A stretch of 64,000 nucleotides of DNA from Octopus vulgaris. Lineage: Eukaryota. The translations under genes and the position numbers were made by a program. Where the stretch lies: positions 169,570,001-169,634,000 of the forward strand of contig OX597814.1 of assembly GCA_951406725.2 (NCBI GenBank), in the 5' to 3' direction. This document shows positions 1 to 64,000 of the stretch, one piece after another; within the stretch, counting starts at the first letter, position 1, and each line of letters starts with the position of its first letter. The notes under the pieces were generated by a model. The model did not search any database, was not told the DNA's origin, and was given only the letters and a program-made list of their open reading frames with translations.

Positions 1-955
1 TCTTGCTGTGGAGAAAGGTTCTTCTTGAGTACAGCAAGGTACCAGATATCTTGGTCCTTTGTCATCTCTGAAAGGTTCAGTATCCTGAGATTGTCCTTCA
101 GTATTTCATCCCATGTCTTCTTGGGCCTCTCTCTTCTATGATTTCCATCCGTTTTGAGTGATCAGCAATTTTTTTATGGAGCTGTCTACACCCATCCACA
201 TTCTATGAGCAAACTAGCACAGTCTTCTCTCTCTTGCACACTGCATCTAATTCCTCTTCTATAAAAGTTTTCTCTCAATACATTACCATTCTGTTCAGCT
301 AAATACTTCTCAAGTAGTGTGCCTGCTTATGAAAATAGCATCAGTGGTGCTTCTCCCTGGGGCAAAGCTAAACTGCATTTTATCTAGCCTAATTCTGTTC
401 CTAATTAATTGGGCTATAACGTTTCCCATAATTCCTATCACCTGATCAGTAATTTGATGTCTCTATAATTGCTTCTATATAAGGCATCTCCTTTACCCTT
501 GTAGCAGTTAATTACGATGCTGCTACACCAGTCACTGGGGAATATGTGTTCCTGAATAATCTGATTAACTATGTAGGTTGATTAGCTCATATCCTACCTA
601 CAGATATTTTGAACATCTCAGCAGTGACTCCTGATGGACGAGTTGCTTTCTCTATTTTCATATCTTTAATTGCCTTATCTACCATACTGCTGTCCACTAG
701 GATAGCTGGTCCCTCTGTTGGTTCCATCTGAGGGAGATTTCCTTTATCCCATTTGTTCCTCCTTCTCATCAAAGGCTTCATTAAGAACTTCTCTTATTCT
801 ATGCCCATTTGAAGGCTCCTTGAGCTTCCACAACCTTCTTTTCCATATTGGCTTGTGTTTCTGAATCCTTCTGGCCATAAGCCTGAAATCATTAACCACT
901 AACCTATGCTGAGTCATACATTCTTCACCTGGGAAAGATTTTGCATTTATGATCA
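1..955 (-). mobile_element. Decayed, internally deleted RTE-clade LINE fragment (APE-RT linker and C-terminal part)
   Basis: ORF remnants INAKSFPGEECMTQHRLVV and PTEGPAILVDSS align to the RTE at 56311-59433 (INAKTFPGEECTPQHRLVV, PTEGPAIRVDSS). Bases 1-300 resemble its C-terminal coding end. Many stops and frameshifts. Confidence 0.9.
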
Positions 956-957
956 TA

Positions 958-1277
958 CACCAGATGTTTTGGGTCTTACAACATTGACCCTCATGCAGTT
1001 GACCTGATCTGACCTAGATTGATTCAACCTAGGTCTGTGTCAAAGCAGCAGTCTAAAGACACCACCAATCAACTCTTTTCAACTAGAAGTATCAAAATGA
1101 TTTTGTAGCAGCCTCTATGCTGTTCTTGATGGCTCTTCTTCTGCTCACTCCTGTAATATCCAGGATTCAATAAGCTTTACTCACAGAACGACCTGTGAAC
1201 TGCTGATTGCCTTCCTCCACATACAAACACATAGTTCTTCACACATTCCAGTAACAGTCTGCCACTAAATCCTGATA
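958..1277 (-). mobile_element. 3' end (C-terminus + 3'UTR) of a Hero-clade RLE non-LTR retrotransposon, decayed
   Basis: Minus strand reads YQDLVADCYWNV*RTMCLYVEEG..FTGRSVSKAY*ILDITGVSRRRAIKNSIEAATKSF*YF*LKRVDW. This resembles the recalled Hero C-terminus (KY..LV..C...GW...C.P.EVGCRGF..SL..A...LGI.G..RRRAI....EAAE.ASRWLWLKR). A Hero-like 3'UTR motif follows (ATGTTGTAAGACCCAAAACA). Confidence 0.65.
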
Positions 1278-1870
1278 ATATTTTACAAATGGAAAAACCT
1301 TATAAATAGGGTGACAATGGTTGTCACCTTTGACTCTCAGAGGAAATAAATATACCTTTTCATATAGTCTCTGCCACAACAAATGTTCAGAAGTGATATT
1401 TTATGGTTGCCATGAATTAAAATATTTGTTAAAATATCTTGAGTTACATGACAGCTGAAAACCAAACAGTTGAGTAACATATTTATCCATGTTCTGTAAA
1501 TATCAACATAATTCTTCAGATAATACCAGTTAAAATTTCCGACAAAAAGACAAGCAGGCAAATGACAGATAGCCTTATAAAATAACATTCTGTCTACATG
1601 AAATTGTTTTGTGAAGTTCATGTGTTTACTCAATGGAATTCGTAGTCTGTGTTATATCTAAAAACAGTTGTTTAACTTAGAAAAATGATTGCTTGAAAAT
1701 TCGTAAAACGTGAAATCAATTATTGGAGTTCATGTAATTTTAACCTGAAATAAAATGCACAGTTTACTCTACATCCATGTATTGAGTACTTAATAACTCT
1801 GAATTTCTAACAGATATATATCAGCTTCCTACATACATAGATGCATACCTATGTACATAATTACATTCAA

Positions 1871-1910
<40 letters not shown>

Positions 1911-1914
1911 AGGT

Positions 1915-2035
1915 TTATGGCCTAGTAGTTAGGCTGTTGCATTCATGATTGCTAAATTTCAGGTTTGATTCCCAGACTGGGTGGTGCATTGTGTTCTTGA
2001 GCAAGATATTTCATTTCATGTTGCTCCAGTCCCCT
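1915..2035 (+). mobile_element. tRNA-derived SINE, family C (5' part)
   Basis: A-box-like TGGCCTAGTAGTT, B-box-like GGTTTGATTCCC, then CORE-like GTTCTTGAGCAAG..TTCATTTCATGTTGCTCCAGTCC shared with 5200, 19010 and 49355. Confidence 0.7.
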
Positions 2036-2367
2036 TTTTGATCAAGGAGGAATGTTGACCTGCTCACTTGCTCATTCAAAGGTTAAAATGACACAAAGTA
2101 CATTGTGGACAGTGATGTATAACAACATCTGATAGGTTGGTCAGTCATGAGATCATGACATATATTACAAGAATAAGGATTTAAAGAATCAAACAGAGTT
2201 CACAGTAAGCTCTCCACTGAGTGTTCAGATATCAAGAAAGACAGTGGTTGAGACTAGCATATAAGATTAACATTGCTGCTCTTCTGAAAATCCAGGGATC
2301 ACAGTGGTGCAGAGTATGAAATAATTAACCAAAGTAAAAGAAGAGAGAAGAAATGTTTACTTCGTTT

Positions 2368-2509
2368 GTTGACAGCTGTTTCATAATCTGTATCCAGTTA
2401 TATCAGTGATACTAAAAAATCCAGTTGCATACCTAATTATACATATAGATGATCATATTTAAATATCTAATTGTACTGTTACAAAATCAATCAAATTATT
2501 CATCAGAAT
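2368..2509 (-). ncRNA. Type I hammerhead ribozyme-like motif with long stem II (Penelope-type)
   Basis: Minus strand: CUGAUGA-AUAAUUUG..(~100 nt)..CAGAUUAU-GAAA-CAGCUG-UC. The 8-bp base of stem II, palindromic stem III and GUC site are present. Stem I is weak (UU/AA). Confidence 0.6.
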
Positions 2510-2899
2510 GTTTCATGGCTTGTAAACATTGAGCTTTGCTAAATTTAGTTAGGTTTCCTCATTTATATAGCTGCAGATTAAGATATATCTGTTAAGCTTA
2601 TTTTGTATTATACCTTACAGTGATCAACCACTAAAGTTTGGTAAACAAATTGATGATTAATTACTTTATTTTTGATTTCACTGTTTATAACTTCTGATTC
2701 TATTCATCTTCTAATTTTTTTGTAAGTACATTCTATTTATGGGCATTCTTGCATCTGTTGAAATGAGGAAGTTTTACAGATACATTCCAAGTCTGCTGCT
2801 ATGTAATGAGGTAATCTAATTAAATTTATCAGAGTCAGATTTTTACAAGTCATGAAACATTCTAACGAGTAATCTGACTTATGTTACTGCACTATTATT

Positions 2900-3612
2900 T
2901 ACTCTATCTCGACTTGAGAAGAAGTTGCAAGTATGGAAGCAAGGTCTGTGACTCCGCTGGTATGGTCATATGATGCATATGGATGAGGACAGCCATGTAA
3001 AAAAGTGCCAATTTCTAACTGTGAAGGGAACCTGTGGAGGGAACCTGTGGAGGGAACCTGTGGTAGAGGTAGACCAAGGAAGACATGAAACGATGATTTT
3101 CGAACTTTGAGCCCCACAGAGTCAATGACTAATAGCCTTTAGCAATGTGCTGTGCTTGAGAGGACACATCAAGCCAAGTGCATCCATGCTGGTGCCATGT
3201 AAAGAACACCTTTTGACCATTGAGCCTCACAGAGGCAAAGTGGTTGAGTTCCTTTTGAGCGTTGGCTCTCATGAAGGCAATGACTGAGACCTTTGGCATT
3301 ATGTCGTGCTTGAGAGAAGACCCATCAAGCTGAGAAAAATTGCAGTCGTGGCAGACACTGGTGTCATGCAAATTGGCACCCATGCCAGTGGCACAAAAAA
3401 ACACCTCAGTGTCATACAAATGGCACCCATGCCAGTAGTACGTTAAAGCAGCAGTTACACTCTTAGAGTGGTTAGCATTAGGAAGGGCATCCAGCCATGG
3501 AAAACCATACCAAATCAGACTGGAGTCTGGTGCAGCCTTCCAGTGTGCCAGCCCAATAAAACTGTCCAATCCATGCCAGCAGGGACAACGGATGTTAAAT
3601 GATGATGATGAT
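2900..3612 (+). mobile_element. 5'-truncated RTE LINE (C-terminal ORF remnant + 3'UTR + (GAT)n tail)
   Basis: WYGHMMHMDEDS..EGTCGRGRPRKT remnant, 3'UTR motif GTTAGCATTAGGAAGGGCATCCAGC, ending GTTAAATGATGATGATG. Confidence 0.9.
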
Positions 3613-4132
3613 ATATGTGCATCTATATATATTTATACAAAATATGGGGCTTTAGTTCACAGGTGATCTAAATGATTAGGTACGCCAGGTAAGTGCTATA
3701 ACGGATTACTAGGGCTCCAAGGTTATAGCCGAGACAGTAATTATGGAGCCATTGCAGATTTCTGATATAGCGGATATATAATTGTTAAAGAGGACAACAA
3801 ACATTAAGGCAAGGCAAATATTTCAAGTCTGGTGAATTGCACAATCACTCTATTAACTGTAGAAAGCAGTATTCCAAGGTTTTCTGTGATTTTACACGAA
3901 GTCTACCTTCAAATTGACTGACAACACAGCTGCTTTGAAATTCAGACAGTTCCAAGGCTTCTTCTGTATGTGGCATGATTAAACAGTCGCATACAGAACC
4001 CAAAACATAAAAACGTCAATTAATAAAAAATATAAACATTTTCAAAAAATATAAACATTTATAAAAATATAAAGAGAAAACGATGTTTTATAGGGTGTCT
4101 ATGTACGTCTGTTGTGTGTGTGTGTGTGTGTA

Positions 4133-4180
<48 letters not shown>

Positions 4181-4191
4181 TATATATACAC

Positions 4192-4241
<50 letters not shown>

Positions 4242-4272
4242 TCATATGTATGTGTATATATACATGTACACA

Positions 4273-5118
4273 CACAAGGTGCAGTGAATATATTGTTGCC
4301 TGAATTATGTGGAAATGAAAATAATACTGACATGTTATTTTAACAGATATATTAACAAAAATTACAAAAAATATCTTGAAATACTAAAGAGTAAATTTAT
4401 TCAATAAAATCGCCATTGACTTCAACCACGGCCTCCAGATGACTTCGAAATCTCCTGCAACTATTCTGGACGTTCCCCTTGTTTAAGTTGGTAAATGCTG
4501 TTATAATCCTTGCCTTCAGTTCAACTTTGGTTTTACAAGGAATTTGGTTTGTCTCTCTGTGACCCACACATAATAATCAAAGTGGCTGCAGTCTGGAGAG
4601 CTGGGTGGCTAGATTTTAAGGGTGATGTGGTTGCAGAAATTATCTGACAGCCATGACTGGGTTCTCCTGCTTGTGTGGCATGGTGCAGAGTCTTGCTGCC
4701 AGACATAGGGTCTTCAAGCAGCCACCCTCTTCACTCAGAGCAGCACTACCGCCTCCAGGCCGCCATGTTGAGTCTGATGCCATGTGGGGAGATGAATGGA
4801 GGCATAACATTGCCATCGCTAGTGATCATTCCAAACACCATGATGTTGACTGGATGTTTGATTTTTTATCACTCTCAGTACATATTTTGGGGACAATCTG
4901 TCCTCAGATTGACACCCAAACATGTGAAATGTTTGTATTAGAACCTCTGGTGCAAATATCAAGCATGTCATTTCCAAATTTCTGGTAGAGTGAATTGCAT
5001 TATGGTGGCATTTTTCTCACAGACAGTGCCCAGCTGACTCTAAGTAGTTGACAAAATCAAAAACAATACGTGAAATTAAGAATATAAAATGGTAACAATT
5101 TAGCCATTTCACCCTGTA
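4273..5118 (-). mobile_element. Internally deleted Tc1/mariner DD37D (maT)-type transposon
   Basis: Imperfect TIRs (CAAGGTGCAGTGAATATATTGTTGCC / GGTAACAATTTAGCCATTTCACCCTG-TA). Transposase remnants QQDSAPCH..SPDCSHFDYYVW. Homologous to 36750-37685. Confidence 0.85.
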
Positions 5119-5199
5119 TATGTAAATATAAAAATTCTTTTATTCTTTTATTTGTTTCAGTCATATGACTGTGGCCATGCTGGAGCACGTATATGGAGA

Positions 5200-5445
5200 C
5201 ACCTGGCTTAGGGGTTCAGGTGTTATACTCATGATCATAAGACTGACGTTTCAATCTTTGGATCAGGCAATCTGTAGTGATCTTGAGTAAAACACTTCAT
5301 TTCATATTAGTCCAGTCCACTCATCTGGCAAAAGTTGGTAAGCCTGCAATGGACTGGTTTTCCATCCAGGGTGGGGGAAGATTGTTTCCGGAAACCAGGA
5401 AACCATCTTCATGAACCTATGGCAGAGGGAGTACCTTTGATCCCT
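5200..5445 (+). mobile_element. tRNA-derived SINE family C, decayed, with V-like tail motif
   Basis: CTTGAGTAAAACACTTCATTTCATATTAGTCCAGTCCACTC core followed by CCTGCAATGGACTGG..CCATCCAGGGTG. Confidence 0.55.
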
Positions 5446-6244
5446 TTTTTCTTGATGTTCATACACACACATACATATGATGAGTTATTGCACTAAATTT
5501 CCCTCATGTTTTTTTTACTCAGTATTGAGTAACTCAATACAAAGCTATAGTTGAAAGGGCACTTTTTGAAATCACCATATAGAAGAATTGAACCTAGAAC
5601 TATATGGTAATGAAAGGAATTTCTTAACCACGCAGCGATATATTTAAAAGGAAAAATAATAAATAACAGCAAAACAAAAAAAAAAAAGAAAAATCAAAAG
5701 AAGAAAGAAAAGGAAAAGGAAATACGAGGACAAGAAGTTTACAGCTAGATCACCTCTAATTCTAAGTCTGCTTCAGCAAGGCTGACCTGAGGCTGATCAA
5801 CAACTATGACAGTTATTCCGACTAATTCTATCAGCACCACGCCAAGATTAGAGTCTCTATGAATGAACTACGAATGGTATTACAGAATATAGTCACAAGT
5901 TTTATTGCTACTACGTGAGCAGCCTAAACCCAGGCAGTCTTTCAGTCTGATTTGGTTAACAAATATTTATTGCAAACATTATATTGTCAGCCTGAAGAAA
6001 CGTATACAAATATATAAATCAAAAATTTACTTTAATGAAATTTCAATATTTCTGTTTGAATCTCAGGCATTTTTGTTTTCTTCTTTTCTCTCGTCACAGT
6101 TAGGTTATTAGTTAGGTTACTGTGAGAAATTTTTCACCTTGTTTATACAGACACTCACACTGTCTCTCTTTCTGTATGTTATATACATACACAGAATAAT
6201 ACAAAAAATATATATGTATGTATATGTATATATATGTGTTGATG

Positions 6245-6417
6245 TTAGCCACTACACACATTTTTTTTCTCTCCTTGTTTTTTCTGAGTACCTATCTGTA
6301 AAAGAGCGTAGGCTCGAAATGTAAAAGACTTTTTCTATTCCTGAGCATTATACTCATACATCTGTTTGTTTTGTACACCACCTGTGTTCGTCTTTTGTTT
6401 ATTTTCGTAAACTTTCC

Positions 6418-6420
<3 letters not shown>
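6245..6420 (+). mobile_element. Short hammerhead-bearing element, family b (Penelope pLTR-like), abutting (TA)n
   Basis: Homologous to 15257-15440 in opposite orientation. Motif at 6292-6327: CTGTAAAA-GAGC-GTAG-GCTC-GAAA-TGTA-AAAG (decayed). Confidence 0.65.
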
Positions 6421-6474
<54 letters not shown>

Positions 6475-6619
6475 TTGATAGATAGATATACATACATATA
6501 TATGCACATACATATTTACATATATATATATATATATATATACATAAATAAATATATATGTGTGTATAATGGAAGGCAAGGTTTACGATATCGGGAGAAT
6601 ATTGCCTTCTCCCATTAAA

Positions 6620-7017
6620 TATTGTTCTTCGTGTAATTCAGGTTCCAGCAGGCGAAGAAAGAAGTCTTTAAGTACAAATGCAATGTGCAACCGATTTATT
6701 TACAAGTTTCACAGAATAGGTGAAGTGTGTTGCTCTCAGCAACCATCTCAAGCTGTGTGCATGGTATTGTATCTCCATTAGTGCAGACACATTGCCTCTC
6801 GAGGTACAACATGCAGACAGGCCCAGCCAGTGAAGTGTGCTCAACAAGTGCTGCTGTGTAGAAGTGGTGAGAGAGAATGAATCTGTTTCTGTTTTGCCCT
6901 TATATACAGTTTGCCATCAGGAGCCTCATTGTGATCTCGCACATGGTAAATGGGTGCAGGTGAGATCTCGCTCCTATCTCGGAGATGGCAATGGCTACCG
7001 TGAGATCTCATCCAATA
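6620..7017 (-). mobile_element. Possible solo LTR
   Basis: About 400-bp GC-richer block. On the minus strand a TATA-like GTATATAAGG (~6900) precedes AATAAA (~6695). The ends are TATTG...CAATA inverted. No second copy in the window. Confidence 0.35.
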
Positions 7018-7200
7018 TCTGCTGTTGAGGATTTTTTTGGCCACCAGGATGAAAGCTTCTTCATCCATGGGATTTAAGCACTGCAACATGAATGGGAGAA
7101 GTGTGTGGACCACAAGGGAAAATATGCTGAAAAATAATCCTCATTTGGTCACATTCCATGAGAGCATCTTTGTTGGTCTAGGAACTTTTCAGCTGACTTG
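7018..7200 (+). mobile_element. mariner transposase C-terminal relic + right end
   Basis: Reads SAVEDFFGHQDESFFIHGI*ALQHEWEKCVDHKGKYAEK*, a typical mariner C-terminus (GI..L..RW.KCV...G.Y.EK). Confidence 0.8.
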
Positions 7201-7504
7201 TAAGAAATTAAATAAATGACAAAGGAATATAAATCATGTAATGAACTTCATTAGCTCACAGCTGTTTCTGCTATATGATGCAGTGCACTCTTAACTGAGT
7301 GTTTGTATGTCACCTTATAACTGTGTTAGTGTTTCAGAAATAAAGTGCAATTTTCTGAGGCACTTTGCAAAAAAAAATATATATATATATATAATGTTTG
7401 AAATGGAGTACAGAGTTTGAATGATAAAAGCTACTCCTAAAAATATGTATTTGAATATGAATGTGTGTATATAGACAGGTATATGATGAACTCCTATATA
7501 AACT

Positions 7505-7603
7505 TACATTATTTACATTTGACGGATATTTGTCCTCATTTTTGTCTCATATTTGTCGAATGTAAATAATGTACATAATTCCTCATCTCTTAAATATAGA
7601 ACT
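7505..7603. repeat. Fold-back remnant of the 3' end of the tRNA-hammerhead element (family a)
   Basis: TACATTATTTACATTTGAC...GTCGAATGTAAATAATGTA inverted pair plus CATAATTCCTCATCTCTTAAATATAGAACT tail, matching 28684-29066. Confidence 0.8.
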
Positions 7604-7873
7604 GTTCTATATAAATACTTATTTATATGCATACATAAAATACAGGCAGAATATGTATGTAAATACACATTGTTTTTGACAAGGACTCATTTCCGATTAT
7701 ATAGAGTACATTTCAGTTTGATGGTGAGATGGAAGGGGTTCATTTATGCTGTAGGGAATGGTGGGCTTTCTGATAGCTAATAATCCTGATTCTTGTCCTA
7801 AACAGCCTATTGCAAAAATCACATTAAACTGTTGGTGGATCGTTAAATAAGGAGGTTTTTGATGTAACAGGAA

Positions 7874-7910
<37 letters not shown>

Positions 7911-7914
<4 letters not shown>

Positions 7915-8222
7915 CGGTGGCACATAAAAACACCATCCGAGCGTGGCCGTCTGCCAGCCTCGTCTGGCACCTGTGTCGGTGGCACATAAAAACACCATCC
8001 GAGCGTGGCCGTTCGCCAGCCTCGTCTGGCACCTGTGTCGGTGGCACATAAAATCACCCACTACACTCTCGGAGTGGTTGGCGTTAGGAAGGGCATCCAG
8101 CTGTAGAAACACTGCCAGATCTGACTGGCCTGGTGCAGCCTTCGGGCTCCCCAGACCCCAGTTGAACCGTCCAACCCATGCTAGCATGGAAAGCGGACGT
8201 TAAACGATGATGATGATGATGA

Positions 8223-8225
<3 letters not shown>
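7911..8225 (+). mobile_element. RTE 3'UTR copy with tandem ~62-bp modules, inserted in (TA)n
   Basis: Two near-identical GTGTCGGTGGCACATAAAAACACCATCCGAGCGTGGCC modules. 3' end CCAACCCATGCTAGCATGGAAAGCGGACGTTAAAC(GAT)n matches the RTE end at ~55720. Confidence 0.9.
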
Positions 8226-8259
<34 letters not shown>

Positions 8260-8520
8260 CACACACACACATGCACACACACACACACACACATATACAT
8301 ATATATGTATATATATGTATGTACATGTACATATAAAAATATATACATGTACATATAAAAAATCTATATGGAAAAAATATAAAGGGAAAAAGATTTTAAA
8401 AATGAGAAAAGGAAAAAATTATATATACAGGAATTAATTTATAAATTAATATAATTAAAATTAATATACTAAACTTCATTTAAAATGTAAAATTAAAGAT
8501 ATAAAAGATGTATATGTGAG

Positions 8521-8557
<37 letters not shown>

Positions 8558-8631
8558 ACATATATATGTAAACATACATACACACACATACACACATATA
8601 TATATATGTATATATATATTATATATATGTG

Positions 8632-8691
<60 letters not shown>

Positions 8692-8714
8692 CATATATAT
8701 GTGTATATACGTGT

Positions 8715-8865
8715 AACAAAACTGTCCGACGAATGGGAACATGAAACTCTGAGTAAGAGCTTTTGTTATATTTCTGCTGCTTTTAAATGAAGCATATTAC
8801 TCTACCCCTGGTATTTGAGTATTCTTTTTTCCACTTTGTTTCACATTTATGTGCTTACTCCGGTA
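8715..8865 (+). mobile_element. Short hammerhead-bearing element, family d
   Basis: Homologous to 36522-36740. Motif CTGT-CCGACGA-ATG-GGAA-CAT-GAAA-CTCTGAG-TA at 8722-8760. Flanked by (TA)n-rich sequence. Confidence 0.7.
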
Positions 8866-8896
<31 letters not shown>

Positions 8897-8919
8897 ATAA
8901 TAACATTAGGGAGTTGCAT

Positions 8920-9115
8920 GCCTGCATTTGTCCCACCACCATTCTTGACAACTGACGTTGGTTTGTTTACATCCCCATAACTTAACAGTTTGGCAAAAGA
9001 AATCGATAGAAAAAGTAATAAACTTACAAAGAATAACTCCTGAGGTCAATTTGTTCAACTAAAGGTGATGCTCCAGCATGGCCACAGTCAAATGACTGAA
9101 ATGAATAAAAGAATA
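8920..9115 (+). mobile_element. SINE family A, 3' half
   Basis: Tail GCTCCAGCATGGCCACAGTCAAATGACTGAAA shared with many copies. Confidence 0.85.
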
Positions 9116-9359
9116 CATACAAATATATATACATACATATATACATACATACATATACATACATACATACATATATATATTTTTTATTTATATGCAATAT
9201 ATGCTATATGTTTATATATCTAAATGTCTGCATATAGATGTATGTATATATACATAAACACATACATACAAACATGCATATATATATACATACATACATA
9301 CAAACATACATACATACACACATACTTACATACATACATACATACATACAAACATACAT

Positions 9360-9392
<33 letters not shown>

Positions 9393-9605
9393 TATTTTTA
9401 TTTATATGCAATATATGCTATATGCTTATATATCTAAATGTCTGCATATAGATGTATGTATATATACATAAACACATACATACAAATATGCATACATATA
9501 TACATACATACATGCATACATGCATGCATACATGCATACACGCATACATACATACATACATACATACATACGTACATATATACATAATACATACATACAT
9601 ACGTA
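9115..9605. repeat. (ATAC)n microsatellite block containing a ~215-bp tandem duplication
   Basis: The core TTTTTATTTATATGCAATATATGCTATATG..CTAAATGTCTGCATATAGATG occurs at ~9180 and ~9395. Confidence 0.85.
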
Positions 9606-10012
9606 AAAAAAACTTGTTTTCCTTTATCAAACAACCTTTATTTTCGGTCTTTTCATTTCATACAGACACAAAATGAAGAACAGAAAATCAAGAATGCAGA
9701 AGACTGAACGACAGTGAGGAAAGTTGTTAAGGGCAACTTGGGCTACAATATGGAATCTAACCATAATAGAATTCTGATTCATGATGGAAATTGATTGCCA
9801 GAAGCCACAAAATTGTAAGCAAACTGGTTTAGAATTTGAACCAGTTATTTTCAAGCTAAAAACTATCAAGAGGTTTGGAACTAAATAATTTAAATCATTC
9901 TTTTACTCTGTTAGCTATAGTGAACTCTAACCACATGGACAAGCCACACTCATACAAACCTCTCACACTGTTTATACGTAGGTGTAAACTTCACTTACAC
10001 AAAGACACACAT

Positions 10013-10065
<53 letters not shown>

Positions 10066-10154
10066 TACACACACACATATATATGTATATACAGGTGTGT
10101 ATACATAATAAACATATATATATGTATACACACACACACATATATATGTATGTA

Positions 10155-10185
<31 letters not shown>

Positions 10186-10327
10186 TGATATAGATAGATA
10201 GATAGTTATACATACATACATACATACACATACATTCATATATATGTGTATATATACACACATATAGACACAAACACATTCATATACACACATATAGACA
10301 CATACACATATATGTTTATATATATAT

Positions 10328-10730
10328 CTTTTATCTTTTACTTGTTTCAGTCATTAGACTGTGCCATACTGGGGCACTGCCTTGAATTTTAGTCAAATGA
10401 ATCAACCAAAGTACTTATTTTTTAAGCCTGGTACTTATTCTATTAGTCTCTTTTGCCAAACCGCTAAGTTACTGGGATGTAAACACACCAACACTGGTTG
10501 CCAAGCGGATATGGGGGCAAACAGAAACAAAAAGATACGCACACATAGATATATATACATATGTATATGATGGACTTCTTTCAGTTTCTTTCTACGACAT
10601 CCACTCACAAGACTTTGGTCAGCCTGAGGCTATTGCAGAAGACATTTGCTCAAGGTGCCACCTAGTGGGACTGAACCCAGAACCATATGGTTGGGAAGCA
10701 AGCTTCTTACCACACAGCCACTCCTGCACC
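10328..10730 (-). mobile_element. SINE family A (tRNA head, CORE-like CCTTGGGCAAGT motif, internal microsatellite)
   Basis: Full head-to-tail homology with 22803-23205, 25188-25617 and 31750-32268. Confidence 0.9.
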
Positions 10731-11679
10731 TATGTATATCTTATGTATGCATGTCTGTATACATATATATAAATGTGCATGTATGTGTGTGTGTATGTGT
10801 ATAGGTATATATACATACACACACATATAAGTAAGACTCCCGACTATATATGTGTATGTGTGTGTGCATGTGTGAGTGAGTGTGTGTGTGTGTGTAGATA
10901 GATAGATAGATAGATAGGTATAGATAGATAGACAAACACATAAATATATATACTTACACACACACAAATATATACACACATGCACATATATATGTATGTA
11001 CATATATATGTGTATATATGTATATACATACAGATATATACATACTAATACATACATATACATATATATATATTTACATATATATGTGTATATATATCTA
11101 TATCTATATTTACACACACATATATATATATATGTATATGTACATATGTATGTATGTATACATACAGATATATACATACTAATACATACATATACATATA
11201 TATGTGTATATATATCTATATCTATATTTACACACACACACTCATATATATATATATATGTATATGTACGTATGTATGTATGTATGTATGTATGTATATA
11301 TGTATGTATGCATGTATGTATGTATATATTTGTGTGTAATACATAGCATGACACACATACATGTACACACATACATTCAAATATGCACATTCATATGGAT
11401 ATTTAGAGGTATATAATTATATATACATTTAGAGGTACACACATCACAAACATAAGGACATTAAGATTAAAGTTCACACACACACAAACACACACACGGT
11501 CACACACGCACACAGAGAAACACATACAAACACATATACACACATGCATATGCTGCTGCTGCTGTCCATCGAATACTTTCCATCTATTACATATCACAAG
11601 AAACACACCTGAGTGAGGCATATAAATACTTAATAGCTTTCTCAGTCTATACATAGAATGTGAAGGCTTTTAAACACAC

Positions 11680-11710
<31 letters not shown>

Positions 11711-12479
11711 CATGCATACACACACATACACATACATATGTAACAACACAAATACATAGGCATAGTCACCCCAACACACAATCACACCATCACCATCACC
11801 ATCATTATGAACAACAGCAACGTTACAATTTCAACAACATTATGGATTTACTGTGTCTATCTTTAAGTTAAGAAGCATAGTATTCAGGAATCACAGAGGC
11901 GAAATTTCTAAGATTGGTTGTTGTCATGGCATCAAGTTGTTTTCTTTGACTTGAAGGAACTTCTTTTTCTGTTCCTTGTTTGATCAGTCTTACCCTCAAG
12001 GTGTTCGTCATCCAATTCCTCCACTTGAAGCATATTTATTATTGTTATTTTCAAATTCTGTAATGGTATTTATCCTCCTCCTCCTCTTCCTCCTCCTATT
12101 CCTCATCCTCATCCTCCTCCTCTCTGCCTTCTTTCTCCTCTTCTTTTCTGCTTTCTCTCCTTCTTTCTCCTCGTAGTGTTTTGGCCTGGTTTGCATTGCA
12201 TGTTTTGGCAATTTTCTTACATAGCACCATGAAAGGCAGAATTATAATGGTACTCCTGTTTCTCAGTGAAGGACTTCTGATCTTCACATAAACACCTACC
12301 CCCTCACACACACTCACACACACATACACACACATATGCACATATATAGACAAACGTACGCATACATGTGTTATAATAGATAAGAAGAAAATGTACTCAA
12401 TACATGATGTGGAACACAATAAGACAATTTATTCAGTTGATGCTATATGCCCTGTTGCCTGGAGTTTCTAAATTCTTAA

Positions 12480-13380
12480 CACTTGGCTGGCTGCAATAAC
12501 ACATTACTGAAAAGGCCTCAAAAAGTAGAAATATATTTGGCATTCGCTACAACCATTGTGGGAGTGATCTTTTTTTTTTTTTGTCACTCACTGATATTCA
12601 TTTCATATTTAACGAAGTATGTTTATAAAAGATACTATCTGAGGATGAATACTGTAGTACATCACCTATACATTACCATGATATATAAAGAGGGTTATTT
12701 TGATTTAATACAGTCTCAATGGCATATGCCAGATTTTTATTCAACTAAGCAGCTATTTACGACATCAGTGAATGTTTATTTACATTTTCCTATTTCAGGG
12801 CAATGAATTCTCACCAGAGTACATGATTGGCTGTGGGTACAGATCATTGTGAAAGCCCAAAAAGATTGAAATGCATCTGGCATTTTTATTGGCCTTTTGT
12901 AGGGAGATTTTCTTTTTTTCTGTGTCCCTCCAATATTTATTGTATTTTTAACACAGCGCGACCATAAAAAATGTTATCTCAAGACAAATACTGTAGTAAA
13001 TTGCCTATCAATGGTGTATATTCACTAAGTATGATACAAAGATAGCTAATTTAATTTAATATTACCTCAATTGTATATACCAGATTTTTATTTAACCAGG
13101 CAGTTATTTGCAACATCAGTGACTGTTTTGTTCACTGTTTCCTATATTAGAGGCAATGAATCATCATCTAAGCAAGTGACTGACAGCAAGTTTGTGCTAA
13201 AATGCATCTGGTGTTCTCATTGGCTGCTGTTAGGGTGTTTTCTTTTTTTGGCTTTTCTGATATTTCTTATGTGTTATTAGCATGGCATTTTCCAGGATGA
13301 ATATCACAGTAACTGGCCTATAAGCATTCTATATACATTAAGTTTGATACATAGATAGTTATTTTAATAGACTGTTTCTC
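12480..13380. repeat. Diverged tandem array, ~2.5 copies of a ~350-bp non-microsatellite unit
   Basis: CCAGATTTTTATTCAACTAAGCAGCTATTTACGACATCAGTGA (~12730) versus CCAGATTTTTATTTAACCAGGCAGTTATTTGCAACATCAGTGA (~13080). AAATGCATCTGG and GATGAATA motifs recur in register. Confidence 0.8.
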
Positions 13381-13519
13381 TAACAAAGAAAAAAGTGAAA
13401 ACAAACCCTTGAAAGAAGAATTCGACAATACAGAAACTCTGAGTAGCAGAACTGACAGCTTCAGTCAAATAAATTGCATGTGGTTTAAGAAGTGTATTTT
13501 TTAACCATATGGTTTCAAA

Positions 13520-13710
13520 TTCTGTTCCACTGTTTGGCAAAATACAGACACAGCTATGTGGTTAACAAGCTTGCTTCTCAGCCGTGTTATTTTGGGTTGA
13601 GTGTCACTGCATGGCACCTTATAAAAGCATCTTCTATTATAGCTTTGGTTAACCAATATCTTGTAAGAGAATTTGGTCAGTGGAAACTGCACAAAGCCTG
13701 TTGTGCATGT
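13520..13710 (+). mobile_element. SINE family A, decayed 5' half
   Basis: GCTATGTGGTTAACAAGCTTGCTT..GGCACCTT..GGAAACTG homology. Confidence 0.7.
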
Positions 13711-13765
13711 ATGTATGTATGTATGCATGTATGTACATACGTACATACGTACATATGTATGTATG

Positions 13766-13819
<54 letters not shown>

Positions 13820-13904
13820 TACACATATATACATATGTGTATATATGTGTGTGTGTGGGTATGTATGTTTTATCTCAATCTTGAAATAAAACTAAATAAT
13901 GACA

Positions 13905-14545
13905 TACATACTGGTGACACATAAAAGACACCCATGCTGGTGACACTTAGAGGGCATCCATTACATTCTTGAAGTGGCTTGCATTAGGAAGGGCATCCAG
14001 CTGTAGAAATAAAACAAAAATCAGGCTGGAACCTAGCACAGCTCTCTGGCTTAGCAGTTCCACTCACATTATCTAACTAATGCCAGCATGGAAAACAGAT
14101 GCTAAATGTTGCTGCTGTTGCTGATAATATATATACATACATACATATATACATATATATATATATGGCTTCTGTGCCGGTGGCACATAAAAAGCACCAT
14201 CCGAACGTGGTCGATGCCAGCGCCGCCCCGACTGGCTCCTGTGCCGGTGGCACATAAAAAGATCATCTGAACGTTGCCGAACGTTGCTTGGCTGGCTGCC
14301 GTGCCGCTGGCACGTTAAAAGCTCCAACCGATCGTGACCGATGCCGGAACCCCCCCTGGCACCTGTGCAGGTGGCACGTAAAAAGCACCCACTACACTCA
14401 CAGAGTGGTTGGCGTTAGGAAGGGCATCCAGCCGTAGAAACTGGAGCCTGGAGCAGCCCCTGGCTTCCCAGACCCCGGTCAAACCGTCCAACCCGTGCTA
14501 GCGCGGAAAACGGATGTTAAACGATGATGATGATGATGATGATAT
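13905..14545 (+). mobile_element. Two adjacent RTE 3'UTR copies (13905-14125 old; 14166-14545 young)
   Basis: TTAGGAAGGGCATCCAGC motif twice, GGTGGCACATAAAAAGCACC modules, (GAT)n tail. Confidence 0.9.
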
Positions 14546-14643
14546 ATATATAATAAGTGTAGATCGTATACGAGTGGGTATATATTTATAAAAAAGAAGC
14601 TTGAAAATGCCACTATATAAGATAAATATTAATCTTCTTAGAA

Positions 14644-14689
14644 ATTTTATGTTTTGGTTCTTCTTGAAAAAACGAACCTTATCAAAAAT
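14644..14689 (-). ncRNA. Decayed hammerhead-like motif with U3-A8 core variant
   Basis: Minus strand: AUUU-UUGAUAA-GGUUC-loop-GAACC-AAAA-CAUA-AAAU. The G of GAAA is lost, consistent with CpG decay. Confidence 0.4.
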
Positions 14690-14791
14690 ATTTTAAAAAG
14701 TTAAGTGTAATAAAAAAGTTCATAATTGTTTCTTACTGGTCTCAACAGAATCCACGTGGTGGTGTTTTGTTTTATTTATATATATATATAA

Positions 14792-15088
14792 ATAGTCAAT
14801 CCAAACAAGAACAAACAAGAAAAAAACAACAAACGGGGATGTGGTACAAGTACTGTGTTATTGGATGCTCAGGAAAGGAAAGAAAAGAAAGAGGATTTTT
14901 TGAGCAGAGCTCTTCATCAGAAATATAGAAAAATCCAAAGAAGAGAAGAAGAGAAAGAAAATCGTCAATGATACATACACAGGAAATCTTCTTTCTTTTC
15001 TTTCCTTTCCTGAGCATCCAATAACACAGTACCTGTACCACACCCTTGCACTGTTTTTTTTTTTTGTTCTTGTTTGGATTGACTATAT
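14792..15088 (-). mobile_element. Hammerhead-bearing element, family c, with inverted terminal arm
   Basis: Arms 14792-14892 and ~14995-15088 are inverted. Minus-strand motif UUU-CUGAUGA-A-GAGC-UCU-GCUC-AAAA at 14895-14923. Homologous to 49880-50075 and 60490-60700. Confidence 0.75.
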
Positions 15089-15194
15089 ACCACACGCTCA
15101 CACAGACGCTGGCCTTCTAACTGACTTTGGGGTACCTAATTCCTGGAATTCTTGTATCTCTGGATTACTGTTCCTGTTCATTCAAATTATGCCA

Positions 15195-15233
<39 letters not shown>

Positions 15234-15256
15234 TATATATGTATATATATATATAT

Positions 15257-15440
15257 AGGGAGAATTCACAAAAAAACAAAAGACGAAGACAGGTGGTGTA
15301 GAAAACAAACAGATGTATTAGTATAACGCTTGGGAATTGAAAAAGTCTTTAACGTTTCGAGCCTACGCTCTTCCACAGAAAGGAACACAGAAAGAAACAA
15401 GGAGAGAAAAAAAATGTGTGTAGTGGCTAGTGATCTATCA
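15257..15440 (-). mobile_element. Short hammerhead-bearing element, family b
   Basis: Minus strand 15347-15382: CUUU-CUGUGGA-A-GAGC-GUAG-GCUC-GAAA-CGUU-AAAG. Stems I and II are perfect, with A6U in the core. Flanked by (TA)n. Confidence 0.75.
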
Positions 15441-17262
15441 AGTATATATAAATATATATAAATTTTTTACCAGTTCAAATATGCAAGGGGATATTTGAAC
15501 TTGTAAGAAAGCCATTCACTGTAGTTTTGTCATGGAGAAAAATTCTCGCTGCAGACAAAAAAGTGTAAACACACCAAGTCAGCCTGGAGCACCTCCTACC
15601 TAGATCAATAGATGAATGGATTTTGGAGTTGTTATCTTCTCTTCAGCATCGAATACTTGAAAGGGCAGCACTACAAACTAACAATGAGAGACTGGATCCC
15701 TCTTATAATCCCAAGTATTATGACTGGTTGTGCTAATGAACAGCCTGACAATAATAAAGTACAGATTTAAAATGCTAAGCAGTGATGTGTACAAACATGA
15801 ACTTGTTTCCAGTTCAAATATGCTTGAGATATATTCAGACCTGTAGGACTTGGGTCAAAGGAAGGGCTTAATGAAAGCAGTGGGAAAGAGAGAAATAGGA
15901 TGATGGAATAGAGAGAAGAGATGAGAAGTACATTAAGAAGTGAAAATGACCTGTTGAACTTCTTTAAGTACTTCTGATTTTAATATTATTATAAACAGGT
16001 TGTTAGCCAATTCATTAATGTTAGAACTTTGGAATCATCCTGTATCAACACCATCTTCATTTTATGTCCACTTTTCATGCTGACATATGTAGGTCTCTTC
16101 AATAGCATTCAACTAGCCTTCAAATGTTGGCATGATTCAAATTTTGGCATGATTTCTAAGTCCGAATGACCCTTCTAACACCAACCAACTTACTGAGTGT
16201 ACTGGTTATTTTGTTAACATTTTTATGACACCAGCCTTATAGAGGTTGTCTTGGGATCAGCAGGACAAAAGAGCCCACTTGAGTTATGTACTGTCATTGT
16301 TCAGATTGATTACCAAACATTTAGAGTGTATACGGAGCTTTTTATGGCACCAGCATTGTAGGGGTTGCCTTGTAGGTCGCAAAGCTAAAGAGAGCACCCC
16401 ATGATGTAAAAGAACAGATTTATTCTGAGAGGGTGGGTATGGAGAGAATAACAGAAGGGAAAAGTGTTGCAGTGGGAGAATAGAAGACAGAAGAATGAAA
16501 GTGGGGGAGTGCTGTTAGGGATTAGTGTGAAGGAGAGGAGGGGACAATGTGGGAATGGTATTGGGGTGTGTTAAGATTTTTGAATCATCTTGTATGTATG
16601 CGTATACACACAGATGCACACATACACACACACACACACACATATATACACACAGATATACTTACATGTAAAGTTACTTGAAACATGTTTATCTATAAGA
16701 ATGTAAAGAAATTTTTCTTTTATGCTTCATCACATACTTGTATATACAGCATTGTTTTCTTAAGCCTATTGTTTGTTTTGTAATCTATTTTTGATTTTAC
16801 TTTCTTATGAATATTATTTGCACTTGTATATTGCAGATTTATGTACATGGAATTATGTACGTATGTTTAATGTATTGCTTACTTGTGTATATTATATTGT
16901 TTATTCATATGCATATTATTTATTTAAGCCTATACTTTATTTATGCACATATTTATATATGCATACTGGTTTTTCAAAATGTCATTTTGGTTTATTTACA
17001 TCATTCATTTGTGAACAATGGTATCATTGTTTATAAGTTTCCGCTGTCTCAGTCTTTTTTTGATCACAGCATTTCAAATGGTAAGACTTACAACAGGTGT
17101 TTTTACTTAGTTTCTGAATGTTTTCCCAAATTCTTATATCAAAGAGCAGAAAAGTTTTGTCCAAAGTTGTGTACCCTGCCATCACACATTGAGAAACTGA
17201 GCACAGATGCAACTGCACAAGCCTTTGTAAAATGGTGTTATTCTTCAACTTTTTGGAGTGAT

Positions 17263-17483
17263 TTAATCCTTTAGAATTCAAACCAGCCATATCCAGCCAA
17301 AATATTCTACCAGTTTTATGTTAAAACTGGTGAGACTTGACCTCTCTCAGCTATCCTACAGTGTCATTCTAAAAATAAGCAATCGCACCATGAAAATCTC
17401 AAAGCTACAAGATAAATACATGATTAATCCAAAATAGTGTGCATAAACAAGCTTTACATTTGAGAGCATAATCTGAATTCTTT
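17263..17483. mobile_element. piggyBac-like MITE (TTAA end), decayed
   Basis: Homologous along its length to 47542-47726. Starts TTAATCCTTTAGAATTCA. Confidence 0.65.
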
Positions 17484-17889
17484 ATCACTAAATGCTGTTA
17501 CTGAGAACTTTATCTACTTTGAGTTCCACTGTAAAGATGAAATTAATTTACTTAGATTCTTCTGAAGTTCTTAAATTCTTACAATGTAAACATCTTACAG
17601 TTCTTGCAGCCAATAACAAAGCTTCTAAAATGGATGTTGAAAATTCAAAAGCATTGCTTTTGTATATTGGTTATTGTGTTTGTCACGATCACAGATGTGG
17701 GTCCGTATCCCAAGGGCAAACTTCAACTTCCATCCAAGGAGTTTCTTAACCTAACTTTCTATATGCTATTATCTATAGCTTTATCTTTGTGTTCCATTGT
17801 AAAAAAATAAATTTAGTTCAATTCTTTTGAAGTTTCTAAATTCTCTTAAATTAAACACGCATACACACACACACATCACCCTCATCATC

Positions 17890-17891
17890 AA

Positions 17892-17923
<32 letters not shown>

Positions 17924-18110
17924 CCACTTAACACCTGTTTTCCATACTGGCATGGGTTGGATGGTTCAACATGATCCAACAAGCTTGAGGACTGTGCTGA
18001 GTTCTAGTGCCCATTTCAGTATGGTTTATATAGCTGGATGTCTTTCCTAGCACCAACAGAGTGAGTGTACAGGATGCATTTTTCTTTTCTGTGACACTGG
18101 CACTTTGTCT
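17890..18110 (-). mobile_element. RTE 3' tail copy
   Basis: (CAT)n followed by TTTCCATACTGGCATGGGTTGGA..GCTGGATGTCTTTCCTAG. Confidence 0.8.
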
Positions 18111-18338
18111 TATAAGTAACTCACAGGACAAGGAAAAGACCCTCACCTAAGTGGGATTGTGGTAGAGATTGAGATGGCTTTGTACCTGGTGTTGAGAGGC
18201 TAAAGTATGTCAGAAGGACTGACACAAGTGTCTTGCTACAGGGGAAGATACATCATCATCAACATCATCATCATCATCATCATCATTTAATGTCTGCTTC
18301 CCATGGTAGCATGGGTTGTATGGTTTGACAGAAGTTGA

Positions 18339-18748
18339 AAGGGAGTGAGCTGGCAGAAACGTTAGCATGCCAGGTGAAATGTTTAGCGGTATTTCGTCTG
18401 CCATTACGTTCAAATTCCGCCGAGGTCGACTTTGCTTTTCATTCTTTCAGGGTCGATTAAATAAGTACTAGTTACGCACTGGGGTCGATATAATCGACTT
18501 AACCCATTTGTCTGTCCTTGTTTGTCCTCTCTGTGTTTAGCCCTTTGTGGGTAGTAAAGAAATAGGTATTTCGTCTGCTGTTACGTACTGAGTTCAAATT
18601 CCGCCGAGGTTGACTTTGCCTTTCGTCCTTTCGGGGTCGATAAATTAAGTACCAATTACGCTCTGGGGTCGATGTAATCGACTTAATCCTTTTGTCTGTC
18701 TTTGTTTGGCCCCTCTATGTTTAGCCCCTTGTGGGCAATAAAGAAATA
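18339..18748 (+). mobile_element. SINE family B dimer (tRNA head + Meta/MESC-like core) inserted in an RTE tail
   Basis: GAGTTCAAATTCCGCCGAGGTCGACTTTGCCTTTCATCCTTTCGGGGTCGATAAATTAAGTACCA core twice. 9-bp TSD AGAAGTTGA at 18330-18338 and 18749-18757. Confidence 0.9.
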
Positions 18749-18869
18749 AGAAGTTGACCAGCTGGAGAGCTTTCTGGGTTCTATTTGTTTGTTTCAGTAT
18801 GGTTTCTATGGCTGGATGCCCTTCCTAATGTAAATCACTTTACAGTAGTGTGACTGGATGTTTAATTTT

Positions 18870-19000
18870 TATCACTCTTGGTACATGTCCTCAGATTGAC
18901 ACCCAAACACTCTGAAATGTCTGTATTGGATCTTCTGGCATGAATGCCAAGCTGTACAGCATATTGTTTCCAAATTTTTGGCTGAGTGAATTCTGCCATC
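18870..19000 (-). mobile_element. maT/DD37D transposase N-terminal relic
   Basis: MAEFTQPKIWKQYAVQLGIHARRSNTDISECLGVNLRT. Nucleotide homology to 4895-5010. Confidence 0.7.
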
Positions 19001-19009
19001 CCTAGTTTC

Positions 19010-19200
19010 TCAGGCACAGATATTCTTCTCTGGATGGGATGCTGGTCTGTCACAGGATTACTCATTCTTACCTGCTGAGTGAACTGGAGAATCATGAAAT
19101 GAAGCATTTGGCTCAAGATCATGATGCATCACCCACTCCAGAAATCAAAACCACAATCATACAATCATGAGTCCAACACTTTAACTACTAAGCTGCCCAC
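19010..19200 (-). mobile_element. SINE family C, decayed
   Basis: Reverse complement matches the head/core of 1915 and 5200, including the CAGACCAGCATCCCATCCAG tail motif. Confidence 0.6.
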
Positions 19201-19320
19201 TTTTACATTATACAAGAATGGATTGGAGTAAATGGGGTGGAGCTGGAAAGAGAGATAATGCTCTTGGTGATGAAGTGTCAGAATGTACATTGGGAAAAAG
19301 GGATATTACAGCTCTTTATT

Positions 19321-20045
19321 AAGGTGGCCTGCTGGCAATTAGCATACCAGACAAAATGCTTAGTGGTATTTCATCCGTCTTTATGTTCTGAGTTCAAATT
19401 CTGCCAGAGTTGACTTTACCTTTCATTCTTTTGGGGTCGATAAAATAAATACCAGTTGAACACTGGGGTCAATGTAATTAACTTAGCCCTTCCCTTGAAA
19501 TGGCTGGCCTTGTGCCAAAATTGGAAATTAATATTGCCTCTATTGAAGTGTCAGAATGTACATTTAGAAAATGTGATATTACAGCTCTTTATTAAGGTGG
19601 CCTGCTGGCAGTTTAGCATATCAGGCAAAATGCTTAGTGGTATTTAAAGTGGCGAGCTGGCAGAAATGTTAGCATGCTGAGTGAAATGTTTAGCAGTTTT
19701 TCGTCTGCCGCTGCATTCTGAGTTCAAATTCCACCAAGGTCGACTTTGCCTTTCATCCTTTCGGGGTCGATTAAATAAGTACTAGTTACGCACAGGGGTC
19801 GATATAATTGACTTAATCCATTTGTCTGTCCTGGTTTGTCCTCTCTGTGTTTAGCCCATTGTGGGTAGTAAAGAAATAGGTATTTCATCCGTCTTTATAT
19901 TCTGAATTCAAATTCTGCCAGGGTCGACTTCGCCTTTTATTCTTTTGGGGTCGATAAAATAAATACCAGCTGGACACTGAGGTCAATGTAATCAACTTAG
20001 CCCTTCCCTTGAAATGGCTGGCCTTGTGCCAAAATTGGAAATCAA
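19321..20045 (+). mobile_element. Cluster of nested/duplicated SINE family B copies
   Basis: Three Meta-like cores. The ~273-bp unit at 19272-19544 is duplicated, and the second copy is interrupted by a younger SINE B (19646-19880). Confidence 0.85.
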
Positions 20046-21221
20046 TATTGCCTCTCTTTATTGAAGCGTACTAATGTAATATTATCACTGATGCCAATAT
20101 GGAAGGCAGTCATTAAATGATGATTACTGCTCTTTATATGAAGTGATGACATAAAGATAAAAACTTTAGTGATACACCATAAAGACATGTTCTCTCTCAT
20201 ACAGTAAGTAAAAACAGATTCAATGTTATATGGCAAAAACTAGTTCTGTAAAATTATATCCTTCCAGCCTACATGAAGCAAATGTAGCATATCCAATTTT
20301 ATAAATGCCAAACCGCAGAACAATGAGCTAGAATTTCACTTCAGTGAAGTTTAGTTTTTGAAAGTGGGCATTGACCTTAAAATACAGAAGAAACTAGAAG
20401 TTACTGATTGAAGGGCTTTTACCAGAACTAAGTTTCAATGATTTGTGGACGAAATTAATTTAAACAATTACGGCAATTTATGATTGAAATAAAATAAATG
20501 AAGTGAATAAGCTAATGAAAACCTCCTGTAACTTAATAGATTGTTGAGCTACCATTCAAAGGTTGAGTCTTAGTATAACATGATAAGAAATATCCTTATT
20601 AGCGGAGTTACTGTGAAGTAGATTAGCGTTAGGAAAGATGTCTCTTTCTAGAAACCACACCAAAGCAAACATGGCCATATTCAAGCAGGTCTCAGATCCA
20701 CCAGATCTTGTCAAACTGTCCAGCCTAATGCCAGTATAGGACATCGAATTAATTGATGATGGCAAAGGTGGCGATGATGATTAAAATCATATCTTTAGCT
20801 ATGGAGCTTAGATTTTTTTAAGAAGGATGAAGTTGGAAAATTATTAATGTGACCTATAAATGCATATGTCCTCCTCCTCCTCCTCCTCCTCGTCCTCATC
20901 ATCATCATCATCATCTTCATCATCATTATCATCATTTGATTCTATATTCCCTGCTGACATTGGGCTGGACAGTTTGACAAGACCTGATGGGTCTGAGGAC
21001 TGTTTGATACTCTCATGTTTGCTTTGGCATCATTTCCGCAAGGAGACACACTTCCTAATACCAATCTACAACACAGCATGTACTGGGTGCTGTTTTTCAT
21101 GGCACCAGCACCAGTGAGGTTGCCACATGATTTCTGATTCATTTGCACAGAACAAACGAACCTGAAAACATGTGGTTAGGAAGCAGACTCTTCAAATACT
21201 CACTCAAGCCTCAACGTATAT

Positions 21222-21266
<45 letters not shown>

Positions 21267-21334
21267 CATACATACATATATATATATTTATTTATATATT
21301 GTCATCATCATTGTCATCCTCATTTAATGTCTTA

Positions 21335-21605
21335 TTCTATTGATCTCTTTTGCTGAACCGCTAAGTTACGGGGACGTAAACACACCAGCATCGGTTGTCA
21401 AGCGATGTTGGGAGGACAAACACAGACACACAAACATACACACATACACACACACACACACACACATATATATACCAAATCCACTCACAAGGCTTTGGTC
21501 AGCCCAAGGCTATAGTAGAAGACATTTGCCCAAGGTGCCATGCAATGGGACCAAACCTGGAACCATGTGGTTGGTAAGCAAGCTACTTACCACACAGCCA
21601 CTCCC
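21335..21605 (-). mobile_element. SINE family A (partial)
   Basis: GCTAAGTTACGGGGACGTAAACACACCAGCATCGGTTGTCAAGCG and head CAAGCTACTTACCACACAGCCACTCC. Confidence 0.9.
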
Positions 21606-21724
21606 TCTGCACTTTTTAATCACACTTCCTTCACAATATTCTGCCACTTGTATTATGGCATTTGAACCTGTGTATGCCCTGGCACTTGCCACCATCTATA
21701 TCTCCTTTCTTTACTCAACTCAAT

Positions 21725-22150
21725 GATCGTTGCCAGAGCAGCAAACTGGCTTCCTTGCTGGTTGCACGTAAAAAGCACCATTCAAGTGTGATCGTTACCA
21801 GCGTCGCCTTACTGGCACTTGTGCTGGTGGCACATGAAAAAACATTTGAGCAAGGTCATTGCCAGTGCTGCTGGACTGGCTCCTGTGCAGGTGGCACATA
21901 AAAAACACCATTTGAACATGGCCGTTCCCAGTACCGCCTGACTGGCCCTTGTGCTGGTGGCACATAAAAGCACCCACTACACTCTCAGAGTGGCTGGCAT
22001 TAGTTAGGAAGGGCATCCAGCTATAGAAACTCTGCCAGATCAGATTGGAGCCTGGTGCAGCCATCTGGTTCACCAATCCTCAGTCAAATCGTCCAACCCA
22101 TGCTAGCATCGAAAGCAGACGTTAAACGATGATGATGATGACGATGATGA
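21725..22150 (+). mobile_element. RTE 3'UTR copy with multiple modules
   Basis: GGTGGCACATAAAAAACACC modules, GGAAGGGCATCCAGC, (GAT)n tail. Confidence 0.9.
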
Positions 22151-22802
22151 TGATGACGATGATGATGATGATAAAATATTTGTACACACTTGCAAACACA
22201 CACAGATACACAACACACACATACATATGATGATGATGATGATGATATACATATGTAGGATCATATCTTGTCATATATACAAAATCCTAAAATGTAGATT
22301 AGAATTTTCTCTGGAAAATTCTGTAGAAAATAGTAAAAGTAAAAGTAATTTATTTTTCAAATACTTATCATATTTCTGTTTCCACTATTCATTTCTTTAC
22401 TTTTCTATATCAAATACAGAACTGTTTCTACACATATCTAATAAAAAGAATAAAAAACAAATCTGTGCGCAGAAAATTGCATTGTAAATAAGAAATTTGT
22501 TTTATCATTGCCTCCAAAGGAATAGTAACAGGAAAAATTATTTTTTTTTATTGTATAATAAATGGAATTACAATTTATTCAACAATTTTAATCTACATTC
22601 CTTTTAAACATATGTTAAACATACATTCACAGCTACTTTCTTGAAGTGTTCTCTCGTTCTCTCTTAATACTCAAAGCTATAACTCTCACAAGATTAATAG
22701 AAAGGTTGTAGTAATAGAATCTCTTGTCAGTCTGGGATCTTTCTAGAGATCGTTCTTCTGACGAAAACGGTATAGCTATAAATTAACACACACACATACA
22801 TA

Positions 22803-23205
22803 CTCTTTACTCTCTTTTACTTGTTTCAGTCATTTGACTGTGGCCATGCTGGAGCCACCGCCTTTAGTTGAGCAAATCGACCCCAGGACTTATTCTTTGT
22901 AAGCCTAGTACTCACTCTATCGGTCTATTTTGCCGAACCGCTAAGTTACGGGACGTAAACAAACCAGCATCGGTTGTCAAGCGATGTTGGGGGGTGGGAC
23001 AAACACAAACACACAAACATACACACACACACACATATACATATATACGACAGGCTTCTTTCAGTTTCCGTCTACCAAATCCACTCATAAGGCTTTAGTC
23101 GGCCCAAGGCTATAGTAGAAGACACTTGTCCAAGGTGCCATGCAGTGGGACTGAACCCGGAACCATGTGGTTGGTAAGCAAGCTACTTACCACACAGCCA
23201 CTCCT
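22803..23205 (-). mobile_element. SINE family A, full length
   Basis: Minus strand: A-box-like TGGCTGTGTGG, B-box-like GGTTCAGTCCC, CCTTGGACAAGTG core, (TG)n, tail ..GACTGAAACAAGTAAAAGAG. Confidence 0.92.
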
Positions 23206-23498
23206 ACACATGTATCTTATCTTTTTTTTAATCTTTTATTTGTATCATTCATTGGGCTTTAGCCATGCTGGGGCACCACTGTGAAGAGTTTTAGGTGAAC
23301 AGAATGTACGAGGTGCTTTTCTCACTTGCACTAGTGTGGTCTCCAAGGGGTCGCAAGACATGACTCCCTCAATGAGGGAGTTGTAACATTGAGAGATCTA
23401 GCATATGTTTGGTGTTGAAAGACGGGAGCATGACTGAAGGACAGGAACAAGTCTTGCTCCTCCTGTATGCGTGTGTGAGTAAAAGTAACAGCAAGGGA

Positions 23499-23592
23499 CA
23501 TAGCTCAATTAATTAGGAATAGAGTTAGTGTAGATGAGATGCAGTTTGGAATTATGCCAAGTAGAAGCATGACTGATGCTATATTTCTGGTT
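23499..23592 (+). mobile_element. Small RTE reverse-transcriptase fragment
   Basis: IAQLIRNRVSVDEMQFGIMPSRSMTDAIFLV versus IAQLIRERVSLDEMQFGFVPGKSTTDAIFLV in the long copy. Confidence 0.85.
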
Positions 23593-24509
23593 TTATGTTT
23601 ATCAAAAAAGACATATATTTAAATTAATTCCATTTTAGGTAGGCCTACATTTTTATTTTTCCTGTCCTACTTGATATTTAACCATATATTCTTTTCTTGT
23701 CTTTGCATTTTCTCTGTTTCAGTTGCTGAAGTGCCACCTTGTTGTACTTCCTGCTACTTTTGTGACTTGTCTCCTCTGTATCAATTGCCCAACATTTGTA
23801 TCCTATGGATTTGGATACCACTAAAGTATGCAGTTCTATTTCAAGACATTGAAACTTGCAGAATCCTTAGTGAGGCAGCTGATGAAGATTAAATTTTCAT
23901 TTTTCTTTTTGTTCCATCTGTTACACATTTTTATCCTTTGTGTTCATTTCTTATTCACATGTGTGTGTATGTGTGTGCGTGTGTTTGTGTGTGTAATCAT
24001 TATCCTCATCAATTAACATCCATGCTTCATGCTGGCATGGGTTTGACAGTTTAACAGGATTTGAAGAGTCCAAAGACTGCATTGTGATTTAGTGTTTACC
24101 TTGTCATGGTTTCTATGGCTGGATGCTTTTTTTTCCTTGCCACCAGTTCTAGTAAGGTTGCCATGCAGCTCAAAAGCTATAAACCTCAATTAAGAACTGC
24201 AATAGAATAAACATTGGTGTACAGGTGGCTCTTCAAGCTATGAGATGCACATGTAGCACAATTTGATTCACAGAAAAACACTTGGCTATGTTTTAAGCAA
24301 ACTTACCATCATCTTGGTTTTTGTTTAGTTCTGTTTTCTTTACTAATCTAATAGTTATAGTTTTGAAAGCAATTTGATATCACTGTTTTTGATTTTATTG
24401 CACATTTTTGTGTGAAATACTAACACCTTAAAACATAATCTGATGTTCAATTTAAAAAACGTGATGTACAGTTTTCAATACACTATATTTATCTTCATGT
24501 AGCATCCTC

Positions 24510-24541
<32 letters not shown>

Positions 24542-24704
24542 TGTATGTATGCACATACATATGTATGTATGTGTGTACATTTTGTTGTTGTGTGTGTGTG
24601 TGTGTGTGTGCATGTGTGTGTGTGTGTGTGTGTGCATGCGTGCGTGTGGTGTATTTGTTTGTTGTTTGAATAGGTAAACATCTGTGTGTCTGTTTGTACG
24701 TGTG

Positions 24705-25075
24705 GTCAAATCCTGACTGGGAAAGGTTGCTGCTAGAAGGTCACATGTGTAGTAGCAGGATTCAGTTCCTTGCCATAGTTCTGGAAAAAATCCGAAGTGG
24801 CTGTCCTAGAATTTCTACGACTTCACCAGCCCCCCAATTTCTGGCATCTGAATTCCCCCTGATCCCGTGGATTACTAAGTGTGGGGCACACTTCAGAAAG
24901 ACACCAATCATTCTGCTTGCAGCATCAAGGCTGTGCTGGTGACCAAGATGAGGGAGGTGTTCAAAGATATTTTCCAAAGATACAGTGAGGATCACATGTG
25001 CCAGGTTCCGGATCCACCTTAAGGCTGTAGTGTAAACTGAGAATGGCTACTTTCAGCAGAATTGTTATCTCCAAG
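24705..25075 (+). mobile_element. Second maT/DD37D-like transposase relic
   Basis: VAARRSHV**QDSVPCHSSGKNPKWLS*NFYDFTSPNFW..NSP..DY*VWGTLQKDTN, with stops and frameshifts. Confidence 0.8.
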
Positions 25076-25088
25076 TCATAATCTAGTT

Positions 25089-25350
25089 CAGCAGTTCTCA
25101 ACTAGTTTTTACTTATGGACCCCTTTGATTCCAATTTTGCCCAGTTGGACCCTCATAGCCATTTGATGTTTTAAAAATCATATTATAGGCGCAGGTGTGG
25201 CTGTGTGGTAAGTAGCTTGCTTACCAACCACATGGTTCCGGGTTCAGTCCTACTGCGTGGCAACTTGGGCAAGTGTCTTCTACTATAGCTTCAGGCTGAC
25301 CAAAGCCTTGTGAGTGGATTTGGTTGATGGAAACTGAAAGAAGCCCGTCG

Positions 25351-25407
<57 letters not shown>

Positions 25408-25772
25408 TTGTGTGTCTGTGTTTTTCCTCCCAACATTGCTTGACAACTGATGCTGGTGTGTTTACGTCCCTGTAACTTAGCAGTTCAGCAAAAAAGACTG
25501 ATAGAATAAGTACTAGGCTTACAAAGAATAAGTCCAGGCTCGACTAAGGGTGGTGTTCGACTAAAGGTGGGTGCTCCAGCATGACTGCAGTCAAATGACT
25601 GAAACAAGTAAAAGAGCATATTTTATAATTAAATATTATTAGGAACTGTATAAAAAAATGTTAAAATATTATGTATAATGTAGAAGTATAACTAGTTTAT
25701 TGCTCATAACTTTAGCAAAAAAATCTTATGTCGACCTCTAAGGATCATATGGACCCTAGTTGAGAACAGCTG
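25089..25772. mobile_element. hAT (Charlie-like) MITE interrupted by a SINE A
   Basis: 17-bp TIRs CAGCAGTTCTCAACTAG / CTAGTTGAGAACAGCTG. The flanking 8-mers both have a central TA but otherwise differ. Confidence 0.7.
25188..25617 (+). mobile_element. SINE family A, full length
   Basis: GGCGCAGGTGTGGCTGTGTGGTAAGTAGCTTGC head to GAAACAAGTAAAAGAG tail. Short CATATT duplication at the flanks. Confidence 0.92.
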
Positions 25773-26129
25773 ACGTAACCAATATTTTTGATATTTTTTA
25801 AAATACTTTTATTTTTGGACAAGATAATGTTTTAATTTTCTTTTATGCAAACAGTCACATTTAACCTGAGGATTCTTCTGTATCTTGTGTATCTTTTCTT
25901 TTATAACTTATGTACAGGGGTAAATGTATAGCCTGAGATATGTCCAACAATACCAGCCTGTGTTTTGACTGCATCTTCAGTTTTAAAGTTACAGCTGTCA
26001 CTGCCATAATTTTTGCCCTTTTGCACTTGAGATAATTTCTCACAATATGTCCTTGTGAGATTGTTCTTACTACTTGATGTGAGAGAAAGTATTATTCACT
26101 TGCACTTTTTTCATAAGCAAAGATATATA

Positions 26130-26375
26130 TTACGTTTTTGGATTTGGTTTGCAAGATTCTTTATATGAGTTCATGTGTTAAAGCATATTCTGTTGTGTCT
26201 GGGGAGAGTCATTTTCTTTTTATGCCTTATAAGGTAACACACTCACCGGTAAAACTGAAAAGGTTGCAAAACGCAATGAAAATTTTAGGAAGATAAAAAT
26301 AAGAAAAATGTGGAAATTTTACCGGTGAGTGTGTTACCTTATAAGGCACAAAAAGAAAATGACTCTCCCCAGACA
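26130..26375. mobile_element. Fold-back insertion with 59-bp near-perfect inverted arms
   Basis: Arms 26196-26254 and 26317-26375 (TGTCTGGGGAGAGTCATTTTC...CACCGGTAAAA). Flanked by direct CAAAGATATATA at 26118 and 26374. Confidence 0.75.
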
Positions 26376-27261
26376 AAGATATATAATTTTTCTCTTTGCG
26401 CTCTCTTGAATTATCTCCTTAATGTAAATTTTGGATTTCACAAAATTCTCCCAACTACATTTTTTTAAATGTAATTGTAAAAGACCACAAAATTCTGTTT
26501 GTTTAGCACTGAGGAAAGATTTGTTTTCACAATGCTGCTATATGAACTTATCATGTTATTTGGAATCATGTAAAAATCATCATTGTTGATGTTGTTGCCG
26601 TTGCTGTCTTCCAAATGACTTATTTGAGAATTCCCAACATTACTTACTGCTAATTGTTCACTCTGCTGCTCATTTTTTCTCTTCCCCTTGTACATACGGT
26701 TGAGTGTTTTGATTTTGCGTTGCTTTTAGTTTTTATAGCACTCAATCATGTGGCATAATCATTCTCGGTGGCCATTTACATAAACGTTCATTGAATCCTG
26801 GTACAACATGGATTACAATGGTGGTTGGATGATCTCATTTTAAAACACTGACTGCACAAAATAATTCTTCAAGGAACTGCACAGAGTTTACTCAATCACA
26901 TCACCAAAAATAACAATTATACTAAAGCTATGCACTGATTTCTTGCAATCATAATTAGAATAGGATTGATAATGAGAAACAAGATGGTTCGATGTTCATG
27001 CCTTTCTTGAGAACATTAGGGATGTAAGTGTAAAAAATATGGCTACAGCAGGACATTGGAACCATGCTATAGAAAACTGGTCTCTTTTCTGAGGCAGTAC
27101 TTTCTTTTTATGTAATATATTTGTTTCTAATATAACCACAAGGCCTTAATTTTTAGGAGAGAATTTAGGAGAGAGTTTAAATTAGCTCAGATTCTAACTG
27201 GAACTTATTTTATCATGTGATAAACTATGTTCCAGTCATTGTAGATCCTGTACAGGCATAG

Positions 27262-27448
27262 CTAGGCACAGCTGTGGCTGTGTGGTTAAGAAGTTTGCTT
27301 CTCAATCACATGGTTTGGGGTTCAATCCCACTGCATAGCACCTTGGACAAAGTCTTGGGAATGGATCGGGTAGATGGAAACTGAAAGAAGTTTAGAAGCC
27401 TGGCGTGTGTGTGTGTGTGTGTGTGAATGTGTGTGTGTGTGTGTGTGA

Positions 27449-27491
<43 letters not shown>

Positions 27492-28056
27492 TATGTGCAT
27501 GTATGAATGTGTGTATGTCTGTGTCTGTTTGTCTTGATATCACATGATTGTTGTAAATGAATGTCATCCAGTTCCAATTTATTTTTTTATTTATGCACCC
27601 TTTTCAAGCCTAGCCGGGCTCATGGGCCCAGTTTCCCAGTTTCTGTGGCGCATGTATTCCCCCCAGCTGGACGGGACACCAGTCCATCACAGCATAACTC
27701 AAGAAACAGGAAGAGAGAATGAAAGAAAGTTGGGGTGAAACAGTACAGCAGGGATCACCACCACCCTCTGCCAGAGCCTTGGGGAGCTTTTAGGTGTTTT
27801 TGCTCAATAAACACACACAACGCCCGGTCTGGGAATCGAAACTACGATCCTCCGACCACGAGTTTGCTGCCTTTACCACTGGGGCATTGCGCCTCAACAC
27901 CCAGTTCCAATATTCTGCATAAATGTCTGGCAATGGGAAAATGTTACCTTACTTAGAAACAGGTGAGTGTTGGTGACAGGGAGGGTATCCAGCTATAGAA
28001 AATCTGCTTCACTAAACTCTCTATGATCCAGGCAAACATGAAAAAAGTGGACGCTC
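27262..28056 (+). mobile_element. SINE with family-A head and RTE-type 3' tail, interrupted by another SINE
   Basis: Head TGTGGCTGTGTGGTTAAGAAGTTTGC..GGAAACTGAAAGAAG, then (TG)n, then tail GTTGGTGACAGGGAGGGTATCCAGCTATAGAAA..CATGAAAAAAGTGGACG. Confidence 0.65.
27579..27900 (-). mobile_element. tRNA-derived SINE (family C-related) with 11-bp TSD
   Basis: TSD CCAGTTCCAAT at 27568-27578 and 27901-27911. Minus-strand head GGCGCAATGCCCCAGTGGTAAAGG..GTTTCGATTCCC. A-rich tail. Confidence 0.85.
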
Positions 28057-28730
28057 TAAAAAATACAGAAAGTAGTTGTATACTCTGTCCCAATAATGGG
28101 CAGTAGCTGCTGCAGAGAATTTATGAGAAGTAATGGTAAAATCAGATGCTAGGATGCCAGACCTAATATGATTGCTGTAAGTGTAGATGTGCTGCCAAAC
28201 AGCAGATCTCTAACTCATCCCCAAGTGGTCAAAGAAAAATCTGGACTTTGAAGTGCTGTCATTGTATATAACATGAATCTGAGCAAATGAGGAGGCCACT
28301 ACATGGTCACCAAACCTACTAGAAACAGTATTCAAGTATCCCCCAAATAATACCCTAATATCTTAGAAAAGGATTCACTGGATAATATAATTATGGATTT
28401 CATGCCTGTTGGAAAAAGATTGGTGGGTCATGGGTGGAATGTCTTTGAACATAGTTCTGCCCAATTAGGGATAAGCTAGGGATTAAACAATAAGGACCTT
28501 GTTGGGTCATAAAGCAATGAGAGCAATAGTTATAATGCTCAGAACCATAGCTCCCATAATTCTCCCTTCTCTTCTTTAAATGCCGGTTGTATATCCAGGT
28601 AAGATTTTGATTTGCAGAAGTAATGTCAAACATTGTGAATTGGTGAAGTTGTTAAAGCATTAGATAGAATTCCTTTAGTATTTACATTATTTACATTTGA
28701 CAGATATTTGTCCTCATCTTGTTTGTTGTT

Positions 28731-28776
28731 AACACAATGTTTCGACTGATATACTTTCCAGCCTTCATCAGGTGTC
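28731..28776 (-). ncRNA. Minimal type I hammerhead ribozyme motif (family a)
   Basis: GACAC-CUGAUGA-A-GGCUG-loop-CAGUC-GAAA-CAUU-GUGUU. Stem I GACAC/GUGUU. The inferred consensus stem III is ACGU. Confidence 0.65.
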
Positions 28777-28823
28777 TTGGGGAAATTTCGAACCTGGGTT
28801 CTCATTCCTAAGGTATTTTTCGA

Positions 28824-28870
<47 letters not shown>

Positions 28871-28943
28871 TCACTGCCTGGAATCGAACTCAGAATCTTA
28901 GGGTTAGTAGCCCACGCTCTTAACCACTAAGCCATATGCTTGT

Positions 28944-28989
28944 GACACCTGATGAAGGCTGGAGGGTATATCAGCTGAAACGGGGTGTT
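28944..28989 (+). ncRNA. Minimal type I hammerhead ribozyme motif (family a), cleavage triplet mutated
   Basis: GACAC-CUGAUGA-A-GGCUG-GAGGGUAUAU-CAGCU-GAAA-CGGG-GUGUU. Confidence 0.6.
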
Positions 28990-29262
28990 AACAACAAACA
29001 AGAGGAGGACAAATATCCATCAAATGTAAATAATGTACGTAATTCCTTATCTTTTAAATATAGAACTCCTTTGGTATTTGTTTTATTGTTTGTAATCTGA
29101 GTTCAAATCCGACTGAGATCAACTATGCCTTTCATCCTTCCAAGTTTGATAAAATAAGTACCAACCCAGGGTGGTAGATGGGTGGAACTGTTAAAGAATC
29201 AGACAAGATACCTTGTGGTATTTATTCAGACTCTTGCATTTGGACAGCAATACCTGAAATAA

Positions 29263-29494
29263 GGCGGCAAGCTGGCAGACACGTTAGCGCGCCGGGCGAA
29301 ATGCTTAGCGGTATTTCGTCTGTCGTTACGTTCTGAGTTCAAATTCCGCCGAGGTCAACTTTGCCTTTCATCCTTTCGGGGTCGATAAATAAAGTACCAG
29401 TTTCACACTGGGGTCGATATAATCGACTCAATCCCTTCGTCTGTCCTTGTTTGTCCCCTCTGTGTTTAGCCCCTTGTGGGCAGTAAAGAAATAA
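29263..29494 (+). mobile_element. SINE family B, young full-length copy
   Basis: 14-bp TSD AATACCTGAAATAA (29249-29262 / 29495-29508). CpGs retained, Meta-like core, tail GCCCCTTGTGGGCAGTAAAGAAATAA. Confidence 0.95.
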
Positions 29495-30719
29495 AATACC
29501 TGAAATAATTCTAGCCCCAAACTATATCGACCCTAACTTAGTGACCTTTCCCTTGGATGAACATCAGTGGTGTAAAAAGGGGACAACTGCATGCATGTCA
29601 AACTGCCAGTCTTTCTCAAAAACATTTCTTTGCTAGGCCTTCACAAACACATGCAGATAAATGATCAATCATGACCAATGAAGACCCTCCAAATAGTGTT
29701 TACAAAGGCCCATTTAACGGAATGGTTCATTACTTATATAAAGGACACACAGTGACATCTATAAATTATTGTTCAAATATCTTCAGTCTTAAATACAATC
29801 CAAATTAATGTCTAATGGAAGAACATGTTAAGATATTGATTTCTTGCGACTGAAGGGAACTCTAAAGATCTGTTGTGAAAGAAGACATTTCTGGATTTAT
29901 GCTGAAATTGTAGACTTCACTATTATTAATTATAGAGATTAGTTTTCTGGCAGCTATAAAAAGGAAAGCTTAGATTTTTCTAGAACTGTATTGTAACTTT
30001 ATAAGATAATAACCAATACTTTAGAGATAGCAGATATCTGTTTTTAGTAATAATTAATTGAAAAAATATGTGTAATAGAGTAGGTCGATCTTTTATAGTA
30101 AGAAGGAAAATAAAATCAGATGGTATGCTTTATTAGAAAATACCATCATGCAGATTTCATAGATTTCTAATGGTTGTAAAGAGAAATAACTGCTTTTATA
30201 GAACGTTTGCATTTGTACTTATCTCTGGTAGTTTAGTTATAAAAATAGCCGAGTCTAAAGTCTAATGTCAATCTGAGTTGGCTGTGTTCTGCACTTGGAA
30301 GATTTCTTTCAGTAACTCAAATCTGGACGAGGTTTTCTTATGTGAAGATCACTGATTGTTCGTGCAGCAAGTCTCCTTTCATCATGCAAAGTATGACGGA
30401 AGTTTGAAGTAAAAGCAAGGACTGATTCAGTGTGACACTGAATAGTATGGCTGGGAGAGAAAAGTCTGCTCCGGATAATGCATTCTATGGCTTGGGAAGC
30501 ACTTTTGTATCTGTAATAAAAGTCAGTAATGGTTTATGCTCTGGAAGTTAGGGAGCAAACTCAAAGGATTCCTCGAGTGGTGCACACTCTGGCTATGCCA
30601 CTGTTGACACCTGTTTTGTCACAGACAAAGAAGCTGAAAGGCATTTTGAAAATATAGATTACTGAAACTCGTTTCTCCAACACCTTAACAATTCCACCAA
30701 CCCGTTGACCTGGAATGGT

Positions 30720-30944
30720 ACTCTTTTACTCTTTTACTTGTTTCAATCATTTGACTGTGGCCATGCTGGAGCACTGTCTTTTAGTCAAGCAAATCAACCT
30801 CAGGATTTATTCTTTAGAAGCTTAGTACTTATTCTATCAGTCTCATTTGCTGAACTGCTAAGTTACGGGGACGTAAACACACCAGCATTGGTTGTCAAGC
30901 GATGTTGGGGGGACAAACACAGACACACAAACATACACACAAAC

Positions 30945-30984
<40 letters not shown>

Positions 30985-31042
30985 ATATATACGACGGGCT
31001 TCTTTCAGTTTCTGTCTACCAAATCCACTCACAAGGCTTTGG
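30720..31042 (-). mobile_element. SINE family A, 5'-truncated
   Basis: Tail-to-core homology with other A copies. Confidence 0.9.
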
Positions 31043-31749
31043 AACTCAGAATATAAGGAGCTGGAACAAATATTACAAGTCACGTGGTTGAATGATATTG
31101 CTAAAACACTGAGATGTATGGTGGATTAAAAAAATATTTGTTCATAGATTAAAAACAGTATACCTTGATATATTGTAAGCAGATATTCAGACATGGATCA
31201 ATATCAATGCATAACAAGTTCAAGTATCTACTATGACATTTGTGTGTGTGTGGTACATATGTCTTGTACATGAATGAAACTACTTTATGTATATGTGAGT
31301 ATGTATGTGTGTGTCTGTATCTGTCACGTATGTCCAATACATTAATGAATGTATTTTATGTATGTATATATGAATGTGTATGTATGTGTGTATATTTTTT
31401 ATTATATACTTTTTGACCAGCTAATGACTACCTACATGTGGCATTTTTGTTTTATATTCTACATTTGTTTCATTCACCAGAAGAACTCAGTAACATAAAT
31501 AGTAATACTTGCAAGCTAAATACAATGCAATCTATTTATCAACCAACTTATTTCGCTGTGAAAATTATTTTCTATGCCATTTTAGACTCTCAATATTTTC
31601 TGTGCCTTTCTAGACTTTAGTCTAAAAAGGCATGGAAAATATTGAGAGGTGGAGGTCAAATAGATTGTATGATAAAAGATTTTTAATCAAGATGCAGAAA
31701 ATAATATATAGAAAATAATATATAGAAAATAATATATGAAAATAATATA

Positions 31750-31921
31750 GGCGCAGGAGTGGCTGTGTGGTAAGTAGCTGGCTTACCAATGACGTGGTTC
31801 TGGGTTCCGTCCCACTGTGTGGAATTTAGGGCAAGTGTCTTCTTCTATAGCCTCGGAAAGACCAAAGCCTTGTGAGTGGATTTGGTAGACAGAAACTGAA
31901 AGAAGCCTGTCGTATATGTGC

Positions 31922-31975
<54 letters not shown>

Positions 31976-32268
31976 GTATGTATGTATGCATGTATATATA
32001 TATATATATACATATATATGTATGTATGTATGTATATATATATATATATGTATGTGTGCGTGTGTTTGTGTATCTGTGTTTGTCCCCCAACATCACTTGA
32101 CAACCGATGCGGGTGTGTTTACGTCCCCGTTCGGCAAATGAGACTGATAGAATAAGTACTAGGCTTACAAAGAATAAGCCCTGGAGTCGATTTCTTCGAC
32201 TAAAGGCAGTGCTTCAGCATGACCACAGTCAAATGACTGAAACAAGTAGAAGAGTAAAAGAGTAGAGT
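31750..32268 (+). mobile_element. SINE family A, full length with expanded internal (TA)n
   Basis: Head GGCGCAGGAGTGGCTGTGTGG, tail GAAACAAGTAGAAGAGTAAAAGAG. Confidence 0.92.
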
Positions 32269-32693
32269 ATGCTACCTAAATGTTGCTAGTTAGATAGCTC
32301 AGAATATAGAGAGCAAAGGCTTTCAGAAAACAGAAATTATAAAACAGATCATTGGCAACATAAGGAATCAGAACAGAGACACAAAGGACATGAAGAAAAT
32401 AGAATGCATAAGCAAACCATTGTCAACAAGGATCTGAATCATAGTGGCAAACAGTACCTTTTAGTAGGCCAAGTAAAGTATGCCCACCAAAGAATAGCAT
32501 CATTTACCTCTAAACAATGTGATAAAAATGTTTCCAACTATGATCCGTCTTATGATTTTGACTGATAGATTATCTCCATTGATTTTTTGAGGGAAAATTG
32601 TTCCTTGAATGTGTAGCAATTAGTGGAGAAAGGAGACAGCTGAAGTTTGCTGCTTAGGTAGTTAAGTCTATCTGAGAACCCTGCTAGAATCTC

Positions 32694-33092
32694 CGTGTGG
32701 TAAGTAGCTTGTTTACCAACCACATGGTTCTTGGTTCAGTCCCACTGTGTGGCACCTTGGGCAAGTGTCTTCTACTATAGCCTCGGGTCGACCAAAGCCT
32801 TGTGAGTGGATTTGGTAGATGGAAACTGAAAGAAGCTCATCGTATATATGTATATATATATGTGTGTGTGTATATGTTTGTGTGTCTGTGTTTGTCCCCC
32901 CCCCCCAACATCGCTTGACAACTGATGCTGGTGTGTTTACGTCACCGTAACTTAGCGGTTCGGCAAAATAGACCAATAGAATAAGTATTAGGATTACAAA
33001 GAATAAGTCCTGGGGTCGATTTGCTCGACTAAAGGCGGTGCTCCAGCATGGCCACAGTCAAATGACTGAAAAGAGTAAAAGAGTAAAGAGAG
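32694..33092 (+). mobile_element. SINE family A, near full length
   Basis: GGCACCTTGGGCAAGTGTCTTCTACTATAGCC core and standard tail. Confidence 0.92.
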
Positions 33093-33541
33093 AGCTTTTG
33101 TGAATGCTGCTAATAGTTACAACTCTTGAAGCCAATCATCTGCATAAAAAGCATTCAGGTTTATAACTGAGTGTTACAAACAAGAGCTGCAATCAGTCAT
33201 GAGAGAACTTCATACCAAATTTCAAAAATCACAGGACAATTCACTCTATTTCTTCCAAATTGGATCTTTGTCCCACAGAATTAGTTTTTTACTTCCTCTT
33301 CCTTATGAAGAGTACCAATTTCTGAAACTATACTTCGTCAATAGTTTGAATAAATAAGCTTTATAAAAGACATGGAAAACAATTTGGTTTCAGATTTCAA
33401 TTTTTTTAATTCAAAATCTCTAAGATAAGATGTACAGAAATAGCTATGTAAAAATTTTGAAATTTTCCCATAAAACAACTCAAAATGACAACCAATGCTG
33501 GCAAATAGCCTGGTGTAGAGCATCAATGTGTGTGCATGTGT

Positions 33542-33581
<40 letters not shown>

Positions 33582-34479
33582 GTGTGTGTGTGCATGCATG
33601 TGTGCATGCATACATGTGTGCATGTGTGCGTGTGTGCATGCGTGCGTGTGTGCATGCGTGCATGTGTGGAAAGAGAGAGAGGGAGAAAATGGCTCCTTTT
33701 GAGATAGTGTTTAGTCTTAGGTTAGCCCTAATCCAACAAACCTATAGTCAAAGATACATGCATTTGATAAAAGGGTTTGCTTTGCAAACACTGGCTCCCA
33801 GGTTCAATCCCATAATGGTGTATTTACAAAAGATGTCAGCATAAAGGCAGGAGTTTGAAAGTAAACATAAATTGGGGCTTTTGAATAAGAAGCCTCTGTG
33901 ATATTCGTTCTGCCTAAGATGCAGAACAAAAATCACAGTTGTTGGGCAGTTACTCTGATTCTTACAAATTCAGTTATTCACTCAATGGAAACTTATAATG
34001 AACTATGTTATTCTTTACAAAATGTGATATAAAATATATAAAATAAAACATTCTAAATGTAACCTTTCCACCCTTTCAGTGGTTCATAAGACTACATTAT
34101 CTACTGTACCCTACATTTAAGATGATAAAATGTGATTTAAGTAGTTTTGGCTACTATCTCTAGTAAAAAGAATGACCAAAAAGAGGCTCAGTCAAACAAA
34201 AATAATCTTGTGTTGTTATATTTTATTGGGCAGCTTAAAAAGAATTTATATTCCTCAACATATCAGATAAAGCATAAGTTCAAAGTAGCTGTATAGTTCT
34301 AAACAATCCTATATTTATGGAACTGAATTTATTTCTGCATAAGTCTACAATGTACAGACCCATTAACTCACAGATCTCATATCCATTGTAGCTTCCACTG
34401 CTGACACTCAGATGGAGGTTGCCAAAGAACAGTAGAGATTTCTTAACAGACATTATTATACCAGTGTTGTTAATATTTA

Positions 34480-35380
34480 TAGAGGCCTTATCAAATGTTA
34501 AGAACTTTTAGAAAGGCAGTTTTATACGGTAATGGTTGTATGTGGAAGATACACAGGAGTCATAAAAACTACAGATACTCAGGAAATCAATTCTTTCAAA
34601 TGCCTCAGAGGCTCTTTAGAGGCAGCGGACAATTTCTGCTATCAAAGGGAAAATTAACAGAGTGGAGGAGGATGCACAGAAAGTATAATTGCTAGAATGG
34701 GAATAGGATAGAGAAAATTCAGAGAGATTTTATTTCTGGCAACCAATGGTTTCTGTCTGAGAGAAAGGAAGATTGTATGATGCATGTATACAAACAACAA
34801 ATGCTACATGATAGTGAGACATGGGCTCTGAATACAGAAGACATGTGAAAGCTAGAGAGAAATGAAGCTAGTATGCTCTGCTGGATGTGCAATGTCAGTG
34901 TACATGTGCTACAGAGTACTAGTGCATTAAGGGAAAAGTTCTGCATAAGAGGAATTTTATGCATGGTGCAAGAGATAAAACTGCATTGGTTTGGTCAAGT
35001 AATGAGTATAGAAATAGACAGTTGCATACAGAAGTGCCAATCACTTAAAATGGATGAAACTTGTGGATGAGGGAAACCCAGGAAGGCATATCTCAAGACA
35101 CTGATCCTTATGAAGATTACCAAGGACTGAGATATCTGGTGCACCACTGTATTCAAGAAGACCTGTCCACCACAACAGAATTGATACTAGTGTTAGTGCC
35201 ACGTAAAAAGCATCCGGTATACTCTGTGGGAGTGGTTGGCATTAGGAAGAGCATCCAGCCGAAGAAAACAAACCAGAACAAACAATGAAGCCTGGTGAGG
35301 CTCCTGACATTACAAGTTCCAGTCAAACCGTCCAACCCATGACAGCGTGGAAAACAGACATTAAATGACGATGATGATGA
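34480..35380 (+). mobile_element. Old 5'-truncated RTE LINE (post-PHD ORF relic + 3'UTR)
   Basis: GGGCTESIIAR..LYDAC..SETWALNTEDM*KLERNEASMLCWMCN..LHWFGQV remnants, GGAAGAGCATCCAGC, (GAT)n. Confidence 0.9.
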
Positions 35381-35591
35381 ATTCCTCAATGTTAAGGTGG
35401 GAAATTTGCAGTGTCTCTTTTCCATTTATATTGTTATACAACTCGAATACGGTGGTTTTGCTGTTCCACTGAGATAGTTTTGTTATGTGTTTAATTGTTA
35501 AATTGACGGTGTCAAAGATGTGCTTACTCACTTTGCCCAAATTGGTTTTTGCAAGGTTTATTAGCCAACGTTTAGAGTTTGCTGGCGTCTG

Positions 35592-35644
<53 letters not shown>

Positions 35645-36487
35645 CTGGGTTCTACTATTGGTAAAATGAATATAATTTTTAATTTACCTTATAACACAAA
35701 TAAAGTGAGCATTCAACTGAAAAAAAATTTTCTGAAAACAAATCTATAAAAATTGGGTTTATTATAACATTACAGTGAGCATTCATTCAACCATCTTCTT
35801 TCTACACTTTATTTCAGCACACATACTACACACATTATTTTAAACTCAGAACAACATAATCTTTTCTGAGTCAATGGTTTTTATGAAGACATTTTATGAA
35901 GACATTTTTATGTAGAATCATTACGAAGGCCATAGTTCTTCTTATAAATACACATAGCTGCTGTTGCACTATCATCATTAATATAATACAATTGAACAAT
36001 CTTCAGCTTTGAAATGAAATTTTTATGAGCCCTTTAAAGAGACAAAGCTTATTCATGCCTCAGCACTAAAAAAGATGAACCATTTTCACGAAATACAAAA
36101 AGATGAAGAGTGTTTAAAAATTAAAATTTATTCAAACTGTTGTAAAAAATATTTAAATCTTGATGCACAAAGAAAAAAATATATATTCTGGAATAGATCA
36201 ATATTATTCCAATAGAGAAAAGGCTGGCTGATAGCTTTGTATAGTCACCTTATAAGAGTTGAATAAATAATGGTTTCTAATTTAGGAACAAAGCCAACAA
36301 TTTTCAGATCAGGTGGGTTAAAGCACTGACTCCAGTATAGGACTGGTACCATATTTCATCAACCTTAAGTAGAAAGGCAGGATTTGAATTCTCGGAATGT
36401 AAAGTGATGAAAAAATGTTTCACGGCATTTTTTTTTATGATGCTCTAAACAATTCTACCAATCTAATAAAATTCTATATGCTATATG

Positions 36488-36521
<34 letters not shown>

Positions 36522-36523
<2 letters not shown>

Positions 36524-36740
36524 TGGAGTAAACACATAAATGTGAAACAAAATGGAAAAAAGAGTACTCAAATACCAGTGGTAGAGTAATATGCTTTATT
36601 TAAAGCAGCAGAAAATTCAACAAAACCTGTTACTCTGAGTTTCCCATTGCCGTTCATCGGACAGTTTTTGCTAGATGAACGGCAACGGGAAACTCAGAGT
36701 AACAGGTTTTGTTGAATTTTCTGCTGCTTTAAATAAAGTA
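36522..36740 (-). mobile_element. Hammerhead-bearing element, family d, with inverted arm, in (TA)n
   Basis: About 65-bp near-perfect inverted arms 36594-36658 / 36674-36738. Homologous to 8715-8865. Confidence 0.8.
36622..36668 (-). ncRNA. Type I hammerhead-like motif (family d, CCGAUGA core)
   Basis: AAAACUGU-CCGAUGA-ACG-GCAA-UGG-GAAA-CUCAGAG-UA-ACAGGUUUU. Stem I CUGU/ACAG, GNRA-capped stem II, GUA site. Confidence 0.6.
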
Positions 36741-36749
36741 TATATATAT

Positions 36750-37685
36750 ACTGGGTGTGGTGAATAAACTGTCATCTAAATTAAGCAAAAATGAAAATAA
36801 CACTGACATCTCATTTTAACAGATATATTTACCAAAATTACAGAAAAATATCTTGAAATACTAAAGAGTAATTTTATTCAATAAAATCGCTATTAGCTTC
36901 AACCATGAACTCCAGAAGACTTCGGAATCTTCTGCATCTCTTCTGATGGTTTCCTTGTTTAAGTTGGTGAATGCTGACATACTTCTTGCCTTCAGTTCAT
37001 CTTTGGTGTTACAAGGAGTTTTGTTGATCTCTTGCTCAACTGTGCCCCACACATAATAATCAAAGGGGTTGCAGTCTGAGGAGTTACGTCACCAAATATT
37101 AGGGGGGATGTGGTCGTAGAAATTGTTTGACAGCCATGAGTGGGTTCTCATGCTTGTATGACATGGTGCAGAGTCCTGTTGTCAGACGTAAGGTCTTCCA
37201 GCAGCCACCCTCTTCACCCAGGGTAGCACTACCTCCTCCAAGCATTTGATGTAGGCATCCATGTTGAGTGTAAGGCCATGTGGGAAGATAAATGGAGGCA
37301 TAACGTCACCATCAATAGTGATCACTTGAAACACCCTGATCTTGACTGGATGTCTGATTTTTATCACTCTCGGTACATGTTTTGGGGACACAGCAAGCCA
37401 ACAGTTGTTCTGTGTGTTCACCATCTGATCTTGGCAGAAATTTTTCTCGTCTGAGAAAACCAAAGCATGTTCAGTTGGAGGGGATGCTTGAGTTTGTTCA
37501 AAAGCTTCGTAGTTTGGTCTTTCCTCTTGTCCTTGATGGCTTGAGATAAAAAAAATTGTCTCTTTCTCATCTTGTATGAGGAATACTGAACATCTTCAGG
37601 CACTACCAACCTGATAAGAAAACTCAGACACTCCCATGTCCCTGGCAATGGACCTGATTGACTTAGAAGGATTGTTGTCAATTAT
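36750..37685 (-). mobile_element. Tc1/mariner DD37D (maT) transposon, 3' portion; transposase pseudogene
   Basis: VFSDEK..QQDSAPCH..SSDCNPFDYYVWG with 37 residues between the 2nd and 3rd catalytic D. Two TGA stops and a frameshift. Right TIR begins TA-CTGGGTGTGG. Confidence 0.9.
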
Positions 37686-37689
37686 GGTT

Positions 37690-38592
37690 TGTCCCATACT
37701 TGTCTCTTATGTGTTTAAATATCTTTCACTCGTTGGTGATGTCCTGTTCTTATTGTATATTTTTCGATATTTTATCCTGTATTTATCTCTCATGTGTTGA
37801 TGCATTTTTCACCTGTTGGTGATGTCCTGTACTTGATGTATTTATTTATTTATAATTGAACACCACACAGCCTTGTCCACAGTAAGTTATTACTGTTATA
37901 TATTACTTTACTCTCAGTTCCCTTTCTTTCTTTCTTTCTTTCAATCTCTCTCTATCCCTCTATAATCCTCTTTATTTTCCGTTTCTCCTCCTTTGCTGTC
38001 CCCTGTCTATCTTTCTTCCACTCTCCACTATCTTTTGTTCCTTCTCTTCTCCTCACTCCCTTTTGTTTCTTTCCCTCCTCCTCTCTCTTGTCCCCCTTCT
38101 CCTCTACTTGTTGCTCCCATGTGATTATAGACCAATTCTCTCACCTCTGTCTTTTCTGGACACAATGTCCACTTAGCTGGACATCATTTTTCTTGCTTCC
38201 CGACATTTTCTCTCTCTTTTTTTTCCTCTTCTACTATTTTCGTCTCTTCTATTTATTCTATATCCTTTCAAAATTTCTCCCAGACATTACCCATTACAAT
38301 GCGTCTTGGCCTAATGGTCCTTCATTGTCTTCATTGATTGTTTACTCTGTACGTCCACTCTGTTGTTGTTTGTTCGTTCAAAGCTCAAACTCTCCACAAA
38401 TTTTGTATTTTCAAATTTCGTGAATGCTACTGTTTCATGAAGGTTTTCTATCTTGTCACTGAAAGCTCAAAATAAGGAGTAATTAACAGTTGACAACTGA
38501 GGAGGGGTTAGACTTCTTTTGGTATTTTGTCCTGTACTTATCTCTCATGTGTTTATGTATTTTTCACTCGTTGGTGATGTCCTGTATTATAT
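37690..38592 (+). repeat. Unclassified element bounded by direct ~75-bp repeats with a CT-rich interior
   Basis: TCCTGTACTTATCTCTCATGTGTT..TTTTCACTCGTTGGTGATGTCCTGT occurs at ~37692, ~37775 and ~38530. Confidence 0.6.
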
Positions 38593-38595
38593 ATA

Positions 38596-38985
38596 CTCTT
38601 ACTCTTTACTTGTTTCAGTCATTTGACTGCGGCCATGCTGGAGCACCGCCTTTAGTCGAGCAACTCGACCCCAGGACTTATTCTTTGTAAGCCCAGTACT
38701 TATTCTATCAGTCTCTTTTGCCGAACCGCTAAGTTACGGGGACATAAACACACCAGCATCGGTTGCCAAGCAATGCTAGGGGGACAAACACAGACACACA
38801 AACATACACACACACACATATATATATATGCATATATACGACAGGCTTCTTTCAGTTTCCATCTACCAGATCCACTCACAAGGCTTTGGTCGGCCTGAGG
38901 CTATAGTAGAAGACACTTGCCCAAAGTGCCACGCAGTGGGACTGAACCTGGAACCATGTGGTTGGTAAGCAAGCTACTTACCACA
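38596..38985 (-). mobile_element. SINE family A, near full length
   Basis: Same head/core/tail as the other A copies. Confidence 0.92.
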
Positions 38986-39099
38986 AATACACACACACAC
39001 AGACATGAAGGAAGTAAATAGACACCTTTAATTTTCAAAACTACAACTTTAATCTTTATACTCTCCAATGCTATTGACTGTTCCCTATTACATGAAACT

Positions 39100-39860
39100 G
39101 TTCCCCAAAAATGGTGACATAAAAAGATGTCAAATTTAGCCTGAACATCCTATACAAAAGGCAACACTGAACATGATGTAGACCCATTGCTAGCAGTGAA
39201 TTTTGTGTTACAGTATTGGAGAGTAGTGGAAACAAGTTTAACTAAAGGTGATCTGTGATCCAAGGGCATCAAAATGGATTTACGAGTCCCAATGAGCCCT
39301 GAGGGCCACAAAACCATACTAGAATTGAGCCTTGGAGAAAGCACTGAGACAAAATGCATAAAATTGACACAGGACAGAAAGATCACTTGTTACATTCGTT
39401 AGAGTGAAATATACTTAAGAGCTGAATACTCAGAACTAGGAATATTAAGCAAAAACAAGGAAAGAAAAATTATGAAGAATGACAGCAAAATAATGATTAA
39501 ACAAAAAGCAAAAAAAAAAAACCCCAGAGTACTAACAAACAAAACTCTGGGGGTAACTAAGGAAATATCTATAGTATCACAATAAATTAGCAAGTATCAC
39601 AAATAGATTAGCAAACTCCTCATCTCCTAACAAAACTAACTTGTAATATTACACCTTCACTATGTGATGCTATGCAATGAGGAAGAAATAATTACGGATG
39701 AAAATTTCCAAACAGTCAGCGAAAATGTGACAGGAACAAAGAGAAAAAAATTCACAGGTGAAGAAAACTCAGCATAAAGCAACAAAAAGAGATCACTCCA
39801 GAGGAAAATAGTAAAGACAACAAAGAGAACGAAGATGAGCAAAGATTTGCTATTCTTTGA
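39100..39860 (+). pseudogene. Possible decayed gag-like ORF1 of a non-LTR retrotransposon
   Basis: A-rich, mostly open frame containing CYIR*SEIYLRAEY (~39389-39430). Each variant position is one substitution from a CX2CX4HX4C knuckle. Followed by K/E/N-rich sequence. Confidence 0.4.
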
Positions 39861-40002
39861 AATCAAACAAATAGTTAATAGTCAAAATTACACATCTCTA
39901 GTAATTTGTAAATTGTTTTTCTTTTTCATACTCCACATTATCCTAGTGAAAATTTCAATTTTTTTGTATCTCATGAGACCCTCGTGGCTAATGAACAAAA
40001 GC

Positions 40003-40042
<40 letters not shown>

Positions 40043-40062
40043 CATTATTATTATTATTATTA

Positions 40063-40252
40063 TTCAGTAGTTTTATTTTTATAGCGTGCTTTCACTTCAC
40101 TACCGAGCACAGCTCTGTGTGCCTTGGGTATGTGCTGTGATTTGTTGTGATGCTCTGATGGTTATTGTATTGAAAGTGTTCTGCGTAGGATGTGTGCAGT
40201 GCCTAGTAGTGCAATTTTCTGTATGTTATATGTGTTTGTAAGTCCTGGTGTT
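40063..40252 (-). mobile_element. R4/Dong-clade non-LTR retrotransposon 3' end, embedded in (TAA)n
   Basis: TPGLTNTYNIQKIALLGTAHILRRTLSIQ* is the typical QK..LLGTA.ILR C-terminus. (ATT)n on both sides. Confidence 0.85.
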
Positions 40253-40325
40253 ATTATTATTATTATTATCATTATTATTATTATTATCATAATTATTATT
40301 ATCATTATTATTATTATTATCATTG

Positions 40326-40357
<32 letters not shown>

Positions 40358-40925
40358 GTTATTATTATTATTATTATTACCATTATTATTGTTGCTGTTG
40401 TTGTTATAGAAGGGGGCAAGCTTGGCAGAATCATTAGCCCACCAGGTGAAATGCTTAGCAGTATTTCATCTGTTGCTACATTCTGAGTTCAAATTCCGCT
40501 GAGGTTTACTTTGCCTTTCATCCTTTCGAGGTCGATAAAATAAGTACCAGCTGGACACTTGGGTCAATGAAATGGACACATCCCCTCCCACCAAAAACTG
40601 CTGCCCTTCTAGCAAAATTTGAAACCATTGTTATTATTATTACTATTATTATTACTATTATTATTACTATTATTATTATTATTATTATTATTGTTGTTGT
40701 TGTTATAATGTAAGGTGGCAAGCTGGCAGAATCATTAGCACACCAGTGAAATGCTTAACGGTATTTCCTCTGTCTTCATGTTCTAAGTTCAAATGCTGCT
40801 GGGGCCGATTTTGCCTTTCATCTTTCCCAGGTCAATAAATTAAGTACCAGTTATGCACTGGGATTGATGTAATCAGCTGGTCCCCTACCCCAAAATTTCA
40901 AAGCCTTGTATCTTCAGTAGAAAGG

Positions 40926-40967
<42 letters not shown>

Positions 40968-41392
40968 GAGACGAAGAGTGTGATTCGATTGTAAGATATT
41001 TTATTGGTTGAACGATATTTCAACAGTAAGCCTGTCTGTCAAGTTCAAAATAAGAAGTGATAAAAATTCAAAATTATAGAAATTTAAATGTAAAGTATAA
41101 ATAAGAGCAACCAGCATCCACACATTAATGGAATGACATCATCAGTTTTGAAGTTACAATTTTATAACAGGTGAAAAGAAAAAAGACAGAAAATATTGTA
41201 ACTTCAAAACCGATGCTGTCATTCCATCAATGTGTGGATGCTGGTTGCTCTCGTTCATACTTTATGCTTAAAATTCTAAAGTTTTAAATTTTTATCACTT
41301 CTTATTTTGAACTTGACAAAGACAGACTTACCGTTGAAATATCGTTCAACCAATAAAATATCTATTGCAATCGAATTGCACTCTTCGTCTTG
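40968..41392. mobile_element. Hammerhead-bearing fold-back element, family e (~195-bp inverted arms) in (ATT)n
   Basis: Arms 40968-41163 and 41194-41392 with a ~30-bp spacer. Each arm carries the ribozyme motif followed by AATAAA. Confidence 0.8.
41307..41349 (+). ncRNA. Minimal type I hammerhead motif with U3-A8 covariant core
   Basis: UUGAAC-UUGACAA-A-GACAG-ACUUA-CCGUU-GAAA-UAUC-GUUCAA. Perfect 6-bp stem I, palindromic AUAU stem III, AUC site. Mirror copy at 41008-41048 (-). Confidence 0.65.
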
Positions 41393-42090
41393 ACTGTTTA
41401 CCTTTGTGAAGAATTACATCGATACTTTTTAGAATATTATTATTATTATTATTATTATTATGCACCAGACAAAATGCTCTGTGCCATTTCTTCCAGCAGT
41501 GCATCCTGAGTTCAAATGTTGCTGAGGTCTTTGTCTTTTGTCCTTTTGGAGTCAATAAGAGAAGTACCAGAGTACCAGTTGAGCACTGTGGTCAATGCAG
41601 TTGATTATCCCACTCCTCCAAAATTTCATGCCATGAGCTTATTTTAGAAAGGATTGTCATCATTATTGTCAATATATTATACATAGGAGTTGATTTGGGA
41701 GAATCATTTGCAGGTTTTTACATTCTGAGGTCAGTAAAATATAGTACCAGTCATGTACTGACTTTGACTTAACTAAACTGTCTTCCAAAACGTCTTGCCT
41801 TGTGTTTATATTAGAAATAATTATATAGGGTGGTAGATTGGCAGAATTGTTTGACAACTGGTAAAAAATTGCTATGCAATATTTGTTCCAACTCTTTATA
41901 TTCTGAGTTCAAATCCAGCCTTGGTTAACTCTTCTTTTTTGGGATTCATAAAAAAATGTATCAGACAAAAACTGGGATTGATAATACTAACTAACCCATC
42001 CTGGTGTTGAACCAAAATTTGAAACAATTATTATTATTATTATTATTATTATTAGCATGGAAAGCGGATGTTAAATGATGATGATGATGA

Positions 42091-42497
42091 TGCTGTTTGA
42101 CTTTTGCTTTACATTTATACAAGTTGGCTCCAAGTCTCACCCAGAGACCTCAAGAGACAACAAGTTGGAAGTTCATGTTGGTGTTATGCCTAGGGTACCA
42201 TATATTTGGTTTTTTGTACTTAGTGTTGTACTAGTGAATGTTTAAGAAACCATAAGAAAATTATGTTTGTTTTAAAACTTGAGATTACATAAAAAGTTTT
42301 TTGTGTAGGATATGAGCAGTTCCCATTAGCACTATCTTTTGAATTTCTGCCATTTTGGGGTTTCCTGGTATCTGAGGTAGGTAGCAATTAGCCCCTTTTG
42401 CTATCATTCCCAGGGCACCTATGACAACAGGTATTGTTTTAGTCTTCAGGTTCTACATTTTGCTAATTTCTATTTCAAGATCTTTATATTTGCTCAG

Positions 42498-42501
<4 letters not shown>
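42091..42501 (-). mobile_element. Second R4/Dong-clade 3' fragment (RLE C-terminal region + 3'UTR)
   Basis: KLSKYKDLEIEISKM*NLKTKTIPVVIGALGMIAKGANCYLPQIPGNPKMAEIQKIVLMGTAHILHKKLFM*. The 5' junction is at (TAA)n. Confidence 0.88.
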
Positions 42502-42543
<42 letters not shown>

Positions 42544-42756
42544 CATATTCTGCAAGCTGGCAGAATTATTAGCATGCCGGGCAAAATGCTTAGTGGCATT
42601 TCGACTGTCTTTATGTTCTAAGTTCAAATTCTGCCAAGGTCAACTTTCATGAATTAAGTACCAGTGTAACACTGGGGGATGATGTGATTGACTATCCCCC
42701 TCCCCCAAATTTCAGGCCTTGTGCCTATAGTAAAAACATTATTATCATTATTGTCA

Positions 42757-42808
<52 letters not shown>

Positions 42809-43236
42809 TTATAGAATTTATGTTCTGAGTTCAAATTCCGCCAAGGTCAACTTTGCCTTTTATCCTTTCAGGGTCAATGAAATAAGTACCAGTTGAGCAC
42901 TAAAGTTGATGTAAATGACTGGCCCCATCCCCCAAAATTCCAAGCCTTGTACCTATAGTAGAAAGGATTATTATTATTATTAATATTATTATTAAGGTGG
43001 TGAGCTAGCAGAATCGTTAGCAGACCAGGTAAAATGCTTAGTAGCATTTCATCCATTTACATGTTCCGAGTTCAAATTTGGTTGAGGTTGACTTTGACTT
43101 TCATTCTTTCGGGTTTGATAAAATAAATACCAGTTGAACAGTAGGATCAATGAGATCGACAATCCTTCTCCCCTCAAATTCCAGGCCTTGTGCCTATAGT
43201 AAAAAAGATTATTACTATTATTGTTATTATTATTAA

Positions 43237-43556
43237 CCGTGGCACGTAAAAGGGCACCATTTGAGCGTGATCGTTACCAACGTCGCTTCACTGGCACCTG
43301 TGTCGAAGGCACATGTAAAAAGATTCGAGCAAGGTCATTGCCAGTACCGCCTGACTGGCCCCCATGAAGGTGGCACGTAAAAAGCACCCACTACACTCTC
43401 GGAGTGGTTGGCGTTAGGAAGGGCATCCAGCTATAGAAACTCTGCCAGATCAAGATTGGAGCCTGGTGCAGCCATCTGGTTGCCAGCCCTCAGTCAAAAC
43501 TGTCCAGCCCATGCTAGCATGGAAAACAGACGTTAAACGAATATGATGATGATGAT
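43237..43556 (+). mobile_element. RTE 3'UTR copy
   Basis: Near-identical to 21760-22130 and 52235-52460. Confidence 0.9.
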
Positions 43557-45079
43557 TATGGTGAGCTGGCAGAATTGTTAGAATGCCAGGCAAGATGCTT
43601 AGCAGCATTTCATCCGTCAACGTTTTGAGTTCAAATTCCGCTGAGAACGACTTTTCCTTTCATTCTCTCTGGGTCAATAAAATAAGTAGCAGCTGAGCAC
43701 TGTGGTTGATGTAATTGACTTATGCTCTCCTCCAAAATTGCGGGCTTTGAGCCACTGAGGTCAACTTTATCTTTCATTCTTATGGGGTCAATAAATTAAG
43801 TACCAGTGAAAAACTGGGGGTCGATGTAATCGACTAGTCCTCTCCCACCAAATTTCAGGCCTTGTGCCTTTAGTAGAAAGGATTATCAAATGGCAGCGAG
43901 CTGGCAGAAGCGTTAGCATGCCAGGCGAAATGCTTAGCGGTATTTCGTCTGCCCTTACGTTCTGAGTTCAAATTCCACCAAGGTCGACTTTGCCTTTCAT
44001 CCTTTTGGGGTTGATGAATTAAGTACCAGTTATGCACTGGGTTCGATGTAATCAACTTAATCCCTTTGTCTATCTTTGTTTGTCCCCTCTATGTTTAGCC
44101 CCTTGTGGGCAATAAAGAAATAAGAAAGGATTATCATCAGCATCATCATCATCATTGTCTTCATTGTCATTATCAAAATGAGGATGAGGGAAAAGATTAC
44201 AAGTAACAAATACCATGTTAGATACCTCGCAACATTCAGTGACTTTTCCTTTAAGTCTTCAGTTCGGACACCATGCCAACCCTGTTGAGGTCAGCTTTGC
44301 TGTTTCACCTTTTCAGGATCAATAAAAATATAAAATCAACTGCAAACCTTTCTGCCACCAAACCAATTTGTCTTGTACTTAAAAAACAAAATTAAAAATC
44401 GTACTTTTTCTATAAAAGTATGTCAGCCACATGACAAGCAAGATGCTTGTCAGAGGGAAAAAAAAACAACATAAATGCATTTAATTGTAGGCCATCATTG
44501 TCCATGTCAAGTTACTTACAACTGAATGAATCTTTAATGGCCATATAAACACTAGTTAGCAATCTGTGCTGGACAGCTGTACTATAAAAGTAAAAGTTAC
44601 ATTGAATTTTAGAAATAACATCTAATAAAAACAAACTAATAGTGATAGGCAAACATAATATTCAATTATTGTAGATCATTGGATATATCATCATCATGAA
44701 CGTTTTTTTTTTGTTGTTAGTTGTTATCATCATTGTTATCATCATGATCAACAACACCACCACCACTACTATCTTCTTCTTTTCCTCCTCCTCCTCCTCC
44801 CCATCCTCCTCCCACTCTTCGTCTTTCACCTGCTCTTTCTGCTTCCCATCATATTCCTATTCTTCCTCCTCCTCCTCCTCCTCCTCCTCCTCCTCCCTCC
44901 GTCGTCATCCTTCCTTCTTTTCATATTTGTAAACAGTCGTCTCTAGGAAAAACCAATGTAAATTTTGTGATGCTATCAAAGATATTCCAGTTTTATAATC
45001 TTTTTCCATATATATTTTTATTTTCTGACGAATAATTTCGATTAGTAGAGATTGTTTTGATAATAAATCATGTTTGGTA

Positions 45080-45820
45080 AATGTGCCTGTATGTGTGCAC
45101 TTGCATGTGTGTGTGTGTGCATTTATACTTGTGTGTATGTGTATGCCTATATGTGCATTTGTGTGTATGCATACATGTGTATGTATATATGTGTATATAT
45201 GCTTATATGTGCCTGTATGTGAGCAGTTGTGTGTGTGCACGTGTGTGTACACATGCATGCATGTGCATGTATACTTGTGTGTATGTGTGTGCCTATATTC
45301 GCATTTGTGTGTATGTGTGTGCCTATATGTGCATTTGTGTGTGCATGTGTGTGTGGACGCATGTGTATGTATATATGTTTATATGTGCCTATATATGTGC
45401 ATTTGTATGTGTGTGTGCATGTGCATGTGTGTGCATGTGTACTTGTGTGTATCTGTATGCCTATATGTGCATTTGTGTGTGCACGCATGTGTATGTATAT
45501 ATGCTTATATGTGCCTGTATGTTCCCTCTATGTTTAGCCCCTTGTGGGCAATAAAGAAATATATATGTGCCTGCATGTGTGCACTTGTGTGTGTGTGTGC
45601 AGATGCATGTGTGTGTATGTGTATGCCTATATGTGCCTTTGTGTGTGTGCATGTGTATGTATATATGCTTATATGTGCCTGTATGTGTGCACTTGTGTGT
45701 GTGTGCACATGTATGCATGTATACTTGTGTGTATTATATGCCTATATATGCATTTGTGCATGTGTGCACGCATGTGTATGTATATATGCTTATATGTGCA
45801 TGTGTGTGTATGTGTGTAAG
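45080..45820. repeat. Degenerate (TG/CA)-based minisatellite containing a SINE B tail at ~45518-45562
   Basis: Recurrent GTGTATGTGTATGCCTATATGTGCATTTGTGT units. The 252-aa ORF is low-complexity C/V/M/Y. Confidence 0.85.
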
Positions 45821-46004
45821 CTTATTTGTTGAAGTACCTGTGATGCATGGCTGTGTTGTATCAGGGATACTGAGCATAGTTTATATTTCTTAGTTGGGAA
45901 TATTTAGTTAATATTCTACCTGTGCTCATCCTATCTTAACCAAATAGAAGAAATGTTACATCTCTTTCCCCCTTAGTCCTATAAATTTGAAGCTGTTGTT
46001 TAGA

Positions 46005-46045
46005 TTCTCTGATGAGCCTTCAGGTAGGGAAACTCTGATCAAAAG
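46005..46045 (+). ncRNA. Decayed hammerhead-like motif
   Basis: UUCU-CUGAUGA-G-CCU-UCAGGU-AGG-GAAA-CUCUGA-UC-AAAA. Stem I is imperfect. Confidence 0.35.
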
Positions 46046-47111
46046 TTTCTGATGATGTCTATTATCTCTTCATTACAATGACCCTTTTCCTCTACTTCAG
46101 CCTTATAAATTAAAAAGTGCTGTTGTCCAGGTATGTGACAAACCCTGATCCAGTAGAATTATGATAGACTACATTCCAGTTCTTACCATTATCTAATCTG
46201 TTGTTTTTCTGTTAGAACCTCCTATATTTTACACTATCACATTTAGAAATGGCCGTTTGGGGAATTCTTTGTCAAATATTGCAATGCTTATCCCTTTGGT
46301 TTATTTAGAGAGTTCACAGCAGATGGTGTATTAGTTGGTTGCTGCCAATATCATTTTTTTATTATTTTTTACATCATTAGCTTACTGAAGATGAGATTCT
46401 CCTCACTGATACTTGACTTAGCAAGCATTAAGCATAATGGTTTGCTTGAGACTGTTAAATAGCTGAGGGCAAATATGATCAAAATATATTAGTTTCTGCT
46501 TGCACATGGTGTTTAGCTAGCTGAAAATATTGTCTACTTGGTTTCATCTCTCATTCATGGGATCTACAAAGCAGCGTCACAACACAGAGCTGCCAATTTT
46601 GTGCTATCAGTCACTGTTTTGTAGCCATGCCTTTGTACAGAGATATTTGAGAGGTATTTGTTGACCATGCAAATATAAAATATTACAGTCACACTCTAAC
46701 CTCTCATCATCTGACACAAGACCAACTCCTTCAATGCCTCCTCCTCTCTCAATGATTCTTTGTCTTGCCAGTTACTTGGTGACCCTGTCAGTGCTTGGAT
46801 AGATTAGATGAGAGTGCAAGCTCATCTGATAAAAAAATTCATCTGAAAATGAAACGTTTTCTCCAAAATAAGTCACCGGGAAAGGGGTTAATATGTAGAA
46901 TTAGTATCCAGTCCACACTGCAAAGTGGTTGACATTTGAAAGGGCATCCTACTGCAAAAACCATGCTAAAACTGTGCTGGTGCCACATAAAAATTACTCA
47001 GTCTACTCTGCAGGGTGAGTGGTGTTAGATAGGGCATCCATCTGTAAAAATTGTGCCAAAACAATCACAGAAGTCTGGTACAGTCTTCTGCTTGGTCAGC
47101 TCCTGTTAAGA

Positions 47112-47246
47112 GTGGGCATGTGGCATAGTGGTTAAGAGTGCAGGCTACTAACCCCAAGATTCTGAGTTCAATTCCAAACAGTGACAATTATAATAATAAT
47201 AATAACATCGAAAAATACCTTAGGAATGAGGACCTAGGTTTGAAAT
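47112..47246 (+). mobile_element. Family a element, tRNA head only
   Basis: TGGCATAGTGGTTAAGAGTGCAGGCTACTAACCCCAAGATTCTGAGTTCAATTCC-(AAT)n-CGAAAAATACCTTAGGAATGAG. Stops before the hammerhead. Confidence 0.8.
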
Positions 47247-47541
47247 TGTGTTATACCGCTATATTTGGTGGTTATTTATGCAATGACTTTGTGGACGGTA
47301 AATGGATTGGATGTGGTACACGAGGTGCAAGAATTCCTGAAATAAACATATACACTCATTACTTATTTTTCTATCTTCAATCCCATTGTTTACATAGACA
47401 TATTTGAATATGAAACGTCGTAACTTTCGATGCTGGCTCTAGTTTCTACAGAAAACCTGTAGAGATAATTTCAAAAAGTTAGTGTGAACATATTCAGCAT
47501 AGCGAGCATAGTCAGTGTTAGCTTAATTAACATAATGAGCA

Positions 47542-47726
47542 TTAATCCTTTAGCATTCAAACTGGCTATATCCAGCCTCTCACACCTACCTTACAATGTC
47601 GTTCTAAACAATAAATGATCACATCATCAAAATCTCGAAGCTACATGATAATGCATAGTTAATTCAAAACAACGTGAATAAATAAGTATTACATTTGATA
47701 GAAAAATCTGAAAGCTAATGGGTTAA
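47542..47726. mobile_element. piggyBac-like MITE
   Basis: TTAA-TCCTTTAGCATTCA ... TGAAAGCTAATGGG-TTAA: imperfect TIRs with TTAA on both sides. Confidence 0.75.
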
Positions 47727-48006
47727 ACCTAACCAGCAATGAACGAACAGTGAGAAAAAATTTAATATTAATCTGTGATTAATATGATGTTCAATTTTCC
47801 AGCAAATATAAGGCAACTCATGGCATGACTTGACCTTGTTCTAACTATCACAGCAAATTCTCGTATTCAGACAGACAAACACTTATCACTTTGTACATCA
47901 ATGTTTCGGAGTTTCCTCCATACACACAGACATGCACACATAGACACACACACAGATGCATGCATGCATACATACATACATACATACATACATACAGATG
48001 TGTGTG

Positions 48007-48067
<61 letters not shown>

Positions 48068-48078
48068 ATATATCTCTC

Positions 48079-48452
48079 TCTATATAAACGGCAGTTTGTC
48101 TGTGCGTGTTTCTGTGTGTCTGTTTTCTTGTACCCTCACCCTGACCACGGCTTTCAACCGATTCTGATGAAACTTGACACAAACATAGCCCAATGTCATA
48201 ATTCAAAACTAACACAGCGAAAATTTTGAAAAGTTCCCCCAGTTCTGAAAAAATCGATAAATTCGACATGGGGTCGAGAATCAGAAACACAAACCGCAAA
48301 CTGTCTAGGGGACGCAACTCCACCTTTTTTAACTAAAAAAAAATTTACCATCATTTTTTCCATCTTTTTGCTATTTTTTGGCTATAACTCTCTAAAAATG
48401 CTTTATAGTTATTTCCCTTACAAACCTGAGCAACGCCGGGCGATACTGCTAG
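48079..48452 (+). mobile_element. Non-autonomous Helitron
   Basis: 5' TCTATATAAA, subterminal hairpin CCTGAGCAACGCCGGG, 3' CTAG followed by T. No TIR or TSD. Confidence 0.75.
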
Positions 48453-48469
48453 TATATATATATATATAT

Positions 48470-48928
48470 AAGTTCAGCAAAATTTAGATTCAGATGAATA
48501 TGGTACTTAAGTCAAAGGCACCAGAATTTTGTATGGTATTATCCATATAAATCCATGGGGTGATTACAATCAAAATAAGTAACAAGTACATCTGAGGTAA
48601 TGTGGCACAATCGTTTCATGCTACTTCATTTTATTAAACACTGTAAGCATTACATCAGTTTTAAAATGTCGAGCAATCCTCAGCCACCTTTAGAAATTTT
48701 CCAATCAAACGGACAATGCACATTCTTATCCCTATTTCATTTGCCAACTTTATAACGAGGGTAGATATACAGACAGAGAGGTTGATTTCATTCTTAAGAA
48801 CATGATAGTATTAAATCTACTTGCTCGACATTTTAAAACTGATGTAATGCTTACAGTGTTTAATAAAATGAAGTAGCATGAAACGATCGTACCACATTAC
48901 CTCGGATATACTTGTTGCTTATTTTGAT
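48470..48928 (-). mobile_element. Hammerhead-bearing element, family g, with inverted arm, in (TA)n
   Basis: Arms 48569-48676 / 48821-48927. Minus strand 48602-48687: GUGG-CUGAGGA-UUGCU..AGCAU-GAAA-CGAUUG-UG-CCAC. The other arm retains CGAUCG-UA. Confidence 0.75.
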
Positions 48929-49014
48929 ATATATATATGTGTGTGTACATCCAGTATATATATACATATATATATAGCATGGAAGGCAGACGTTAAATGA
49001 TGATATATGTATAT

Positions 49015-49141
49015 AGAGTTTTATATTTAACAGATGAGGAATTATGTACATTATTTACATATGGCATATTAGTTAAGAGCGTGGGCTACTAACCCCAAGA
49101 TTCTCAGTTTGATTCCAGGCAGTGACCATAATAATAATAAT

Positions 49142-49181
<40 letters not shown>

Positions 49182-49322
49182 TCAAAAAATACCTTAGAAA
49201 TGAGAACCCAGGTTCAAAATTCCCCCAAGACACCTGATGTAGGCTGGAGGGTATATCAGCCGAAACATTGTGTTAACAACAAACAAGATGAGGACAAATA
49301 TCTGTCAAATATATGTAATGTA
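49015..49322 (+). mobile_element. tRNA-headed hammerhead-tailed element (family a)
   Basis: Short inverted copy of its own 3' end (49015-49060), tRNA head, (AAT)n, hammerhead 49229-49274 GACAC-CUGAUGU-A-GGCUG..CAGCC-GAAA-CAUU-GUGUU. Confidence 0.8.
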
Positions 49323-49352
49323 TATACATATATGTAGGCATACCTCCCATTG

Positions 49353-49672
49353 TGAAGGCATGTGGCTTAGTAGTTAGAGCATTTGACTCACGATTGTAAA
49401 ATTGTGAGTCAATTCCCTGTGACACATTGTATCCTTGAGCAAGACACTTCATTTTACATTGCTCCAGTCCTCTCAGCTGGCAAAAGTGAGTTGTACCTAT
49501 ATTTCAAAGGGCCAGCCTTGTCACACTCTGTGTCATGCTGAATCTCCCTGAGAACTATGTTAGAGGTATATGTGTCTGTGGATTGCTCAGCCACTTGCAC
49601 ATTAATTTCACAAGCAAGATGTTCTGTTGATCACATCAGCAGGGACCCTCGTCATCGTAACCGACGGAATTC
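49353..49672 (+). mobile_element. tRNA-derived SINE family C, long-tail variant
   Basis: TGGCTTAGTAGTTAGAGC head and TCCTTGAGCAAGACACTTCATTT core. Tail differs from the 5200 and 19010 copies. Confidence 0.75.
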
Positions 49673-49879
49673 TCCCATACATCCCATAACAGCAATGTTA
49701 CATTATGGAATTTCATAACATGGAATTTATTTCCCATTGACAACCCTGTTACACACAAAGCAATGAACATAGAAGCCTATGGGAAATATTCTTCACATTA
49801 CAAAATCTCTTGTAATATAATGTGTACAAGGACGAAACATGCAATTCCTGCCACACCCTATATATATATATTAACCACA

Positions 49880-50075
49880 TGTAGATCGTTGGTGATATTT
49901 TCCCTCCATCTTCCTTTTCTATTGGACTTACTTCCACCTCCTGTTTCTGATGAAGAGCTTTGCTCAAAATGTAAAACTACCTTTCTTTCCTTCCCTGAAC
50001 ATCTGCTAATACTTTGCATGTACCATGTCCTTGTGTTGTTGCTATTTTCTCGTGTTTGTTTTTGGGATTAACTAT
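49880..50075 (+). mobile_element. Hammerhead-bearing element, family c
   Basis: 49943-49977: GUUU-CUGAUGA-A-GAGC-UUU-GCUC-AAAA-UGUA-AAAC. Ends GGATTAAC-(TA)n. Confidence 0.7.
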
Positions 50076-50877
50076 ATATATGTGTATATATATATATATA
50101 TATTTGTATATATATATATATGTGTGTGTATATATATATGTGTGTGTGTGTGTATGTGTGGTGTTTATATATATATATATATCAAAACAGGAAGTTGAAA
50201 AATATTTTGAGATTATTTATTCACCATTACACATGTTTCATTTGCTAATAGAAACTCCAAAGTTTTAGACAGAGAAATTAAATTATACTCTGCCTACATA
50301 AATATATATATAACTATATAGTCGCCATATTTCATTCCATAACTGCTATCTCTGAGGAGCACAAGGTTATATAATCAACCTGTTATCAAACACTTCATTG
50401 AACCCCTCATGCAAAACTAATTCGTAAAATTGACCATAATGGATGTATAATACTTTACACTTCAATTGATATAAATATATATATATATATGTGAATGTGT
50501 GTATGTATATGAATGTATATATTAAGACAATACTGCTCTTGTCAAATGCCCAGAACTGTTATACATAGCATCTACATCCTTACAGATTGTCTCTTCTTTA
50601 CAGAAGATTGTGATCAGACAGTGAAACTTTACAGTCTAGAGTAATTTTAATAGATATTTAATTTAATATCCATGACTATAGACTACGTTTGCCCTCAGTA
50701 TATTTCAATATGTCATTGCACATATACACACACAAATAGTTATGTGTGCATGCATGTATGTATGTGTGTGTGTGTGTATGTGTGTGTGTGTGTGTGTGTG
50801 TGTTCATAAACACAAAGACATATACATGAATGCAGGCACACACAGACAGACAAATACACACATGGACATATATATTG

Positions 50878-51047
50878 TAGACAGAAAATTAACTTTTATA
50901 GAACCACCATTAAAAGACAATAATTTTCTTTTTTTTCGAAATAGATAATTGTTATTTTAGATTCAAACATATTATTTTCCTCAGTTTCCTTTCCCCCCTT
51001 ATCTGTAGCTAATCTTTTATGTATGTGTATGTGTACTTGCATATATA

Positions 51048-51113
<66 letters not shown>

Positions 51114-51142
51114 GACATATATACACACATATATGTATATGC

Positions 51143-51181
<39 letters not shown>

Positions 51182-51428
51182 CACACCATCTCCATATATG
51201 TATATAATATATATAGGCATATACATATGTATATATATATATGTGTGTGTGTGTATGTGTATATGTATATATATGTGTGTTTGTGTCAGACTGAGAAAAT
51301 TAACTTTTGTAGAACTGCCATTAAATGACAATAAATGTTTTTTTTTCACAATAGATAATTGTTATTTTCGATTCAAACATATTATTCTGCTCAGCTTCCT
51401 ATCCACTCTTATCTGTGGATAATCTCAT
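50878..51428. repeat. Direct repeat of a ~135-bp unit separated by microsatellite
   Basis: AGAAAATTAACTTTT..ATAGATAATTGTTATTTT.GATTCAAACATATTATT..CTTATCTGT at ~50883 and ~51294. Confidence 0.85.
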
Positions 51429-51794
51429 ACAATTTCTTTGCTTAGCTGACATCAGATACATGCTGGATGATATCAAGCAACTAGCAACAAGGGCTAACAA
51501 GTCTTCCTGCAGTTTTTTGCTGTTATCGCTAATATTGTTTCTCTCATCATTACAGCTGCTACTGCTGCCTCTGCTGCTTTCACTTTTGTCATTCTTATTG
51601 TTATAATTGTTGCGGTTTTATTTTACAACTGTTGTTGTTGAAAATATTTTTGATGTGCTTCTTGAATTTTCAGTAGCAGGTATTTTATTTGCTTTTGAGA
51701 TTTTAGTCCATTTCAGTTTATGATAGATTTTTTTACAAAAAAAAAGAAAAAGAAAAAGAAAAATTTTTAATTTTTAGAAAAAAAAAACAATTTT

Positions 51795-52842
51795 TAAATG
51801 AAAGTGTCTCCTAGAAATTTTATTGTCTGTGAGAATTTCTATGAGTTGATGTTTTAGTTGCCATAGCTGAATCTGTCGAAGAATTAGAAAAGAAATTTTA
51901 AATAGAGGAGCAGAACTCTAGAATCAAGAAGTTTTTAAGTAAACCTAGTAAAGATAGATGTTCCAGTTAAGAAGAAAGAAGAAGAATATTATCAAGTGAG
52001 AAGCATGATCAACACCACCACCGCCACTATCTTTTTCTTTTCCTCCTCCTCCCCCTCGTCTTCCACCTGCTCTTTCTGCTTCCTATCATGCTCCTATTCA
52101 TCCTCCTCCCCGCTCTGTCGTCATTCTTCCTTCTTTATATATTTCACTCACTATGAAATATGGATGCACAAAAGATACATTAAGATCATAGGCTGAATAA
52201 CAGAGAGGAAGAACTTTGTATATAATAGAGCCATTGGTACCCTCGCCGGTAACATGTGTAAAAGATTCAAGCGAGGTCGTTGCCAGTGCCGCCTGACTGG
52301 CCCTCATGCCGGTGGCATGTAAAAGCACCCACTACACTCTCAGAATGGTTGGCATTAGGAAGGGCATCCAGCTGTAGAAACTCTGCCAGATCAAGATTGA
52401 AGCCTGGTGCAGCCATCTGGTTCACCAGCTCTCAGTCATACGTCCAACCCATGCTAGCAACCCATGATGAGGAAGAGCATGCATGATATAAAGTGTTATC
52501 AAATTTGGGGGACGGTGCTATCATGAAGTAACTGATAGCTTCTGTAACTTAGGTGACTTAATTAGCAGTTGACAAAGGTGTTCTAGAAGCTCATAAACTA
52601 GAGTAAGAATATGGAGTAAAATGTTCAGGTGACTATTTACCTTTAGTAGCATCAAAGAGTTTCTTTCTCTTAGTGAAAGGCAGATATGATGCTTATGTAT
52701 GAAGTGTGATGATGTGTGGCTGCTAACAATGGGCAGTGAATGCTTCAGATGTGAAGAAATAAGGCAGTGGTACTTTAGTGGAGTGTAAGTTTAGTGTGTA
52801 TGATCACCAAAGCACAAATGAGCTGAGAGAAAAAAGTGCATA
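51795..52842 (+). mobile_element. Old fragmented RTE LINE (RT and post-PHD relics) with later insertions
   Basis: VAIAESVEELEKKF..LESRSF*VNLVK (51850-51960) and EVTDSFCNLGDLISS..TRVRI..VKGR (52525-52700). RTE 3'UTR insert at 52235-52460. Confidence 0.75.
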
Positions 52843-52845
52843 TAA

Positions 52846-53108
52846 GGCGCAGGCGTGGCTGTGTAGTAAGAAGCTTGCTTCCCAACCACAGCATGGCACC
52901 TTGGGCAAGTGTCTTCTACAATAGCCTTCTACTATAATATATGTGTTTACATACACATGTGTGTGTGTGTGTGTGTGTGCATATGTTAGTCATTTTATTG
53001 TAAATGTTTTTAACCAGATTTCTTTTTAAATTATTTTAATGACCATTCTCAGGCCAACGAAAGCCTTGTGAGTGGATTTAGTGGACAGAAACTGAAAGAA
53101 GCCTGTCA
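52846..53108 (+). mobile_element. SINE family A 5' half, interrupted
   Basis: GGCGCAGGCGTGGCTGTGTAG head and AAAGCCTTGTGAGTGGATT core. Confidence 0.85.
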
Positions 53109-53127
53109 TTTATATATATATATATAT

Positions 53128-54302
53128 AAATTCAATTTTGGGGGATTAATCGATATGCGGGTATTCTATTTCAGATAATACAAAATTAACCTAATGAGTA
53201 TATCTGACAGTAAACTCATGGTATCACTTTGCACATCACAAAATAATACTTAAAGGATATAACCAAAATTTCCAGTTGGGTATATAATATACTTCATTAA
53301 TTATATCCTACTTTAGTTAATACTTATATTTATTAAATATGAAGGAACTACACGTGTTTCAGCATTGGAAGATTACAATATATATACATATATAAATACA
53401 TATATGCTATCGTCAGATTTACAATTATTCCGACACATCTTCAGGTTCTATTTCGAAATATTTTATATCTAATTTTACATCCCTTTAAAAATAAGCAATA
53501 CAATTAAGCGTTAAAGATTAAAAATTAAGAATAAAAATTATACTTTGTAATATTAAGAATTAAAATTTATAAATTATCCATTATAAATATGAATTAGTAT
53601 ATATATCAATCATGTAAAATCAAGTATATGTCAAATACAGAATGTGAGATATAAGATTAAACATCAGAATAAAAATATCTGTGTTTAAATGTAATATATA
53701 ACAAGAAAAATTCAAATACATATCTTCCTTTTTTGCTGGTATATAATGGTGGATTGAGGAAGATAGCAGGGAACTATGGGTATTTATAGGTGAACAGTAC
53801 CAAGGTGGTGGGGGGTGGGTAATTACACTAAACATAGATTTAATTTTAAATTATCCACTATTACTTTTTTCAAATTTACCTTTATTGGGAGGTATATATA
53901 ATTTGTTGTTATATAATTTTAGTAATATTTAATTAATATATTTATTTTATTTAAATTATTGTATTATTTTTTTTTTATTTATTTATATAGTTTATTCAAG
54001 TGCTTTAGAAATAAAATTATATATAATTTTGGTTATATCCTTTAAGTATTATTTCGTGATGTGCAAACTGATACCATGAGTTTGCTGTCAGATATACTCA
54101 TTAGGTTATTTTTGTATTATCTGAAATAGAATTCCCGCATATCAATTAATCCCCCAAAATTGAATTTTATCTGATACTTTGTATATTTATAGATAAATAT
54201 ATAAATATACGATAAATAAGACCCCGAAGTACGATATGTAGATGTATATAATGCTGTAGCGTTACACCTGATTGGTTTGGAAATTTGTTTTCCCAAATTA
54301 TT
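53128..54302 (-). mobile_element. ~1.2-kb hammerhead-bearing element, family f, with ~140-bp inverted arms, in (TA)n
   Basis: Arms 53128-53271 / 54025-54167, plus a ~135-bp extension on one arm. Ribozyme at 53345-53448. No ORF. (TA)n on both sides. Confidence 0.75.
53345..53448 (-). ncRNA. Type I hammerhead ribozyme with intact core and long stem II
   Basis: GAAC-CUGAAGA-U..long imperfect stem II..-GAAA-CACGUG-UA-GUUC. Stem I GAAC/GUUC, palindromic ACACGUGU, GUA site, downstream AAUAAA. Confidence 0.7.
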
Positions 54303-54345
54303 TATATATATATATATATATATATATTATGAGTTAGAGGTTATA

Positions 54346-54835
54346 TTCTTTTATTCCTTTATTGTTTCAGTTATTTGACTGTGGCCGTGCTGGAGCACCA
54401 CCTGTAATTGAACAAATCAATGCCAGTACTTATTCTATCAGTCTCTATTTCCAAACTGCTAAGTTATGGGGAAGTTAACATACCAGCAGTGGTTATCAAG
54501 CAGTGGGGAGACAAACACAGATACAAATACGAACGTATATATATATATATATATATATATGACAGGCTTCTTTCAATTTCTGTCTACCAAATCCACTCAC
54601 AAGGTTTTGGTCGGCCTGAGGCTGTAATAGAAGATATTTTCCCAAGGTGTCACACAGTGGGACTGAGCCCAGGACTATGTGGCTGGGAAGCAAGCTTCTT
54701 ATGACACAGCCATGCATGCATATATTTGTGTGTTTGTGTCTGTGTTTGTCCCCACCACCATCACTTGACAACCGATGCTGATAGAATAAGTACTGGGCTT
54801 ATAAAGAATAAGTCCTGGGGTCAATTTGTTTGGCT
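54346..54835. mobile_element. SINE family A (-, 54346-54712) plus a 3' fragment (+, 54725-54835)
   Basis: Standard family A motifs in opposite orientations. Confidence 0.85.
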
Positions 54836-54919
54836 AAACATATTGTCAATATGTTTGACTAAACATTTTTTGTTTAATAATAACAAGCAAAAATCAATAA
54901 CAAACAAAAATCGTCCAGG

Positions 54920-55500
54920 ATTGGTAGAGAAAATACTAGATGTGCATTTCTGCCTTTTTAGGCTTTGTCAGTAGCATGTACTCACTGGCAAACTCATGCT
55001 AAAGCAAAATTTGTCAATACCAGTATAAGAAACAGTGGTTCAAATATCACTGGTGATGCAATTAAGTGGTTAGCTGATTAAAAATCCATTATATGCAATG
55101 GAAACAGTATAAGATTAAAATAGTCATCTGAGTATCATATTAAATGTAAAGACATTGCTAAAAGCCAAATAAGATACAGTATTCATCTGGATATAATATC
55201 TCTCATGGATATATTATGTTTAATATCACAAATATTTCAGTAGTATAGAAAATTGTCCAACTGTAGTGATAAAAATGTTAGATGTATATTTCTATGTCGT
55301 TGGGTTTTATCAGTAGTGCATACTCGCTGGTGACTGCATGCTAAGACATTGTGGTATTTTGTAATGTATTTGCAGATGGCTATTTTAATCTAAAATTGCT
55401 TCTGTTCCATATAACAGATTTTTTATCAGCTGGTTGAATTATAGCTGCACCAGTGATTTTTTAATGAATGTTTACCTATATTGGTGGTAACAAATAGCGT
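54920..55500. repeat. Copies of the ~350-bp unit seen at 12480-13380, in both orientations
   Basis: The reverse complement of 55030-55200 reads GATGAATACTGTA..ACTATTTTAATCTTATACTGTTTCCATTGCATATAATGGATTTTTAATCAGC..CACCAGTGA. A forward partial copy is at 55365-55465. Confidence 0.6.
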
Positions 55501-55613
55501 CTCTTGAATGATCATGATGTTTGTTAGCAAACATCATATGATGCCATGACAGGGGTTCATGCAAACACACACATACCTACCTATCCACCTACCTACCTAC
55601 CTACCTACCCACA

Positions 55614-55644
<31 letters not shown>

Positions 55645-55645
55645 G

Positions 55646-55698
<53 letters not shown>

Positions 55699-55700
<2 letters not shown>

Positions 55701-58700
55701 TCATCATCATCATCATCATCGTTTAGCGTCCGTTTTCCATGCTAGCATGGGTTGGACGTTCTACTGGGGTCTGTGAAGCCAGAAGGCTTCATCAGGCCCA
55801 GTCAAATCTGGCAGTGTTTCTACGGCTGGATGCCCTTCCTAACGCCAACCACTCCGTGAGTGTAGTGGGTGCTTTTTACGTGCCACCCGCACTGGTGCCA
55901 GACAGAGCTGGCAAACGGCCACGAACGGATGGTGCTTTTTATGTGCCACCGGCACGAGGGCCAGGCGAGGCTGGCAACGGACACGAAACGGGGCGGTGCT
56001 GGCAACGGTCGCGAAACGGAAAGTTCTCTTACATGCCACCGGCACTGGTAACACATCTGCAATTTCCATTGATCGATTTCCATTGATCGATTTCGATTCT
56101 GATCCTCACTTGCCTCAACGGGTCTTCACAAGCAGAGTTTTGACATGCCACCGGCACTGGTAGCACATCCGCAATTTCCATTGATCGATTTCGATTCTGA
56201 TCCTCACTTGCCTCAACACGTCTTCACAAGTAGAGTTTTGTGTCTCAAGAAGGGAAGGTATGCATACGTAGGCCGGCTCCATCCCATGTAGAAGGCCACG
56301 GGTTATGGACTCACTTGTCCTGCCGGGTCTTCTCGCGCACAGCACACTTCCAGAGGTCTCGGTCTCTAGTCATTTCCTCAGTGAGACCTAAAGTTCGAAG
56401 GTCGTGCTTCACCACCTCGTCCCAGGTTTTCCTGGGTCTGCCTCTTCCACAGGTTCCCTCAACCGCTAGGGTGTGGCACTTTTTCACACAACTATCTTCA
56501 TCCATTCTCGCCACATGACCATACCAGCGCAAACGTCTCTCTTGCACACCACAACTGATGCTTCTTAGGTCCAGCTTTTCTCTCAAGGTACTTACACTCT
56601 GCCGAGTGTGAGTACCGGCATTACACATCCATCGGAGCATACTGGCTTCATTTCTAGCGAGCTTACGCATATCCTCAGCAGTCACGGCCCATGTTTCACT
56701 GCCATATAGCATGGCTGTTCGTACACACGCATCATACAGTCTGCCTTTCACTCTGTGCGAGAGGCCTTTTGTCACCAGCAGAGGTAAGAGCTCTCTGAAC
56801 TTTGCCCAAGCTATTCTTACTCTAGCAGTTACACTTTCAGCACACCCGCCCCCGCTGCTGACTTGGTCACCTAGGTAACGGAAACTATCAACTATTTCTA
56901 GTTTTTCTCCCTGGAAAGTGACGGAAGTTGGTCTCAGAGCATTTTCAGTGTTTATTGTTCCTGAGCATCTGCCACATACAAAAACCATCTTCCTAGTTAG
57001 CCTTCCTTTGACATTGCTGCATCTCTTATGTGTCCATAGCTTACACTTGGTGCATCTTATAGAGTTTCTACCTACACCTTTTCTACAGATCGAGCAGGGC
57101 CATCTACCTGAAGGTGTTTATGATTTGTCTACCTTCCTACTGATTACGACTTTGGTTTTAGCTAGATTGACTCTGAGGCCCTTCGATTCTAATCCTTGTT
57201 TCCACACCTGAAACTTCTCCTCCAGTTCTGATAGCGACTCAGCAATTAGAGCAAGGTCATCAGCATAGAGGAGCTCCCAAGGGCATCCTGTCTTGAATTC
57301 CTCCGTTATTGCCTGGAGGACTATGATAAATAGGAGGGGGCTGAGTACTGAGCCTTGGTGGACTCCTACCTCTACCCGGAATTCTTCACTGTACACATTT
57401 CCAACCCTCACCCTACTAGCGGCGTCCCTATACATGGCCCGCACAGCTCTCACTAACCATTCATCTATCCCTAGTTTCCTCATTGCCCACCAGATAAGGG
57501 ATCGGGGGACCCTGTCGAAGGCTTTCTCCATGTCAACAAAAGCCAGGTACAGGGGCTTATCTTTGGCTAGGTATTTCTCCTGCAGCTGCCTTACCAGGAA
57601 TATAGCATCAGTAGTACTTTTCCCTGGCACAAACCCAAACTGCATCTCATCTAAACTAACTCTCTCTCTAATTAGTTGGGCTATGACCCTCTCCGTAACC
57701 TTCATCACCTGGTCCAACAGCTTGATACCTCTGTAGTTATTTGTATCTAGGGCATCAGCTTTACCTTTGTAGCAGTTGACTATTATACTGCTACACCAGT
57801 CATTGGGTATGACCCCTTTGTGTATCACCTGATTAACTATACGGGTGACTAGGCTATAGCCGACACTACCAGACATTTTGAGCATCTCTGCAGTGATTCC
57901 TGATGGGCCTGGGGCTTTCCCTGTCTTCATGCTTCTAATTGCCTTAGCTACCACGGAACTATCAACTCGGATAGCTGGTCCCTCTGTTGGGTCAACATTC
58001 GGCAGACTCTCTTTATCCCATTCATTTTCTTCATTCAGCAACCTTTCATAGTGGCATCTCCAAACCTCTCTCTTTGCATCCTCATTTAGCGCAAGTGAAC
58101 CATCTTCCATGCGAACACACTTCTCTCCTACCACATCACGATTCTCTCTCACACACTGTCTTGCAACATGAAACACCTCCAGTCTTTGGTCCTCACGGCA
58201 CAGAACATTGGCAAATTTTTTCTTATCTGCTTCCCCTCTGGCTAAATAAACCTGTCTCCTAGCTTCTCTTTTGGCAGTCTGATACAATCCCCTGCTACCC
58301 CCATTTTTCCAGACCTTCCAAGCCTGTCTCTTTTCTCTAATAGCCCTGTCTACAATATTGTTCCACCACCACGTTATTCTAGGTCGAGAGGGGACTTTGC
58401 ACCAGCCACAGATCTGGTCAGTGGCTCTCAGCAGGTTGTCCCTTAGAAACGTCCAGCTGTCTTCTACCCCCTGTGATGCTCTATCCCCTTCTACTTCGTC
58501 AGAGGCTTCAAGTAATATGTCCCTAAATCTCTGTCCATTTGCAGGATCTTTAAGCTTCCAGATCCTTCTTCTCCATATTTGTCGTCTTCTGGTTGTCCTC
58601 CTAGTCCTGATCCTAAAGTCACTAACTACCAGTCTATGTTGTGGGGTACATTCTTCACCTGGGAAGGTTTTGGCATTTATAAGCAGCCGTCTCTCCCTTT

Positions 58701-59433
58701 GCCTTGTAAGGATGTAGTCAATTTGGCTGGTATGTTGGCCCGATTGGTAAGTGACTAGGTGGCTGGTAGGTTTCCTGAAGTTAGTGTTGCAAATCATAAG
58801 ATTATTTGCATCGCAGAACTCCAGCAGCCTGGTTCCCTCCTCGTTGCGGGAGCCATAGCCATAGCCTCCATGTACGCCATGGAAGCCCCCAGCATGTCGT
58901 CCAACGTGACCATTGAAGTCACCAGCCACAAAGATAAGGTCTCTGTCGTTCGTCAACGAGGTAGTCTGCAGTAGAGTGTCATAGAATTGGTCTTTCTGTC
59001 CATCGGGTAGCCCCGACTGAGGAGCATAGGCTGATATAATGGTTGCTAAACTATGATGAAGCACTAATCTAATCTTAAGTATTCTGTCACATACTCTGAT
59101 TACCTCAATTACTTTATCTACCCATTTCTCAGCGATAAGTATACCCACGCCACCAACCCCGTCAGTGTTCCCTGCCCAGAAAATCTTGTACCTGCGTTCC
59201 TTGCCTGTGAGGAATCTAGCTGATCCTCCTCTCCACCTTATTTCTTGCATGCAACATATATCCACACATCTCCGTTCAAGCATCTCAACTATCTCACCAG
59301 ACCTACCTTTCAGAGTGCCAACGTTGAGGGTGCCAACCCTGAGGGTGTGGGAGGCATGGGCTCTAGAGACCCTGGGACGGTGGACAGTAGCTTCGTGTAC
59401 CTGAAAAGAAAGCTCGCCTTTGGCAGAATTCAT
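55699..59433 (-). mobile_element. Young, near-complete RTE-clade LINE inserted in (TA)n
   Basis: Single ~3.1-kb reading frame, ~600-bp modular 3'UTR, (GAT)n tail, (TA)n on both flanks, CpGs retained. Confidence 0.97.
56311..59433 (-). pseudogene. RTE ORF: APE endonuclease + reverse transcriptase + PHD finger, with one in-frame TAA at 57118-57120
   Basis: APE motifs GTLNVGTL, MQEIRW, SAYAPQ, AGDFNGHVG, SQIDYIL, QHRLV. RT motifs NYRGIKLL, QFGF, FVDMEKAFDRV, GVHQGSVLSPLLF, YADD. CSIC-CTKC-HKRC-CGRC finger. The two track ORFs are in one frame, 43 sense codons apart. Confidence 0.95.
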
Positions 59434-59435
59434 GT

Positions 59436-59490
<55 letters not shown>

Positions 59491-59519
59491 AATAAACATA
59501 TAAATATACATATATATAA

Positions 59520-59873
59520 AATTAAGATTCAGTTGAATTAGGTACTTAAGTTGAAGCACCAAGTCAGTCCGGTATTGTCCACACAGCTTGAAGTAAGGTG
59601 AATAAAAAGCAAATAAGTAACAAGGATGTCCAAGTATTAGTGCATTATGGTTGTTTCAAGTGGCTTCATTTAATCGCTCAATGCAAACAATACATCACTT
59701 TGAAATAAACCGCTCTCCTCAGAAGTATGCAACCATATAGAATTCCAACATACAGAATACTCCATTATAATTTTTTAGCAAACTTTTCATCAGTACTAGA
59801 GACTAAAATAATTGGAGCCACTTGAAATAGCTGTAATGCACTGATACATGGACATCCTTGTTACTTATTTGCT

Positions 59874-59877
<4 letters not shown>
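59520..59877 (-). mobile_element. Hammerhead-bearing element related to family g, with inverted arm, in (TA)n
   Basis: Arms 59607-59668 / 59813-59874. Minus strand 59641-59731: CUGAGGA-GAGCGGUUU..AAGCCACUU-GAAA-CAACCA-UA-AUGCA. The other arm has GAAA-UAGCUG-UA. The terminus ACTTAAGTACC..CTGAATCT is shared with 48480-48520. Confidence 0.7.
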
Positions 59878-59915
<38 letters not shown>

Positions 59916-59934
59916 AAATAAATAAATAAATAAA

Positions 59935-60231
59935 TCCAAACTTACAGGGAAAAATCAGATTTAGGATTGAATTCAATTTTATAGTAAAATATTATATTAT
60001 ATTAAATTAGAGATAAAACCACTATTAGACAAATCATACAATGAAAAACTTAAGCCAATACATAAGATTAATTAATTTATATTATTTTAAATATATATCA
60101 AAATTATTAAAAAAATAATAATTTTAATAATTTTGATATATATTTAAAATAATATAAATTAATTAATCTTATGTATTGGCTTAAGTTTTTCATTGTATGA
60201 TTTGCCTAATAGTGGTTTTATCTCTAATTTA

Positions 60232-60241
<10 letters not shown>
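59935..60241. repeat. ~120-bp near-perfect AT-rich palindrome with one-sided extension, in (TA)n
   Basis: Arms 59993-60113 / 60122-60241. Another partial copy at 60706-60790. Confidence 0.85.
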
Positions 60242-60276
<35 letters not shown>

Positions 60277-60435
60277 CAGTTGCCCATAAATAAAAAAAGA
60301 AAACACAATCTGAAAGGTATTTTGAGCAGTTATATTTTATACTGTCAAGTAGTATACCCTTAGTTATGCCACCTAACTGGTCATAAATTTCTCATTGGTC
60401 TCAAATCTAATGCACTTTGGATGGAACTAGCACCT

Positions 60436-60475
<40 letters not shown>

Positions 60476-60489
60476 CAAACATCAAAATG

Positions 60490-60700
60490 TGACCGCATGT
60501 GTACCGTTGGCGATTTTTTTCCTCTGTCTTCCCTTCGTTGGATCTTTCCTTTTCCTATGTTTCTGACAAAGAGCTCCACTCAAAATGTTAAATCCTCCTT
60601 CTTTCCTTCCTTTCCTGAGCGTCCAATAACACTATACTTGTTCTACGTCCTCACGTTGTTGTATTTTCTCTTTGTGTTTTCATGTTTGGATTAACTATGT
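60490..60700 (+). mobile_element. Hammerhead-bearing element, family c (decayed core)
   Basis: 60559-60593: GUUU-CUGACAA-A-GAGC-UCC-ACUC-AAAA-UGUU-AAAU. Flanks homologous to 14792-14990 and 49880-50075. Confidence 0.7.
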
Positions 60701-60854
60701 ATATATATATTATATTAAATTAGAGATAAAACCACTATTAGGCAAATCAAACAGTGAAAGACATAAGCCAATACATAAAATTAATTTAAAAATATAAAAG
60801 TTAAAAATAAAAAATTATTTAAATAATTTAAACTTATAAATTCTCTATATATAT

Positions 60855-60891
<37 letters not shown>

Positions 60892-60920
60892 CATGTATAT
60901 TTTTATATTTATATATTATT

Positions 60921-60951
<31 letters not shown>

Positions 60952-61719
60952 TCATTATTATTTTTATATATATCAAAAGTATTAAAAGTTTAATAAAAGA
61001 TATGTATATGTATATATAATAGGCTTGACTTTGGTTAGCTACAGCTATTAGTAGAAGAATTTTGCCCAAGATGCCATGCAGTATGACTGAAACTGAGACC
61101 ACATGGTTCAGAAGCATGCTTCATAACCACACTGCCACACCTGTGCATATTCAACAGCTGTAATGTAGAAGAAAATAAAAGAAAGGGAAAAATATAGATT
61201 ATGATGTAAATGATTTTTTAAAATAATTTTCCACTGAATTAATGATATGGTACATAAGTTGTCCAAAAATAGATTAAAACATTGATAGAAAATAAATTGA
61301 CAATTTCTTTAAAATTTCCAATATATTTCTGAAACATGAGTAGTGCTTAATGCGACAAAACAGTATTGTAAAATATTGGATTCTTGGAATAGCTATACTA
61401 ACATTAAAATATTTGTGTCAATGTTATAACAGATGGGAAGTTTACTGCAAACCAATTGCTGTTGTTCATTCTGTTTAGCCTCAGGGTAGTCCTATTTTAG
61501 CTGACCTATGACCAAAGGCATTCCAATTGGTACCATTTTGTCTTTTTCTTTGATGCATCACATCTATGGCCATGTTATCCAATGTGTATTTTTCAAGACA
61601 GTAGGGTATAATTTAAGAGAGAAAGGTAAGAGATGGGTTTTTTTGGCTGCTATTTCTTGCAGACTGATACCTGCAATGGACTGCTTCAAAGGCTTGAGGT
61701 TAGGTATCTTTATCATTCA

Positions 61720-61915
61720 CCTTTTATTTGTTTCAGTCATTGGACTGCATGGACCGCGACCATGCTGGAGTACCACTTTGAAAGGTTTAATTGACCTCAG
61801 TACTTATTTTTAAAGTCTAAAGCTTATACCAACAGTCTTTTTTGCCGAACTTCTAAGTTACTGGAGTATAAACAAGTGAACACCAGTTGTCAAGTGGTGA
61901 TGGGAGACAAACAGA
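61720..61915 (-). mobile_element. SINE family A, 3' half
   Basis: TTGTTTCAGTCATTGGACTG..CCATGCTGGAGTACC..TTTTGCCGAAC. Confidence 0.8.
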
Positions 61916-61975
<60 letters not shown>

Positions 61976-61985
61976 GCCCATTATA

Positions 61986-62036
<51 letters not shown>

Positions 62037-62064
62037 GTATGTATGTATGTATGTATGTATAAAT

Positions 62065-62240
62065 GTGTAGCAGCATTTTTTTTGTCTTTACCTTCTGAGT
62101 TCAAATTCCACCAAGGTCAACTTTACCTTTCATCCTTTAGGGGTTGATGAAATAAGTACCAGTAGATCACTGGGCTCGATGTAATCAACTTACTTCCATC
62201 CCCTAAACTGGTGGCCTTGTGCCAAAATTTGAAATCAGAA
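62065..62240 (+). mobile_element. SINE family B
   Basis: TTCTGAGTTCAAATTCCACCAAGGTCAACTTTACCTTTCATCCTTTAGGGGTTGATGAAATAAGTACCAG core. Confidence 0.85.
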
Positions 62241-62399
62241 ATAAATAAGAGTAGTGAACTGGCAGTATTGTTAAATCATTAGACAAAAATGACAATCATC
62301 ATCACCATTATCATCAATGTCATCATTGTTGTCCCCATCGTAATCGTCCTCCTTCTCCTCCTCCTCCTCCTCCTCACCATCATCATCATCATCACCATA

Positions 62400-62610
62400 T
62401 TCATCATCAGCAGCAGCAGCATTTAATGTCCATGTTCCACGCTGGCATGAGTTGGATGATTTGGCAAGATCCAATGCATCCAAGGACTGCATTGTACTAC
62501 AAGTGTCTACTTTGGCCTGGTTCCTATGGCTGGATGCCCTTTCTGATGTCAACCACTTTTCAAAGTGTACTGGGGGTGCTTTTTTACATAGCACCAGTGC
62601 AATTCTCATG
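62400..62610 (-). mobile_element. RTE 3' tail copy (another at 63440-63615)
   Basis: GGCTGGATGCCCTTTCT..AACCACT motif and a (CAT)n-derived tail. Confidence 0.75.
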
Positions 62611-64000
62611 GTAGGATACAAACCAATGAAACCCTTGGCTAGTTTACCAGTTCCTCATTGACCTAGTTACCTCAGCTTTTCTCCTGTTGACAGTAACAAA
62701 AAAAAAAGGGGGAGGGGAAATCAAAGAAAGAAAGAAAACAGCTATAATTTTAGATTTAAAAACTAAATCAAGTAGTTTATACAAAATAATCTCTTTGATC
62801 TAAAATTTATTTAAGTATCGTCTGTCACTATGTTTATGTAACTGTGTAGTTTAATCACGTGTCTTGGCTAATCTAAACAAGAGTTTAAATCACAGTTGTA
62901 AGTATCAGTCAGAAATCTATTTCTTCCATTCCATTTATAGAATCATTCTGTGAGATAAGAATTTAATTAATATCACAGGTTACCAAACCTCATTGATTAG
63001 AAGTGTCTACATATGTTAGTAGTAGAAATCTGTCATGGTATTAAAAGTATTAGTTTATTGTCAGAAGATTTAAATCCACTGGTGGTGTGTTTTTGTATCC
63101 ATGGGCAGTGTTCTCTCTCTTCTATTGCCTTTATTTTACAACAGCATGTATATGTTAGTGGATTAGTGTTTGTTGCATGTATTTCTTTTTTTTGTTTTTG
63201 TTTTTCTTGGTTAGTCAGAAGGGCAGAGCAGTGCCCATGGTCAACCACAGGATCAGCAAGGCAGGTGGGAGGGATGAAAGCATCCATTAATCCTTTTACT
63301 GCAAAATGAAATATTGTGGTTATTCTAGTAAATATGTTAAATCATCATCATCATCATCATTATCATCATCACCACCACCACCACCACCACCACCACCACC
63401 ACCATCATCATCATTATCATGATGTCAACATCATCGTCATCATCTAACATCTGTCCTTCATGCTGACATAGGTTGAACAGTGTGACAGGAGTTAGTCAGC
63501 TAGAGAACTACTTTGGCTCCATTTGTCCGTTTTGGTATGGTTTCTATGACTGATTACCCTTCCTAACACCAACCACTCCACAGAGTGTACTGGGTGTTTT
63601 TACATGACACCAGCACAGACACTTTTATGCGACACTGATATGGACTGGTATTTTCTCCAAGTGACATTGCTTCATTGAGCTTGGTGTATCCTGACACAAA
63701 ATAGCCTTGAACATGATATTCTTCAGCAAAAGATAGATTGGTATATAAAACTGCTTTTTGCACTAAAGGGCAATGAAATTTTGAGTGGATATATCTTATT
63801 TTCACATTGAAATGGTTAACATTGAGGTGCCTACCAAAGGCACTCAAAAACCGGTGAGGTTTTTAAACCAGACAACAGATTAAACCTACTTCCCATATTG
63901 ACCATGGCTGGCTTTGAACTCACAAAGTCTGATGCTTTAACAATTCACTGTTCTCGACTGGTATGTTAAATATGTTAAATCATTATCATCACCACCACCA

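Follow-up and report, generated by a model that had tools for sequence, protein, structure and literature searches.

Are the hammerhead-like motifs that crowd a 64,000-nucleotide stretch of Octopus vulgaris DNA (the window) real ribozymes, and if so, what put them there? Eighteen positions had been listed in a preliminary description as ribozyme-bearing, non-coding sequences of Penelope type. Motif-like sequence was present at every one, and the listed position was mostly the left edge of the motif. Sixteen sites sorted into nine families, in agreement with the earlier count of at least eight: A (site 2368), B (6292 and 15347), C (8722 and 36622), D (14644), E (14895, 49943, and 60559), F (28731, 28944, and 49229), G (41008 and 41307), I (48602), and J (53345). 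First-look candidates across the genome numbered from 93 to 3,658 per family for the nine families. Site 59641 has no family profile of its own and was placed by similarity to family I (68% identity to 48602); it is 74% identical to a hammerhead at another locus, L189. Counting it as a diverged relative of I, 17 of the 18 sites belong to multi-copy families. The site at 46005 is a single copy and was dropped as a family, since the genome search matched only itself. The features of the window are as follows.

2196..2516, minus strand: family A, old element; hammerhead 2367-2510, canonical core 2500-2506, stem II loop of about 110 nt, stem III ACAGCUGU, stem I decayed
6214..6443, plus strand: family B copy; motif 6293-6327, core decayed, with U6 retained and G8 gone
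7502..7600, strand unassigned: two family F tail fragments, inverted relative to each other and lacking a hammerhead
8718..8893, plus strand: family C copy from the second subfamily; U4C motif at 8721-8759 with decayed stems
14542..14770, minus strand: family D, GIY-YIG PLE 3' end; U3-A8 motif at 14644-14689 with GAAA and stem III broken
14770..15089, minus strand: family E copy abutting D; copy 14770-14978, broken motif 14893-14924, inverted partial arm 14984-15089
15233..15463, minus strand: family B copy with A6U core; its motif (15347-15382) conforms to the fold
28678..28940, minus strand: family F sense copy; tRNA-like head at 28870-28940, followed by (AAT)n, the linker (28778-28826), and a hammerhead at 28731-28776 whose stem III is mutated; the 3' end is short
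28944..29066, plus strand: family F arm, inverted and 5'-truncated, with the 29-nt tail; the hammerhead at 28944-28989 has a mutated stem III
36489..36743, minus strand: family C copy; copy 36489-36668, motif 36627-36665 with U4C, inverted short arm 36674-36743
40969..41163, minus strand: family G inverted arm; motif 41008-41048, core lacking 2 nt
41192..41461, plus strand: family G, GIY-YIG PLE 3' end that terminates in (ATT)n; the U3-A8 motif at 41307-41349 conforms to the fold
47116..47247, plus strand: family F head and linker without hammerhead
48454..48928, minus strand: family I copy; copy 48454-48820, motif 48602-48687, G at position 17, inverted short arm 48821-48928
49022..49327, plus strand: family F copy behind an inverted tail fragment; head 49058, then the linker and a hammerhead at 49229-49274 with mutations in A9 and stem III
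49874..50094, plus strand: family E copy; motif 49943-49977, GAAA broken
53128..54167, minus strand: family J copy; the hammerhead at 53345-53448 conforms to the fold and has a canonical core and a long stem II whose loop is TA-rich; no motif in the inverted arm at 54025-54167
59498..59874, minus strand: copy related to I but diverged; decayed motif at 59642-59725 and inverted arm at 59809-59874
60492..60719, plus strand: family E copy; motif 60559-60593, G8 and GAAA broken

The claim that the core is kept across families held for the family majority lines, but most window copies are broken. The family majority lines are complete minimal type I hammerheads, restoring the core, stems, and palindrome broken in window copies, and their RNA fold is predicted to self-cleave. 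Stems I and II pair and stem III is short and palindromic in every family (one middle base is unpaired in C), and the palindromes named earlier (ACGU, AUAU, CAGCUG, CGAUCG, and CACGUG) match family majority lines. The stem III self-duplex ranges from +1.6 to -10.3 kcal/mol. The core (CUGANGA...GAAA...UH) is canonical in the majority lines of A, E, F, I, and J, while C and half of E have a U4C core. D and G carry a U3-A8 variant in which the 3-8 pair is swapped jointly from C-G to U-A. A G10.1-C11.1 pair is present together with an extra base after A9 in B, E, and F, and without the extra base in A and D; the pair is G-U in G, U-U in I and J, and A-G, A-A, or A-U in C. A and J have a long stem II loop, which puts 100-130 nt between GAAA and the true core (2500-2506 in A, 53438-53444 in J). 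A reading of A as a family without G8 and A9 was rejected as being in the wrong register, since its core sits upstream; the core pattern was found in 5 of 16 A copies, one of them counted twice in a local repeat. For B, C, D, E, and J, the monomer has a minimum-energy fold other than the hammerhead.

A strict canonical descriptor matched the window 0-1 times. A variant descriptor that also admits U3-A8, U4C, and A6U gave three matches (15378 minus, 41313 plus, and 53444 minus), against a mean of 0.17 and a maximum of 1 in 30 shuffles. In an 800-kb sample (80 stretches of 10 kb taken at round coordinates), the strict descriptor found 22-26 matches versus 0-4 in five shuffles, and the variant descriptor 45 versus 1-5. 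Could the motifs be chance matches in AT-rich repeats? This is true of 46005, and only three window copies pass a descriptor; but the 800-kb excess over shuffles, majority lines that fit better than single copies, and the compensated 3-8 swap refute it for the nine families, and we give it virtually no probability. In about 40 clusters, 20 of them multi-locus, the stems vary in sequence yet pair, which is partly built into the descriptor.

The density of about one motif per 4 kb suggested before agrees with about one per 3-4 kb in the window. Beyond it the density is about 1 per 10 kb, roughly a threefold excess for the window over the 800-kb sample, in a comparison whose library is biased to window families. 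The proposed microsatellite setting was found for B, C, D, E, and I in (TA)n and for G in (ATT)n, but the (AAT)n of F is internal. The families also stack in each other's (TA)n flanks, as D, E, and B do at 14.5-15.5 kb. That such motifs would be missed as AT-rich sequence is correct for Rfam, whose hammerhead families gave no match at gathering score in the window or in six loci; among the best 150 of 249 rows of an Rfam E-value scan of the window, microsatellite miRNA models dominated. However, descriptor searches had already found such motifs in 2014 (PMC4209133).

The window has no PLE open reading frame, as had been stated: the best tblastn match with seven clean PLE peptides had an E value of 0.75, and two further PLE peptides had no match at E 1e-3. 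The suggested search for the same termini on PLE frames succeeded elsewhere in the genome, where B, D, E, G, I, and J continue into reverse transcriptase (RT) or GIY-YIG coding sequence. A PLE protein adjoins the G motif in 11 of 19 other loci, with Pfam GIY-YIG above cut-off. A D-type end follows 20 of 30 GIY-YIG loci, some with 781-aa RT plus GIY-YIG frames; the D-linked protein has Pfam RVT_1 just below cut-off and GIY-YIG above. For B, the protein lies upstream on the same strand in 11 of 30 long copies, and 1 of 25 long E copies reaches the endonuclease, across a CA-rich UTR of more than 1 kb. An endonuclease-like C-terminus was found in 2 of 20 long I copies and an RT-like frame directly downstream of J in two loci (the J-linked peptide had no Pfam match); both are putative PLE frames, assigned by PLE motifs and weak similarity. 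The PLEs here are presumably Neptune-like and Nematis-like. A, C, and F had no partner frame in the loci examined (0 of 30 copies for F; the long-copy searches covered families other than A and C). The links of B, D, E, G, I, and J to such coding sequence elsewhere make these six families the ends of elements truncated at the 5' side, rather than dedicated passengers. Where passengers or terminal remnants had both been offered, remnants are the main answer, and F alone is shown to be a non-autonomous element.

Inverted pairs bear on how the copies were inserted. Each family has fixed 3' ends. In inverted pairs, one arm carries the long end and its partner the short one. The optional 3' tail (about 19-88 nt) is on one arm alone in 79 of 84 inverted pairs from F (37/41), C (24/25), I (7/7), D (5/5), and G (6/6); the figures are 0/3 in B and 1/2 in E. 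A one-arm tail is a PLE hallmark. The PLE protein of Anolis makes a nick in each DNA strand, and it begins reverse transcription from two internal positions that lie downstream of the hammerhead (PMC11167929). By analogy with Anolis, two start sites would produce a head-to-head pair with a tail on one arm, so that the one-arm rule would be their genomic read-out, and early stops of reverse transcription would leave remnants of 150-400 nt. Any cleavage would act on dimers of tandem parent transcripts, using the palindromic stem III, and a solo insertion would not depend on it. The sites are very probably brief stretches of 3' end, decayed in most cases, from nine or more PLE families whose family versions have a minimal hammerhead fold; they were likely written into AT-rich DNA by the element's RT-endonuclease from uncleaved RNA.

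Copies of B, C, and E mostly begin at a fixed 5' point, and a true 359-nt tandem hammerhead array is present at another locus, L061. Both would suit dedicated non-autonomous, retrozyme-like passengers that spread via ribozyme-cut circular RNAs. We consider this very unlikely for the families as a whole, although it may apply to family C: window copies are solo or head-to-head and none is tandem, six families have longer ORF-linked versions, copies retain the whole motif including sequence on both sides of the cut site, and the joints listed for F and B reads include no go-back joint at the cut site. The term retrozyme in its strict sense, brought in earlier, therefore does not suit the window, where no tandem array was found.

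Family F is a non-autonomous, non-coding element with a PLE-type end. Its layout, overlooked in the preliminary description, is a tRNA-like head, (AAT)n, a linker, the hammerhead, and a tail, in constant order and orientation. Among 30 F copies picked without using the head, 19 have a same-strand tRNA-like head and none runs into an open reading frame. An A-like box was found in 39 of 63 heads and a B-like box in 43 of 63. Neither ARAGORN at default score nor Rfam called the head a tRNA; at a 90% score ARAGORN called 5 of 63 heads versus 0 shuffled, and at 80% 15 versus 2. There is a (AAT)n run between head and hammerhead, 11 of the 30 copies have no same-strand head, and a few heads have no hammerhead (e.g., 47116 in the window), as would be expected if the head were a separate SINE repeatedly landing beside a PLE remnant. 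This is extremely unlikely, given the constant arrangement, inverted arms that include the head in register, and headless copies that break inside the AAT run or at the inversion. F is instead likely to be a Pol III SINE driven by PLE protein, one that would have captured a PLE 3' end and would borrow the same protein. One copy of another PLE endonuclease had no F end within 2.6 kb. A search of published papers found none stating a PLE-driven tRNA SINE, Schistosoma hammerhead SINEs being close. If true, such a SINE would give SINE biology a further class of partner.

Family B has a fixed A6U core, which had not been singled out before. Core position 6 is U in 72 of 76 B copies and A in three, while it is A in 74 of 74 copies of the sister family E. 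Position 7 in B varies freely among all four bases, and position 17 is G in just 2 of 76 copies. The idea that A6U arose only in short non-autonomous copies was rejected, since long ORF-linked copies also have U6. Changes of A6 strongly lower hammerhead activity (PMC3088659; PMC7151607). Judged by title and abstract, literature matches for A6U or CUGUNGA in hammerheads concern other RNAs.

RNA reads on F and B came from two raw runs matched by species label and possibly from related species. There was no end pile-up at the predicted cut site, although fragmented libraries may hide ends; the two orientations were equal, and 71-82% of reads extend into unrelated sequence. These properties fit read-through rather than element transcripts. 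F reads, which occur in both orientations, had no start pile-up at the head.

The hammerhead fold might be retained as structure (e.g., as a PLE-protein binding or folding signal), with catalysis weak or lost in several lineages. This would explain the fixed A6U and U4C cores, and it agrees with U6 in long B copies, the cost of A6 changes, the absence of reads ending at the cut site, and hammerhead mutants that inserted unimpaired in vitro (PMC11167929). However, rules of the catalytic type are kept, namely the 3-8 swap in D and G, all four bases at position 7, and the rarity of G17 in B, and we regard a purely structural role as rather unlikely. PLE hammerheads have low activity and are dispensable in vitro. 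B (U6) and E (A6), together with a young D PLE with intact 781-aa frames and U3-A8, make the role of the hammerhead directly testable. If true, the A6U, U4C, and U3-A8 lineages of this genome would together offer a natural library in which to ask whether a PLE hammerhead must cut. We tentatively suggest, at somewhat less than even confidence, that F is a PLE-driven tRNA-promoter SINE with tens of thousands of copies and that B is a natural A6U lineage keeping all other ribozyme rules.

Non-LTR retrozymes (Cervera and de la Pena 2020, PMC7229834; Li et al. 2026, bioRxiv 10.64898/2026.07.22.740005) are likewise non-coding, with a type I hammerhead and a proposed dependence on PLEs, but they are defined by tandem units and circular RNAs, while the window elements are not tandem. 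F resembles the Schistosoma hammerhead SINEs Sm-alpha and Sj-alpha in having a Pol III-type promoter followed by a hammerhead; those are described as often tandem and released by cleavage (PMC6765202), whereas F is solo or head-to-head, with a minimal hammerhead and PLE-type ends. Endonuclease-positive PLE units, as described by Craig et al. 2021 (PMC8557442) and Frangieh et al. 2024 (PMC11167929), likewise have GIY-YIG at the C-terminus, a hammerhead close to the 3' end, a 5'-truncated copy in inverted orientation, a tail that may be present at one end, and (TA)n targeting; their tails are 30-40 nt, against about 19-88 nt here, and the one-arm rule has here been counted. According to PMC4209133 and, for Lunse et al. 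2016, the review PMC6765202, PLE minimal hammerheads are of type I with a short stem I, a tiny palindromic stem III, many families per genome, a U3-A8 variant, mostly solo copies of truncated PLEs, and opposite-strand pairs 100-700 bp apart, all as here; they also have an extra base before stem II, which B, E, and F share. The very long stem II loops of A, I, and J differ from those accounts. The density also differs, a rough extrapolation giving 2.5-3 x 10^5 copies versus thousands in PMC4209133, and the lineage-wide A6U and U4C cores are not mentioned in the passages of PMC4209133 consulted. That paper reports solo and opposite-strand hammerheads in many animals by descriptor search, and the bulk of our finding is thus a mostly known arrangement of the kind described by Cervera and de la Pena 2014 (PMC4209133). 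Two extras are the tRNA-headed family F, likely a PLE-driven SINE, and the fixed A6U core of B.

The window (G+C 36%, from a 2.8-Gb genome assembly) is rich in microsatellites and SINEs. Hammerhead motifs had been placed there in ten groups, A (2368), B (6292/15347), C (8722/36622), D (14644), E (14895/49943/60559), F (28731/28944/49229), G (41008/41307), H (46005), I (48602/59641), and J (53345), and motif-like sequence was indeed seen at every site, although most of the individual copies are damaged. Under a strict canonical descriptor, 0–1 matches were obtained in the window. When U3-A8, U4C, and A6U cores were also allowed, three matches were found against a shuffle mean of 0.17. Nine of the ten groups are repeat families in the genome, where the preliminary description proposed at least eight; H was rejected as a family because a genome search matched H itself alone. 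A search for Penelope-like element (PLE) proteins across the window found none, in agreement with the earlier statement. Other features of the window were as follows.

14542-15463: D, E, and B adjoining one another via (TA)n runs
37182-37595, minus strand: 137-aa frame, no match in a Pfam search, which we take to resemble a Tc1/mariner transposase fragment
50171-50267, minus strand: 78% match to the hammerhead hit of single locus L394, motif incomplete in the window
56311-59655, minus strand: LINE (not a PLE), presumably RTE-like; two long frames hold its AP-endonuclease and RT domains (Pfam)
59993-60241: inverted repeat, 120 nt, 99%, inside (TA)n

Nesting like that at 14542-15463 also occurs in four loci elsewhere (L278, L279, L282, and L290). 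The inverted repeat at 59993-60241 resembles, by eye, the tail downstream of the L357 hammerhead and is thus probably an end, lacking the motif, of another PLE family.

Majority lines built from 11–69 aligned copies restored the full type I fold in eight of the nine families (all but A). Four families (A, F, I, and J) have a canonical core, as does half of E; 38 of 74 E copies share the U4C core of C, D and G have U3-A8, and B has A6U. In A, GAAA is preceded at a distance of about 128 nt by a canonical core, which a pattern search found in 5/16 copies, one double-counted; A copies are 72–91% identical, an identity that marks the family as old. Family C is 176 nt long and starts just before stem I, and its top copies are 97–98% identical.

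PLE coding sequence adjoins the ends of B, D, E, G, I, and J elsewhere in the genome. A PLE protein lies upstream of B on the same strand in 11/30 longer copies. For the D lineage, 148 matches to Pfam GIY-YIG were obtained, of which 16 lie within 781-aa frames encoding RT and GIY-YIG domains, and a D-type end lay downstream in 20 of the 30 GIY-YIG loci cut out. Of 19 other G loci, 11 had endonuclease-domain matches; most of these matches stopped about 100 nt short of the stretch used as the query, and one locus (L196) scored above cut-off for Pfam GIY-YIG. Longer E copies carry a CA-rich leader of more than 1 kb, and a GIY-YIG-type end was reached in 1/25. In I, an endonuclease-like C-terminus, whose clade label is our assumption from recall, was reached in 2/20 longer copies. 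The J motif region continues into an RT-like frame at two loci; this frame had no Pfam match. The six families are therefore 5'-truncated ends of PLEs.

Loci L304–L308 carry a young D-lineage PLE with the 781-aa RT and GIY-YIG frame and an overlapping upstream frame of up to 479 aa, in another reading frame and without a clear Pfam family; it reads as a two-frame PLE. Visual inspection downstream of GIY-YIG also turned up a motif in L294 whose core pair is A3-U8, and U3-A8 motifs in L289 and L295 in which GCAA replaces GAAA. In another PLE family (L071, 9284-10000, minus strand), 40 of 150 endonuclease pieces were 100% identical among the matches listed. A canonical hammerhead was sought in the 2.6 kb downstream of this copy and none was found, only one weak non-canonical fit.

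Five families have two discrete 3' ends each, spaced by about 83 nt in C, 88 in I, 19 in D, 42 in G, and 29 in F. In head-to-head pairs (de-duplicated, two at locus edges dropped), the long end was on a single arm in 79/84 (F 37/41, C 24/25, I 7/7, D 5/5, G 6/6). The pattern was not shown in the pairs of B (0/3) and E (1/2). An inverted copy with a tail at one end has been described for PLEs (Craig et al. 2021, PMC8557442). Cutting and extension of both DNA strands has been shown for a PLE protein, with starts at two internal sites of the RNA that bound the tail; the protein uses uncleaved RNA, and hammerhead mutations do not impair it (Frangieh et al. 2024, PMC11167929). Carrying this mechanism over to the window families, we infer that the octopus pairs may be made likewise, with both strands cut and extended from two internal start sites bounding the tail on uncleaved RNA.

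To estimate abundance, 80 stretches of 10 kb at round coordinates on 22 contigs (C1–C22; 800 kb) were sampled. The strict descriptor gave 22–26 matches (0–4 shuffled) and the variant descriptor 45 (1–5 shuffled). There were 86 motif-spanning hits, decayed copies counted and a few double-counted, or about one per 10 kb; extrapolation gives roughly 2.5–3 x 10^5 motifs in the genome. The window has about 19–20 such hits, with a query library biased toward it. Pooling all loci yielded 262 hits, which fall into 43 clusters; 20 of these clusters are multi-locus and at least two are spurious.

In B, position 6 is U in 72/76 distinct copies, many picked by likeness to U6 queries, and in 10/11 of an unselected sample; in E it is A in 74/74. 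C3 (73/76) and G8 (72/76) are similarly constant in B, while position 7 (G44/A13/U11/C8) and position 17 (U46/A27/G2/C1) vary. Positions 7 and 17 also vary in RNA data (reads of two runs, contigs of two others), where no change at position 6 of at least 8% was found among the rows listed. Natural U3-A8, weakly active A6C, and viroid U4C hammerheads have been reported (Perreault et al. 2011, PMC3088659), and an A6C hammerhead favours Mn2+ (PMC7151607). Our literature search found no report of an A6U hammerhead.

Family F has a constant layout of tRNA-like head, (AAT)n, 49-nt linker, hammerhead, and tail. Among 30 copies picked on linker and hammerhead alone, 19 had a same-strand head, the others being broken within (AAT)n or at an inversion, and none ran into an ORF. 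A-like and B-like boxes were present in 39/63 and 43/63 heads. ARAGORN called no tRNA at its default score, 5/63 at 90% (0 shuffled), and 15/63 at 80% (2 shuffled); the Rfam tRNA model did not match the heads. F is best read as a SINE with a decayed-tRNA head and a PLE end; a search for its partner element found none. In two RNA runs, perhaps from a related species, F-like reads numbered 8,925/12,895,792 and 7,054/11,974,664, and B-like reads 2,890 and 2,626. Orientations were equal, 71–82% of reads continued into other sequence, and read ends did not pile up. Therefore, the reads place F and B inside host transcripts and are evidence of neither element expression nor cleavage.

Tandem retrozymes have been defined (Cervera 2020, PMC7229834; Li et al. 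2026, bioRxiv 10.64898/2026.07.22.740005). At L061 (2745-4763), a 359-nt unit is repeated 5.6 times in tandem with 98% matches, and every unit bears a canonical type I hammerhead; this array has the sequence of a typical non-LTR retrozyme. A literature search combining hammerhead, Penelope, and octopus found no paper on the subject. PLEs are described as 190 families making up 6.83% of an octopus genome (PMC13282606), in whose supplement "hammerhead" and "ribozyme" occur 0 times; a term search of the available text of PMC10886601 gave no mention of Penelope. Cervera and de la Pena (2014, PMC4209133) described minimal PLE hammerheads that belong to many families in a single genome, occur as solo copies and as opposite-strand pairs, include U3-A8 cores, and have low activity as dimers, and Schistosoma hammerhead SINEs are covered in a review (PMC6765202). 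The truncated PLE ends of the window, with their minimal hammerheads, form a real, dense, and mostly known pattern; within it, the tRNA-headed family F and the A6U lineage B stand out as variants worth testing.
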